A DNA stretch of 64,000 nt. Origin: Phyllobates terribilis. Lineage: Eukaryota. The stretch is taken from assembly GCF_046119375.1 (NCBI RefSeq), contig NW_027362765.1, positions 286,192,001 through 286,256,000 of the forward strand. Direction: 5' to 3'. The notes beneath the pieces are model-generated. The model did no database searches. It was not told the DNA's origin and was given only the letters and a program-made list of their open reading frames with translations. Below, piece by piece: positions 1-64,000 of the stretch. The translations under genes were made by a program, and so were the position numbers. Position 1 is the stretch's first letter. Every line of letters starts with the position of its first letter.

Positions 1-930
1 AGGGAACCTCCGCCATGTTTGACTGTAGGGACCGTGTTCTTTTCTTTGAATGCCTCTTTTTTTTTCCTGTACACTCTATGTTGATGCTTTTTCCCAAAAA
101 GCTCTACTTTTGTCTCATCTGACCAGAGAACATTCTTCAAACTCCAGCCTGGCTTTTTTATGTCTTGGGGTAAGAAGTGGGATCTTCCTGGGTATCCTAC
201 CATACAGTCCCTTTTCATTCAGATGCCGACGGATAGTACGGGTTGACACTGTTGTACCCTCGGACTGCAGGGCAGCTTGAACTTGTTTGGATGTTAGTCG
301 AGGTTCTTTATCCACCATCCGCACAATCTTGCGTTGAAATCTCTCGTCAATTTTTCTTTTCCGTCCACATCTAGGGAGGTTAGCCACAGTGCCATGGGCT
401 TTAAACTTCTTGATGACACTGCGCACGGAAGACACAGGAACATTCAGGTCTTTGGAGATGGACTTGTAGCCTTGAGATTGCTCATGCTTCCTCACAATTT
501 GGTTTCTCAAGTCCTCAGACAGTTCTTTGGTCTTCTTTCTTTTCTCCATGCTCAATGTGGTACACACAAGGACACAGGACAGAGGTTGAGTCAACTTTAA
601 TCCATGTTAATTGGCTGCAAGTGTGATTTAGTTATTGCCAACACCTGATAGGTGTCACAGGTAAGTTACAGGTGCTGTTAATTACACGAATTAGAGAAGC
701 ATCACATGATTTTTCAAAGGGTGCCAATACTTTTGTCCACCCCCTTTTTTAGGTTTGGTGTGGAATTATATCCAATTTGGCTTTAGGACAATTCTTTTGT
801 GTTTTTTCATTGAAGACAAATTAAATGAAGATAATAATACCAACGAATTTGTGATTGCAATCATTTTCAGGAAGAAACGGAGTATTATCTGACAGAATTG
901 CAGGGGTGCCAATACTTTTGGCCACCACTG
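1..930 (-). mobile_element. Tc1/mariner (IR/DR-type) DNA transposon, 5' half, transposase frameshifted; continues off the window start
   Basis: Minus-strand TIR CAGTGGTGGCCAAAAGTATTGGCACCCCTG ends at 930, followed by TA at 931-932. An inner direct repeat lies at about 718-741. The ORF from ATG 549 (MEKRKKTKELSEDLRNQIV...GRKRK...) is a Tc1 paired-HTH N-terminus. After ARLEF a deletion shifts the frame, and NVLWSDETKVELFG follows in another frame. Confidence 0.9.
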
Positions 931-1463
931 TACATGATTTGCAAAAGCAACCCTGTTTAAGAAGATGGCAAAGTTGCAGTTTGCTGCGAAGGAAGAAAGT
1001 TTAATTATTTCTCGACATACATAGAAGGGTGTGACTACAGCGGCGGCCCATCCTGCATCAGATTCATTACCGACAACTAGCTGCTGTCCATGAGAATTTG
1101 TACAGATCTCCCTCTACTGGATGCTTTATGCAACGTTGTGCCAAGTTTCATTTTCATGGAAATGAAAGTATCTCCTGCCACATTCAGTCTACTGAGCTCA
1201 TGAATCCTACCTTACATAAAAGGCGGCACCCTGCATATTTCTATACATATTTAGTTGACTACTGTGCTGCTATTTCATTCGACTTCATTTATACAAAGGT
1301 AAAGGAAAAATTCCACTTATTGTACATGCTCCTTTTTATTTACTTTTATTTACATAACAAAACGTGAACTCAAAATTGCTGATCATAAAATATAACACAG
1401 ATGGGGTATTTTTTTCAGTATTTGTCTTGTCATACAAAATTCTAGGAAGAAAACTTAGTTTAA

Positions 1464-1926
1464 AGGAGTTGTCCACTACTTGGACAACCCCTTCTTAATC
1501 ACTATGTTTCCCCCAAGTAAAATAATAACACCTATACTCGCCTCCGGTGCCAACATCGTTCCAGCAGTGTCTGCACTGGCTCCCCCAGGGATGACGTGAC
1601 ATTGTTATATCAAGTGATCCCTGTGGCTAATCAGCGGCCGCTTCACTGTCTTCTCCTTTGGACATATTTGAAATTCGGACGAAATGAGAGCTCTGGCTGC
1701 TCTCTCACTTCCTTCGGCTGTCTGATTTGTCCGAAGGAGGGAAGAGTGAAGAAGCCGCTGATTGTTATGCCATGTGAGCCCTCCAGCCAATATGTCAGCC
1801 ACAGGAAAGCCAGTGCCGATACCGCTGGAACGGTGTCGGTACCGGAGGTGAATATAGGTGTTATTATTTTATATGGAGGAAACATACTGATTGAGAAGGG
1901 GTTATCCGAGTAGTGGATAACCCCCT
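1464..1926. mobile_element. T2/Kolobok-type MITE (TTAA target, AGG..CCT termini)
   Basis: TTAA at 1460-1463. The imperfect ~31-bp TIR AGGAGTTGTCCACTACTTGGACAACCCCTTC is mirrored at about 1895-1926, with further internal inverted arms (about 1520-1580 vs 1809-1869). The right-hand TSD is degenerate. Confidence 0.7.
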
Positions 1927-2511
1927 ACAACTTTCTACACAGAATTTAGGACAATATATGCAACATGTGCAGGGCAATTAAAGGGATTGTCCTCTACTAG
2001 GATATTGATGATTGGAGCAGTGGTGTTCTGCTTCGTACACTGTTTACATTCGGCCATGGTGAGAGCATGTAACATAGTAACAGCTGATCACTGGGGGTGT
2101 CTGGTCGTGGACCCTAACAATCTTATGCTGATCATCTGGTATATGCGAGTAGAGCAGGCTGCCAATCAAAGTGCAGGGGATTGATTACAAACATTGGCCA
2201 TTTTTGATTGCCCCTTCATCTGAAGAAGCTTACAAAAATGTGGATTATTGACCATTATGCCTGTCTGAGATCCCCTGCTAGGTCACGTAACTTTAAATAC
2301 TATCAGTAACCAGAAATTTTAGGATGGAATAGTCTAGAATTGTTCTACTACATGCTACAAGCGGAAATCCCCTACACAAGTCAGTGGTATGTATCAGCCC
2401 TATGACATATGCTGGGTTGGGAGGCACAGCGAGTAAATACAACTTGCTCTTCCTGTTTCAGCCTGGTCTTACTTCTGGTACGGTGCAATCCCTCCCTCCG
2501 CCTAGTGGTTC

Positions 2512-2525
2512 AGTTTCCATTTCAC
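2512..2525 (+). promoter_or_regulatory. Interferon-stimulated response element (ISRE) in the proximal promoter of the unnamed gene
   Basis: AGTTTCCATTTCAC is an exact match to the AGTTTCNNTTTCNC consensus. It is flanked by a GC-box-like CCTCCCTCCGCC (2491-2502) and an ETS core ACTTCCTG (about 2546-2553), and lies under 80 bp upstream of a GTAAGA donor at 2602 that closes a non-coding first exon. Confidence 0.6.
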
Positions 2526-2925
2526 ATTAAGTGCATTCACTTACTGACTTCCTGACTTGGAAGGAATACCGGTGAACGAAGATTTGCAGACTATAGTGAA
2601 GGTAAGACTCACAGACCCTTGACTTTGAATGTCAAGTTAGATAACTCAGGCAAACAAGGTCTTCCGTGACTTCCCCAAATTTTTTAGATGAGCTTCATAA
2701 GTATTTTTTTGCGGGCGTGCATTAAAAGAATCACATATAGAGCTATCCGATTGATTAATAGTATGCACATTAATAAGTCTGGACACTTTCATATGAGATT
2801 GTGATTTATGCAAAGGTGGATTTTGTTTGTACTGGGAATAAAAGGGCTTGAATTTTATATAGAGGTACATTATCCTGAATGTGCTGCTGAAATTCTTCAT
2901 CAGGTATAACCCATAGTTGACAACT

Positions 2926-5900
2926 ATGAACCGCTGTGATTCAGAGTCAGAACCTATGGATGTGGAGGAGTCAAATCAGAACATACAGGACAATGTAAGT
3001 AAAATCTTCTGGATGTAAAGTAGGTTAAAGTTCTGCCATTTTGTAAATATTAGGCAAATGCTTTAAGTTATACAATGTATAACAGATATAACATTGGAAA
3101 AAAACTATACAAAAAGCTTGAACAGATGTGATGGAAGGTGTTTGACATACTTTTGCCCATACAGTGTGTATTATAATATTCCCATGACTTTATATATCTA
3201 CAATACCAGCATGTGTAATAAACTCATGGAAATATTATAAATCCCAGAAGAGTTTTATTATCATAAAGATGTACTGCACCCATGATGGTAAAAAACAATG
3301 CAGAAGATATAAACATGCATGTTCCCTGGATGTTAAAGGACAGTAAGTTCAGTAACCTCTACGACGTCATGCACTTGTATGTCCATCGTCTGATTAGGAC
3401 AAATTTATATCTTCTGATAGTAAACAATTAAGGTTCTCGTTCAATGACCACAAACAGAGGTTTAGCAAAACAATAAGTAATAAAGTGTGTGATAAAACGC
3501 TACTACATTTTATTAAGCAATGAATAAGCTTTATTTCCCAATACAAGAAAACCCCTGGAATATAAAACATACAGGTAGAGCTTACATTTCATGTGCTACT
3601 TCATTATTTAGTTTGGTAATTATGTTTTGTTTTACTTAGTAATAGAGCCATTGTTCAGATGTGGTGTGTATTTTGAATGAGGATCAGACTCTGTTCACAC
3701 CAACAATGCCTGATGGGCCCCATTGTCTATAATGGATTCTATTGGGTTTCCATCATATTGCATGTTATTTTACCTGGCATGTTGTGATATTTGTCCTGGT
3801 AAAAACAACAACATTTGTGACAAAGACTCCAAACGCAGCAGTCAGTGCATCCATAAACAGAACTTCACTTTGTTATAATACAACCCTGGACATATCAGAA
3901 CAACTATTATTATTAGGATTATTAGTTGTGTTTCTGTTACTCTCATTTCAGTTCAATAGAAACAGTATGAATATTGATAGAACCATCTCACCCTTGTGGC
4001 GGCTGCACAAACTTTAGGATTTTAATGATGTTTTCAGGATTACTTAAACAGTTGCAGAACAGACTAAAACCGTAATATAACAAACATAGGCATCTCCTTC
4101 AAGGGGGTCCGAAGTCCAACTAAATCCCTATGTATTAGAAAAGAGCTTAGTGCAGATCGCACAGTGCACAGCTCGCAGGGAGGGACACAGCAGGGACAAG
4201 CACAGCCCCTGAAACGAGTGTCACTAATGAAACTTCGTTTCAAGTAGGGGTCAGGGGCTGTGGCAGTGACCTAAGCCTCTGCCCCCTGCTCTGATGACGC
4301 TTCGTTTCAAGTAGGTGTCAGGGGCTGTGGCATTGACCTAAGCCTCTGCCCCCTGCTCTGATGATGCTTCGTTTCAAGTAGGGGTCAGGGGCTGTGGCAG
4401 TCATCTAAGCCTCTGCCCCCTTTTCTGATGACGCTTCGTTTCATCTAGGCGTCTGGGGCTGTGGCAGTGACCTAAGTCACTGCCCCCTGCTCTGATGATG
4501 CTTCGTTTCAAGTAGGGGTCAGGGGCTGTGGCAGTGATCTAAGCCTCTGCCCCCTGCTCTGATGACGTTTCGTTTCAAGTAGGTGTCAGGGGCTGTGGCA
4601 GTGACCTAAGCCTCTGCCCCCTGCTCTGATGATGCTTCGTTTCAAGTAGGGGTCAGGGGCTGTGGCACTGACCTAAGCCTCTGCCCGCTGCTCTGATGAT
4701 GCTTCGTTTCAAGTAGGGGTCAGGGGCTGTGGCAGTCATCTAAGCCTCTGCCCCCTTTTTTGATGACGCTTCGTTTCATCTAGGCGTCTGGGGCTGTGGC
4801 AGTGACCTAAGTCACTGACCCCTGCTCTGATGATGCTTCGTTTCAAGTAGGGGTCAGGGGCTGTGGCAGTGATCTAAGCCTCTGCCCCCTGCTCTGATGA
4901 TGCTTCGTTTCAAGTAGGGGTCAGGGGCTGTGGCAGTGACCTAAGCCTCTGCCCCCTGCTCTGATGATGCTTCGTTTCAAGTAGGGGTCAGGGGCTGTGG
5001 CAGTGACCTAAGCCTCTGCCCCCTGCTCTGATGACGCTTCGTTTCAAGTAGGGGTCAGGGGCTGTGGCAGTGACCTAAGCCTCTGCCCCCTGCTCTGATG
5101 ACGCTTCGTTTCAAGTAGGTGTCAGGGGCTGTGGCAGTGACCTAAGCCTCTGCCCCCTGCTCTGATGATGCTTCGTTTCAAGTAGGTGTCAGGGGCTGTG
5201 GCAGTGACCTAAGCCTCTGCCCCCTGCTCTGATGACGCTTCGTTTCAAGTAGGGGTCAGGGGCTGTGGCAGTGACCTAAGCCTCTGCCCCCTGGTCTGAT
5301 GATGCTTTGTTTCAAGTAGGTGTCAAGGACTGTGGCAGTGGCCTAAGCCTCTGCCCCTTGATCTGATGACGCTTCGTTTCAAGTAGGGGTCAGGGGCTGT
5401 GGCAGTGACCTAAGCCTCAGCCCCCAGCTCTGATGACGCTTTGTTTCAAGTAGGTGTCAGGGGCTGTGGCAGTGACCTAAGCCTCTGCCCCCTGCTCTGA
5501 TGACGCTTCGTTTCAAGTAGGTCTCAGGGGCTGTGGCAGTGACCTAAGCCTCTGCCCCCTGCTCTGATGACGCTTCGTTTCAAGTAGGTCTCAGGGGCTG
5601 TGGCAGTGACCTAAGCCTCTGCCCCCTGCTCTGATGATGCTTCGTTTGAGTATCCCAGGATGCACTGGGATTCTCAAACGAAGCATTATCACAGGAAACA
5701 GGAGAAAAAATATAATAATTAGAAAGTGTAGTTAGGGAATGGTAGGGAATTTTTAATACAAGTATAATAGAAAATAGCTTAGATTATGGCATTAAATAGA
5801 TAGGGATATAGAATGAAATTTAGATTGACTTTCGACTGCCCCTTTAACACTAAAAAGGAAAGTCATTCCCCCTCCTCCTTTGCCCCAGCAATGTAAGGCA

Positions 5901-8900
5901 CATCAGAGAAGTGTGGTGGCTACTCACAGGTCACTACAGTCAGTCACATACATACATGTGATTGGCTGCAGTGCTCATGTAACTTCTTCAAGGGATTTTC
6001 CAGGACCTTGATATTGATTTCCTGTTCTTAGGATAGGATATCAAAACCAGATCAGTGGTCTGAATTCTGGCATCCCCATCAGTCAGTTGATTGAAGGGGC
6101 TTGACAGCCCCTGATGCAATTGTAGATCACCCTTACAATGCGAGTAGATCGCCATATTTGTCATTTTGCTGTTTTAGGCATCTTTGCAGTTGCTTAGGTA
6201 ATCCTGGAGACCTCTTCAATTCTATGCCAGGGGGAGCAATACCCTTAATGATGTATGTGCAGACGGTCTGGAGCCGCTGCAGGTTTGACATTGCGTGTTA
6301 TGCAGCGTCAAACCCGCAACAGCCAGATGTTACAGCATAGTGGATGGGATTTCTAGAAATCCCATGTCCACTATGCGTATCTGGGCACCTGCGGCTCACC
6401 TGCAGAAACTGCCATGCAGCACGTCTTTCAGACCCGCAGCATGTCAATTTCTCTTGCGGGTCCGCATGTGGACTTTCCCCATAGACCTAACCTCTATGAG
6501 GAAAAAAAAAATATGGCGCTGCTCATTTGCATAATGATCGGAAGCCACGCGGCTGTTCCACAGCCTTGGGGCCGCAGGCGGCTTCTGACCGTCCGCACAT
6601 ACCCTAATATGTAGCTCCAATTTATGTTCCTGCTAATCCTTTGTAGATAGTGGTCGATAGTGGACAGGGCAGATTGGGACGTGTTACCTCTAAACTGACC
6701 AAGATAAGCAATTCATAAATATTGCCAATTAGTGCGGTATAGCAGTCAGATACAAAGTGGCATATAGCATCTAGATCATGGATCAGTAATATCTGGCACT
6801 AATGCCACATGGGTCATGTTTACCCAGCACACTGGATAGTGAGCAAATACAACAAAAAAGGATGGTGGCCATTGATCTAGATCAGTGGTCCCCAACCTTT
6901 TTTGCACCAGGGACCGGCTTGAAGCAAGATCATTTTTCCATGGCCCAGCAAGGAGGGGGTGGAGTGGGCGGGGCTTTGGTCATATGGGGGCGGGGTAATG
7001 GAGGGATTTGGAGTTTAGTGCATACTTATCATATAGTGTAGACCAGGTCCCCGCCAGGAGCTATGCCAGGAGCCCCACATAATGTGCTGTGCCAGGAGCC
7101 GCATCACTGAGGCCCCATCACGCCCTGCAGCAGGACAGGGCAGCTGTCCTGACAGCTGCTGTTCAGCTGCATTTACTTCATCCCAGGGGAGGACACAGAC
7201 TGTAGTGGGCCCCTGTGCAAGAAATTTTTTGGGGCCCCCCCCGCCCTTCATAAGGCAACAAAGTTATGTAAACATAACCCCCCCATGTGCATCTCTCACC
7301 CCCCCATGTGCAGCTCACCCCCGTGCATCTCTCATCCCCCTCCGTGCATCTCTCACCCCCCCGTGCATCTCTCATCCACCCCCCGTGCATCTCTCATCCC
7401 CTCCGTGCATCTCTCATCCACTCCCCGTGCATCTCTCATCCCCTCCGTGCATCTCTCATCCCCCCCGTGCATCTCTCATCCACCCCCCATGCATCTCTCA
7501 TCCACCCCCCGTGCATCTCTCATCCACCCCCCGTGCATCTCTCATCCACCCCCCGTGCATCTCTCATCCACCCCCCGTGCATCTCTCATCCCCCCCGTGC
7601 ATCTCTCATCTCTCCCCTCCCTCCCATGTGCATCTCTCCCCTCCCCCCATGTGCATCTCTCCCCTCCCCCCATGTGCATCTCTCATCTCTCCCCTCCCCC
7701 CATGTGGATCTCTCATCTCTCCCCTCCCCCATGTGCATCTCTCATCTCTCCCCTCCCCCATGTGCATCTCTCATCTCTCCCCTCCCCCCCATGTGGATCT
7801 CTCATCTCTCCCCTCCCCCATGTGCATCTCTCATCTCTCCCCTCCCCCCCATGTGGATCTCTCATCTCTCCCCTCCCCCATGTGCATCTCTCATCTCTCC
7901 CCTCCCCCCCATGTGGATCTCTCATCTCTCCCCTCCCCCATGTGCATCTCTCATCTCTCCCCTCCCCCTCATGTGGATCTCTCATCTCTCCCCTCCCCCA
8001 TGTGCATCTCTCATCTCTCCCCTCCCCCCATGTGCATCTCCCATTCCCCCCACTCCTAGTTAATTGTATTTAAAAAAAAATAAAACTTGTTATACTTACC
8101 CCCATGCGATCCCTGCAGAATCCTGGCGCTCGTCCAAATCGCTGACACCAGGTTCTCCTGACTTCCGGCCATGTGACGGCGCCGTCACATGACCGGAAGT
8201 CAGGGGAATCATGAAGGTGCTGCCGCAGCAGCGCAGCGCTAAGATGTCCCGGACCCGGTGCTTAGCATGCGGCCGGGGGCCCCATGAGGAGAGAGACGCA
8301 CAAGAGGGGGGCTCCGAGGGGGCTCCTACCGGCCGGGCCCCATACTGGAGTCAGGGCAGTCATGCCCTGATGGCAGCCCTGCTGGAGGCTGGAGGGGCCC
8401 CCTCTCCCCGCGGACCGGCTGAAAAACCCCAACGGCCCGGTCCTGGTCCACGGACCGGCGGTTGGGGACCTCTGATCTAGATTGTATGATACTATAACTT
8501 AGTTTAGATAAAATCCTATCAGGGCACATACACATCATAGAGAATGGTCCCATTTTGACAGGTAGTGAATCTCCATGTAATACCCATACATATTTGATTT
8601 GGAAAAATTTGCAGTAAGTGTATGTGAGTTTATGTTAGACATAGTAAAACCAAGCCCATATGTTCTATAAGTGACTGTCCTTTGTTCTCCTTCAAAGCAG
8701 AATAACTGTATGGACAACGAAAAGATGGAGAAGAAAAAGTAAGTTTTCTTTGTAAATAAAATTATAACTAGTGGGCAATCCTATGGATCAGAGCAACAAG
8801 GGTTAAATTGTGTTGACTTTTACCGATGCAGTTGTTAGTAAGGAAGAACACACTATGAACTGGGGACTGGGTTATGGGTGCCCAAGGTTTATTGAGACAC

Positions 8901-11900
8901 ATGAGACTCATGGAAAGTGAAGGCTAGCCCATCTTGTAAACATTAAAGGGGTTGTCCAGTGAAAACAAATGATCACATATTTTTTATCACTGTTAAAATG
9001 ACGTGGCAGTGCGCATGCTCAATCGCTGCTCCATTCATTCCCTATGATATTTTTCCCAGCAGTTCCATAGGGAATGAATGGAGTGGCAGCAGGACATAAA
9101 AGTGCCCCGTCAAGGATAAAAATTCCCCATTCTGCTAATCAGTGCGGGTCCCAGCAGTCAAACCCTGGCGATCATTAAAGAAGCACTCCTCCCATCAAAG
9201 TTTTTATCGTCTTAGTATATTGTAATCATCATATTATATAGCATTGTGTAGTTACAATTGCTCATTTTGCCTTTCTACTCAGCTAATTCTTCTCTTTTGT
9301 CTGGTCTATGTAGAAACAGGAAGTCTCTTGTCCCTGCCTTTATCATTTCCCTCTTCAGCTCCTGACCAAGCTGCTCCACTCCTCCCCCTGCCAGGAACCT
9401 TTGCAGTGACGTATGACTCATACAGGGAAAATTGACCTCCTGTTTCTACAAAGAGCTTAAAAGGATTCAGCTAATCAGTTTTTAATCACATGATGTCATA
9501 GACCTAAAGGAAGACAGAAGGATTAGCTTTGTAGAAGGGCAATATGAGCTGTTGTAAGTACACAGTGCTATATAATATGGTGACTGCAATATATTAAGGG
9601 GATAACAATTTTGACCGGAGTGCTTCTTTAAGATATCATCTATCCTTTGGATAGGTGATAAATTATTTTCACTGGATGGCCCCTTTAGCGATGCATGTGA
9701 TTCAATGGCGTCAACACAGAGGGCATTGCAGTTTGATGTGTATGGGGCTGTGAAGCTTTACCTTGTACAATGAATAGGCTTTATTCACTGAAACTGGAAA
9801 ACATAGTTAAAGCTATTAAAGAGGTTGCCCTTTTCAGAAAATTTTGGGTGTGAGCTTTAGTTGTAAAAATAACCCTCCCCCCTTGGGTTCAGCACCCTGA
9901 CCGTCACTGCCCTGGTCTCTGTTTGTCTGCACATCTCTGCAGCTCTGGCAAATTAGAGGACACAAGCTGCTGAGCTCACCGATTGGCTGCAGAGCTGTTA
10001 AAGTGACGTCAGTGCTGCAGACAAACAGGAATCGAGGGCAGTGATGGACAGTACACTGGACCCGGGGAGGAAAAGTAATACTCAGTTTGTTTTTGTTTTT
10101 TTTATCTATTGAAGCTTATAGACAAAAGTTTTTGGAAAGGGAACAACCCCTTTAAGGAGGGGCTCAGCATAGTAGTCACCATTTATGACACTGCAGAGAA
10201 GGGATCAAGTCAGTGTAATCTAAAATATGACTTTTCTCCTCCAGTAAACGCAGAGTGAACAGAGAAAAACAAAGAGAAAACTTAGTGACAAGTGGAAACC
10301 TCTTCATTATCGCCTTTAAGAATCTGCTGCAGAAGGAGAAGGCTACTAAAGAAGTCACGCTTCACTACTTCGAACGGGTACGTGTAATAATATTATGAAT
10401 CTTGGGATATATTAATGGTTAGAAAAAATACTAAACCTCATCTTAATAGAATCATTTATAAGATAATATGGCTGGTAAAAGTAGAAGTGTCATCTATAAC
10501 AACCAATAAGATTCCAACTTTTGGTGAAAGCTGTGATTTGATTGGTTGGTACTGAAAATACTTCCTATTTAAGTGGATTTTATTAAAAAGCTATGTTTTA
10601 TGTATGTATCTTTATGAACAGTAAGACTTGTGAAATCATACAACGTATGCATGCTGTACCATTTATTTGTTCATTTCTCTCACCAGTTCCTGCATTCCAT
10701 CTTCTTTATTGGACATATTAGCATCCCACCAGTCACACCTAGTGAATTCCTTCCTGACGAGAAGATTGACCTATTTAGACGTATTGTACCAAAAGCTTTC
10801 AATGAGTACAACACCCACCTCCCTTATTACACCCCGTACTCCATTTTCCTAGAATATGTAAGTGTGCTTCTTTCATCACTGCTACATCCTTATTTCCTAG
10901 TGTTATAGAATGACTACTACTGCCGGACACAGAGCAGTATTACTCATACATAGCCATATAACGAGCGAAAGCTTTGGACAGTCTTTACTTGTTAGAAAGG
11001 TCCTTCTGTTGGGACCCCCAGGTAACTGCTCTGCACTCTATGAAAAAGATGAGGATCTTTTAACTTAGAATTCTCTAACTAGGCATATGAAAATAGTTTG
11101 TTTCTCCAAACTAGACAAACCCATTAACCATTTCTACAAAATGCATAGCTTAAAAGGTTTCAAGTAACTGAAACCTACCTGGTGGTTACATTTCTACTGA
11201 TAAAATCCAGAGTGCCATTTATTAGATTGCATAATGATAGTTTTCACCTTCTGCTGGTGAAAATTTAACAATTATAGCAATCTCATACAATTTATGTAAA
11301 ATGTAAATTGTAGAAAAGATCATTGTTTGGGATGTTAACACTTGTAAGGAAATCAAAATTACAATTTTAAAACATCCACTCACACACCCATCACCCATAT
11401 AAAGGGTGGGGGGGGGGGTATTATTCTGAATGAACACAAATACAGCTTCTATAGGAGGCAAGTGACAGTTACCGGAAGTGTGCGAGTATGGTTCATCAGG
11501 GAAAAAATCTCCAGCGAAGAAAAGTTAAAAACTTGGATCTTCCTTTATTAGACAAAGATTAAAAATGGTTCAAAAACATGTAGAATTAACCACCAGCTAG
11601 TAATCCCAGTAACGCGTTTCGACTCAATAAGTCTTAACCCCTTTACGACCTTGTCAGTAATAGTCCGTAGCTGCGCCCTGGGCCTATAGGGACAGCTACG
11701 TACTATTACGCGCGATCTTAAATGCGGTCCCGCGACCAAAATCGCGGTGACCGCTGTGAGGTAGCGCGATTGATCATGTTGAGGGGCACTCACGTCACCG
11801 GGTCAATTAAAGCACATATGCAACGTTTTCCGGTAATCTAAAGTCCAGCAGTTTATTACACATCATAAACTGCTTATAACATAGTCCATTTCAGTGGCTC

Positions 11901-14900
11901 ACAGGAATGTTACACATGTAATATCCTAGAGCCTTTGAGTGGCAGCTATGCCCGCTTGGCTTCAGATACAGACTTCAGCAAGGTAACAACATCAATGTCC
12001 ATATCAAGCACCGTCTTTTACCTTTGCCGGGTCTAGCTGCTTCCGTCAACTCTGTTCTGCCAAAGCTGTGGTTTAAGGCTCACCAGGTGTGGCCTCTATG
12101 CCTCATGCCTTCCAGGGCTAATGGTGTCCCAGGCACAGAGATCAGGTCTCTTGACCCCCCCCCCCCCCCCCCCCGCTTCAAAAACCACCCGGATATATAT
12201 ATCCCTCTGTGCGCACAGGACCTGTGATGATTGTTATGCACACGCCCGGACTGACTGGCGTGTGCGGGAGTAGTGGTTCCACTGGACCGTGCCGGAGAGT
12301 GAATGCCTGGAGGGGCGTAACTAGGTATTCACCCGATCCGACCAGGGTCGCACGACGGCATACGACGCCAGTGCACCAAGGAGGAACCGAGCAGAGGGAC
12401 CAGGTGCTACTCCAGGACAGACCCCGGACACGGCTGTTGTCCCACACAGGGGAATACAGGAACAGGCTGGTTAGGCTGGCGCACAGACTGGTGGGTATAG
12501 GCAGGCACGACTGGCATGCAGGCAGGCGGGTATGCAGGTAGGGGGGTACAGGCAAGCACAGCTAGAGTGCAGACAGGGAGGCACTAGCAGGTAGGAACAC
12601 AGGCGGGATAGGACCCAGTACACACTGGGACTCAGGAACAATACAGGCAGAGGGGTACAGGCAAGCACAGCTAGAGTGCAGACAGGGAGGCACTAGCAGG
12701 TAGGAACACTGGCGGGATAGGACCCAGTACACACTGGGACTCAGGAACAGAACCACAGATGTGGCGGACAAACACAGCAGAGTGAGGCCGCCCAGAGAGG
12801 TGAGCGAGAACAGGGCAGGACAAGACCGCCTGGAGCGGTGAGCAAAAGTAGAGCAGGACAAGGCCGCCAGGAGCGGTGAGCAAAGGGTCAGAGCTGAGCG
12901 AGACTGCCGGAGCAGTGAGCAAGAGTAAAGCAGGACGAGACCGCCTGGAGCGGTGAGCAAGAGAGAAGCAAGACTGCCGGAGCAGTAAGCAAAAGGATAA
13001 GAGCGGAGCGAGACTGCCGGAGCAGTGAGCAAAAGGGTAAGAGCGGAGCAAGGCTGCCGGAGCAGCGAGCAAAGGAGTCAGAGCAGGCTAGAACCGCCGG
13101 AGCGGTGAGCAAAGGAGTCAGAGAAGGCTAGAACCGCCGGAGCGGTGAGCAAAGGAGTCAGAGCAGGCTAGAACCGCCGGAGCGGTGAGCAAAGGAGCCA
13201 GAGCAGGCTAGAACCGCCGGAGCGGTGAGCAAAGGAGCCAGAGCAGGTTAGAACCGCCGGAGCGGTGAGCAAAGGAGTCGGAGCAGGGAGGACAGGGCTC
13301 TGTTCACACGGAACAGACAGGAAGAGAAAGACAGAGCCAGATACCCACAGGGTACTTGCAGTGAAGTAGCGAGTGGACCACAAACTCACAAACGGGAGTA
13401 CAGAGACAACAAGCAGGAGTAGGTACGAGTTCAGACTCTGCAGAAAAAGGAAGGGAACGGACATAGAGGCAGAACAGGTAAAGGATAGGAGAGAGTTCAG
13501 ACTGGAACTGAGTGTACAGAGGAGACCGACACTGCAGAGGAATACAGGAGCGGGTCTGGGAATACGGCCCCCAGAGAGGCAGGACGAACAGGCAAGGAGC
13601 GTGTTCAGACAGGACAGACAAGATACAGGAGCGGGTCTAGATAATCGGCCCCTAGAAGGCGGGAGGAACAGGCTAGGAGCGTGTTCAGACAGGACAGACA
13701 AGATACAGGAACGGATCTAGGTAATCGACCCCTAGAAGGCAGGAGGAACAGGCTAAGAGCGTGTTCAGAGAGGACAGACAAGATACAGGAACGGATCTAG
13801 GTAATCGGCCCCTAGAAGGCGGGAGGAACAGGCTAGGAGCGTGTTCAGACAGGACAGACAAGATACAGGAACGGATCTAGGTAATCGACCCCTAGAAGGC
13901 AGGAGGAACAGGCTAAGAGCGTGTTCAGAGAGGACAGACAAGATACAGGAACGGATCTAGGTAATCGGCCCCTAGAAGGCGGGAGGAACAGGCTAGGAGC
14001 GTGTTCAGACAGGCCTGGAAATACAGCCTCCAGGATAGGCAGACAAGAGAACACAGACAGGACTCAGTTCAGACACGGGAACTGATACCGCAAGGCAGGA
14101 GACATAGACAGGACTCAGTTCAGACACGGGAACTGATACCGCAAGGAAGGAGACATAGACAGGACTCAGTTCAGACACGGGAACTGATGCCACAAAGCAG
14201 GAGACAAAGAACAGGACCTGGCACCTTCAGAGTGCAAGCACACACTGAATGAAACACTATGCTCAGGCAGGGATAGATGGGAGCAGCTGAGCTATATACC
14301 AGGTGACAGACAGCAATAGGCTGAGGACGCACAAGGGGTGTGACCCACAGCAGGTACAAAAAGCAGGAAGTGATCGGGCGCCGCCCTTAAGCAGCAGAAA
14401 CAGACACAGACAGCATGGAGGGAAGCCAGAGAGACATTCTGGACTGGAGATCAAGTGCGCGCTCTTGCACAGTGGGAGATGGACCACCATGCAAGGACGC
14501 CGCCAGGTATGTTACAATGATGTCACAGTCATGTGATCAATCACCTGAAGGGGAGGTACGTGGTCAGTCAGAACACAACTCCTCAGACATTTTGGCAATG
14601 CAGCAAGCCGCTTCATTACATATCCTCCCCCTCTTGTTCAAGCCCATGGTACTGAACACATGATATACACAATCACATTATAACCTACGGTTCACACAGA
14701 GTCCATGTACTTGACGTTTGCGCTGCTCAACCCCTGGAACATTAGTCATCAACATTAGCCCATTCCTTAGGGACCTACCATCTGTCATTGTCACTAACTT
14801 CGTTAAGTCACATTTCCGAGTCGTAACCTTGTCAGACCTCCCTCGCTCCCAGCGGTCAATACAGCAGTGCGACTCACTTGCCCTTGTATCTAAGGTCAGG

Positions 14901-17900
14901 TCCGACTCCGTACTGTCTCGTACTCTATTGGGTCGTTTGTATGGGCCTCTCAGACCTGAGTTACTGGAGGACTCACTACCTCTAAACCCACGCCAACCAT
15001 CCTCAGGACATCTTGAAAGGTCTCTAACTTCTGTTGTAGCCGTTCTATTATTTGGAGGGCCCTTTCTCTGTTTGGTCTCACAATTTCTAGACGGCTGCCA
15101 TCTTCTGCTGCTCAGGCGACGCTGTCTTTCCATTCGCAGTCTGGCGAGATTCAACTGTTCTACCTCTCGCAGGTAGGTCACTCGGTACTCTATCAGCATT
15201 CGTATATATAAAGATTTTCTTCCATTCCTACAGCGGAGAATGACACCATGCCGTCTTCATCCGGTATCCAGTACTGATGATCACGTGGACTACTTACTTT
15301 CATCACACCAGACTTCTTTACCATCATTTGCATGGCTTGGCCCTTTCTCCCAATGAGCTTTCTTAACAGAGCATGAGGCACCCAGATGACTTCTTCCTGT
15401 AGACTTTGAGCTTTTCTCATAAGCTCCAGTTGTCTAATGGCTTGTTCTGTCTTCAACCGGACAATCCGCTTTGTGCGAACACATCACCAGTGCATGTCAC
15501 TTAGGACAGCCACCCTCTTCACTGTGACTTCGGTTGTGGACAGGACCAGCAGCTGTTTAGCTTTTGAGGTCAAATACACCTTACAGGCTCCCACGGCCTT
15601 CTTAAACTCTTCATGCACTGGCTCTCTGGTACATTCTTCTCTCAAATCTTCAGGTACATCTATGAGGCACTTGTACCGAGAAGTTTCTGTCTCACCAGTG
15701 GTCTCCAAACAATCATCTGGCTCAGGTTTCAGGGACAACTGACTTTCAGATTCTTCATCCTGTATGCTTCCCCTGAGCTGACTCTCAGCTATGAACTCAA
15801 GAATTCTCCTCTTGACAACTTCCATTCCATACTTATCTTCTTTTAACACTTCCTCAGCTCTCTTCAGGTCCACCTTCTCATGGTATAGAGGATTAAGCGC
15901 ACTTGTTTGCCCTTTTCCTTCTCCAAGGCAACCTTGTTCACTGATTGGTACTTTACCAGGCGACCTTTGAGCTCGAAAACTTCTTCCTCTAGCTCAGCTA
16001 CTCGCCTCTCTGTCTCCAATGCTCCGACTCGACTCTCGACAGCCAGTCTCTCAAGCCTCTCTTGCTTCAAATGGGCTTGTAGCGTCTCCTTGATCTCAGC
16101 TCTTACATCCACCGAATCATCCAAGCTCGCATTATTCGAGAAAGTATTTGCTTCATACCTCCTTTCTCCAGTGGCAAACTCCTGACCCTGGTCTGTGGCT
16201 TCTCCGATAGACTCCTCCATCTTTTTCTGCTCAGCTTCCATCTTGCTGATTCTATCCTTAAGGCATGTATTTGCCCTCTGGAGATCATCACAGAACGTCT
16301 TCAGCTCCATCACCTGAGCTTCCAGTCCTAGGATCTTTCTGCGGAGATCATCATTCTCATCACGGGTGTCCTGCAGAGTGGTCTCAATCACTTGGCGCAT
16401 GTGCTCTGCATCCGCCTCATCATTCTCTAGTTTTTTCTTAACCTTGAGGAGATCCTCATAGTCCCTCTTGGTTTGTTGCAGGTCCCTATTGTGTTCATCA
16501 TACTCCTCCTTGGATTCACGCAGCACCCGGTTGAACTGTTCACGCAGAAACTTCGTCCTTCAGCGCCCCTTTTAAGGCAGATAGCTCCCTATCCCGCTGG
16601 TGTAGACCCTCGTCCAGCCTTTGCTTCTCCGGCATCAGCTGCTTCACCTGCTCCTGAAATCTCTGCACTTCCTTTTTTGTGACCTCTGCTTCCTCCGCAT
16701 TCACAGAGTCTTTCTTCACTTGGTTCAGCTCTGACTGCAACAGGGAGAAACGATTTTTCATCTCATTCAGCTCATCTTCAGACTCCTCTTTCTCAAGCTT
16801 CAACTGCAAAATTTGGTTTTGCGGAGGTCCTCTTTATTTTTCTGGAACATTTCCTTCCATTGGTTGATTTCCTCACTGCTTTCCTCCAGTTCTCACTTCA
16901 AGTTCCTCACAACCTGGTTAATTTTCTGCCATTCAGACTCCAGGCTCAGCTGGTCCTGGGACACGTTCTCCATGTTTTTCCTTAGTTGCTGCCTGGCAGG
17001 CTCCAGCTCTTGATCATGATTGGCCACCTCCTCTTCCATCATGATCTCCTCTGCTTCTAAAGGAGGATCCACACTCGGAATAAAGGCACACAGCATTGCA
17101 TTTTCTTTATTGCCGCTGCAGTACACCGCATTAAATTTACGGCGCCATCTTACCTCAGGGTAGATGGCGCTGTCATCCCGGGGGCTGTCGCCGCCCCCCC
17201 CGCACCAGCGATCGCTGTGATTGGCTGTTCAATTCACATCGATCGCACTGCTCATAGCGAGACTGCGAGGTGACAGGGCGGTCACAGGCTTGTGACCTGC
17301 CTGTCACCGCCCCATGACCCCCTGCAGTGTATGTCCAGGTCCCAGCCAGCTCTGATTGGAGCGATCGATGATGACATCGATCGCTCCAATCAGAGTTCTT
17401 GACCATAGGTGATAGGGTGGTCACAGGGCGGTGACCGGCTTGTGGTCCGCCTGTCACCTCCCTGTGACCCCCTGTGGTGCATGCCCAGGTCCCAGCCATC
17501 TTTGATTGGTGCGATTGATGTCATCATCGATCGCACCAGAGTACCTGACCGGGAGGTGACCGAGTGGTGACCGGCCTGTGACCTGGCTGTCACCACCCTA
17601 TCACCCCCCTGTGACTGCCCTGCAGATCCTCACACTTGGTGAGGATTTCTACAGAGCGGTCACGTCTGATCTGCGCTGTGCTGGGCCTTGTAGTGCCACA
17701 GAACCTTCTGTGACACTATAAGACCTTTCTCCCACCTGCTCCGGTGTTCGGTCTTCTGAATCTGCTGCTCCAGTGTCCTGGATCTCCTGCTCCGGTCTAC
17801 TCGGGTCTTCGGTCTCCTGCTGCTGCTGGGCTCTTGCTTCTGATCCTGCTACTGATGCTGCTCCTGCGCCTGCTCTTAATCCTGCTGAAAAAGAACAGAG

Positions 17901-20900
17901 AAGACTTTGGTAAGTCCATCTCTGTTCTCCCCTCATCCACCCCAATCCCCCCTCCCCCCCTCATTTTACCGCCCTCGCCATCCCCTTTTTCTGCCACCGA
18001 GCGCATTTTTTTTTCGTGCATGCTGCAGTAGCCGAGCGCTGACCAGTGACTACAACACTGATCAACGTCTGTGCTCGCTGTTTTCCAGGACTTTTTTTTG
18101 CCACTGTCCACCCACCCCCCACTTTGCACCACCTCCGTGCGTGCATCCAGCAGCCGCTGAACGTTGATCGTTTACGCAAATCACCGATCAGCACTCGCGC
18201 TTGCTACTTTACACTTTTTTTTTTCCACTTTTTTTTTCCACTAACCTTTTTTTTTTGTAGAGGGTGCTGGGCCTTGCAGTGCCACAGAAGCCTGTGATAC
18301 CACAATCGCCGCTCCTGCTACAGAAGATATCTGACAGAAGACAACTGTAAGTAGGATTTTTTGATCAGTCCTCATCCACCCCAATGCCCGTCTCCCCTCT
18401 CCTCCTTCCCATCCGCCTTTCTGCCACCAAGTGCTGATCAATACTTGATCGTTCGACTTTTGTCTTTTTTTTTCGTGCTTTCTGCAGCGGCTGAGCGCTG
18501 ATTAGTGACCACAGATCACTGATCCGCACTTGTGCTCGCAGTCTTACCCTCCCCCTCATTTGCACCACATCTGCATGCACACCCAGCAGCTGCCGAGTTG
18601 ATTGGTGACATAGTTCACCAATCCGCACTCGTGCTCGCTGTTTTCACCACCTACGGTTGTTCCTTTTTTTCCCAGAAAAGAAAAAAAACAAAAGTTCACA
18701 CCAAGCACACTGACACACACAAACTCTAAATAAAGTACACGCAACATATACATAACAAAAAATGTCCCGCTCATCCCAAACTCGCTATTCAGTGGAGGAG
18801 GCATACGCTTTCCTTGCCTCCGACACTGACAGCGAGGATCCCACATTTCTTTACTTTTCTGATTCCTCGTCTTCCTCCTCTTCTTCTTCCTCCTCCTCTT
18901 CCTCTTCAGGTGCTGCTGGACCGCCACGTAGTCGCCCCAGGAGAGAAGATGAGCCAGCGCCCCCCACTACTGACCCCGTATGGACCTCGCCCCCCGAAAA
19001 TTATGAGCCACCGATTCCTGATTTCGCGGCAGAATCAAGAATCAAGTTTGACACTACCAGCCTCACAGAAATGGACTTTTTCAAAGTCTTTCTCTGAGGA
19101 TTTTGTAAACCTCATGGTGGGCCAAACTAATTTGTATGCTCATCAATTTTTGGAACAAAACCCCTCTTCATCATTTTCTAACTCGTCTCCTGTAGACACA
19201 GAAGAAATGATGAAGTTTTTGGGCCTGGTCCTTCATATGGGGATCCTGAAGAAGCTAGAACTTCGGCAATACTGGAGTGTTGAAGTTTTGTATAACACTC
19301 CAGTGTTCCGAATGGTCATGACCCGGAAATGTTTTGAGGCCATCCACAAGTTCTTGCATTACAACGATAATGCTAGGTGTCCTGCACGCGATGAACTGAA
19401 CTTTGATCATCTTTCCAAAGTTCGGACAGTCATCGAGCACTTCAACAATAAGTTTGCTGAAGTGTATGTACCCCAAAGGGACATCTGCGTGGATGAGTCC
19501 TTAATCCATTTTATATAAGGGCGGCTTAGATTACGGCAGTACCTGCACAGTAAAAGGTCCATATACGGAATCAAGCTGTATAAACTTTGTGAGAGTACCT
19601 CAGGGTACTCTCACAAGTTTAGAGTTTATGAAGGGAAGGACTCCCGGATTGAACCCCCTGAATGCCCCCCTGTCCTGGGTGTGAGTGGGAAAATTGTGTG
19701 GGATTTGGCGCATCCACTGCTAGATAAAGGTTATCACCTGTACAGGGATAACTTTTATACAAGTATCCCACTCTTCAAGTCCCTCTCTGCGCGACGTACC
19801 GCAGCCTGCAGTACCGTCCGCAAAAATCAGAGAGGCCTCCCAAAGACGCTAATTGGGCAGCGGCTCAGAAGGGGTGAGAGCAGAGCCCAATGTAGCGACC
19901 ACCTGTTGGTGGTCAAGTACAAGGACAAGAGGGATGTCCTTCTCTTGACCACCATACATGGTGATGGCAGCACCCTCAGCACTGTACGAGGTTCCACTAC
20001 ACAGGTCATCAGACCAGACTGTGTAGTGGGGTACAACAAGTACATGGGGGGAGTTGATCTCTCTGATCAAGTCCTCCAGCCATACAATGCTTTGAGAAAG
20101 GACAAGGTATGGCATAAGAAGCTGGCTGTGCACATCGTTCAGATGGCAATGCACAACGGTTTCCTTCTGTCACAATGTGCAGGCCAGACTTCTACGTCGT
20201 ACCTTCACTTCCAGGAGACAGTTATCAAGGCATTGATATTTGGCAGCAGTGACGGAGTGGGCCCCACTACTTCCAGAACTGAAGGACCTCAAATTGTACC
20301 AGGCCAGCATTGCCCAGGAGAGGTCCCTCAAACAGGAAAAAAAGGTAAGTCACAAAAGAGGTGCAGAGTGTGTTCCAAAAGGGAAATACGCAAGGACACC
20401 ACTTACCAATGCGACACCTGCCTTGACAAACCTGGCCTGTGCATGAAAGAATGCTTCAAAAGGTACCATGCTTCCATGCACTACTAAATTAATTTCTGAC
20501 GTATGACAACCTGACGTACACTACACAACTGACGTAGTGTTCGTCAGGTTGTCCTACACAACTGACGTATAACACTACATTCTAACATTTACAAATCGGG
20601 TATCCGTTCCAAAAAGGGGGCACTTATTGGGCATTTCCACTGTTTACGCACATCAGGGGCTCTGAGAACGTGACATGACGCCCGCAGACCATTCCATCAA
20701 AGTCTGCATTCCAAAGCGTCACTCCTTCCCTTCTGAGCCCTGACGTGCGTCCAAACAGTAGTTTTCTCCAACACATGGGGTATCAGCGTACTCAGGAGGA
20801 ATTGGACAACAGATTTTGAGGTCCACTTTCTCCTGTTACCCTTGTAAAAATATATTTTTTTTTACATTTTTGGGGAAAAAAAATTGTTTTTTTTTATTTT

Positions 20901-23900
20901 CAGTTTTCTGTGAAGCACCTGGGGTTCAAAGTGCTCACAACACATCTAGATAAATTCAATGGGGGGTCTAGTTTACAAAGGGGATACTTGTGGGGGGTTT
21001 CCACTGTTTAGACACATCAGGGGCTCTGAGAACGTGACATGAAGTCCGCATTCAATCAAAGTCTGCATTCCAAGGCATCACTCCTTTCATTCTGAGCCCT
21101 GCCGTGCGCCCAAACAATAGCTTTCCCCCACATATGGGGAATCAGTGTACTCAGAAGAAATGGCACAACAACTTTTGGGGTCCTATTTCTCCTGGTACCC
21201 TCGTGAAATTTAAAAAATTGCGGCTAAAAGATCGTTTTGTGGGAAAAAAAAAATGTTTTTTTTCACGGCTCTACGTCAAACTTTTGCAAAACACTTGGGG
21301 GTTCAAAGTACTCATCACACATCTAAATAAGTTCCATAAGGAGTCTAGTTTCCAAAATGGGGTCACTTGTGGGGGGTTTCCACTGTTTAGGCACATCAGG
21401 GGCTCTCCAAACGTGACATGGGGTCCGCTGTCAACTCCAGCGAGTTTTGCATTGAAAACGTCAAATGGCACTCCTTCCCTTCCGAGCCCTGCCATGCGCC
21501 CAAACAATGGCTTTCCCCGACATATGGGGTATCAGCGTACTCAGAAGAAATTGCACAACAACTTTTGGGGTCTAATTTCTCCTGGTACCCTCGTGAAAAA
21601 ATTGGTGTCTAAAGTACAATTTTAGTGAAAAAAAGTTAAATGTTCATTTTTTTCTTTCATGTTCAATTAATTGCTGTGAAGCACGTGAAGGGTTAATAAA
21701 CTTCTTGAATGTGGTTTTGAGCACCTTGAGGGGTGCAGTTTTTAGAATGGTGTCACTTTTGGGTATTTTCTGTCATAAAGACCCCTCAAAGTCACTTCAA
21801 ATGTGACGTGGACCTTAAAAAAAGATGGTTTTGTAAATTTTGTTGTAAAAATGAGAAATCGCTGGTCAACTTTTAACCCTTATAGCTCCCTAACAAAAAA
21901 AAAATGTTGTTTCCAAAATTGTGCTGATGTAAAGTAGACATGTGGGAAATGTTATTTATTAACTTTTTTTGTGCGACATATCTCCCAGATTTAAGGGCAT
22001 AAAAATTCAAAGTTTTAAAATTGTGACATTTTCAAAGTTTTTGCCAAATTTCCATTTTTTTCGCAAATAAACGCTAGTGATATCGTAAAAATTTTACCAC
22101 TGTCATGAAGTACAATATGTCATGAAAAAACATTCTCAAAATTAGGTTGATCCATTGAAGCGTTCCAGAGTTATTACCTCATAAAGTGACAGTGGTCAGA
22201 ATTGTAAAAATTGGCCTTGTCATTAACGTGCAAACCACACTGGGGGGTAAAGGGGTTAATCATGATCTGACTTAAGTCGAAACGCGTTGATGGGACTCTT
22301 AACACCCATTTACTAGGATTACTAGCTGGAGGTTAATTCTACATGTTTTGGAACAATTTTTAATCTTTGTCTAATAAAGGAAGATCCAAGTTTTTAACTT
22401 TTCTTCGCTGGAGATTTTTTTCCCTTTGTGCTGCTATCCAATCGACCCGACACAGGGCGGCACCCTGCAAGGATTTTCTGGGGAAGAAACTACTACTCCA
22501 CTATTGTTGAGCTGAATCTCCCTTCTATTTTCCCTTGTTGTGATTCATCAGTATGTTGCACCTATGTACACTCGATCATATACTATTGGGGCTTCTCTGC
22601 AATGGTTTTCAGTATGAGATGATAGATTGGGATACACTTGTTCTTACTAAAAGAAAGGCCTAGACCTTGGTCATTGACAAATTGTCCCTCAGTCAAAACC
22701 TCTGGGAGTGGTAAATTGTCCTTCTAACGCGAGGGGAAGAGCAACTAAAATGTTGCTAGAGTGGAGTCGTAGACCAGGGGTCAAGAAAACATGACAGAAT
22801 GGCCAGTGAGGAGATGCAAGAAAAGATTTCCTGTTAGAATGAGTGCTGATCTCAGGGATAAAGATGGCCAAAGTGTTTTGGTTATGACTCACAAAGTGAA
22901 TGACCATCAATAATCTGGGGCTAATAACAGATGTGTGATGCAGAAGGTTGCCTTGCGGCAGAATATTAGTCTCCTCGGTGACTGCTGATCAGGCCTGTTC
23001 TGAACCAGAAAGAACTGAGCTCAAACCTAGGAAATCACTGTGGGCTGGTATGGAATAAAGTTAAAGTTGCCCTGTAGGCCTAATGCATGGCACAGTCCTG
23101 CGTTGTGTTGGATTATAGGTTTGAAGACAAGTAGGGGTGGCATAACTAAAGCCTTTATCAGAGATAGGGTCTAAGTAAAAGGCAGCCTGGTTGTTAATGT
23201 GAGTGTATAAAGGGGACCTGGAGAGCGGTTTGGGCAACCTGGCAAGGGTGCCTGTGAGGTGTTATTATGAGAGGAATGTTTGAAATGGAGCCTTAATCAT
23301 GTCACTCTTAAGGGGCCGGGAGCTTAACAAAGGGATAACAGAGATAAAAAACTGGAACCCTTGAGACCTTGAAAATCATAACACAGAAGCCTTACCCGCA
23401 GTTAGTGTCCACATGTATGGCATTACTGTAGTGGCGAAAGCCCACTTAATTTATGGGGTGCATGTCTCCAGAAGCACAAGCTGGGCACAATGTATTGCGC
23501 ACTAAGCTGGCATATTTGTAATTTTCACTCTGTATCATCAGCTCATGCTTATTTCTGGAAAACCGTGAGACTAAAATAGTTGCTGCACCAGTAGATAAAT
23601 TCATTAAGGGGTGCAATTAGGTCACTTTTGTTTTATTTTTCTGCTGTCCTGGCACCTTAAAGGCTCTGTAAATGGCACCCGCAAACTATTCCAGGAAAAT
23701 CTGTGCTCCAAAAGTTAAATAGCACTCTTTTTTATTTTATGGCCCACTAGTATAAAATTCTATGAAACACCGACACCCCTAGGTGAATTCACTGAGAGGT
23801 GTAGTTTATTAAATTTTGTGGTGAAGGATCACGCATGATCCCACTGATGCCACCACATGTGAATAACCCATACCTCACCTGGCATCACTATTACGTCGGA

Positions 23901-26714
23901 GGGATCATGCGGTATGGTCTCCCCACTTGCACCAACGTGACGTTCCGCACCACCTGGGGACACGCAAGGTCAGCTTAGCACAGTTTTACACAAACACCTC
24001 CCATCCACATGGGCCCAAGGAGGCACGGGGAGTTAATGTGGCCCATGCAGCCGCTGACGTGGCACCACACTCGCTCACCACCCTGAAAGGGCCCCTTTCA
24101 CTAGCAATAGTTAAACAGAGCCTTGCCAGCCCAGCATAATTGCCACCAGTTCCTCGCTAGATATAAACCCGGTCCGTTAAGATTATATTGGGCCAGAAAC
24201 GAGCCCCGGTAGCATGGGAAGTAAAACAGAGAACACGAACATGTGGATTCGTGGATCAAGATAAAAGGGCAGCCCAAGATTAAATTATATAATCGCCTTA
24301 AGGGCACACTAGACAAAACACTACATACACAACGGTTATACATATACAATGGTCAGATAAGCAAATACAGGAGGTAGAACAAAAAGTATAAGCAGATGAA
24401 ACATGTCAGTTACTGGTCTGATGTTCGACCATGTGAGCTGGACCACAAGGGGCATGGGGTGCCAGCTGTTTCCAGTTCCTTCCAACACATTACACAATGT
24501 GACCCCCCCCCCTTTAGAAGTGAACAGCAAGTATGAGAAGAAGAGAGAGCACAAGGCCTTACACAAGCATTTTACCCCTTTGTCAGTCACTCCCTGTTCC
24601 ACCCCCAAGATGTTTCTAATCCCCCTACCTCTGGGTTTTTGTAGCTAAAACTCCCAAAATCCATGAAGGATCATAACTTCCCAACAAAAGGTCATAGGGG
24701 TGGCGGTTTCGGTGCCATTGGATCTGGCCCCCATTACGATTGGAGACCAAACATGGCTTTGCTACCTGGCTTCTATTAGCTAGAATGGATCGAGACCCTG
24801 GAAGGTGTTCGGTCCGTTCCACAGATCTCAAAAAAGATAACCGGTATACAGTTAGGACATACGATAACTCCATAATCTCCTTATGAAATTCCCATCTGAC
24901 TGAATGAAGCAGTTACACAGGCTGGGCCCCACAGGGGTCATCCTGTCATGAGCCTGGAAAGTAGCTAACCTACTAAACTAAACTGGAGTTAAAAAAAAAA
25001 ATTAATGGAATTAATGAAATTTTTTTTTTTTTAGTTCCAATGTTAGAAGCTTTTGTAAAGCATATGTGAGTCCAAAATGGTGACTATACGCTAAATGAAT
25101 TCCTTCAGGAGTGTAGTTCTAAATTGGGGTTACCTGTGGGGGTGTAAGCCGTTTTGACACCTTACGGGCTCTTCAAATGTGACACGGCATCCGCAATTGT
25201 TCCAGCCAAAATTTACCTCCAAAAGTCAAATAGTGCTCCTTCTATTCTAAAACAGTAGCTTCCAACCATAATATGGGCTACAGTTTTTGGGGGTAATTTT
25301 GTTTCCTGATTACCTTGTGGAAATTAAAAATGTGGTGCTAAAGTAACATTTTAGTGGAAATAATGTAATTTTTCTTTTTTTTTTTCTTCCTGTTTGCATT
25401 AATTCCTATGAAGCACCTGAAGGGTTACCAAACTTTGTGAATGCAGTTTTGAATACCTTGAGGGGTGCAGTTTTCAAAATATGGTCTCGTTTGGTGGTTT
25501 TCTGACATATAGGCAGTGACTTCAAAAATGAAGTGGTCCCAGAAAAAAAATAGGCTTTGTAAATTTCAGTGAAAAAAAATGAAAATTTGGTGTTAAACAG
25601 TTAAAATTTAGTTAAAAATTATGCTGACATAAAGTAGAGATATGGTAAATGTTATTTATTAATTTTGAGTGGTATGACTATCTGGTTTAAGGGCATAAAG
25701 ATTCAAAGTTTTTTCTAAATTTGTCAGATTTCTGATATTTTCATAAAAAATACAAATCATATTGACCTAAATTTACCACTAATAAAGTACAGTGTGTTAT
25801 GAAAAAAAAAAAAAAAGTCTCAGAATCAATGGAATACATAGAAGTATTAGAGAGTTATTACTATATAAAGTGACATTTCTTATTTGAAAAATGTAGGAAG
25901 GGGATTAAGTAAGGCAAATCCCCTCTCACATACTCTGCATGTATGACAAATATGGATTTTTATATTAAATGCATGTTCCTTTTACTTTTCCTTCTAGATG
26001 ACTGAAAGTCTGAAACCAGAAGATCCAGATTTATTCTTGAAAAAACTAGCAGTTATCAATGAGTCACTGTGGAAGGTTACGGACGAGGAAGGAAACCAAC
26101 CCATTGCCAATGATTTTGCCTTAACAGCTTCGGTAGTTACATACTGCTGTGTTAAAGATTCTAGGGATGCAAAAGTTCTTAAGAGAGCTTATGGATCCTC
26201 AATGTCCTGTAAAGGAAAGGCCCAAAGGCAAATAATGATTGCTATATCAACCCTGCATGTGTGGGACAAGGCCATCTCGTATGCAGTGTGTTGTGCTGGT
26301 AAAGGTCTTCCTATAACATTCCCAGAACAAGTACACTGTAATGCCTACAATTTAAAAACCCAAATAGGGGGATATGTGAAAGTCGCTCCATGCACAAAAT
26401 GCAACAAGATGTATATTGTAAAATTCAACCCAGAATACCAAGCACATAACAAGAAGGAGGACTGGATGTATGGAAACTGTGCTGAAAATGAATCGCTCAG
26501 TAGGCTGCTGCAGAGTGACAGAAGTGTGAGGGAAAACATATGTATTATGGGTGATAATGGGGAGACACTGATGAACTGGGAGGATATACAGAATAAGTTT
26601 AATGAAAAATTTGAGGATGAAAAGAAAAAGACACTCAAAAGCCTCCTTTCATCTCGTGGGTTTCAGCTCAGCTCAGGAGAATGGAAGTTGTTCATCCCAT
26701 CTTGCTTACTTTGA
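2926..26714 (+). CDS. Uncharacterised 375-aa protein with permuted Zn-dependent deaminase-like motifs (spliced gene)
   Basis: join(2926..2994,8701..8738,10245..10377,10687..10857,25998..26714) = 1128 nt. All four introns are GT-AG, phases 0/2/0/0 are mutually compatible and there is no internal stop. An in-frame TAG at 2914-2916 precedes the ATG, and a 5'UTR exon ends at 2601. Protein: [11 protein letters not shown]...[18 protein letters not shown]...[16 protein letters not shown]...APCTKC...[16 protein letters not shown]... Confidence 0.85.
4232..5648. repeat. 67-bp GC-rich minisatellite, about 21 copies
   Basis: Unit GCTTCGTTTCAAGTAGGGGTCAGGGGCTGTGGCAGTGACCTAAGCCTCTGCCCCCTGCTCTGATGAT; period 67 (e.g. 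4299 to 4366). The flanks at about 4100 and 5845 resemble degenerate TTAA-MITE ends. Confidence 0.95.
6883..8474. mobile_element. Non-autonomous hAT (Charlie/Buster-like) element with 8-bp TSD
   Basis: 15-bp TIR CAGTGGTCCCCAACC / GGTTGGGGACCTCTG (1 mismatch). Perfect 8-bp TSD ATCTAGAT at 6875-6882 and 8475-8482. Confidence 0.9.
7283..8050. repeat. C-rich minisatellite (about 22-30 bp units, GTGCATCTCTCATC core) inside the hAT element
   Basis: Repeated CCCCGTGCATCTCTCATCCACC grades into CCCCCATGTG(C/G)ATCTCTCATCTCTCCCCT. It accounts for the Pro/His/Ser low-complexity ORFs at 7082-8073. Confidence 0.9.
8947..9684. mobile_element. T2/Kolobok-type MITE with a second MITE (9179..9627) nested at an internal TTAA
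   Basis: Outer element: TTAA|AGGGGTTGTCCAGTG...CACTGGATGGCCCCT|TTAG. Inner element: TTAA|AGAAGCACTCC...GGAGTGCTTCT|TTAA, of the same family as 33399..33825. Confidence 0.75.
11497..11633 (-). mobile_element. Penelope-like pseudo-LTR arm (left arm of an inverted pair)
   Basis: Near reverse complement of 22260..22425. On the minus strand it reads GACTTATTGAGTCGAAACGCGTTA...AATAAA...TTTTTAACTTTTCTTCGCTGGAG, the layout of PLE terminal repeats carrying a hammerhead-type GAAACGCGT motif. Confidence 0.55.
12232..14516. mobile_element. Solo LTR (2285 bp) rich in internal tandem repeats, inserted in the piggyBac
   Basis: TGTTA...TTACA termini and 5-bp TSD ATGAT (12227-12231 and 14517-14521). Internal repeats have periods of 109 bp (x2), 40 bp, 80 bp (about x6) and 51 bp (x3). 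No gag/pol coding sequence. Confidence 0.85.
14750..15735 (-). pseudogene. FXR1: Intronless, diverged FXR1-derived coding fragment (piggyBac cargo) lacking KH1
   Basis: [14 protein letters not shown]...FKKAVGACK...[12 protein letters not shown] resembles FXR1 [14 protein letters not shown]...FKKAVGACR...TVKRVNILSDMH. KH2-like [14 protein letters not shown]...KSGV...EDGMVSF; [15 protein letters not shown]; C-terminal [15 protein letters not shown] resembles FXR1 TESDQTADTDASESH. One TGA (15484-15486) and one TA-repeat slippage (about 15205). Recognised from memory; this is not the host FXR1 locus. Confidence 0.8.
15760..15873 (-). pseudogene. LONP1: Short LONP1-derived coding fragment (piggyBac cargo)
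   Basis: [37 protein letters not shown] resembles LONP1 [37 protein letters not shown], and is fused in frame to the FXR1-like segment. Confidence 0.75.
16150..17035 (-). pseudogene. CGN: Intronless cingulin rod (coiled-coil) derived fragment (piggyBac cargo)
   Basis: [76 protein letters not shown] and [31 protein letters not shown] match the amphibian cingulin rod as I recall it. One stop (16893-16895) and two frameshifts (about 16812 and 16545). Confidence 0.75.
18762..20487 (+). pseudogene. piggyBac PGBD4-like DDD transposase, disrupted
   Basis: Acidic/Ser N-terminus; motifs [19 protein letters not shown] and MGGVD; C-terminal Cys-rich domain CRVC...CDTC...[12 protein letters not shown] frameshift at about 19090 and an in-frame TAA at 19516-19518. 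Confidence 0.9.
20600..21620 (+). repeat. Degenerate ~370-bp tandem subterminal repeats of the piggyBac 3' region
   Basis: TTTCCACTGTTTA(C/G)(G/A)CACATCAGGGGCTCT recurs at about 20635, 20998 and 21377. Confidence 0.75.
22260..22425 (+). mobile_element. Penelope-like pseudo-LTR arm (right arm of the inverted pair)
   Basis: GACTTAAGTCGAAACGCGTTGATGGGA...AATAAAGG...TTTTTAACTTTTCTTCGCTGGAG; inverted copy of 11497..11633. Confidence 0.55.
22690..23330 (-). mobile_element. Probable L1/Tx1 LINE ORF2 3' remnant, heavily decayed
   Basis: Minus-strand translation gives fragments reminiscent of the L1 ORF2 C-terminus (LPKP...HINNQAA; CHVFLTPG; [11 protein letters not shown]) interrupted by stops. The similarity is weak and judged by eye. 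Confidence 0.35.
23380..25880 (+). mobile_element. Second, truncated piggyBac-family 3' region remnant, interrupted by an LTR-like insert (about 23817..24933)
   Basis: Shares the subterminal repeat motifs and 3' end text (GCTGACATAAAGTAGA..., AAGGGCATAAA..., ATAAAGTGACA) of 21.0-22.2 kb. The insert has TGTGG...CCACA ends but no clear TSD. Confidence 0.55.
25998..26714 (+). CDS. Last coding exon of the unnamed gene: putative Zn-binding deaminase-like catalytic domain
   Basis: A polypyrimidine tract with TAG acceptor ends at 25997; phase 0 joins exon 10687..10857. 238 open codons; PCTKC at 26388-26402 and WMYGNCAE at 26463-26486. Confidence 0.85.
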   Translation: MTESLKPEDPDLFLKKLAVINESLWKVTDEEGNQPIANDFALTASVVTYCCVKDSRDAKVLKRAYGSSMSCKGKAQRQIMIAISTLHVWDKAISYAVCCAGKGLPITFPEQVHCNAYNLKTQIGGYVKVAPCTKCNKMYIVKFNPEYQAHNKKEDWMYGNCAENESLSRLLQSDRSVRENICIMGDNGETLMNWEDIQNKFNEKFEDEKKKTLKSLLSSRGFQLSSGEWKLFIPSCLL

Positions 26715-27841
26715 TGTATCATCTAGAGCGTCTTCTACAACCAACAAAATTCTAACAGGCCTCATTCAGACATCTATTTATCATATAAGTGTTTTTCAAG
26801 AATAGCACATATACCTATTAGAATCTATGGGGCTGCTAACAGGTCTGATTTTTTGTGGAGAGTGTGTCTGCATACATGTCCTTTTTTGATCGGCGTCATG
26901 GATCAAAATTACCCATACAAGTTTATGGGTCCATGTAAATTCACAGGAGTGCGCCGGATGGCATCAGTTTGTAGTCCATGTGCGTTCCGTAATTAACATG
27001 GACATTGGTAGGCGAAGCTTTGTAATCATTTTTTTTTTCACACATGAAAATCACTGTTGAAACATTGATGTCACACTAACCAAACACTGATGAAAATCGG
27101 TCAAAAACATTGTTGAATAATGTCTGTTTTTCTTTTTTTTTTTTTCACAAAAGTGAAAAACGTGGACGTCTGAATGAGGCTTTACATTTTTTTGGGGATT
27201 GTTTTTATCATAGTTTATACAAATATGAATATGTGTAAAAATATCCTGTGATAATCCATGTAATTAATGCTGGTGTTAAACGGAACCTGTAAGGAATTTT
27301 CTGCTGCCCAAACTATAGGCAGTATGATATACAGACAGATTCCCTCGTTACAAAACTATGTTTTACTGTGAAATATTCTGACGTTTCAGATAAAATGTAG
27401 CTTGTAGAACGAGGCAGAGTCCAGGTACAGGATGACCAATCTATTGTCGGACCCTCCGGTTTACCACTGCCAAATTGAGATTGACTGATCGGTCTCTCAT
27501 TTTTCAACCATTGTTTTCTTTGCAAAAGCCGCAGGATTTCAGAGTAAAACATGGTTGCTTTTAATGAGGTTGCCTGTCTATTTCATGCTGTCCGTGGATC
27601 AGGTAACATGATTCTCCTGACAGGTTCCCCAAGATAACCTGAGATTAATTTTCTTAGTTCATATGATCTCCAGAATAAGATCAGTGACAGAATCCAGATA
27701 TTCAATTGTTGAGGGATGATGTGTGTTTTATCTACGGATCACTCAACTTGACTTGACCAATAAAAGTCAAGGTTAAAATGATCATACATGGTGAGATGTC
27801 TCTTGGTTAGAATCTCTGTGATCTGTTTGCTATAACTTCAG

Positions 27842-29308
27842 GTGCACATTTGGCTGGATTCCTTGAATCATTCCACTTACCGTATACCCCAGGGGTGTAC
27901 AACTGTTTGCCTATGTACATTTGCAAATCACTCTCACATATATGTGTCCTCTTTGCATGTAACTAATGAAAATTTCACAATTAATGTAATCATCAGGAAG
28001 TTGTATCCAGCAAGTTGTGTTAACCTATCCTTACAGAAATTTTCGCAAAAGCTTTTCACATAAAGCAATGAATGTGCTTACCTAAGAATATGGTGTGCAC
28101 AGTATAGAAATTGTTGGGGAAGAATACTTTTGTAGACTCCCGTAGCCCTAGCTGTTTTTAGCTGTGATACATTGGGCTATTGCAGGGACTGCAACTGCCC
28201 ACACTCACATTACTTTCATTGCACAAGCTTATACATTGATGAAACTCTTTATGAAGGGTTTCATCCAAGTTGAGTTGTGTATATTACACATGAGAATGAG
28301 GGACTAATAGCTGTCAAGCTGTTTCTCATCCAGGTTAAAATTGAGGAAATGTTTAAAATTACATTTTTAATTTGTAATAAACATAAAAAAAAAATCTTAA
28401 AGCTGTTTACTAACTTCCGATATATTATTTTATATTCGGAATAGCTGGCACTAAAGGTACCAGATTTGGTTAACCATCAGTGTTCAGACCTCGGGATTAA
28501 TGGTAAGAAATGTAATTATAGGGTTTCTTCCATTATAAAAAGAGGGCTCCTTTTCATTATGATTACGCTAATCAAATGTCAGTTAATTAAAAAAGATAAT
28601 TATGATCTCGATATTTTGTTTCCTTTGGATGAGGATAATATAAATAATTACAGCATACCAAAAACTGTGACTACAAAGGGAACAATACTTTCATAGAGTA
28701 GGTTCATCTCTAGAAAGCCAAAGGAGAGCCTACATATTGGATGGCATTAATCTCAAGACTCATGATGGGTTTACACCACCGGACTTGCAGCACTAAATGA
28801 CCACCGATCAGCTACCTGTTTGGTGATCGGCGGTCAATAAATAGCCAGTTTAGACAGGAAGACCGTACTTAATATGTGCACGAACGACAAAAAAACACTA
28901 AAAGATTAGTAAACTATACAGGTTAAAATTAAAGGTTTTGCATGCTTTTTGGACAGACCCTCTTTGAATGGCCAGTAACACAAGGGACCTCCTGATGAAT
29001 CTCCCCTCTTGAGTAGATGGTAATCTGTAGTTTACCATAAAGTGATGCCAACTTGATAATATGATTTCCCTGCTGCAGAGAGCTAACGGGGGACACTGCT
29101 GTCCAAACTGATCAACCTTTTATTTTCAGGTCCACTAGTAATTTTTGTTATGTATATATTAATTATTAAGCGAATGAAATCAGCTGTGCGAATGCGCTGG
29201 TATAGGACTGCCGCCAATGATTCATTAGAAGTGTTGAGGGACTCCCATTTGGAAATGGGATCAGAGGTGGGACCTGTGTCTTTCAGACATTTATCACACG
29301 TGCCATAA
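27842..29308 (+). pseudogene. Putative decayed gene for a type I membrane glycoprotein (three exons)
   Basis: Candidate join(27842..28333,28445..28502,29130..29308) with phases 0/0/1. A perfect TACTAAC branch point lies at 28408-28414 and a GTAAGA donor at 28503. The last exon encodes GPLVIFVMYILII-KRMK plus a short tail, with AATAAA at 29458. The first exon has three in-frame stops and four N-x-S/T sequons. Confidence 0.45.
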
Positions 29309-29830
29309 AGGGAATACACCTTTATAGATGCTTTCCATGAAAGCCAATCTATCAATATCAACTTTTTCTAATGAAGGTTTTTATGCGGTCTACCACTGTC
29401 TAAATCATTGTAACCTCAAACCTTGATTTTTTCTGGGTTTAATTTTTCCACTTTTGTAATAAAGCCTGTATTTCTACTATATGAAATAAAACTCTAAAGG
29501 AATTTTAGGTTTCTTGTAATTTTTTTCTGTGCTTGATGTATTTATTCAGGTTGCCAAATTTCAATTTTCTACCAAAACAAAATTTGCGTAACAGGGTCAC
29601 TCCAGGGACAACAATAAAATGCCTAGTGTAAAACCTAAGGGAGTATTACAGGAAACAGAGATTCTCTTTTAGGTGATCTTTTAATCTCCGTTTCATGAAA
29701 TCTCCTTAGGCCCTCCTACACTTAGCATAGTTCAATGTAGATATTTACCTGGAATATTTCTTTAAATATATTTTACTGCCACCTATTAAACCATTAGAAT
29801 TATGCCATTTCTCTATCTTTCATATGTAGG

Positions 29831-30379
29831 TGTCACGCAAGGTGTGAAAAAGACTAAGTACGACACTAGGGAAAGGGGGGGAATAGAGACCTCCTAGGCT
29901 GATCTGATAACACCCTGTCTCCCCTATCGTACCTATATTGGTTCTTCACCAATCGCCGCACAGGAACCTAAGCCCTGTATTTCCCTAGCGCTTAGCCCTG
30001 GATAGGGAAGGGGGGATGAGCACTAGTCAGTCCCCACTAACAACTAAAGACAACAAGGGAGACAAACACGGAGAAAAGTAACTTAGCTTGAGTCGACTTC
30101 AGAGAGATTATACCAAATGTCCTCCTAGCACCAGAGAGGAAGTAAGCAGACTGCAATAGCTCCAAACCTTCACAAGGGAACAAGTGAATATCACCAGCAC
30201 CTCCCTGTAGCAAACAAAGTATTTAAACACCCAGGCCTGGGTATCAATTAGTAGGAGGGAGGTAGCCACTGGGTCCTAGAGTGAAACAGATTGAAGAAGG
30301 TGTCTGTAATGCCAAACGAAGAGATCTTCTGCAACCAAATGCAGGGCGACTGTCTGTCACATCTGACACACCCATAACA
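29831..30379. mobile_element. Solo LTR (549 bp)
   Basis: TGTCA...TAACA termini; 5-bp TSD GTAGG at 29826-29830 and 30380-30384. Confidence 0.85.
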
Positions 30380-30815
30380 GTAGGTGGTCTACATATAAAT
30401 ATGTTTATCTTTCTAAAATGGTAATTTTCTTTTAAGACAAAGCACTATACAAACATCTCACTAGTGGAACATTTCAGAGTGAAACTTGGATGGCCTGCAA
30501 ATTTGACTGCATATGGCCCGTGTGTTATTAGTCCCCTTTTGGGCTAATTTACCTACGGAAGTGACATGGCAGATATGCCAGATGTTTTTTTTCTCTGTGA
30601 AAAACATACCATAAGGGAATATTTTTATGTGGATTTTGGGTTGGATCCTGCTCCAAAATCCACAAGAAAATCCATCTCAAATACTCTTTGAATAAGCTTC
30701 CTATTAGTTTCATTAGGTGAGCATACCTATAAAGCACATTGTGTTGACTTTTTTTCAAAATGTTTTTCTATTTTACTTGGAAAAGAAGCAACATGTCAAT
30801 TCTAGAGGAATTTTA

Positions 30816-31638
30816 GGCTATGTGCCCACGTAGCAGATTTGATGCAGAGTGTTTTTGCCTCTCTCTGCCAGAAAAAAACGCATGCAGATTTACATGCGTG
30901 TTTTCTGCCAGAGAGAAGCGTTTTTACATGCGTTTTTGCATGCGTTTTTTTCAAGCACTTTTATAAGCGATTTTGAGCATCATGTGGAAAAGTGCTTGAC
31001 AAGTTGATCACACAATATAAATCCATGCAACCGTTAAAAATAAAAAAACAACAACTGTATATTCACCTCTCCGGCGGCACCCGGTCTGCTCCCGGCCGCG
31101 TCTTCTCTCTTAAGCGTCCCGCAGTGTACTGTCAGGACCTGCGGTGACGTCAGTCAGCTGATGGTCACGCGATAATCACCTGACCGCCGACGTCAGTGGT
31201 CGCGTGACCATCAGGTGACTAAATGACGTCACCAAAGGTCCTGACAGTACACTGCGGGATGCTGAAGAGAGAAGACGCGGTCAGGAGCAGACCGGAGGAG
31301 ACCGGATAGCAGACCGGGGGCCGCCGGAGAGGTGAATATACAGGTTTTGTTTATTTTTAACTTTTTTAGTTCTTTTTTTCACCGTGTGGTAGCCGGGATG
31401 AAGAGGAGTTGTAGTCTCCTCTTCATCCCGGGTACCACACGCACCGCGATTACGCTGCAGCGTAATCGCGGTAGAAATAGTCATGCTGCGTTTTGCAAAC
31501 CAATGCAAATTCGGCGCGCAAATTAGTGCATCATGTGCACAGCACATCCGAATTCACATTGCTTTGCATGGCAGACTGTTTTACAAGCGTTTTTGCGGCC
31601 TTAAATACACTGCAAAAACGCTACGTGGGCACATAGCC
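30816..31638. mobile_element. PIF/Harbinger-type MITE, long fold-back
   Basis: TIR GGCTATGTGCCCACGTAGC / GCTACGTGGGCACATAGCC; TWA TSD (TTA/TAA); extensive internal inverted repeats. Confidence 0.8.
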
Positions 31639-31890
31639 TAAGCTTGAAAAAAAAAAATTACACATTTACCTAATGAATCAATTGAATCAGAGAGAAAAAA
31701 CAATGCACAAAAAAGTGTCAAAAAACATGATAAAACACGTAGGGACAGATTTAATTTCTGCAATTACAATTTTTTTTACTAGTTTTTGGTGTCTTTCATT
31801 TGCGCCTTATTCTTTTTCTTTAAATTTTAGCGCTTTTTTTTTATTATTTTTTTAAGTCAACCTTGTATGTATTCACCATTTTTTTTATGC

Positions 31891-32520
31891 GCCTCACTGT
31901 GGCTTCCTGGCAAAACGCGCGTCGAGGCAACCACACATCCCCAGCATTCCTCTCCACGCTGCCTTAGACCTTACCAGTATGACTCAAGGTAACAGGAATT
32001 TGATGTTATTAACCTCGAACTAATGATGCAGGTGCTCTCATTGTGCAGTTAACTTTTGTTGAATTAATTCATTTACAGAGCACAGTAATAGAGCCTATAG
32101 CGCAGTAATAGAACCTATATCCCACTATTATGCACTCAAATTTCCAATACCTGACCACACATTTTATACAGGGAGAGCTGTCATATGCTATACTATCCTA
32201 TTTCATCGACAGGCTTTCTCTGTGGGGTCTTTGATTAAATACTTTTTGGTTTGGTTTATGCTAGGATGTCTACTTTATCTGCTATCAGGGTTGGCAGCAT
32301 ATATTAACATCTGCTATTTATTGAATGCTGTATAAGGGATGCAAGTCTCTTTGCGGGGTTTTTCTACCTCACCCTGCTCCTCTCTTTAGCAGTCTCCTCT
32401 CCCCCCATACCACCCCTTCACTATTTATATCTGATTAATTTTGTGTATTATATGAATTTTTTTCAATAAAACTTATATTTTTATGATTAAAATCCATTCT
32501 GTGCTATTTTGGAGATTACC
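31891..32520 (+). mobile_element. Penelope-like pseudo-LTR remnant with a degenerate hammerhead motif
   Basis: GCCTC-actgtg-GCT-tcct-GGC-aaaa-CGCGCGTC-GAGGC (31891-31928) retains the hammerhead stems but has a mutated core. AATAAA at 32465 and a T-rich tail. Confidence 0.4.
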
Positions 32521-33398
32521 TATAGGTACATTGAGGTATTCATTAAGTGGTTTCTTTCTCTCCAATATGTCCTTTTTATCGGTTATGCCATTATTATAGT
32601 GATTCCGGACTATATATCGTATGGTCGGTTGATAGGTTTTCTCTGCATAATTACCCTGTGAGCCACGCCCCCTTGAAAAAAGACCATAACAATTAAAAGT
32701 AAATAAAAAGGCCAATATCTTTAGACATGTATGGTAGATTTTTAAAAAGACAGCATAGTCAGAGGTAGCTGCGGGAATAAAATAAAAGCAAACCTGGTTA
32801 CTTTTGACCTGGTGACAATTCCTCTATAAATAACTGCAGCTATTGAAGCCTAGTTTACACAAAGGGCACTAACATCTTTAAACCCATAAAACATTTAAGG
32901 TCAAATAATACCTAGACTTAGGTCCCTTTTCAGCATACGGGTACCTTAGATATTCTGTGCAGTGGTTGTTTCTATGAAGGAAAATTACAACCAAACGGTA
33001 AGAGATCTAAGGTTATATCCGAACCATCCAAGAGTACTGATTCCACGGATCGTGCATCACGGCATAAAAATGCAGATTTGATATTCCTATATTAGGAATC
33101 GCAGTCCTAGGTAGATATGTTCATTATCAACATGTCCAATCCATGAGCTTCGACCCTTATGAATAGACCTCCTTGTGCTTTTCATGTTTATTAATAGTCC
33201 ATGGCTGACCTCAGCAACACTTCAACTGCAATACCGTTCTGATTTAAGGGGGTTTCCTTTATCCATTTTCTCTTATTTTGTAAAGTGAAGTCATGTTGCC
33301 AGACCCTATCCTCACCCCCACCCTGGGAATGAAAGCACCACAGGCCTGGTTTATGCCAGCACTTTATAAGATGGGAAAACACCCTATAGTTCTATTAA

Positions 33399-33825
33399 AG
33401 AATCACTCCCAGTTTGTATCCTCTAACTATATTGCAGTCATCATATTATATGGCACCGTTTTCTTACAATTGCTCATTTTGCCTTTCTACCCAGCTAATT
33501 CTACTCTTTTCTATGTAGAAAAAGGAAGAATCCTGTCCCTGCATTTATCAGTCCCCTCTTCAACTCCAGTACAAGCTGCTCTACTCCTCCCCTTGCCAGG
33601 GACTTTTGCAGTGACTTATGACTCATACAGGAAAAATTGATCTGTTTTTTGTATAGAGCTTAGAAGGATTCAGCTAGTCATTTTTTAATCAAGTGACGTT
33701 ATAAACCAAATGGAAAATAGAAGCATTAACTGGGTACAAAGGCAAAATGAGCAATTGTAAGTACACAGTGGCATATAATACGGTGATTGCAATATATTAA
33801 GAGGATAAAAACTGGGAGTGATTCT
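33399..33825. mobile_element. T2/Kolobok-type MITE
   Basis: TTAA|AGAATCACTCCCAG...CTGGGAGTGATTCT|TTAA; the interior is homologous to 9179..9627. Confidence 0.85.
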
Positions 33826-34211
33826 TTAACACCAATGCTCCACTTGTTACAATGCATCAGAATAAACAAGTTATTTCCATGCCCTGACAGCAGGCAGACA
33901 CCTTGAAAAGGAAATGAAAACACTTTGGGACTGATGTATCAAAACTATCTAACAGAAAAAATTGCAACCAGAGTTCAACCTATTTTTTTTTCGGTAGCAT
34001 TCACACAAGCGTTTCAGGTTTCATTCGAAACAGCTCGTTGATGATTGATAGGAGGATGGATCTTATTCATTTCTAAAGGACGAACTGCATGTACACTATT
34101 GTGGAAGAAGAACTTATTACACAATGGATAAGTGTAACCTGACTCCGTAGGTTTCTCCCTGAGGCTTTCTCCATTGATACAGTGAGTCACAGGATTAGTG
34201 TGCGTCTATAA

Positions 34212-34986
34212 GGCTGTGTGCCCACGATGCGTTTTTTAAGCGTATCTGCAGCGGCAAAAACGCTTAAAAAATGCATAGTAGAAGGCCTGCCATGTTCCCC
34301 AATGATAATCCGCAAGTGCTGTGCACATGCTGCGGAAATTTCCGCTGCGGATTATCATTGCGGAAAAAAACGCAGCACTACCAATTGTTTTGCGGAAGCT
34401 CGGCGTTTTCGCCGCCATTGACTTGCATTAGAACGCATGGATTATGCATCACTGTATATGTAGATGCGCAATCCACGTGTTCCAATCTGCGGATGGTACC
34501 CAAGTCTAGAGGAGAGGAGACTCTCATCCAGACCCAGGTACCATAGAAACTGTGAAAAAAAGAATAAAAAAGAATAAAATCAAAAATAAATATATACTTA
34601 CCTTCTGGCGGCCGCCGCTGCGCTCCTCCTCTCATGCCGGCAAATCGCGATGCACTGAAGGACCTGCACTGACATCATAGTCATGTGACGGGTCACGCGA
34701 TGCTGACGTCGGCAGGTCCTTCAGTGTACCGCGATCTGCCAGCAGTCATGCCATTTGCATGGATTTATATAGTGTGACCAAGTTGACAAGCACTTTCCAA
34801 GTGATGCTAAAATCGCTTGGAAAGCGCTTGTCAACCCGCATGCGGAAATGCATGTGAAGAACGCTTCACTTCCACATGTCCCTGGCAGGAAAACGCATGT
34901 ACAATCCCCATGCGTTTTTTCTGCCAGGGAGATGCAGAAACGCTCAGGAAAAATCCGGAGCATTTCTTCATCGTGGGCACACAGCC
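34212..34986. mobile_element. PIF/Harbinger-type MITE
   Basis: TIR GGCTGTGTGCCCACGATG / CATCGTGGGCACACAGCC; TAA TSD on both sides. Confidence 0.85.
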
Positions 34987-36329
34987 TAAATATATATTCC
35001 TTTATCTACAGTGATGTCTTATCTACAGGGCTGACAGACAATATGCACAGTGGTTATATATTAATACTAATTTTAGTTATTCAATTATCATGGACTGCTT
35101 ATTAATAAAGTTCCCCAAGTGTCAAGTAAACACCTAACATTTCCTTTGTAGTCGCAGGTTCTCCTCAACTTCCCCAGTTGTCACAGGAAGACTCCCTCAA
35201 TCTCCCTAGTAATCAGAGAAGTCACAGTCATGCCAGCACAAAGCCTGGAGTTGACACCTAAGTGCCTAATGCTTGGAAGGCAGGAATCATGACACAGTTG
35301 GAACACACAGGTGTACATTTGCGACAAATTTTGCAACTTTTTTCAAGTGTCAAGCGATGAATCAGCCAAAAACATCTGCAAACCCTAAACTCCACCACCA
35401 ATAGCAAACATAAAAAGAGGTGAACACAAAAAAAAAAAACTTTAAAAAAGGTCCAAATTATAAGAATAAGGCTGTGTTCACATGTCCAGTAATCATCAGT
35501 TACAACGGGTCCAGCAGCAATCTGTTAACTAAAAAGTTGTGCAGACAACTTTTTTGTCCAGATAAAAAAAACTAATGTCAAATGGATCAGTTTTGTTTTT
35601 TTTTTTTTACTTTAAAGTCAATGGAAACTGATTTTTTAAATAGCCATCCGTTTTTCTTTTATTTGAAAATGATTGCTTTTTTCACTTACTGGATCAGTTC
35701 CAAAAGGGATAAAAAAGGATGGCTCTTTAACGGATCCATTTTCCATAGACTTCAATGTTAAAAAAAGGATCCAGTTGAAATTACTTTTTGTTTAGCTAGA
35801 GAAAAAAGCAGTGTCTGCACAACTATTTTTGTTAACGGATTGTTCTAAAGTATGATTACTGGACCTGTGAATGTAACCTTAGGTGCCAATTAAAAACAGA
35901 TGAACACCAAAAACTAGACCAAAAGGCACAAATGCAATAATGAATCAAACCCAAAATCTTTATTGTACTCTGGTATACAGATCCTGGATGGTTACATTTA
36001 TGTTGTATTTTCTGGACACCAACATATAGTGAGATCCTTTGGGTTTTGTTCTAGTGTCCTTATTTTAATGCAGAGGTGGGGAATCTCCGGCCAGCGACAT
36101 CCTTTTCTCCAGCCCCCAGGGACCACAGTGCTTGGGCCCTTTAATTGATCCCGATACTGCGAGTACGTGCATGCAGCGTCCACTACTGAACGCTGCAGCA
36201 CATACAATGAATGATTATATTCCAGCACCTCCTGTGATTGATATGTCCCCAGTCCCTCCTGTGATAAAGTGTATATTCTCACAGAGTCTCCTGTGGTGTA
36301 TATATTTCCCCAGCGTCTCCCGTGAGGTA

Positions 36330-37958
36330 CAGTACAGACCAAAAGTTTGGACACACCTTCTCATTTAAAGATTTTTCTGTATTTTCATGACTATGAAAAT
36401 TGTACATTCACATTGAAGGCATCAAAACTATGAATTAACACATGTGGAATTATATACTTAACAAAAAAGTGTGAAACAACTGAAAATATGTCTTATATTC
36501 TAGGTTCTTCAAAGTAGCCACCTTTTGCTTTGATGACTGCTTTGCACACTCTTGGCATTCTCTTGATGAGCTTCAAAAGGTAGTCACTGGAAATGGTTTT
36601 CACTTCACAGGTGTGCCCTGTCAGGTTTAATAAGTGGGATTTCTTGCCTTATAAATGGGGTTGTGACCATCAGTTGTGTTGTGCAGACGTCTGGTGGATA
36701 CACAACTGATAGTCCTACTGAATAGTCTGTTAACTGCTTTTTTCTTGCCATAATACAAATTCTAAGTAAAGAAAAACGAGTGGCCATCATTATTTTAAGA
36801 AATGAAGGTCAATCAGTGTGAAAAATTGGGAAAACTTTGAAAGTGTCCCCAAGTGCAGTTGCAAAAACCATCAAGCGCTACAAAGAAACTGGCTCACATG
36901 AGGACTGCCCCAGGAAAGGAAGACCAAGAGTCACCTCTGCTTCTGAGGATAAGTTTATCCGAGTCACCAGCCACAGAAATCGCAGGTTAACAGCAGCTCA
37001 GATTAGAGACCAGGTCAATGACATACAGAGTTCTAGCAGCAGACACATCTCTTCAACAACTGTTAAGAGGAGACTTTGTGCAGCAGGCCTTCGTGGTAAA
37101 ATAGCTGCTAGGAAACCACTGCTAAGGACAGGCAACAAGCAGAAGAGACTTGTTTGGGCTAAAGAACACAAGGAATGGACATTAGACCAGTGGAAATATG
37201 TGCTTTGGTCTGATGAGTCCAAATTTGAGATCTTTGGTTCCAACCACCGTGTCTTTGTGCGACGCAGAAAAGGTGAACGGATGGACTCTACATGCCTGGT
37301 TCCCACCGTGAAGCATGGAGGAGGAGGTGTGATGGTGTGGGGGTGCTTTGCCGGTGACACTGTTGGAGATTTATTCAAAACTGAAGGCATACTGAACCAG
37401 CATGGCTACCACAGCATCTTGCAGTAGCATGCTATTCCATCCGGTTTGCGTTTAGTTGGACCATCATTTATTTTTCAATAGGACAATGACCCCAAACACA
37501 CCTCCAGGCTGTGTAAGGGCTATTTGACCAAGAAGGAGAGTGATGTGGTGCTACGCCAGATGACCTGCCCTCCACAGTCACCAGACCTGAACCCAATCGA
37601 GATGGTTTGGGGTGAGCTGGACCGCAGAGTGAAGGCAAAAGGGCCAACAAGTGCTAAGCATCTCTGGGAACTCCTTCAAGATTGTTGGAAGACCATTTCC
37701 GGTGACTACCTCTTGAAGCTCATCAAGAGAATGCCAAGAGTGTGCAAAGCAGTCATCAAAGCAAAAGGTGGCTACTTTGAAGAACCTAGAATATAAGACA
37801 TATTTTCAGTTGTTTCACACTTTTTGTTGACTATATAATTCCACATGCGTTAATTCATAGTTTTGATGCCTTCAGTGTGAATGTACAATTTTCATAGTCA
37901 TGAAAATACAGAAAAAGCTTTAAATGAGAAGGTGTGTCCAAACTTTTGGTCTGTACTG
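36330..37958 (+). mobile_element. Full-length Tc1-like DD38E (Intruder-type) transposon, transposase disrupted
   Basis: TA|CAGTACAGACCAAAAGTTTGG...CCAAACTTTTGGTCTGTACTG|TA with long TIRs. Same family as 56455..58078 but with premature stops (e.g. TAG at 37425-37427). Confidence 0.92.
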
Positions 37959-37974
37959 TATACATATATACACA

Positions 37975-38220
37975 CAGTACAGACCAAAAGTTTGGACACA
38001 CCTCATTTAAAGATTTTTCTGTATTTTCTTGACTATGAAAATTGTACATTCACACTGAAGGCATCAAAACTATGAATTAACACATGTGGAATTATATACT
38101 TAACAAAAAAGGAAATAAACATGTGTATAACAAAACATGTGTAATTGCAATCATTTTCTGGGAGAAATACTTTATTTTCTAGAACAATTTCAAGGGTGAC
38201 AACACTTTCAGCCATGACTA
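37975..38220. mobile_element. Truncated TIR of the same Tc1 family fused to the end of a different Tc1 family
   Basis: CAGTACAGACCAAAAG... runs to about 38110, then switches to ...GCAATCATTTTC...AAGGGTGACAACACTTTCAGCCATGACT, which resembles a Tc1 TIR like the one at 850-930. Confidence 0.6.
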
Positions 38221-39318
38221 TTTGTCAGAAGAAAGATTTAAAGGATTTCTCTGGTGCCTCTTAAGTATTTGGAAGTGAGAGGCAATGGTGTTGCATCAAC
38301 AGGTGACTACCGATGAACAGAACAGGTGCACAATACTTGTCTGTGAACTAGACATGGAAGTCGCCTGTCACCGCATCCTTATCAGTGCCTTTCACCTACC
38401 ATTGTTGAAACCCTTTTGAATGACCATCCAATGTGTCAGGGGACCTCTCAAAACTCCCCAGATAGATGAGGTTGAAGGAGAAGACGAGGATCATTGCATT
38501 CCAGAATCTTATCTTTTTGCTCTCCCAGGATATATGCCACCCCAATAGAGTTGTAACAGCAGCTTAATGTGGGTTTACATTCCATGATCTGCAACATGTT
38601 TGCTAATTGGCAGTCATTTACTAGCCTGTTTAGACAATAGCTCTTGTCCTGTTTACAACGGACGATGTGTTGCAGAGAACGATGTTTTTTTTTTGTTTTT
38701 TTTTTAAAGTAAGCCAAAAGTTCGTTCCACTTGATGAACAAATGTTTTGCTTGTTTTTTGGGTGATCGGCAACCTGTTTACACAACTTGCTCTGGATAAT
38801 CACGCAATGTAAATGCACTCTTGGTCCATTTTCTCAACGGAAAATACATGCACAGCTGCTGACCGAACCCTGCATGAATATGGGGGAATTTCGAAAGACA
38901 GCCTTTAACTAAACGGTTATATGTACTTTGTGGGTAGCTTATACTATTTCATGGTTATAGATCACTTTCAAAATCATTGACTATCCTTCAAAATATAAAA
39001 GAATAGAATGTATCTGCTCAGATGGAACAGGCGTCCCAAAGGGTTGAGTAACCAACAAAGGAAAGCATTAGTAAGTTAGAGGGGACACAGAAACCTATAA
39101 CATCTCTAAAGTCAGCTGTGATGGGGAAGACTGTCACCCATCTGCTTCACAAGCATATTTTAAAATAATAATAATAATAATAATATGCACTCAGCATCAT
39201 TTTGGCTATAGTTTGTCATAAAACATGAGAGAAACTCTGGAATCATGCAAGAAAAGGTCCGGTGGCCAGAAAGAAATCAAATACCATTTTTGCTGTTCAG
39301 GTGGTGGCTAATTGTTAA

Positions 39319-39834
39319 AGGAGTCTATCAGCCCAAACTGACAATATAAACTAAGCATGTAGCCTTGTAGGGGATACAGACAATATAAAAATAACACCTA
39401 TAGTGTTTTATTTGCTCACTCCATTCTGCATAAGCTGAACGTTAATCGAATATGCTAATCAGCGTAGTACGTGCACCCCTGGTGTGGCCAAGAGGCTTAG
39501 TACACAATGTCCTCGCCTCCATCACTGGTGATTGACAGCGCTGGCTTGCCTGGAGTGAGCACTGTCGGCAGAGAAAGCTCATGCATACCACTGCTGCCAA
39601 TCAATAGTGAGGGCGGTGGAGGCATTCAAAACCAGTGGACATAACGATGCACTGAACATATCGCCCACACAATGGGTGCACTGAGCACCATAATTAGCAT
39701 ATTCAATTTACTTTAATTTCTGCAGAGGGGAGACAGCAATTAGAACACTAAAGGTGAGATTTTCAGAGGGGTTGTATCCGCAACAAGACTATGTGCTTAG
39801 TTTATACTGTCAGGATTAGGCTGACAGACTCCCT
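39319..39834. mobile_element. T2/Kolobok-type MITE
   Basis: TTAA|AGGAGTCTATCAGCC...GGCTGACAGACTCCCT|TTAA. Confidence 0.8.
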
Positions 39835-40525
39835 TTAACTAACATTTTAAAACAATTAAATGAATTTCAAAGCATTAAAGGGATTTCCAGTTTTGAAAAA
39901 CATGTGTCCTCCATCTACAGTTTGTTTTAAAAAATACAAACGGTGCTTTACTTACCCCTCCCAGGTCCAGCACTGGGTCTTCGTCACTGTTCTGTCACTG
40001 TCTGCAGTCTGACATCACCTCGACAACACTGCAACCAATAACTGAGGTCAGCAGTTCTGCCCAAGTAGACAGCACGAGCCGCTAAGCTCACTAATTGGCT
40101 GAAGTCAACATGACCTCAGTGCTGCAGACAATAACAGACACACTGGGAGCAATGGCAGAGACTCAGCACTGACCAGGGGAGGTTGTGTAAAGCACAGTTT
40201 GATTTTTTTTTTTAAACATACTTGCAGCCAGGGGGAAAGACGGGTTTTCTGTAATGGGAAAACCCATTTAGCTCTATAAAAGATTAATACTTTTTTAGAT
40301 GCCAAGTGTGTATATGTATTTACATACAGACCACAAAGAGACGACCACACAGATTAACATTGTAAAGTGGTGTGCTTGGGGAGGTTGTCCTCTCAAAGAT
40401 GGTTAGTACGAATTACATATGGTGGAACTGAAAATCTGACCTCGATAATGGAAGTGGTCCTTTGGAGAGAATCTACTTTATATACTCCATTACAATATTA
40501 CAGAATATAATTTAAACAAAATTAC

Positions 40526-43500
40526 TTAGTGACTGGCAGATGAATTCAGCCACTGCAACACCTCCAGCAGTCCGGTGCCCTCCAGGGCGCTAGTTTCCAG
40601 GACAGTGATTGGCTGCTTAGCACAGGCTATAACGTCATCCAATCGGAAGAGTGATTTCATCTCTACTAATGACATACAGCATGGAAGATCCCTACAAGTG
40701 AACAGACAATACACATTAATCTTCAGGATGTAGGTTAAACATTGACTTCTGTGAACTTTACCTAAAAACATCTTTGCAAAATAATAATAGCTCAGACTAA
40801 CATGATTGATTATGGGAATTTCAATTAAAGAGATTGTTTACTAATTAGATATCAATGACATATGCATAGGATAATGTCACCAATATTAACTTGTTGGGGT
40901 TCCGACACCTACAACTACCACCGATCAGCTGTTATCAGCTCAGGCCAGATGTAAATAGTCTATGGAGCTGAACAGCACAGCTTTGTACGCCCTGCAGTGG
41001 CCACTCTCAGGTACTGCAGCTCAACTCGTATTCTTTTCAATGAGAACTGAGCTGCAGTTCCTGATAATAGTCACTGCACAGCGTACAAAGCTGTGCTGTT
41101 CCAGCTCTACACACGGTATACATCTGGCAGCTGCCAGCGCTGCAAACAGCTGACTGGTGAGTGTGGACAATCCCTTTAATTGCCTGAATATGCAAGCAGA
41201 GTCTAGACTTTGCCGCAGATGATAAGAGCCAGTGATGTTCTTCTCTACTGGGACAATGGAAAATGTCTACAACTATTGCAAATCTCGATTAAGAGTATTG
41301 CTGCACATATATCTTAATTTTTTTTAAGTACCACAGAGATAACAATTTTTGATGTTAAACAATACTTCATCCAGAAGTATTTTATGTAATTAATAATTGA
41401 GGGGGTAGTCCGTCTAATCGCTAAGTAGGAGAGAAATGCTGGATTGCGGGCGATTGTTGGGTCCCCAATCAATTGCCAACTTGAACCCATGTCCCCCACG
41501 TCCTTCACCTACATGAAATCAGTATGTATTGGCAGCCTGGCATACAAGTGCTGCGTTTGCATATAAACTGCATGGTAGTTAATAAAACAGCACAGTGGAT
41601 AGGTAATACATGTAGGGCGATGTATAATAAAAACGTTCTCTTTACGTCGTCTCACAGTTATGAGACCCAGTCTAGGCAATCCTCTGTGAGATAGATATAT
41701 CAGGAGCACACTTATACCATTCATGTAAGGGGGAGGGTATTCCCGAAGAAATTATCTGAAAGCTGAATGTTCATAGCATTACTTACGTTTTGTTGAACAC
41801 AACAAGGACTGAGACTGCGGAGAGAGCAGGAGCAGAGAGCATAGACAGGAGCTGGACACAGGACGCAGACACCTGATTCGGGTTAGCGGCATCCACAACA
41901 AACTAGAAATCAGATTAATAGTAACATCACATTAATCAGTTATTATATAGGTCACATATAATATATTGCAGCTAGTAGGCATACCAGGCTCACCCAGGGG
42001 TGAAAACATTTTTTTATTATTATTTTTTTATGCTTTGTATAGCGCCATGATATTCTGCATCGTTTTACAGACATTATCTGCATTGTCCCCATTGAGGCTC
42101 ACAATCTACATTCCCTATCAGTATGTCTTTGGAGTGTGGGAGGAAACTGGAGAATCCGGAGGAAACCCACGCAAACACGGGGAGAACATACAAACTCCTT
42201 GCAGATGTGTATGAAGAGTTGCATTCGCCACGCCAAAAATCTTACTCAAAGTTGTGCCTAATTTTTGCAAATTTCCACAGCTTGTATGCCAGAATTCTGG
42301 AGTGAAAACTTGGATGAATCAGGCCCCAAGAATACATAACGGGTCCAAAATAAACTGTTAACCTCATTAGCTTCTTTTCAGCAGATCTTGCCAATCTGAT
42401 CACAGCCCACGTTAGATAATGGTTTAGCAAAAGATTCTTCAAAAAAATACACCAACAAATGTCAATGATCATCTTCAGTGTGAGATCAAGAGGCTGGTAA
42501 TGAGGTGCTACATCTACAAAGTCTTACCAGTACAGTCTGACAATCCTTGTAATAACTCGGCCAGATGGGCACCATGGAACCACCCACTTCTCGGATGGTC
42601 ACACGTGTTCTCTGTATTGTCAGATCAGTCAAGTTTGTGCCAACCTTCCGGAGATAAAGTGTATTTTTTTTCCGTTAAATGCCAAACACTATATAAATGA
42701 CATAACACAGAATGCTAAAAAAATACTTAAAGCGTACCCACTTTTCATTTTACTATAGTAGTTACACATTAAAACCTGAAATAGCTGAACAGTGGACAAT
42801 AGATTGAAAACAGTATAGAACTGTGCAACCAATTGAACTGTCTGTATTAGCAGCAGTGGTGATCGGTCAAAGGTCCCATGCACATGACCGATATTCTTGG
42901 AAGATTGCCATCTGTGGTTTTCACAGATAGAACTCGTACCCATGATATTCTATGGGGCTGTGCACATGACCGACTTTCTTGAAACAGTACTATCCGTGGT
43001 TTTCATTAACAATCCTGTGTATAAATTTATCCTGGGAAATACCCAAAACTATGACAACGTACCTACTACCTGCAACAAGATTCAGGATACTCGGGGTAAA
43101 TGTGAACAACTAGAAACGCCCGAGTATCTGCGCCGATGATGTACTGTACCATACAGAGTGGGAACAGTTATATGGCAGATTTTTAAGTACATATCCCCAT
43201 GATGAATCTATATGACAGATGATCTCAGTAACTTACGGTGGGCTGGGTGGGAGGCACATCTCCTAATTCGGTTGACTCTTTACCACACAGCTTTACAGAA
43301 AAAGGTTAAAGAATATCAAAAACATATTTAATGTATCATTAACTTTAATATTAAAAGGGTAATTTCCATTTCTGCCTTTCATGACCGAGATAACAATAAC
43401 TGTTTGTACGTTCCAGTGGTGTTGGCACTGCCTCTCCCGGGGATTGCGTGGCATTATGTCACACAATCCCTGCGGCTAATCATCACTCACTTCACTTTCC

Positions 43501-46500
43501 TCTCCTACAAACATAATTGATATCTGGAGGAAGTGGGAGCTGCGGCTCTTCCTCCTTATGTCTTGATTTGTGCAAAGGAGAGGAGAATGTAGCTAGTGCT
43601 GATTGGCCGCAGTTATCATGTGACAATGTCACGCAATCCCCGGGAGATCCAGTGCCAACACCACTGGATAGGCACCAAGTATAGGTGTTACTATTTTACT
43701 GCAGGCGAAACATAAGGATTCAGAAAGGGTTGTCTGAATAGTGGACAACCCCTTTAAAGGTCATCTGGCAGTAAAAGATGACGGTTCGAATCAAGCACAA
43801 CACCTAGTAAGAGACATAACGCTAAGAAAAGCTACATATCTATTGCTGTGTTTCCCGAAGTGCGTGCATTAATCAAATATGCGAATGAGGAGCTTAGTGC
43901 ACCCTGGGCATGGCCAAGCAGTTCAGTCACCTTTACACTTTTTTTCTCTCTCTCTCCCTGATTCTTGATTGACAGCTCTGACAGTACAGGTAGTAAAATA
44001 TATACAGAAGGTGGGTAGGTGCACTGGACTGCTTGACCATACAAAAGGATGCACGAGCCCCTGTGCTTGGTTTCTACAATCATTTTGCATTGACAAGAAA
44101 ACCTTTGAAGCACAAAATCTTAAGTTAGATATAATAATGGAAATTTAATCAGTGGTGTATCAGGGGGCGCAATCATGGCTTGTGCTTGGTAAAGGTGACT
44201 AGAGGCAACTCCTCCTACTTTCTCATCAGTAGTGAGCAATGCCACCTCCTGGTTCTGTGTAAGTAGAGGCAAGAGAACTTTTCTTCATGTTATCATCCCC
44301 TTTTACTAATCACAGCCCGTTATCACCTTTGCCCCCAACAGTTAAGCGACCCAGGAAGATGGCACAGAAACTTTTCTTCATGTTATGATGCCCTTTACTC
44401 ATCACAACTTGCTATTTTCGCTCTCCTATATTACTTCAGTGACCCCCATGGTGGCTACAGGCCTTATTCACATCAGCGGTTTGTATCGACAGGTGTCCTC
44501 GGTAACACTTCTGCAAAACTGTGCGGCCATGAACATTAAGCAATTAATTTCTCAATAACACAGTGGAAATCCACTGCAACTTTTAGGAAGCAGCATCTTA
44601 GCAGTGGCACCTATGGAGCAGAACAAACGCCACATGGGACCCCAAGCCTCAGTGTTTGTAAGTCAACACCAGGAGTAAGTTTTGGTTCCACTCCTGAGTT
44701 TAACTAAGGCTAGATTCACGCATCTGTATGAGTGTTTGTTACAATCTGAGAAAGGGAATGATCTTTTTTTTTCTCAGGTGTCATCGTTAATTCCGGTATA
44801 TTTTTTTCACTGAAGGTGGTAGACTGAAGTTTTTCATCCATTGACTCTTAAAGAGGCTGTCCAAGTGTGAGGCTCAAGTGTGCAGTCACTTTGCAGTCCG
44901 ATGCAGGGTGGTCATGTAGCCACAAGTATGTGATTTGCATACTTCCAGTCACATTCCGACTAGATGTGTCCGGCCTCGCTCAATACATTTGTATTGTCTA
45001 GTCAGCGTGTGACCGTATGTATGCAAATCACATACTTGAGGTCACACACTAATGGAGAATCCTAACAAGAGTGTGTAGTGTGCGTCAGGATTCTCCGGGA
45101 GTGCGTGACCTCAAGTATGCGATTTGCATACGCACGGTCACGTGCAGACTAGACGTGTCCTGCCTCACCAAATGCAAGTATATTGAGCAAAGCCGAGGCA
45201 GGACACAACTAGTCGTAATGAGTATGCCAATCACATTTGTGGTCACGCAGTGCCGGAGAGTCCTGATAGGACGCAGACTCCACGTGCTGAGAATCTACAA
45301 GTCTGCAGTCATGTGACTGCAGAAATGAACCCCAAGCCTGGACAACCCCTTTAAGGCTATGTTCAAACACCATGTTTTTTTCAGCATTTTTTTATGCAGT
45401 TTTTTATGCAAATTTTCAGCTGCATTTTGCAGTACCAGCAAAGTCTATGAGAAACCAGAATTCACTGTTCACACATCATGGTTTCTTTTTGTTCAGGATT
45501 TTGCATGTTTTTTTGGAAAATACAGCAGGTCACTTCTTTCAGCGGTTTTTCACCCATAGGAAGTAATGGGTGGTGGAAAAAAACGCTGAAAAATTTGTTT
45601 CACCTTTTTTTCACAGAACTTTATGTACATGCATAAAAAGAGACAGAAGGACGGTGGAAAAAACCACTGCAAAAACGCATAAAACAAAAAAATGCAAGAA
45701 AAATGTTGAACAAAATGCCCTTGAAGATCAGGTTTTGCTGCAGAAAATTGATGCGAAAAAAACATGATGTGTGAACATAGCCTAACATTGGATCCAAGAA
45801 AAAAAAATGAACAGCACTAGAACGTGTCACACGGATGTGTGAATGCTGCCTTACAAATGCTGATGGAAACCAATGACAGGAGTAGTGCTGAGCTATGCTT
45901 AGGATGTCGTCATTATCAGATCTGTGGGGGTCTGCCATCCAGCACCTCCACTTATCCGGGTCACGGGTTCATTACTTCATTTGCGCCTGTTTTCCGTTGA
46001 GTCTTTAGTGTTTTGCGCCATTTTTACGTCACTTTTGCATGCGTTCATCTCTTTTTATGTTCGCATTTTGAGCGGAGTTTGGACGTTTTTACCCAATTCG
46101 CCGTTTGCAACTTTCTGAGAAGTTGCAGAATTCAGCATACATGTCCTCCCCTCCGAAGCCGTTTTATATATACGCCCCGAATCCTGGTGAAAATGTTGCC
46201 ATATTTTACATGAACATGTGTCTTTATGTGCTAAAAAGTTGCAGAAGGGGTTAAAGACAAAAATAAAGGGCAATTTTTAAAGTTTTGTGGAAACTCATTG
46301 AAGAATTTGGTGCAAAGAAGCAATATCGCTTACCACAAACCAAAAAGGAGCTTAAAAACTGCTAATAACATGTACCCTCTACTGTGAGCCACAGACAAGG
46401 TGGCCGACAGTGTTACCACCACAGACCTGCTGCTCTGTAGGGAGGCACCAGTCACGTGTCCCCCAGAACTACTACTGCGGAAGGATATTCTGCAGCCTCT

Positions 46501-46549
46501 TCATGAGCAGAGTCTTCCCGACGCCGGAGGGCCCGAGAACCAAACACAT
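40526..46549 (-). CDS. ARL16: ADP-ribosylation factor-like GTPase 16 (171 aa, five exons)
   Basis: complement(join(46489..46549,43237..43292,42528..42644,41787..41902,40526..40691)) = 516 nt, open. P-loop GPSGVGKT, PTVGTN, IREVGG, FNKT, ETSA. Head-to-head with HGS as at human 17q25.3. Confidence 0.93.
42008..42208 (-). mobile_element. V-SINE/HE1-like SINE fragment with L2-type 3' tail
   Basis: Core GGAGGAAACCCACGCAAACACGGGGAGAACATACAAACTCC; the minus-strand tail reads ...ATGGCGCTATACAAAGCATAAAAAATAATAATAAAAA. Confidence 0.55.
44852..45350. mobile_element. T2/Kolobok-type MITE
   Basis: TTAA|AGAGGCTGTCCAAG...CTGGACAACCCCT|TTAA, with palindromic interior. Confidence 0.75.
45355..45782. mobile_element. 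PIF/Harbinger-type MITE abutting the T2 MITE
   Basis: GGCTATGTTCA...TGAACATAGCC with TAA TSD; it uses the TAA of the neighbour's TTAA. Confidence 0.8.
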
Positions 46550-46730
46550 GATCCATCAGCTGGGAACAGCCCGCCCGCCTGCCTCTCTCCTCAGGAACCA
46601 ACAACATCGCGCACCCCCCCCTCGCCATGACGTCACTTCCGCTCCGTGTGGTCAGGTTCCGCCGTGGAGTTTCCGGAAGCGGAAGTGTTGGCTATATCGG
46701 TGTTAGACTCTCGTTCTCTCCGGTGTTACG
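46550..46730. promoter_or_regulatory. Bidirectional ARL16/HGS promoter
   Basis: 181 bp between divergent ATGs; GC/CpG-rich. Overlapping CRE-ETS TGACGTCACTTCCG at 46628-46641 and tandem ETS TTCCGGAAGCGGAAGTG at 46671-46687. Confidence 0.8.
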
Positions 46731-49700
46731 ATGGGAAAAGGAGGAGGCACATTTGAGAGGCTTTTGGGTGAGGAAAACTAAGAGGGGGGTGTAAAGACGA
46801 AGCTGCGTTCTCCTCTCCGGGGGCAGTGCAGTGTCCTCACTGGGAAGGCCGCCATTGACCATTGTGTCAGCTGTAGAGACTGTCACCAGGCATTGGCCCG
46901 GGTCATATCAGAGGGGTTACTGGCATTTGTGTAATAATAAACCCGCAACGGCTCGGGATCGGCTGCACACACCCTAAGGATACTTTTCCATACGTTCTAT
47001 GAGTTTTTCCAGTCTCCCCTTCATTCACCTAACACGATCTACATTGTGCTGTACCTGCGGGGACGTCTAGGAAGTAAACTACTTCATGTCTTTTCTCTGT
47101 TCTGTCCCTGAATGATTTTCTTTCCAGATAAAGCCACCAGCCAGCTGCTCCTGGAGACAGATTGGGAATCCATAATGCAGATATGTGACATGATCCGCCA
47201 AGGAGACACTCAGTAAGTTTGCTGTTGTAGTAAACTTTTAATTAGCTACTTATTCTTTCATGTTGTTCACTTAGAGCAGAGTGGTGAAACCTTTTTGACA
47301 TTGTCTGTTTAGTGACCGTCGAAGTGCCACCATGTGAGCTCTGTTTGGGGTATCACCCGGTGCCGCCAGCACAGCACAACCTCTTGGCATAAGCAGAATA
47401 TTATGTAGTGTGAAACTTGTTTGTCACTCATTTGAGAGTAAGGCTAGGGCTACACGGTGACATGGTAGGTTGGGCAGCCTACGCTCACTATGAACCACTG
47501 CTACATTGTCTTGCATTACAAGTGAATGTGGTCATATGGTGACTCCCTGGGGCAATATGACCCAAGCAAGTTGCAGAAATTAGTCTCCCGGTTGGATTTT
47601 TTGTGACTTGGTCGTCATGGCACCCCATCGCTTGTATTATGTTGCAGCAACACATCGCGATCTTTGGCCAAGTGACCTTTGTCACAGCCAAAGTTAACAT
47701 GTGGTCATAGCCTAAGCCTTTTTTGTAGTCGCTTCGCCCTAAAATGAGCTTATGCCACAGCTTGGAGCCCGGACATTGTTGCAGAATGAAGCATTACATA
47801 ACATCTGTCGAAGTCTATGGGCTAGCCACATAAAGCACTCACAGGTTAGGATTTATTTAGCACAAAAGCTGCATTAGTTAGTGTGATGAACCTGTAGCCG
47901 CCATCTTGGTAATGATAAATCATATCCAGGGATGGCCACACTTCAGCAGCCCCCACCCTTGGGACCTTCTGTTAAAACGTCAACTAGATAGTTTCCCCCC
48001 ATCCAGGCTCCTGTAAGATAAGAAGCCTACTTAACACTTGAATGCTAGGAGCTTCAAAGACTTCGAGAGGAAACACAGCCAGCAGGGGGGGGTGCTTCGT
48101 CTATCTGTACCTGACCATTTGTCCCATAGGACTAGTTTCTTTGTCTGTCACAAGCATGGAGGCATAAGATATAGAAACATGAATAGTACACGCATGTTGC
48201 GTGGGATGGGCCAATAAAAAAATATCACGGCGTCCCGGAGCCATTGCGCACACAAGCCTCCGCGGTAGACGTTTGTACGTGCTCTGGAAGCCAAGATATA
48301 GCGCGGAGCCATTCCTGAGGACCGTATGGTATCATAATTGATATCAAAAGGTCGGTTACGGCGGCCCGAATCCATGGGAACCCCTGGGGGTATCATGAGA
48401 CCATCCCAGAAGAAGTTATTGGGTTCCATAGAATTTGGGCTTCTGATCGAAGTTAGACCTGAGGGTGGAGACTGAGCCAGCTGACCTCACCAGCAGTGGG
48501 CGGGACGGGGCAGGTAAGATAGCAGGACAGACAAGAGACAAGTCAGTTTTTGACCCAAGAGTGGTGTGCTGAACATCTGAGCACCAGCTGAGGCCACCAA
48601 GGGGAGGAGCAGTTTGACCATGCGGTGGTAGGCCTCAGCCTGTAACAAAGAACCGTGCCTGCGACCGCAGAATCCTCTCCCTGCGTCACAAGAAAATCAA
48701 GAAACCGGTAACTGATATGCTGTGGTGATTCTGTGTGTTGTATTCCATTGTTGTATAGTTTAGCCTGACCTTATACCTGTGTATATTTAGTTGTATATCG
48801 TGTATCTAGTGTATTATTATAATCAATTACCTCAAGTAATTGTGGGCCTGCCTTTTATTCTGCATAACGAACGCACGTCCGTGTGAGCTCGGCTCAAGCC
48901 AAAAACGCTACCCAGGGTTGGTTCCTGACCCGATATAGGCCCATTCACGGACTGGGCGTATATCTAAAATAGGGACTGGTGGCAGCATACCAACTGGGGA
49001 TTGGGGAAGGCTGGTAGTGACGGTCGGAGGTTCAGATATATATATTCCTGGCGCGGCCAAGGAAGATATATATACCGCCCTCACTACAGAGGGCCCCGAT
49101 ACCCAGTAGGTTACAGGACAGTCTCCCTGGCGACCGCTTATCCTAGGTGCAGTTCCTTGTCTGACCTGAGGCTAAGAGGGCGCTAGCGAGTTGTGCTGTG
49201 TAGTGACGTTACGGTTTAGTGACGTTGAAGGGATAACACACTACCGTGTCCCCTGCGCTGGTTGCAGCTACCTGGCACTACTTTCTCTAGGTGCAGTACC
49301 TTGACTGACCTGAGAGGTAAGGGGGCGCCAGAGAGCTGCACCCACCGGCCGGCTTTCATCACATTGGTGGCAGAGCGGTGGGATTGCAGAATAATAGTGT
49401 TGTGGGACCCCTACTCCCAGGCACTAAAGACTGCCAGTGGTAACTTCCACTGCTGGAGTCTTAAGGTCAGCCCAACATTAGACGGTCAGGCTAAAAGTAT
49501 AACAAGGTGTGTGCAAACTCAGGGTTGCAGCGGTGTCGGTTACCAAGATGGCAGACGGCACCAGGAGCAAGACCCTGCAGGAGGCTAATGCTACGGTCCG
49601 TGTGGCAGGAGGGGAGGACATTGTTACTCATGGCGAGGAGGAGTCCAGCCCGGGCACCTCAGGGAGCCAGTCCCCAGTATACGGTCCCGCAGTGGGCTGC

Positions 49701-52700
49701 CCACCACCTACCCAGCCCAGCCTGTCCAGATCACAAGCCCTTTTACAAGCGGCTATGGCAAGTCTCCAGTCTCATGGCGATGCCGTCTACAAAACCCTCC
49801 TGGCAGCATCAGAGAAGGCAGCGGAGGAGGAGCGCGAAGCTGCGGAGCGCCGGGAGGCTGCGGAGCGTGCAGAGCGGGCTGCAGAGCGCCGGGAGGCTGC
49901 GGAGCGTGAAGCTGCAGAGCGTGCAGAGCGAGCTGCGGAGCGCCAGCACCAACTGGACCTGGCCCAGCGGGGGCTTCCGCTAGAGCAACCAACCCATCAG
50001 GAGACCAAGTCGTCCAAAGTCCGAGCTGAGGACTTCCCTCTACTGGAGAAGGATGGGGACCTGGACTCCTTTCTGGTGGCATTTGAACGGACCTGTCTTC
50101 AGCACCATCTGGCCCGGGATCAGTGGGCCAGATACCTGACCCCCCGTTTGAGGGGTAAGTCCCTGGATGCCTTGGGGGACTTACCTGCCGGGGAGGTACA
50201 GAACTACGACTGCATCAAGCGGGCCCTGATCCGGCAGTACAACCTCACTCCCGAGTCGTACCGCCAGAAGTTCCGGAGCCTGCTGCGTGGCCCCAAGGAC
50301 ACCTGGACCGATCATATGCGGGCGCTGTTGAGAGCCGCAGAGCACTGGACCTCGGGTCTAGCGCTTACTACCCGCCAGGAGGTCCAGGAACTGTTCGTCA
50401 CGGAGCAGTTCTTGTGGAACTGCCCAGAGGACCTCCGACAGTTCCTCCGTGACCGAAAACCAACAGGGGCTTCTGCTACAGCCGCCCTGGCAGACGAGTA
50501 TGCCAATAACAGGGCGCCTGAGCTGAAGAAGTCTGCCAGCAGCACCTGGAGAGGGGGTAAGCCCAGTCATGCCCCTGTTTCCCCGGCCCCTAGAACACAA
50601 GGGGTGTATCCCCCTGTTGCCCTCTCCAGGCAAGGACCAGACGTAAGACGTTGTCATCTATGCAACAAACCAGGACACTTTAGGGCTGAGTGTCCCCAGC
50701 GCCAAAAGACCCCATCCCAGTCCCAGAGAGCGCCCAATGTTTTGTGTGTGGGAGGGGGTGGTGGTAGGTCCCTGGACAACATCCAACCCGTCACCATAGG
50801 CCGTTCTGCGGTCATGGGACTGCGGGACACGGGCGCTGAACGAACACTGGTACGGCCTGAGGTGGTGTCCCCCCAGGACTTGGTACCAGGAAAGACTCTT
50901 TCCGTCTCCGGGGTTGGAGGCGTGGAGCCGGCACTTCCCGTTGCCATGGTGTATTTGGACTGGGGTGCCGGAAGGGGGATGCGGGAGGTGGGAGTAACGC
51001 CAAATATTCCCGCAAATGTTTTATTAGGGACCGACTTGGGGCGTCTAGTATCGCAGTATGTACCCTCTGAACCCCCAAGTTCGGCCCCCCAAGAGTGTAT
51101 TGATTTGTCTGCTGCTAATGCCAACCATGTTGTATGTAGTGTGTGTCCTGCTGAGGAGGAGGGAGTGAAACCTGAGGGTAACACCTGCACAGACACAACA
51201 CAAACAGGGTTAGTGAAAGCAGGTGGGGAGTGTGGGGATGCCCGCAGAGGTGCTCAGCCGGCGTGCCGTGACCTCTTGTCCTCCGGTGAGGGAGGGGGCG
51301 GGCAGGATTCTGTAGAGGGAAGCTCAGGGATGGAGAGGGGGGCAGCTACCGGCAGTGTAGGGCTCCCAGGGGTATCCAGGCTGCTGAGTATAGGCCCACT
51401 GCAGGGGGAGGAACAGGCCATGGGAGGTGGGGGTGTCCCAAGAGAGGAGCCGCCAGGTAAGACCCCAGGGCAGGAGTTCCCCACATCCGAGATGTCCAAA
51501 GGCCTAGGAAGCCTGCCTGATCGGGCGGCTTGGTCAGAAACAGAGGGGAAGCAGGCACTACCCACGGTCACAGCGGTCATAGCCGCTGTCACCAGGAGTG
51601 GGAGCGCCGGAGCCCAAGGAGCCTTGCAGAGGTCCGACGGCTTCCCCACTTCTGACCAAGTGTCTGCCGGGTCAGACAGCGGCCAGGTGACATGCCCGGA
51701 GGGGCTGACAGAGGATGTGGCAGTTTCGTCGATTCTGGCCACATCAAGTCAGGAATTTCAGGCTGCGTTGGAAGCAGACGACAGCCTGAAAGCTCTCAAG
51801 GAACAGGCGGCACAGCCTCCCATGGAGTCAGACTGCGAGCGGGTGGTCTGGGACCAGGGACGGCTGTACCGGGTAACGGTCCAGCAGGGTTCACCGGAGG
51901 CGTGGCCCAGGGACCGACAGTTAGTGGTACCCTATCCGTTCAGGGCGGAATTGTTGCGGATCGCACACGAGATTCCGATGGCCGGACACCTAGGGATCGC
52001 TAAAACCAAGGCCAGGATAGCTCAGCATTTCTACTGGCCTGGGATGGGAGCCGCGGTGGGTGCCTACTGCCGTTCGTGTGACACCTGTCAGAGGGTGGGG
52101 AAGGCGGGGCCGCGCCCCAAAGCCCCACTGGTAACTCTGCCAATCATCGAAGAGCCTTTCTCGAGGGTCGCTGTGGATCTTATTGGACCTCTGTCCACTC
52201 CCAGCCACTCCGGGAAATGCTTCATACTCACGGTAGTGGACTATGCCACCCGGTACCCGGAAGCGGTAGCTTTGTCGTCCATTCGGGCCGACAAGGTGGC
52301 TACCGCCTTACTGGAGATCTTCTCCAGAGTGGGTTTCCCCCAAGAAATGCTCACCGACCGAGGGACCCAGTTCATGTCGCGGCTGATGGAGTCCCTCTGT
52401 AAGCAAATGCAGGTGCAACATCTGGTGGCCAGCCCGTATCACCCACAGACTAATGGCCTGTGTGAGCGGTTCAATGGCACCTTAAAGCAGATGCTTAAGA
52501 TGTTGGTCGACTCCCACGGGAGAGACTGGGAGCGTTACCTCCCACACCTCCTATTTGCTTACCGGGAGGTTCCGCAGGCCTCAACGGGGTTCTCCCCCTT
52601 TGAGCTCCTGTACGGGCGACGGGTACGGGGCCCCCTGGCTCTGGTGAAGGAAGCATGGGAAGGGGATTTGGCCACCCCCGAGGTGTCGGTCATCGAGTAT

Positions 52701-55700
52701 GTCGTGCGCCACCGGGACAGGATGATGGCCTTGGCAAAGCTGGTGCAGGACAATATGGCCCAGGCCCAGGCCGACCAGAAGCGGTGGTACGACCAGAATG
52801 CTTGTGAGAGGACCTACCAGGTGGGTCAAAAGGTGTGGGTACTGGTCCCCGTACCACAGAACAAGCTTCAGGCAGCCTGGGAAGGTCCCTACTTCGTGCA
52901 CCAGAAACTCAATGCCGTCACCTATCTGGTCACCCTGGATCACGCCCGTGGAAGGAGGAAGGCCTTCCACGTGAACATGATGAAGGCTCATCATGAGCGG
53001 GAAGCGACTGCCCACCCAGTGTGCAACCTTCCCGAGGAAGGAGAGGTAGAAACCCTCCTGGATCTGCTCACCCAAGCCAAGGCGGGTGGGTCCATCGAGG
53101 ATGTGGGGGTTGGCCACCAGCTCACGGAGGACCAACGGTCCCAGCTGGGGACCACCCTGCACCCCTTCCGGGGGCTGTTCAGCAGCCTGCCCGGAAGGAC
53201 TGAGATGGCTGTCCACGACGTGGACACTGGCGATCACCCGCCGATCCGGCGTTCAGCATATCGGGTCTCTTTCGAGGTGCAGGGAAACATGCGCCAAGAG
53301 ATAGACGAGATGCTGAAGCTGGGGGTGATCCAGGCATCCAGCAGCGCGTGGGCCTCGCCTGTAGTCCTCGTACCAAAGAAGGACCGAACTACACGGTTCT
53401 GCGTGGACTACCGGGGGCTCAACGCTGTAACGGCCACCGATGCGTTCCCCATACCACGCATCGATGACCTGCTCGATCGGATGGCCGGGGCTAAGTACCT
53501 GACCATCATGGATCTGAGCCGGGGGTACTGGCAGATTCCTCTGACCCCCGCGGCAAGGGAACGCTCTGCCTTTATCACCCCTTTTGGACTGTACGAGTCC
53601 ACAGTGATGCCATTCGGCATGAAGAATGCCCCTGCCACTTTTCAGCGGATGGTCAATACGCTGCTTGAGGGACTTGAAGGGTACGCGGCTGCGTACTTGG
53701 ACGATATTGCAGTCTTCAGTCCCACTTGGGAGGATCACCTAGAGCACCTGCGGCAGGTGCTCGGTCGGATCCACCGGGCAGGCTTGACCATCAAGCCGGA
53801 AAAGTGCCAGCTGGGCATGAGTGAGGTCCTCTACCTGGGTCACCGGGTAGGCGGGGGGGTTCTGAAGCCAGAACCGGGGAAAGTGGATGCCATCGCATCC
53901 TGGCCCACTCCTAGGACCAAAAAGCAGGTGATGTCCTTCTTGGGGACCGCCGGGTACTATAGGAGGTTCGTCCCACACTATAGCACCCTGGCCAAGCCCC
54001 TGACGGACCTCACCAAGAAGAAGCTGCCCGTCGCAGTCGACTGGACAGTCGCCTGCGAGACAGCTTTCGGGGCACTCAAGGCCGCCCTAAGTAGCTCCCC
54101 TGTACTGCAAGCTGCCGACTTCGACCGGCCGTTTGTGGTACAGACCGACGCCAGTGACTTTGGCCTCGGTGCTGTGCTAAGTCAGGTCAACACGACAGGC
54201 CAGGAACATCCTGTCTTGTACCTGAGCAGGAAGCTACTGCCCCGGGAGGTGGCTTACTCCACGGTGGAAAAAGAATGCCTGGCAATTGTATGGGCCCTGC
54301 AGCGTCTGCAGCCCTACTTGTACGGGAGCCATTTCACCGTGGAGACGGACCACAACCCCCTCAGCTGGTTACACACGGTCTCTGGGTCGAATGGCAGGTT
54401 GCTACGCTGGAGCCTCGCTCTCCAGCAGTACCACTTCTCCATTCGCCACAGAAGAGGCCGTGACCACGGTAACGCTGACGGGTTATCCCGGCAAGGGGAG
54501 GGTGCAGAAGGACGCACGGGGGAACACAGGAATGTGCTACCCCCTCGCGCCCTCGTATAGGGGGAGGTGTGATGAACCTGTAGCCGCCATCTTGGTAATG
54601 ATAAATCATATCCAGGGATGGCCACACTTCAGCAGCCCCCACCCTTGGGACCTTCTGTTAAAACGTCAACTAGATAGTTTCCCCCCATCCAGGCTCCTGT
54701 AAGATAAGAAGCCTACTTAACACTTGAATGCTAGGAGCTTCAAAGACTTCGAGAGGAAACACAGCCAGCAGGGGGGGGTGCTTCGTCTATCTGTACCTGA
54801 CCATTTGTCCCATAGGACTAGTTTCTTTGTCTGTCACAAGCATGGAGGCATAAGATATAGAAACATGAATAGTACACGCATGTTGCGTGGGATGGGCCAA
54901 TAAAAAAATATCACGGCGTCCCGGAGCCATTGCGCACACAAGCCTCCGCGGTAGACGTTTGTACGTGCTCTGGAAGCCAAGATATAGCGCGGAGCCATTC
55001 CTGAGGACCGTATGGTATCATAATTGATATCAAAAGGTCGGTTACGGCGGCCCGAATCCATGGGAACCCCTGGGGGTATCATGAGACCATCCCAGAAGAA
55101 GTTATTGGGTTCCATAGAATTTGGGCTTCTGATCGAAGTTAGACCTGAGGGTGGAGACTGAGCCAGCTGACCTCACCAGCAGTGGGCGGGACGGGGCAGG
55201 TAAGATAGCAGGACAGACAAGAGACAAGTCAGTTTTTGACCCAAGAGTGGTGTGCTGAACATCTGAGCACCAGCTGAGGCCACCAAGGGGAGGAGCAGTT
55301 TGACCATGCGGTGGTAGGCCTCAGCCTGTAACAAAGAACCGTGCCTGCGACCGCAGAATCCTCTCCCTGCGTCACAAGAAAATCAAGAAACCGGTAACTG
55401 ATATGCTGTGGTGATTCTGTGTGTTGTATTCCATTGTTGTATAGTTTAGCCTGACCTTATACCTGTGTATATTTAGTTGTATATCGTGTATCTAGTGTAT
55501 TATTATAATCAATTACCTCAAGTAATTGTGGGCCTGCCTTTTATTCTGCATAACGAACGCACGTCCGTGTGAGCTCGGCTCAAGCCAAAAACGCTACCCA
55601 GGGTTGGTTCCTGACCCGATATAGGCCCATTCACGGACTGGGCGTATATCTAAAATAGGGACTGGTGGCAGCATACCAACTGGGGATTGGGGAAGGCTGG

Positions 55701-58700
55701 TAGTGACGGTCGGAGGTTCAGATATATATATTCCTGGCGCGGCCAAGGAAGATATATATACCGCCCTCACTACAGAGGGCCCCGATACCCAGTAGGTTAC
55801 AGGACAGTCTCCCTGGCGACCGCTTATCCTAGGTGCAGTTCCTTGTCTGACCTGAGGCTAAGAGGGCGCTAGCGAGTTGTGCTGTGTAGTGACGTTACGG
55901 TTTAGTGACGTTGAAGGGATAACACACTACCGTGTCCCCTGCGCTGGTTGCAGCTACCTGGCACTACTTTCTCTAGGTGCAGTACCTTGACTGACCTGAG
56001 AGGTAAGGGGGCGCCAGAGAGCTGCACCCACCGGCCGGCTTTCATCACAGTTAGAAAAGGGGATACAGTGAATAGGAATATGAGTCACCAATACAGAGTA
56101 TAGATGGTGGACAGTGAATGGTGAGGAGACTCAATACTAGGGTGCACTTCATTGCATAGAGTGTTAAAGATGTGATGAGGGGCATTTACTTTTATTTTTT
56201 TTAATGTGACAGATGACATGGTTATTTTTCACTTTCAGAGCCAAGTATGCAATGGGAGCCATCAAGAAGAAAGTCAATGACAAAAACCCACATGTCGCCC
56301 TCTTTGCTCTGGAGGTAAGTTGTAGGGACCACTGGGTCTTTCACGTGTACTGGTAGAGGGGCAGCCGCACCACCACCAGATCTGAAAATAAGGATAAAAA
56401 CTGATAACATTTTGGGGATTAAAGATTGGAATCTATTGAATGTATACTGGTGTACAGTACAGACCAAAAGTTTGGACACACCTTATGTAAAGATTTTTCT
56501 GTATTTTCATGACTATGAAAATTGTACATTCACACTGAAGGCATCAAAACTATGAATTAACACATGTGGAATTATATAATTAACAAAAAGTGTGAAACAA
56601 CTGAAAATATGTCATATTCTAGGTTCTTCAAAGTAGCCACCTTTTGCTTTGATGACTGCTTTGCACACTCTTGGCATTCTCTTGATGAGCTTCAAGAGGT
56701 AGTCACCGGAAATGGTCTTCCAACAATCTGGAAGGAGTTCCCAGAGATGCTTAGCTCTTGTTGGCCCTTTTGCCTTCACTCTGCGGTCCAGCTCACCCCA
56801 AACCATCTCGATTGGGTTCAGGTCTGGTGACTGTGGAGGCCAGGTCATCTGGCGTAGCACCCCATCACTCTCCTTCTTGGTCAAATAGCCCTTACACAGC
56901 CTGGAGATGTGTTTGGGGTCATTGTCCTGTTGAAAAATAAATGATGGTCCAACTAAACACAAACCGGATGGAATAGCATGCCGCTGCAAGATGCTGTGGT
57001 AGCCATGCTGGTTCAGTATGCCTTCAATTTTGAATAAATCCCCAACAGTGTCACCAGCAAAGCACCCCCACACCATCACAACTCCTCCTCTATGCTTCAC
57101 GGTGGGAACCAGGCATGTAGAGTCCATCCGTTGACCTTTTCTGCGTCGCACAAAGACACGGTGGTTGGAACCAAAGATCTCAAATTTGGACTCATCAGAC
57201 CAAAGCACAGATTTCCACTGGTCTAATGTCCATTCCTTGTGTTCTTTAGCCCAAACAAGTCTCTTCTGCTTGTTGCCTGTCCTTAGCAGCGGTTTCCTAG
57301 CAGCTATTTTACCATGAAGGCCTGCTGCACAAAGTCTCCTCTTAACAGTTGTTGAAGAGATGTGTCTGCTGCTAGAACTCTGTGTGGCATTGACCTGGTC
57401 TCTAATCTGAGCTGCTGTCAACCTTCGATTTCTGAGGCTGGTGACTTGGATAAACTTCTCCTCAGAAGCAGAGGTGACTCTTGGTCTTCCTTTCCTGGGG
57501 CGATCCTCATGTGAGCCAATTTCTTTGTAGCGCTTGATGGTTTTTGCAACTGCACTTGGGGACACTTTCAAAGTTTTCCCAATTTTTCGGACTGACTGAC
57601 CTTCATTTCTTAAAGTAATGATGGCCACTCGTTTTTCTTTACTTAGCTGCTTTTTTCTTGCCATAATACAAATTCTAACAGTCTATTCAGTAGAACTATC
57701 AGCTGTGTATCCACCAGACTTCTGCACAACACAACTGATGGTCCCAACCCCATTTATAAGGCAAGAAATCCCACTTATTAAACCTGACAGGGCACACCTG
57801 TGAAGTGAAAACCATTTCCGGTGACTACCTCTTGAACCTCATCAAGAGAATGCCAAGAGTGTGCAAAGCAGTCATCAAAGCAAAAGGTGGCTACTTTGAA
57901 GAACCTAGAATATAAGACATATTTTCAGTTGTTTCACACTTTTTTGTTAAGTATATAATTCCACATGTGTTAATTCATAGTTTTGATGCCTTCAGTGTGA
58001 ATGTACAATTTTCATAGTCAAGAAAATACAGAAAAATCTTTAAATGAGAAGGTGTGTCCAAACTTTTGGTCTGTACTGTATATTATGTGTTGCACTTTAA
58101 TGGGATTTTTTTTTTCCATTTACTTGAATGGGACTGAGAGAGTACCAAATATGCACAAATGTTGTACCATATGATGAGCTCTGTACTGTAATTTCTAAAA
58201 CATACTTTTTTTCCACCAGTGTACTAATATATTGTGCTTTAAATGCATGATCTTTTTGTTTATTTCTTGCTAAAACAGTAATGTTCCAATGGTCATATTT
58301 CCTTGTCGTGTAAATGTTTCATGTTTTCTGTTGTGTTTTTTTTTTTTTTTTTTTTTGCACAGATAATATCGCTTCTGTCTTTGAAGAGATCAGATATTCT
58401 GACACCTCTATCTTAGTGATACATTTCCAGCAACATTGTCATTATGTGTAGCTTTTGCCATTGTGCCCAAACTTTTGGGTGAATGTTCTCATTGGACTCT
58501 ATTTTTTGCAGGTGTTGGAGTCTGTAGTGAAAAACTGTGGTTCGACTGTACACGATGAAGTTGCAAATAAGCAAACAATGGAGGAGCTGAAAGAACTGCA
58601 AAAGGTGCTATCGGCTGAGTGCTGGATGCTTTATAATGGCATATGAGATTAAATGGAGGGGGTGCCTGTATGTTCCCGGTCACACCGCCTCTTCTCCATG

Positions 58701-61700
58701 GGCTGTATCTGATAATGCAGCTTAGCCCTGGAATAGAGATACTAGATAGATATAGGCAAACGTGCTGCAATGTTTTCAGCTATGTGCACTGTAATTCAGA
58801 ATATAATTTGTTAGTATTTAAATTGCTACAATGCCTATTTGTGGGACATGAAAGGGGGGGGGTATCAGTCTGGCTTCAGCAGAGGCTCTGTAGTATCCCC
58901 AGACCCTACACATTGGACTTTGCTCTGTGCACAGTGCATACTGTTTCCTCATCAGTGCAGTCCTCTATGGGAAGCCCCAGAGTCATGTGACACGGTGTCA
59001 CAACTTCCTGCTCCGTCAGGTGAGCTGTGTCATTGAGCTCCTGACTCATTCTTGTGTTCACGGGTTGTGCTGCACAGATCTAGGGCTGCTTGTAAGTGAC
59101 CTCACTGATATTGATGAGAATGGGCCTGGGGGTTCATTAGATTCTAGGCCCATAGGTGCTGTCACTAACGGACCTTTGTATCTAGCGTCAGGTGGAACCA
59201 AATGTGCGCAACAAGATTCTGTATCTGATTCAGGCCTGGGCCCATGCTTTCCGTAACGAACCCAAGTATAAAGTTGTCCAGGACACCTACCAAATCATGA
59301 AAGTGGAAGGTAAGGCTATATCTGTGCAGTCTAGTATTTGTAGAGTAACAGACAATCTTCTGGAGAGCGCTGAGAATCTTTGTTGTGTCTAGTGTTGTGG
59401 GGCCGAGAGGTATTTTATTTTCTATGGTGTATCCTGTTGTGTTGTATTGTGCCTAGTTCTCACACTGTTTACACCCCATTTTTGCATTATGGTAAGGGTA
59501 TGTTCACACAGTGTCTTTTAGACAATGGTGTACCTGCATTGTTTTTTAAATAGAACACAGTTCAGGGAAACGCCAGTGATATTTCCCCTGAAATTTCTTT
59601 TTAAGTCTTTTGTGGCAGCTTTGTCACAGGCAGCTGGTCACTTCTTTTAGCCAGTTCACGGCTTTCGAAGCCTGAAGCAGGTAAAAAAAAGTGACAAAAT
59701 GCGTAACGTGCACAGCAAGTCTTTTTTACATTGCAGTGTATGTGTTCATTGTTTGTGATTTTTATTTTTTAGTGTTTTTCTAAGGTAGGTTCCAGACTGA
59801 ATCCTCCTGAAAAGACGTCTTGTACACATACCCTTACAGGTGCTGTTTTTTTTCCCAAGATAAGAAAAAAAGTGCTTTTCTTGTAGCCATTGACATCTGC
59901 TGTAGGAAAAAACAGGATTTTGTTCTTCAACATAGGCGTACTTTGTCCAGTGATGGGATACCTAGGGTTTTAATTGTGTTCAGCATACTATTATAGAGTG
60001 TGAATTAGCATTATGTTTAACTGTTTACTTTGCTGATTGTATTTCCTGACACTCCATGAATAATAAAGGATATCTAATAGCCCGAGGTTGTAAGTGCTAT
60101 GCACAAACCAATTCTTTACCTCTGTGGGAAGCTGAATATGTTCTGCTTATTATGGTAACAGCTTTCTCATTTGGGCTGTCAGTAATGGCACTCCCAGGCT
60201 TGTTTTATGGCATAAGTTTTTTTCATTCTTAACCCGACTATTTCTTTTTACAGTAATATTAATATGCAGCCTTAGGTGCTGAAAAAATTTGTTTCTATGA
60301 TTTTCAGATTTATTTTTGTCTTTTTGTTTCAGGACATAATTTCCCTGAGTTTAAGGAAAGCGATGCCATGTTTGCAGCAGAACGTGTAAGTATGGTTAAT
60401 TTTCGAAGGGAGTTAGTTGTCAAGTGAAAACAAGGTGAGATCTTACTTATTGATGGGGGTATGATTGCTGAGACACTTACCGATTAGCAGAACAGGGAAT
60501 TTTTATCCTCATTACAAAATTGAGCAGGAAGTCGGATACCCTCCCACCACTCCATTCATTCTCTATGGAGCCGCTGAAGAAGCCGAGTGCAGAGCTCAGC
60601 AGTCCCTAAAGGAATGTATGGAGCAGCGGTCGAGCATGTGCCTTCTTCTCAATTCTCACAGTGCTAAAAGGGCCCAGCAATCGGACCCCCACCAATCAAT
60701 AAGTTATCACCTATTCTTTGGGTAGGCTATACTTTTTTACCAGACAACCATTTTAAAGAGGATTGGCTCCTGAGAAGGAAATGTGTTACTTGGTTATTTC
60801 ATAGGCCCCTGACTGGGTGGATGCTGAGGAATGTCATCGCTGCCGTGTTCAGTTTGGTGTGGTTACACGCAAGGTAAGAGGCTGCCTATAATCCACGACT
60901 ATATACTGCTTTCTTTAATTAGTTTCCATTTACCTTCCTTGTTTTTATTCTATATAGAGTATTACTTATCCAAACATCCCAGACTCAAGGAAAGACATAG
61001 CACTAGGTAGAGATTTCCTTCAACTACTTCCCACAAATGGACATGATTCTACATCTAAATTGTGATTGTCTTATGGAGAAGGTAGTACTGTTTTGTCTAG
61101 TGGATGACATGAGCACAGGAGCGTTGCCTGTCTTATCAGCTGCTGGTGGTGACTAGTATACAAGCAATAGTTAGGGTTGTAGATAACAGCTGCTGCTTCT
61201 AGATGGTTAACAGAGGGAAGATGCTCCCGCTGCAACCCCATAAGTACGACACAATCACTTGGTGCTGATCAGTTGCATAATTTATTTGTACATTGAAATT
61301 GTGCCTTTTTTTTTCAATTATCTTGAAAAATAAAAACAAATGCTTATACTGCTTCATTAACAGAAAAATAGTTATGGTCTAAACGTAGCCGTGCCAAAAC
61401 AAAAGAATTTCTGCAGTGCTTATTGCGAAAATGGACTAGGATGTAGTGTCCTCCCTGATTACACATGTATCCTCTAATTTACAGCATCACTGCAGAGCCT
61501 GTGGACAAATCTTCTGTGGAAAATGTTCCTCTAAATATTCCACCATCCCCAAATTTGGCATTGAAAAGGAAGTGCGTGTTTGTGAGCCCTGCTATGAACA
61601 TCTGAACAAGTAAGACTCCACACGGGCCTTCAAGGGTTATCAGCTCTGTGTCTGTTTCATTCCTTATGTTTCTTACAGATATTTTTTTTTTCAGGAAAGG

Positions 61701-62143
61701 TGAAGGCAAATCTGCCGCTACAGGTGAACTGCCTCCTGAGTACTTGACCAGCCCCTTATCTCAGCAGTCACAGGTGAGGTGAATATTTATCAAGTCCTTA
61801 AAATAAGGGGCCATTGTGATTGGCCAAAGAACAGCAAACCTTTGGCTTTTTTTAACCTGAAACATGCCACTTTTGACTAGGGTCTATGTTTGGAGTCGCC
61901 ACACAGCCCCCCTAAAAATCCTTTCTCCTGTCCTTTTAGAATATTTTTGCACATATGTAGGTGAGAATTATAAAGCCTGTATTAAAAATAATTCTGCTTG
62001 TTCTCTCTCCTAATCTATTTATTGACTTGTGTATTCTGTGTTAGATGCCTCCCAAGAGAGATGAAACTGCACTGCAAGAAGAAGAGGAGCTGCAGCTTGC
62101 TATAGCCTTGTCACAATCTGAGGCTGAAGAGAAGGAAAGGGTG
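46731..62143 (+). CDS. HGS: Hepatocyte growth factor-regulated tyrosine kinase substrate (ESCRT-0), exons 1-10; 3' partial
   Basis: join(46731..46767,47128..47212,56239..56314,58512..58604,59186..59309,60333..60385,60805..60873,61485..61609,61695..61773,62045..62143). All introns GT-AG and in frame. VHS domain, FYVE finger (RKHHCRACG...VRVCEPC) and UIM (EEEELQLAIALSQSEAE). Confidence 0.97.
47882..49363 (+). repeat. 5' LTR
   Basis: Offset exactly 6686 bp from the 3' LTR; no difference seen on visual comparison. Confidence 0.95.
49365..49385 (+). other. Primer-binding site, tRNA-Leu(AAG/TAG)-like
   Basis: TGGTGGCAG-AG-CGGTGGGATT equals the complement of the tRNA-Leu 3' end (TGGTGGCAGCGGTGGGATT) with a 2-nt bulge, 1 nt after the LTR. 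Confidence 0.75.
49548..54560 (+). CDS. Gag-Pol polyprotein (1670 aa from ATG 49548): SCAN-like capsid, CCHC knuckle, protease, integrase, RT, RNase H
   Basis: CHLCNKPGHFRAEC at about 50652-50693; LRDTGA at about 50826; IN His pair HEIPMAGH with CRSCDTC, VAVDLIG...TDRG...GLCERFNG; RT YLDD at 53694; RNase H TDASD...EKEC...TDH. No stop or frameshift. Confidence 0.95.
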   Translation: MADGTRSKTLQEANATVRVAGGEDIVTHGEEESSPGTSGSQSPVYGPAVGCPPPTQPSLSRSQALLQAAMASLQSHGDAVYKTLLAASEKAAEEEREAAERREAAERAERAAERREAAEREAAERAERAAERQHQLDLAQRGLPLEQPTHQETKSSKVRAEDFPLLEKDGDLDSFLVAFERTCLQHHLARDQWARYLTPRLRGKSLDALGDLPAGEVQNYDCIKRALIRQYNLTPESYRQKFRSLLRGPKDTWTDHMRALLRAAEHWTSGLALTTRQEVQELFVTEQFLWNCPEDLRQFLRDRKPTGASATAALADEYANNRAPELKKSASSTWRGGKPSHAPVSPAPRTQGVYPPVALSRQGPDVRRCHLCNKPGHFRAECPQRQKTPSQSQRAPNVLCVGGGGGRSLDNIQPVTIGRSAVMGLRDTGAERTLVRPEVVSPQDLVPGKTLSVSGVGGVEPALPVAMVYLDWGAGRGMREVGVTPNIPANVLLGTDLGRLVSQYVPSEPPSSAPQECIDLSAANANHVVCSVCPAEEEGVKPEGNTCTDTTQTGLVKAGGECGDARRGAQPACRDLLSSGEGGGGQDSVEGSSGMERGAATGSVGLPGVSRLLSIGPLQGEEQAMGGGGVPREEPPGKTPGQEFPTSEMSKGLGSLPDRAAWSETEGKQALPTVTAVIAAVTRSGSAGAQGALQRSDGFPTSDQVSAGSDSGQVTCPEGLTEDVAVSSILATSSQEFQAALEADDSLKALKEQAAQPPMESDCERVVWDQGRLYRVTVQQGSPEAWPRDRQLVVPYPFRAELLRIAHEIPMAGHLGIAKTKARIAQHFYWPGMGAAVGAYCRSCDTCQRVGKAGPRPKAPLVTLPIIEEPFSRVAVDLIGPLSTPSHSGKCFILTVVDYATRYPEAVALSSIRADKVATALLEIFSRVGFPQEMLTDRGTQFMSRLMESLCKQMQVQHLVASPYHPQTNGLCERFNGTLKQMLKMLVDSHGRDWERYLPHLLFAYREVPQASTGFSPFELLYGRRVRGPLALVKEAWEGDLATPEVSVIEYVVRHRDRMMALAKLVQDNMAQAQADQKRWYDQNACERTYQVGQKVWVLVPVPQNKLQAAWEGPYFVHQKLNAVTYLVTLDHARGRRKAFHVNMMKAHHEREATAHPVCNLPEEGEVETLLDLLTQAKAGGSIEDVGVGHQLTEDQRSQLGTTLHPFRGLFSSLPGRTEMAVHDVDTGDHPPIRRSAYRVSFEVQGNMRQEIDEMLKLGVIQASSSAWASPVVLVPKKDRTTRFCVDYRGLNAVTATDAFPIPRIDDLLDRMAGAKYLTIMDLSRGYWQIPLTPAARERSAFITPFGLYESTVMPFGMKNAPATFQRMVNTLLEGLEGYAAAYLDDIAVFSPTWEDHLEHLRQVLGRIHRAGLTIKPEKCQLGMSEVLYLGHRVGGGVLKPEPGKVDAIASWPTPRTKKQVMSFLGTAGYYRRFVPHYSTLAKPLTDLTKKKLPVAVDWTVACETAFGALKAALSSSPVLQAADFDRPFVVQTDASDFGLGAVLSQVNTTGQEHPVLYLSRKLLPREVAYSTVEKECLAIVWALQRLQPYLYGSHFTVETDHNPLSWLHTVSGSNGRLLRWSLALQQYHFSIRHRRGRDHGNADGLSRQGEGAEGRTGEHRNVLPPRALV
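54559..54567 (+). other. Polypurine tract
   Basis: AGGGGGAGG immediately before the 3' LTR, overlapping the pol TAG. Confidence 0.8.
54568..56049 (+). repeat. 3' LTR
   Basis: Copy of 47882..49363, followed by TSD GTTAG. Confidence 0.95.
56455..58078 (-). mobile_element. Full-length Tc1-like DD38E (Intruder-type) transposon in HGS intron 3
   Basis: TA TSD (56453-56454, 58079-58080); ~265-bp TIRs beginning CAGTACAGACCAAAAGTTTGGACACACC; intact transposase. Confidence 0.95.
56612..57664 (-). CDS. Tc1-like transposase, 350 aa, intact, DD38E triad
   Basis: HTH plus GRPR motif; WSDESKF, FQQDNDPKH and SPDLNPIE, with 38 residues between the second D and the E (counted). Confidence 0.92.
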   Translation of the reverse strand: MARKKQLSKEKRVAIITLRNEGQSVRKIGKTLKVSPSAVAKTIKRYKEIGSHEDRPRKGRPRVTSASEEKFIQVTSLRNRRLTAAQIRDQVNATQSSSSRHISSTTVKRRLCAAGLHGKIAARKPLLRTGNKQKRLVWAKEHKEWTLDQWKSVLWSDESKFEIFGSNHRVFVRRRKGQRMDSTCLVPTVKHRGGVVMVWGCFAGDTVGDLFKIEGILNQHGYHSILQRHAIPSGLCLVGPSFIFQQDNDPKHISRLCKGYLTKKESDGVLRQMTWPPQSPDLNPIEMVWGELDRRVKAKGPTRAKHLWELLPDCWKTISGDYLLKLIKRMPRVCKAVIKAKGGYFEEPRI

Positions 62144-63237
62144 GTAAGTAAGGCAAGGGCCTGTACACCCATGTGTTCACCTCCTGTTGCTGCACAGCAT
62201 AATCAACTGCCATTATTATTGTCACAACTTACCTGGTGAAAAGTGGTGAGTTTTTGCTATTTTATTCCCGCTGTTCCCCTATTACATTTATTTTCTCTAA
62301 ATCCGCTTTATGGAGTTAGAAATATGAGCCTTTTATTTAATACGAATTTTTATGGTCTTTACAAAGGGGGCAGTGCTCACATTGTAATAATGCAGAGCAG
62401 CCTAAGGAAAAGTCCCCAGAGAATCCTATGAGCCATAGCCCCTTGGTAAAGACCATAACAATTAGCACTAAGTAAAAAGGCCCATATCTCCGGAACCGCA
62501 TAACTGATTATAACTAAACATAAGCAAAATATTCAGGGGAGCCGTGGGAGTACAATTAAAGCAAAAAAATTGACTATTTTTCACCTTTTGCCAGGTTCGT
62601 TTTTAAAGTGCACTTCTGGCCATTTATTGAGGCACTTGTGATGTACCCCCAGCTCTTATATCGCTCATATTCTTTTTGCATTACACTATCATAGCACATT
62701 TTTTTGTTCATTTGTTTCCAATGTTGCTGATGATGTAAAAAATATTATTTTTTCTGAGTTGTGGAGACCTATTATTAGATCTGCATTAGAAAGTAGGCCG
62801 GTCGAGGAAAGCTAAAAAAGAAACACAGCGCCTCCTTGCTCAGTAACTTCAAGGCGGGTTTGTAACCTCCTTAGGCTGGTACCAACCCACAACAGAGCCA
62901 CTTGTCTTAAGGGTCGCTATAGTGTAGGTCTGAGTACAGTAGGAAGCTGCTCTGCTTTTTTGATGTTTGAGGATCCATGCTAGTAACATTTTAAGAATAA
63001 AAATACCCATCTAATTTACATCCCACTGAATCCACTTTGTATTTCATCTGAACTTCCCCATCTACTACGCCCATGGCTTAACATTTTCCATTGGACTTTG
63101 TTAATATTAGAAACAACTCTGTTTAATTTCTGAAGCGGATAGCCATCTTTGTAAGGAAATGTACTGATCCCTGTCATCATATTAAAGATAATGTCCAGGA
63201 TTAGATGAAGGGAATCACTTTTTTTTTCCCCAGAAAT

Positions 63238-64000
63238 CAGGACTGTTGAGTCGGTAAGCCAAACTTCTGACTCCAATTCCTCAATTTCCATGACACCGAC
63301 TCCGACTCCCTCATACATGGCTCATGTTTAAGTGATAAATTTACTGTAGTAAAATGGTAACATAAAGCTTTTAATCATTATTATGATACAATAATCAAGC
63401 TATTTAGACAGAACATAAACTATATTTATTGGAATACAACTTTAGAACAAAAAAACTTTTGCATATTTACAATTTATTATACACTGTGCAGTAAGTGGGG
63501 GAAAAAAAAGTTTTCAACAAAAACATACTAAATAACATTTGTGCAGTCTATGAATTTGTTCTGAGAAATAGTATCGCCTCCATCAGATCCTCCTTCATAG
63601 ATGACCTCAAATCTGACCTAATTTATTTTAAGGCTAGAGAACAACCTCTCTACACTAACTTGGGTTGGTGGCAAAGCAGTAACCACAGGGACAACATCTC
63701 TAACATTTTCAGGGTATAAAGGAATTGTCTCGTGCACAGTCAGTTTCGATGAATGATTGCACTCTTCTACTTCTTTCAGAGCAAGTGAAAAATTTTGTAA
63801 TTCCACAATTGCCCCTTTTCCAGCGCGTCTCTTCAATATGGAATCAATTTTAGGGGTTCTGGCAGCAATAGCCAATTTCTTCACTTTGCTGATCAGACTT
63901 GCAGCGTGTCCCTCTTGCCGAATCTTATTTCATCTGCAGCGTGTGCACAACACCGTGCATGTGATGAATAGGAGAGAGGTGTGAAGCACCTAATTGTAAA
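63238..64000 (-). mobile_element. hAT transposon remnant (3' end of transposase); continues off the window
   Basis: End motif CAGGACTGTTGAGTCGG and CGACTCCGACTCC subterminal repeats. Minus-strand ORF 63618..63884 contains the hAT dimerisation motif ALPPTQVSVERLFSSLK. Confidence 0.75.

Follow-up and report, generated by a model that had tools for sequence, protein, structure and literature searches.

A vertebrate-wide protein family with a putative deaminase-type zinc site and reversed motif order, represented by a five-exon gene of Phyllobates terribilis

The window, a stretch of 64,000 nucleotides of Phyllobates terribilis DNA, contains a spliced gene whose product carries the two motifs of zinc-dependent deaminases in the opposite order along the chain. 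Could such a protein be a deaminase, and what else might it be? The reading that we prefer, with a confidence slightly better than even, is that the product is a deaminase-type hydrolase that depends on zinc and is intracellular, belonging to an unnamed family that extends throughout the vertebrates.

The gene was made up of five GT-AG exons spanning positions 2926-26714 of the + strand, with a product of 375 aa. The exon lengths (69 + 38 + 133 + 171 + 717 = 1128 nt) corresponded to 375 codons and the stop codon. All introns had an AG acceptor, and the donors were GTAAGT or GTACGT. The translated exons matched the database protein P0002, 'uncharacterized protein isoform X2 [Phyllobates terribilis]' (375 aa), at 100%. 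The uncharacterized five-exon gene described in an initial annotation is real, the peptides quoted there were found in their places, and the numbering of the key residues (C269, C272, C298 and E300) was right. The support for the junctions consisted entirely of concordance with NCBI gene models across many species. The features of the gene, all on the + strand, are as follows.

2926..2994, + strand: exon 1, start codon and acidic N-terminus, residues 1-23; exact match to P0002 1-23; donor GTAAGT
8701..8738, + strand: exon 2, residues 24-36, with the last codon split; start of the KKNKRR patch; match to P0002
10245..10377, + strand: exon 3, residues 36-80; remainder of the basic patch and the long N-terminal helix
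10687..10857, + strand: exon 4, residues 81-137; conserved helical region carrying LHSIFF and the LPxxTP[YF]S loop
10687-10707, + strand: peptide FLHSIFF
10693-10695, + strand: H83, within LHSIFF; invariant in 38 full-length members of the family
25998..26714, + strand: exon 5, residues 138-375 and stop; end of the helical region and the entire alpha/beta catalytic-type domain (about 176-355)
26130-26153, + strand: peptide SVVTYCCV
26184-26207, + strand: peptide RAYGSSMS
26205..26216, + strand: S207-C208-K209-G210, N-terminus of helix 211-225; the place of the canonical [HC]xE if the fold is collinear; Cys is common here, and there is no Glu
26385-26402, + strand: peptide APCTKC
26388..26402, + strand: P268-C269-T-K-C272, the PCxxC motif with two proposed Zn ligands, at the N-terminus of helix 270-275; invariant in 102/102 members
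26463-26510, + strand: peptide of the GNCAE region (16 residues, letters not shown)
26472..26492, + strand: G296-N297-C298-A299-E300-N-E302, GxCxE-type motif with the proposed Zn ligand C298 and the proposed catalytic Glu E300, at the N-terminus of helix 298-310

The KKNKRR patch straddles the junction between exons 2 and 3. In the AlphaFold model, residues 1-24 had a pLDDT below 50, so that the N-terminus was predicted to be disordered, and a helix followed at 27-66. H83 occupied a mid-helix position in a separate N-terminal domain. The full-length model had a pLDDT of 83, and the model of the alpha/beta domain reached a pLDDT of 92.9 and a pTM of 0.89. The beta-beta start that had been predicted for the C-terminal exon was reproduced by AlphaFold2 as strands at 183-190 and 197-204. 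The predicted order of elements was helix, strand, strand, helix, strand, helix (with PCxxC), strand, helix, strand. In two independent AlphaFold2 models, helix 270-275 started straight after P268-C269, and helix 298-310 started at C298 of GNCAE. The latter was preceded by a 16-residue loop (282-297), within which there was no conserved His.

A library-wide profile search placed the protein in a family of at least 166 sequence clusters, which has no Pfam domain at the curated threshold and no informative protein name. Members were found in lamprey, sharks, ray-finned fish, lungfish, frogs, turtles, birds and platypus, with large tandem expansions in teleosts. No therian mammal was present among the approximately 60 members with a readable source species. 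The same search gave no bacterial relatives; all clusters with a readable source or with the family motifs were vertebrate. A search of viruses produced two pattern matches, neither of which was confirmed. The fish proteins with FLHxxFF, RTPFS, PPCxxC and WPYGNCAE that the initial annotation had mentioned turned up as family members. Searches of the literature on the motif, on permuted deaminases and on vertebrate US22 with deaminase yielded no description of the family, and it is not mentioned in a survey of metazoan AADs (PMC5889660).

Conservation was concentrated at the proposed site. P268, C269, C272, G296, C298, A299 and E300 were invariant in 102/102 diverse members, as the proposal of three Cys ligands and a Glu had predicted, and N297 and E302 were retained in 99/102 and 98/102, respectively. 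As the mean column identity across these members was 18%, the invariance of seven motif residues is far beyond chance. That exactly three Cys were invariant, together with a Glu at the position C+2, suggested the pattern of a catalytic deaminase rather than that of a structural site with four ligands. C208 and C251 were also considered as Zn ligands, because they are invariant in frogs, and were rejected, because they are Cys in only 62/102 and 73/102 members (C208 is replaced by Thr in 18/102). In the N-terminal region, H83 and the residues P126, P130 and S132 were invariant in all 38 diverse full-length members; the last three are the invariant positions of the LPxxTP[YF]S loop in exon 4. 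The C-terminal elements of the family were poorly conserved.

The deaminase superfamily (CDA fold) is defined by [H/C/D]xE at a core helix (PMC5889660), and in the frog protein C298-A299-E300 started helix 298-310. The other element, CxnC (usually PCxxC) before or at the start of a core helix, was provided by P268-C269-xx-C272. The canonical order along the chain, namely [HC]xE on helix 2, strand 3 and PCxxC on helix 3, was not that of the family. PCTKC lies 25 residues ahead of GNCAE in the frog protein, and wherever a member had both motifs, PCxxC came first, with a spacing of 18-35 residues (mostly 21-29). To our knowledge, all described deaminase clades have the canonical order as a defining feature, and the family violates it.

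Two registers would accommodate the models equally well. In the first, the motif helices would have exchanged roles, with PCxxC on helix 2 and CxE on helix 3. In the second, PCxxC would remain on helix 3, the site on helix 2 would have decayed to S-C-K-G, and CxE would have moved to helix 4. The second, collinear register was favored by weak hhalign alignments of the family profile to TadA and E. coli Cdd; only the TadA alignment, and not that with Cdd, put the GNCAE helix on helix 4. In the alignment with TadA (P = 0.022), 127 columns were collinear and PCxxC fell on PCxxC, the TadA profile being shallow and made from close enterobacterial sequences only. In that with E. coli Cdd (P = 0.07), YYGASMS fell on YFGANME, and PCxxC on PCGHC. 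A simple circular permutation was rejected: in the frog model the two motifs are separated by about 25 residues and one 3-residue strand, too little for strands 4, 5, 1 and 2 and helix 1. The original proposal of a permuted Zn-deaminase was supported by the reversal of the motifs relative to the YwqJ profile and by their location at helix N-termini; permutation itself did not follow, since the collinear register with a relocated CxE fits too.

Sequence comparisons pointed to deaminases at low significance. Searches of Pfam, NCBIfam and PDB sequences gave no hit at a curated or significant threshold, and a profile search of the PDB with the family alignment found no deaminase. The frog protein or the frog alignment by itself gave nothing usable against Pfam, PDB sequences or PDB profiles. 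When the members were scanned individually against Pfam, PF14431 (YwqJ-deaminase) was matched by 31 of 102, with a best E of 3.3e-4, the members being related and the matches not independent tests. No printed score reached the gathering cutoff of 25.9 bits, the highest being 17.9 bits (E 0.0037). No other Pfam family was matched by more than 2 of the 102, and APOBEC and dCMP_cyt_deam were matched by none. The likeness to YwqJ-type CAE deaminases pointed out in the initial annotation was borne out to this extent, sub-threshold PF14431 being the only recurrent family-level similarity. In these matches, the PCxxC region aligned to profile positions 116-132 and the GNCAE region to 61-99, which is the swapped order. 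In NCBIfam, two cytidine deaminase models came out on top (2 members each, best E 0.0023), tied with two unrelated models. The similarity to YwqJ, which is borne by two short motifs, could be convergent. On the whole, the frog protein is probably a previously undescribed deaminase-like variant and a good candidate for a nucleic-acid-editing enzyme.

The PCxxC region also showed a weak likeness to C2H2-type zinc knuckles, which raised the possibility of a non-catalytic zinc module. C269, C272 and C298 would then bind zinc with a fourth ligand, either H83 or a carboxylate (E300 or E302), and the protein would serve as an adaptor for nucleic acid or for a protein, such as a US22-like partner. The invariant H83 could fill the role of the fourth ligand, the region matched C2H2/C2HC fingers (PF22995, E 0.02; Kaiso, E 0.3), and no enzyme gave a significant structural match. 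However, the finger matches were insignificant and spanned only PCxxCxxxF, whereas 31 of the 102 members matched the deaminase profile. The invariant G296, A299 and E300 around C298 resemble the GxCxE/CAE helix of deaminases and not a structural knuckle (PMC3239186). Furthermore, no exchange between Cys and His was seen in 102 sequences, although structural sites usually tolerate such exchange. We consider the non-catalytic module unlikely.

The initial annotation had proposed a Foldseek comparison with deaminase folds. This comparison went against the proposal, in that no significant deaminase neighbor was found for the domain model (pLDDT 93); against PDB and BFVD nothing had an E below 0.07 or a TM above approximately 0.2 to 0.3. 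The full-length model likewise gave no hit with an E below 0.07. Among the insignificant hits of the domain model, TadA ranked 4 and 22, and JAB/MPN ranked 33, 48 and 49. The insignificant top hits of the full-length model included APOBEC1 and ADAR, and in a further list a viral dCMP deaminase ranked 3, again insignificantly. If the models represent a deaminase fold, it is a strongly remodeled one.

USP catalytic domains were also found among the insignificant hits of the full-length model. This raised the alternative of a thiol hydrolase or transferase (a peptidase, deamidase or isopeptidase), in which C298 would be the nucleophile, N297 would form the oxyanion hole, H83 would act as the general base, and PCxxC would be structural or redox-active. 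The Cys at the N-terminus of a helix, directly after G-N, is placed as a nucleophile would be, and both N297 (99/102) and H83 are conserved. We also take the GNC motif to be reminiscent of the OTU and USP Cys boxes. On the other hand, the USP hits had E values of at least 0.7 and TM values of at most 0.14, and no peptidase family emerged from Pfam and NCBIfam scans of the 102 members. In papain-like folds the corresponding residue is on a strand that faces the Cys helix, whereas H83 is a mid-helix residue of the other domain. Moreover, the invariant Glu at C+2 and the invariant PCxxC would be left unexplained, whereas a Zn-deaminase site explains both. A thiol enzyme is very unlikely in our estimate.

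We compared the proposed deaminase with the described groups. YwqJ-like deaminases (PF14431) belong to the C-terminal-hairpin division and are toxin domains of bacterial polymorphic toxin systems. Gx[CH]xE is the stated helix-2 signature of this clade (PMC3239186 Table 1), and in the family the corresponding G296-N-C298-A-E300 was invariant. Further likenesses were the combination of a GxCxE helix, contributing a Cys ligand, with PCxxC, a long insert ahead of the CxE helix, the poor conservation of C-terminal elements, and the genomic coupling to a gene of the SUKH superfamily. The family differed from YwqJ in that PCxxC comes first along the chain, and in having a conserved helical domain at its N-terminus that includes an invariant His. 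It is vertebrate and intracellular, without secretion or toxin-delivery domains, its partner is of the US22/SUKH-5 type and not SUKH3 or Imm6, and no bacterial intermediates were found.

In its predicted order of elements, the family was collinear with the helix-4 division, which contains TadA/ADAT2, dCMP deaminase, AID/APOBEC and ADAR (PMC5889660), and a role in vertebrate immune conflict, as in that division, is plausible. Unlike the division, however, it has no [HC]xE on helix 2, where a non-invariant S-C-K-G is found instead, and CxE lies on the following helix. It also departed from the AID/APOBEC-like pattern, as its ligand motif is CxE and not HxE and is placed after PCxxC. With CDA/Cdd it shares the CAE-type motif with three Cys ligands, but the motif order is different, the ribose-binding N-x-E of CDA is missing, the protein is considerably larger, with an additional helical domain, and the similarity was insignificant.

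The genomic surroundings provided evidence of another kind. In all six non-frog loci examined, which came from a chimaera, four teleosts and a turtle, a US22 (PF02393) gene or exon lay less than 10 kb away on the same strand. It lay upstream in the turtle and the teleosts, and downstream in the chimaera. In the piranha, the order was US22, family gene, US22 and a further 334-aa gene, and US22 has apparently been duplicated along with the family gene. In a toothfish and a sturgeon, the family protein and US22 were fused in one gene model. In the frogs, tblastn detected no US22-like gene in the 64,000-nt window, and around the Bufo bufo orthologue no US22 was called up to a distance of 10 kb.

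Bacterial deaminase toxins, those of the YwqJ clade included, have SUKH proteins as their predicted immunity partners (PMC3239186 Table 1; PMC3113570); for the YwqJ clade, SUKH3 and Imm6 are listed (PMC3239186). The neighbor in the six non-frog loci is of the US22/SUKH-5 group. As in the bacterial pairs of deaminase toxin and SUKH, there are two genes on the same strand, fused in some gene models. In contrast to them, the vertebrate genes are spliced, lie kilobases apart and vary in order, and the partner is a putative inhibitor.

The family also included fusions to N-terminal zf-CCCH_3 domains, which exceeded the Pfam cutoff in five cases (two from sharks and one each from lungfish, bichir and mormyrid) and scored exactly at it in a bowfin protein. 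The CCCH-bearing members form one old branch. CCCH zinc fingers are usually RNA-binding.

These associations bear on a further alternative, in which the protein would be a Zn enzyme of the wider deaminase-like fold acting on something other than a base, such as a nucleotide, ADP-ribose or a small metabolite, or acting in reverse as an aminating enzyme. The evidence from motifs and context is the same as for a deaminase, JAB/MPN was among the top, insignificant Foldseek hits, and the remodeled pocket, with its N-terminal cap, H83 and E302, leaves the choice of substrate wide. JAB, Tm1506 and DYW:KP relatives illustrate that the deaminase-like fold supports other chemistries. Nevertheless, the CCCH fusions and the SUKH-type partner both suggest a macromolecular nucleic-acid target, and the combination of CxE with PCxxC is peculiar to the deaminase branch and sets it apart from JAB (PMC5889660). 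We regard this alternative as highly improbable.

For the deaminase-type hydrolase that we prefer, we propose the following mechanism. C269 and C272 of PCxxC and C298 of GNCAE would together hold one Zn ion. The ion would activate a water molecule, and E300 would shuttle the proton, the task that the [HC]xE Glu performs in cytidine and adenosine deaminases. In either register, the motif helices would flank one parallel strand, which should bring their N-termini together at one edge of the sheet. The N-terminal helical region, which contains the LPxxTP[YF]S loop and H83, probably forms a cap over the pocket or completes it. The substrate is likely to be a base in a nucleic acid. RNA would be the most likely one, because the old sister branch carries N-terminal CCCH zinc fingers, which are usually RNA-binding. 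Outside the frogs, the US22/SUKH-5 partner may bind and restrain the enzyme, in analogy to the SUKH immunity proteins that accompany bacterial deaminase toxins. Such restraint would suit a role in conflict or antiviral defense.

A broader scheme, which we put forward as quite unlikely, is that of an ancient two-gene conflict module of vertebrates, in which a deaminase-like effector with a rebuilt site is paired with a restraining US22/SUKH-5 protein. The effector would edit viral or cellular RNA, guided by CCCH fingers in some paralogues, and viral US22 proteins would be captured host inhibitors that serve to disarm this effector. The arrangement was present at the one chimaera locus examined, in teleosts and in a turtle. 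By our own estimate, the module would presumably be more than 400 Myr old. US22-family genes occur in herpes-, irido-, pox- and adenoviruses.

If the family is composed of active deaminases, it would constitute a vertebrate nucleic-acid-editing family outside AID/APOBEC, ADAR and ADAT, extending from lamprey to platypus. It would also mean that a deaminase zinc site can be reassembled from halves that sit on different helices, which is of interest for enzyme evolution, and it would offer a new scaffold for base editors. The US22/SUKH pairing leads to a testable idea on the roles of cellular US22-like genes and the targets of viral US22 families. If the site is non-catalytic, the family would still represent an ancient protein of vertebrates, unannotated and highly conserved, and no relative of its confidently predicted fold has been solved.

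Two minor observations concern the gene itself. A match to 'RTPFS' at 10835-10849 was rejected as a coincidence, because it is in another reading frame of exon 4; the motif of the frog is YTPYS. Isoform X4 (P0001) used an alternative exon-2 acceptor 3 nt upstream (8698), which added one Gln (DNQNNC in P0001 vs DNNNC in P0002 at the start of exon 2), and exon 4 was skipped in it.

The frog gene was reconstructed by mapping its 375-aa product (P0002, isoform X2 of P. terribilis) onto the window. This gave five exons, as many as in the initial annotation:

Exon 1: 2926-2994, plus strand
Exon 2: 8701-8738, plus strand
Exon 3: 10245-10377, plus strand
Exon 4: 10687-10857, plus strand
Exon 5: 25998-26714, plus strand

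The exons sum to 1128 nt, which is 375 codons and the stop, and every intron has an AG acceptor and a GTAAGT or GTACGT donor. The peptides quoted earlier were all found at the positions assigned to them, which confirms the initial observation. The last-exon ORF (25998-26714) was 100% identical to two P. terribilis database proteins, each named 'uncharacterized protein', in keeping with the label first given to the gene. The KKNKRR patch straddles the junction between exons 2 and 3.

Another annotated isoform, P0001 (isoform X4), is 319 aa long and lacks exon 4. Its exon 2 acceptor lies 3 nt upstream (8698-8701), adding one Gln relative to P0002. Isoform X4, which could be a regulatory or inactive form, loses both the TP[YF]S loop and the invariant H83 with exon 4 (10687-10857). 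The string RTPFS, the fish form of the family motif, was also found at 10835-10849, roughly where the frog form YTPYS is encoded. It lies in another frame of exon 4 and was rejected as a non-coding coincidence.

A word-indexed search with the frog protein gave frog orthologues only. A profile built from 19 frog proteins, searched against 1.84 billion representatives, gave 166 clusters (60 with E below 1e-30), with members in the following groups:

Jawless and cartilaginous fish: sea lamprey, chimaera, sharks
Non-teleost ray-finned fish: bichir, sturgeon, paddlefish, gar, bowfin
Teleosts: many species, with frequent tandem paralogues
Lungfish and tetrapods: lungfish, many frogs, turtles, ducks, gamebirds, platypus

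No therian mammal was present among the approximately 60 members with a readable source species. Because the gene is conserved, an artefact was excluded. All named members are 'uncharacterised' or 'hypothetical', except one model labelled 'interaptin-like', and none carries a precomputed Pfam domain. The literature searches turned up no account of the family, and neither a Pfam family nor an informative name was found for it.

In a quick tree, the frog gene grouped with those of turtles and birds. Every member with an N-terminal CCCH zinc-finger domain fell in a second old clade, and a third clade was a large teleost expansion.

Conservation was assessed in 102 C-terminal domains with a mean column identity of 18%. 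P268, C269, C272, G296, C298, A299 and E300 were invariant, including all four residues singled out in the initial annotation as the Zn ligands and catalytic Glu (C269, C272, C298 and E300). N297 (99/102), E302 (98/102), S305 (98/102), W226 (99/102) and V234 (99/102) were near-invariant, as were G203 and S205. C208 and C251 were Cys in 62 and 73 of the 102 domains, respectively, and both were invariant within frogs. Among 38 full-length members, H83 (in LHSIFF) and P126, P130 and S132 (in LPxxTP[YF]S) were invariant.

The family-wide signature therefore consists of one His, three Cys and, two residues past the third Cys, a Glu. A catalytic deaminase Zn site, which has three ligands plus a proton shuttle, has this composition; a four-ligand structural site does not. 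A non-catalytic structural zinc module is unlikely. A thiol hydrolase using C298, itself among the invariant residues, we consider distinctly improbable.

Each of the 102 domains was scanned singly against Pfam. PF14431 (YwqJ-like deaminase) was matched by 31 domains (best E 3.3e-4), with all scores shown under the gathering cutoff; every other Pfam family was matched by at most two members. The match came in two pieces, the PPCxxC region on profile positions 116-132 and the GNCAE helix on 61-99. The two motifs thus run in reverse of their order in the YwqJ profile, as originally proposed. The helix-2 signature of the YwqJ clade is GxCxE (PMC3239186). In an NCBIfam scan no family was matched by more than two members; among the families that reached two were a pair of cytidine deaminase models, with a best E of 0.0023, tied with two unrelated models.

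AlphaFold2 models were built for the full-length protein with the frog alignment (pLDDT 83, pTM 0.84) and, from 102 sequences, for the isolated C-terminal domain (pLDDT 92.9, pTM 0.89). Residues 1-24 were predicted to be disordered and 27-162 helical. The C-terminal domain was predicted as follows:

176-180: helix
183-190: strand
197-204: strand
211-236: helices, S-C-K-G at start
249-257: strand
262-266: strand
270-275: helix, PCxxC at start
279-281: strand
282-297: loop
298-317: helices, GNCAE at start
319-321: strand
327-330: strand
331-355: helices

PCxxC and GNCAE each open a helix, and the two helices flank one strand. In a parallel beta-alpha-beta-alpha unit the N-termini of both helices would meet at one sheet edge, as happens with helices 2 and 3 of deaminases. 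Foldseek, proposed earlier as a check against deaminase folds, found no significant neighbour of the models in PDB or BFVD. Deaminase-fold proteins (TadA, APOBEC1, ADAR, viral dCMP deaminase and JAB/MPN) recurred in all three top lists, at E 0.085 to about 2 and TM-scores of at most about 0.2. This recurrence is no more than suggestive.

The canonical deaminase order is helix1-strand1-strand2-helix2-strand3-helix3-strand4-(helix4)-strand5 (PMC3239186, PMC5889660). The predicted elements match it in two registers. In register A, the swap of the initial annotation, strands 249-257 and 262-266 would be strands 1 and 2, the PCxxC helix would be helix 2, the GNCAE helix would be helix 3, and strands 319-321 and 327-330 would form a YwqJ/CDA-like C-terminal hairpin. 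In the collinear register B, strands 183-190 and 197-204 would be strands 1 and 2, helices 211-236 would be helix 2 with S-C-K-G replacing [HC]xE at its start, and the PCxxC and GNCAE helices would be canonical helix 3 and helix 4. In hhalign, the family profile aligned in register B both with TadA (P = 0.022 over 127 columns, from a shallow TadA profile) and with E. coli Cdd (P = 0.07); both placed PCxxC on PCxxC, the values being weak and the motif itself the anchor.

The permuted deaminase is supported in part: the order is opposite to the YwqJ profile and register A fits, but register B fits too and was the one chosen by hhalign. PCxxC and GNCAE are joined by too short a linker for a plain circular permutation to be likely. 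The Zn site is non-canonical in either register. A deaminase-like scaffold with some other chemistry seems improbable to us. Because it fails on motif order and every significance threshold, the protein was not filed as a deaminase member. The closest known kinds are the YwqJ/CDA-type and helix-4 deaminases, and the protein is probably a new variant of the deaminase kind.

At all six readable non-frog loci (L001-L006), the family gene has a US22-like gene or exon (PF02393, SUKH superfamily) less than 10 kb away in the same orientation:

Dissostichus (toothfish): US22-like and family gene fused in the gene model
Stegastes: three US22-like copies
Sander: US22-like detected by tblastn, gene not called there
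Pygocentrus (piranha): US22, family gene, US22, then another gene of 334 aa
Chrysemys: US22-like upstream
Callorhinchus: US22-like downstream

A sturgeon gene model showed the fusion too. SUKH proteins are predicted to serve as immunity proteins for the nuclease and deaminase toxins of bacteria, the YwqJ clade included (PMC3113570, PMC3239186). The US22-like group is reported in herpes-, irido-, pox- and adenoviruses and, in cells, in amphioxus, salmon, a ranid frog and platypus (PMC3113570), a cellular range resembling that of the family. The linkage lends independent contextual support to a toxin-like enzyme held in check by a protein inhibitor. For the frog gene the pairing is unproven, because the window, in which 2.9 kb is all that precedes the start codon, showed no US22-like partner, and the Bufo bufo orthologue has no called gene within 10 kb.

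Taken together, we lean towards a Zn-dependent deaminase-type hydrolase acting on nucleic acid, probably RNA. C269, C272 and C298 would be the Zn ligands and E300 the proton shuttle, and the US22/SUKH partner would regulate the enzyme in at least many lineages.

CCCH fingers of the zf-CCCH_3 kind usually bind RNA. Outside frogs, an N-terminal zf-CCCH_3 domain (PF15663) recurs in the family: it scored above the Pfam cutoff in five family proteins (two sharks, lungfish, bichir and mormyrid) and exactly at it in the bowfin protein. These carriers (P0035, P0037, P0044, P0045, P0051 and P0057) form an old paralogous branch. A short isoform with this domain is named 'ZC3H11A-like' by NCBI.

Other features were noted in the introns and elsewhere in the window:

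4224-5647 and 7082-8073, intron 1: 67-bp tandem array with copies 92-96% alike; Pro/Cys/His/Ser-rich simple repeat with all three forward frames open for about 1 kb
12560-14250, minus strand, intron 4: near-identical 58-aa ORFs in 80-bp steps (13605, 13685, 13765, 13845), a non-coding tandem repeat
14678-17126, minus strand, intron 4: successive ORFs in differing frames with an FMRP KH0 domain (E 1e-18), a coiled-coil stretch upstream and weak matches to KH_1 and the FXR C-terminus; resembles an FMR1/FXR-like retrocopy or exon cluster with broken frames, opposite in strand to the family gene
18814-19518 and 19681-20487, plus strand, intron 4: piggyBac-type transposase split in two ORFs (DDE_Tnp_1_7, E 1e-30 per half) with a zf-Tnp_2 finger; an insertion, probably decayed
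36328-37972 and 56441-58080: inverted 1.65-kb pair, 95.6% identity, with Tc1/mariner-like transposase fragments inside
47881-49363 and 54567-56049: duplicated 1483-bp segment, 100% identity, spacing 6686 bp

Follow-up and report, generated by a model that had tools for sequence, protein, structure and literature searches.

The window analyzed here, a 64,000-nucleotide stretch of Phyllobates terribilis DNA, contains a piggyBac transposon at 11638–22255 (plus strand), flanked by TTAA target duplications at 11634–11637 and 22256–22259, and, nested within it on the minus strand, a 5′-deleted copy of a non-autonomous LTR retrotransposon with TG...CA ends (11755–17125). The left end of the piggyBac, with the terminal inverted repeat (TIR) CCCCTTTAC, occupies 11638–11754, and the body resumes at 17126–22255 with a broken transposase split into three frames (about 18763–20487), the 3′ subterminal repeats, and the right TIR. 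The LTR element is flanked by a CCGC target duplication, the left copy of which (11751–11754) lies within the piggyBac left end and the right copy at 17126–17129.

Read along the minus strand, the inserted copy starts with the first 14 bases of its 5′ LTR (17112–17125) and a remnant of the element's linker region (17039–17111), a deletion having removed the remainder of the 5′ LTR along with the primer site and the beginning of the frame. These are followed by a cingulin (CGN) rod fragment made up of joined exons with internal deletions (16163–17038), a coiled-coil segment (about 15925–16162), a short piece of an earlier LONP1 exon (15891–15923), a 42-codon LONP1 fragment (15759–15883), and an FXR1-derived part (14678–15694), comprising KH0, a helix, KH2 with its GxxG loop, a second helix, and a trimmed C-terminus that ends in the stop codon at 14678. 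A polypurine tract (14621–14639) precedes the 581-bp 3′ LTR, which starts TGTAATG and is divided into a 5′ part (14517–14620) and a 3′ part (11755–12231) by an unrelated solo LTR (12232–14516) with a 5-bp ATGAT duplication. The minus-strand order of cingulin, coil, LONP1, and FXR1, the absence of introns, the solo LTR, and the AATAAA signal at 11857–11852 all agree with the original prediction, as do its roughly six disabling lesions, which we located as four frameshifts (near 16810, 16550, 15900, and 15210) and two stop codons (near 16895 and 15486). Two of its details need correction: the ATG near 17096, taken to be the start, is an internal codon of the linker remnant, the true start having been lost in the 5′ deletion, and the supposed short 3′UTR ending in AATAAA is in fact the 3′ LTR, the 3′ part of which matches both LTRs of other copies, with the AATAAA motif recurring in their LTRs. 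A search of 11000–23000 against Rfam returned nothing close to the gathering score.

The fragments match CGN, LONP1, and FXR1 at the DNA level and derive from the spliced mRNA of three unlinked genes, located on three chromosomes (CGN on C6, LONP1 on C1, and FXR1 on C3), as had been proposed. The cingulin piece (17038–16163) is 94.7% identical to the spliced host exons, compared to 88.8% for the LONP1 piece (15883–15759) and about 68% for the FXR1 piece (15694–14832). Comparison of the window copy with the host genes showed exon junctions to be crossed in each of them: four of the six in CGN, the only one in LONP1, across a 41-kb intron, and four of the seven scoreable in FXR1. The shorter LONP1 piece (33–34 nt), which had previously been missed, has an alignment score of 45 in the window copy and of 52 in L031, another copy of the family; among 200 shuffled versions of the L031 stretch, the highest score was 37. 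The synonymous divergence from the host gene is dS of about 1.3 for FXR1, but only about 0.2 for CGN and LONP1. For the coiled coil, no donor was found among proteins of 212–676 residues, in the top 120 of 303 matches of 677–2,000 residues, in the PDB, or in the Atlas, where the best score (0.88) was below threshold. A further FXR1 match, at C1:217.6 Mb, was rejected as a host gene because there are no other exons in the 100 kb upstream, and is probably a retrocopy.

Instead of traveling with the piggyBac, the cargo is an LTR element that landed in this one copy. The original prediction had the chimera traveling inside this transposon, the TTAA-flanked ends of which do surround it. However, the cargo has mobility signals of its own, in the form of LTRs, a polypurine tract, and the CCGC duplication, and seven of ten piggyBac relatives show the empty site, with the left end continuous with the sequence from about 17125 onward, while none of the ten contains the cargo. 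Moreover, none of the 87 other cargo loci adjoins these piggyBac ends; two cargo loci, L046 and L065, do have piggyBac 3′ repeat sequence nearby (about 1.5 kb away at most), but it does not abut the element. Multiple copies sharing the piggyBac TIRs at independent TTAA sites had been named as the mark of mobilization; instead, among the places scored, both piggyBac/cargo junctions are unique and the composite has no second copy. The opposite outcome that had been envisaged, a single-copy cargo missing from the relatives, applies to the piggyBac, while the cargo itself is multicopy and bounded by LTRs.

The chimera represents a family of non-autonomous LTR retrotransposons that numbers thousands of copies and encodes no enzymes. 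At least 2,395 exact matches to a chimera-specific 18-mer are present in the genome (0 for the control), two LTRs with TG...CA ends were confirmed across copies, and 4-bp target duplications were observed in 22 of the 25 copies with both ends located, with 5-bp duplications in none of these 25. The single mobile transcription unit originally envisaged is borne out, as an LTR element with its own duplications. The element is about 5 kb long, with the coding frame occupying most of the internal region, and in the youngest copies this frame is unbroken for about 1,000 codons; in the 1,069-codon frame of copy L051, Pfam recognizes FXR families only, with no reverse transcriptase (RT) or integrase. 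Frame length increases with LTR–LTR identity (ρ = 0.55, p = 0.004, n = 25), and in the tree of copies, subfamilies succeed one another and several young clades have spread side by side, the frame being kept in all. Host CGN is more distant from the younger subfamilies than from the old ones, and no FXR1-only ancestral element was found. In public protein sets, several copies appear as genes, either "cingulin-like" or uncharacterized; contigs bridging the chimera junctions occur in sequencing runs presumed to be RNA, and the chimera is also present in runs of other organism codes. We found no description of the element in the main texts of the openly accessible literature searched. Separately, we observed a second, very young LTR family in which gag is fused to an SRSF1/9-type RRM.

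Selection on the frame was evaluated in a set of 34 copies, chosen on the basis of primer site and position regardless of their coding content, by comparing changes shared among copies (in the stop test, common to three or more) with private ones. All 41 stops are private and none is shared, compared to 614 private and 352 shared missense changes (p = 2 × 10–8), and 24 of 25 shared indels are in frame, compared to 49 of 104 private ones; outside the coding frame, in the LTR and leader, a length divisible by three is seen for only 20 of 105 shared indels. For KH0 and KH2 taken together, dN/dS is 0.26 for shared and 0.85 for private changes (p = 5 × 10–5), and this constraint persists under each of the 12 settings used for threshold, CpG filter, and thinning, whereas the corresponding values for CGN, LONP1, coil, and linker are 0.79 and 1.07 (p = 0.07). 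Furthermore, the GxxG glycines are retained in 30/31 and 31/31 copies, the subfamily differences give a dN/dS of 0.25 (CI 0.12–0.53) for KH2, and comparison of the KH part with the host gives a dN of 0.20–0.43 at a dS of about 1.3, that is, near saturation. The FXR1 KH domains are thus under purifying selection in the spreading lineages, while cingulin and LONP1 drift. When copies were instead chosen for their FXR1 protein score, as in an earlier test, there was no contrast overall (p = 0.73), but that result is uninformative, because this choice had already filtered the private KH changes and so biased the set. A CGN dN/dS of 2.6 between subfamilies was dropped, being absent from the unbiased set. 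Judging from selection alone, the chimera frame is presumably translated.

The FXR1-derived part contains KH0 and KH2 with its GxxG loop, but lacks KH1 and the tandem Tudor/Agenet domains. Its predicted fold is KH0–helix–KH (pLDDT 83), with an rmsd of 1.5 Å to FMRP KH0, from an alignment that included host FXR sequences. The two helices corresponding to the FXR1 coiled coils have been retained, with no shared proline. The N-terminal 379 residues have no relative among 1.84 billion proteins, apart from one weak, unrelated match, and their similarity to helper gag is limited to low-complexity, Q-rich sequence, such that a gag origin of the N-terminus is only putative.

The primer site is complementary to the tRNA-Ala(AGC) genes of this genome, and an intact 1,501-codon element of SCAN–integrase–RT organization has the same site. 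Like the primer site, the polypurine tract and the duplication length are shared with an intact Gypsy with integrase before RT, which we take to belong to the clade named Gmr1; the polypurine tract is alike in the Gmr1-type elements L211–L213. LTR homology to candidate helpers was absent from the 46 helper-type and SCAN loci, and the SCAN-domain loci were rejected as helpers, with no LTR match in 30. Taken together, the shared signals suggest that Gmr1-type Gypsy elements likely supply the enzymes in trans.

Taking these data into account, we consider it probable, though by no means certain, that the window holds a dead copy of a thousands-strong non-autonomous LTR family, nested in a piggyBac, which joins spliced CGN, LONP1, and FXR1 sequence in one frame, conserves the KH domains, likely uses its protein on its own RNA, and likely takes its enzymes from Gmr1-type Gypsy elements. 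Of this, the data show the LTR structure of the element and its nesting, the spliced origin of the pieces, the copy number, the preservation of the frame, the KH constraint, and the divergence of FXR1. The host pieces would have been captured by template switching during reverse transcription and, going by divergence alone, FXR1 would have come first, with LONP1 and CGN following just before the oldest burst. Mobilized in trans by Gmr1-type elements, the element would likely gain from a fusion protein acting in cis to aid the copying of its own RNA, because copies with stops or KH damage have seldom given rise to further copies, a pattern not expected if the protein were freely shared. Speculatively, the protein could bind its own mRNA during synthesis, stabilizing it or delivering it to the helper's particles, and the coiled coils might serve as a spacer or oligomerizer.

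Among the alternatives, the protein could act in trans as a decoy that enters host FXR1/FMR1 complexes involved in transposon silencing and disables them. The loss of the Tudor domains and KH1 alongside retention of both coiled-coil-matching helices without a shared proline would suit such a role, given that FXR1 networks are reported to depend on its coiled coils (PMC10635158) and that fly Fmr1 is described as functioning in piRNA silencing (PMC5454977). We nevertheless regard this as unlikely, since broken copies could then freeload, yet no stop is shared by three or more copies, and since the silencing role described for fly Fmr1 would have to apply to frog FXR1 as well.

It is similarly improbable that one or a few old insertions became a domesticated gene useful to the frog, with selection at the host level and the thousands of copies as retroposed byproducts. 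The constraint on the RNA-binding domains does resemble that on a working gene, in line with the gene annotations and the occurrence of the chimera in runs of other organism codes, but the tree is a subfamily succession with parallel young clades, all with the frame kept, and the greater distance of the younger subfamilies from host CGN fits repeated reverse transcription rather than a stable source gene.

Selection for the open frame alone, through RNA stability or ribosome transit, with an idle protein and the low KH dN/dS as an artifact of RNA-level constraint or of recombination among copies, is very unlikely: CGN, LONP1, coil, and linker do keep the frame with little amino acid constraint, but near-saturated KH synonymous sites with low dN are the opposite of RNA-level constraint, and the KH2 subfamily differences also argue against it. 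Finally, a Pack-type piggyBac, in which the chimera was assembled in and moved by the DNA transposon, has the position of the window copy within TTAA-flanked ends in its favor, but is refuted as the chimera's origin by the CCGC duplication, the empty sites, the unique junctions, and the 0/87 and 0/10 counts.

Non-autonomous LTR elements are usually viewed as passengers that make no protein, and captured pieces of genes as chance events from which only the host can profit. Here, a captured RNA-binding module was kept by selection during the spread to thousands of copies, which makes it possible to test whether host genes can be domesticated by a transposon for its own use. The relative ages of the pieces, with FXR1 old and LONP1 and cingulin recent, together with the subfamily ladder, would provide a record of ongoing exon shuffling, and the copies annotated as genes could confound CGN, LONP1, and FXR1 expression studies in these frogs. 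It is possible, although we put this forward only tentatively, that Gypsy-derived parasites of these frogs have more than once taken up host RNA-binding domains, namely the FXR1 KH domains here and the SRSF1/9-type RRM in the second, very young family, as proteins that act in cis to gain their RNA entry to a helper's particles; a non-autonomous retrotransposon would then be evolving a protein of its own from its host.

Defective oncogene-transducing retroviruses likewise carry spliced host sequence in place of their enzymes, in frame behind the element's start, and depend on a helper. Unlike these, the frog element has no envelope gene or signs of infectivity, has a Gypsy-type primer site, was amplified in the germline, and has an RNA-binding module, not a growth gene, as its cargo. 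Pack-TIRs and Pack-MULEs are described as holding host sequence between DNA-transposon ends, the clawed frog included (PMC8277862), whereas the insert here is a spliced, self-contained retroelement with its own target duplication. The Burro and Ogre LTR elements, as portrayed in PMC6431247, are high-copy Gypsy elements with host-like domains in frame with gag, but are giant and keep their enzymes, while the frog element measures about 5 kb and its donor exons are traceable. The animal LTR-mediated retrocopies of Tan et al. 2016 are reported as partial mRNAs between LTRs, including multigene chimeras (one a four-gene case in mouse) and some that act as non-autonomous elements; as described in the main text, these are single- or few-copy loci, and neither a frog example nor a family of thousands of copies appears there (PMC5131818). 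Finally, maize Bs1 is an LTR element reported to carry pieces of three unlinked genes in one frame, to be transcribed and translated, and to have undergone secondary retroposition (PMC13317346, PMC5131818), at a stated copy number of one to five (PMC5131818). Our element resembles Bs1, as so described, in fusing spliced fragments of unlinked genes in one frame within an LTR element, and differs from it in being a vertebrate family of at least 2,395 copies with purifying selection on the captured KH domains.

The piggyBac element predicted in the window is present at 11638-22255 with TTAA on both sides, and its transposase (Pfam DDE_Tnp_1_7) is split over three frames. Its minus strand carries, in the predicted order, a cingulin (CGN) rod piece, an unassigned coil, and pieces of LONP1 and FXR1, named by PDB and protein searches. 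The host donor genes were placed on three contigs of the genome assembly searched (G000; CGN on C6, LONP1 on C1 and FXR1 on C3), and the window copy is 94.7%, 88.8% and about 68% identical to the joined host exons of CGN, LONP1 and FXR1, respectively. The proposed mRNA origin is borne out by the exon junctions crossed: 4/6 in CGN, 1/1 in LONP1, which bypasses a 41-kb intron, and 4/7 scoreable in FXR1, a count that leaves out two further FXR1 junctions. An extra LONP1 piece of 33-34 nt lies directly upstream of the main one, and the roughly six disabling lesions anticipated are indeed six, comprising four frameshifts and two stops.

Around the piggyBac lie two inverted arms of 114 bp each (96%; 11499-11612 and 22310-22423), which have a palindromic core and no match in Rfam; they are an older inverted-repeat element interrupted by the piggyBac. 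The solo LTR at 12232-14516 is a member of an abundant family, characterized by internal repeats of 40, 51, 80 and 109 bp, that also interrupts other cargo copies (loci L045, L117 and L191). A 67-bp unit is repeated 21 times in tandem at 4233-5647, and a minisatellite rich in pyrimidines occupies 7279-8051.

The find in the original prediction is thus real, but its vehicle was wrongly assigned, and we reject piggyBac as the carrier. Several copies bounded by the same piggyBac ends would have pointed to mobilization by the piggyBac; among the 40 places scored in a cargo DNA search, the match extends into the piggyBac side in the window alone, and the left junction of the window composite is also unique among 40 scored places. 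None of ten piggyBac relatives carries the cargo and seven read uninterrupted through its site, while the remaining three are without that end in the stretch compared, one owing to a solo LTR of the cargo family. Likewise, 0/87 cargo loci (including some segmental duplicates) adjoin the window piggyBac ends, and where both ends of a copy could be located, it has its own 4-bp target duplication in 22/25 cases. What had been read as a 3'UTR proves to be an LTR about 570 bases long (TGTAATG...CTCACA), found at both ends in most of the first 20 copies compared, the first LTR being followed by a primer site and the second preceded by a polypurine tract. The cargo element is almost certainly an LTR retrotransposon. 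As CCGC flanks the window insert on both sides, and the 5' LTR survives in the insert as its initial 14 bases, the LTR element inserted into the piggyBac and afterward lost the remaining 5' LTR, primer site and start.

A chimera-specific 18-mer, picked for commonness, gave 2,395 exact matches compared to none for a control, and since it is found in just 34/51 sampled copies, the true family exceeds 2,395. The primer site matches tRNA-Ala(AGC) genes of this genome, as the complement of their 3' end, and the site pattern recurs exactly 1,012 times. Among the matches listed, the first 30 loci were taken as another element type in 10 cases and as the chimera family in the rest. Of six such other elements examined, three carry LTRs in pairs and a polypurine tract resembling that of the family. 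A frame of 1,501 codons is uninterrupted in one of them and runs from SCAN through integrase to RT, an order we take to be Gmr1-type. We found no LTR homology between the chimera family and these elements, which are thus candidate helpers only. Among 34 copies chosen by primer site and position, CGN, LONP1 and KH occur together in 30. Four loci (L195, L198, L217 and L224) are derivatives without CGN, or without LONP1 and the coil, in the stretch compared; L195 has an LTR identity of 98% and a 505-codon frame including the KH part, and from its sequence CGN may be dispensable to the element. Loci L047-L050 are one insertion, with identical flanks and an AGGA duplication in all four, and their match pattern is repeated in about 23/40 scored places (C9, C122, C348, C463, C815 and other contigs), such that this insertion probably multiplied within a large segmental or tandem repeat. 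From G000:C3:6544528 onward, genes for tRNA-Ala(AGC), tRNA-Met and tRNA-Asn form a tandem array (unit about 1.3 kb), which makes up 98 of the 100 places listed, of 318 matches.

LTR-LTR identity ranges from 90 to 99.7% across copies, and the longest frame increases with it (rho 0.55, n=25, after exclusion of six copies lacking an LTR pair and three whose LTR calls are poor), reaching 931-1,012 codons in the three youngest copies. In a tree of the KH part, the window copy belongs to a star-like burst that is the oldest, after which younger subfamilies branch off as a ladder; host FXR1 lies at a distance of 0.64 changes per site. Host CGN falls within this oldest copy group. Median dS against the host is 0.18 for CGN, 0.23 for LONP1 and 1.3 for both KH domains, and we infer that FXR1 was captured long before CGN and LONP1; no ancestor with FXR1 alone was found. 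Locus L070 (G000:C1:217602175-217602630), an FXR1 C-terminal match with 90% protein identity and no other exons within 100 kb upstream, is probably an ordinary FXR1 retrocopy.

Selection was assessed in 34 copies unbiased for coding, by comparing private changes, taken as decay after insertion, with changes common to at least three copies, taken as inherited through transposition. Stops number 41 private and 0 shared, compared to 614 private and 352 shared missense changes (p=2e-8). Indels are in frame in 49/104 private and 24/25 shared cases, and shared indels in the non-coding LTR and leader are multiples of three in only 20/105. For the RNA-binding domains KH0 and KH2 of the FXR1-derived part, dN/dS falls from 0.85 for private to 0.26 for shared changes (p=5e-5); for CGN, LONP1, the coil and the linker upstream of CGN, the values are 1.07 and 0.79 (p=0.07). 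Across 12 settings, the KH contrast was upheld in every one and a CGN contrast was absent in every one. Against these results, the overall contrast was absent (p=0.73) when 32 copies selected on their FXR1 protein score were tested earlier, a selection that had already filtered for intact KH domains. The GxxG glycines are nearly invariant across copies, and the predicted fold of the FXR1 part, from an alignment that included host sequences, runs KH0, long helix, KH, helix; the Tudor domains and KH1 are absent.

We propose that the LTR would drive one transcript, with enzymes likely supplied by Gmr1-type elements sharing the primer, and that the host mRNA pieces were likely acquired through template switching, by analogy with the mechanism described for LTR-mediated retrocopies in animals in passages of PMC5131818. 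Few descendants trace to copies carrying stops or altered KH domains, so cis action of the protein on its own RNA is likely, a reading we hold with reasonable confidence; our best guess is that it would stabilize this RNA or deliver it to helper particles. The chimera copies might instead derive from a domesticated source gene. The protein could also be a trans-acting decoy of FXR complexes, for which both coiled-coil helices are retained and parts of PMC10635158 (FXR1 coils) and PMC5454977 (fly Fmr1) provide a basis. A further rival is that selection acted on the frame alone.

The chimera stretch occurs in 20 listed runs from eight studies and five organism codes, with 0/20 on record as RNA. 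Among four of these 20 runs whose contigs were compared, and whose RNA nature is a guess, X17 (organism D) has a single contig running from CGN through the coil and LONP1 to FXR1 (about 980 bases, 113 of them counted as differences), and X18 (organism E) a single contig joining the linker with CGN; both also have 5.3-kb contigs resembling spliced host CGN mRNA. These junction-spanning contigs indicate that the chimera is common to more than one species and probably transcribed, although contigs from such runs give no proof of the latter. Near-identical chimeras carrying a poison-frog label are present in public protein sets, as "uncharacterized" or "cingulin-like" entries.

A second enzyme-less LTR family (L235-L244, e.g., L239 at G000:C1:336678000-336686000, and L142 and L146) has a SCAN/zinc-knuckle gag in frame with an SRSF1/9-type RRM (PDB E 3e-22). 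The SRSF1/9-type stretch follows gag in 8/10 SCAN-bearing loci examined, which were selected partly on frame length, and an SRSF-like piece is found in 11/30 SCAN loci. Four loci share the same 579-codon frame with LTR matches of 98.4-100%, and the primer site differs from that of the chimera family. On these sequence features, the second family supports what may be a recurring pattern.

No description of the element was found in the article text searched. Its architecture resembles that of defective oncogene-carrying retroviruses. In a term search, the main text of a poison-frog genome paper (PMC11152451) mentioned neither gene capture nor chimeric elements nor FXR1. The family is not a Pack-TIR element as characterized in passages of PMC8277862. 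The closest cases, from parts of PMC5131818 and PMC13317346, are maize Bs1, which has one to five copies and three captured genes, and retrocopies that LTR elements produced in flies, fish, chicken and mouse. Compared to these known cases, three things are new: the scale of the family, its occurrence in a vertebrate, and the selection that acted on a captured domain while the element was spreading.
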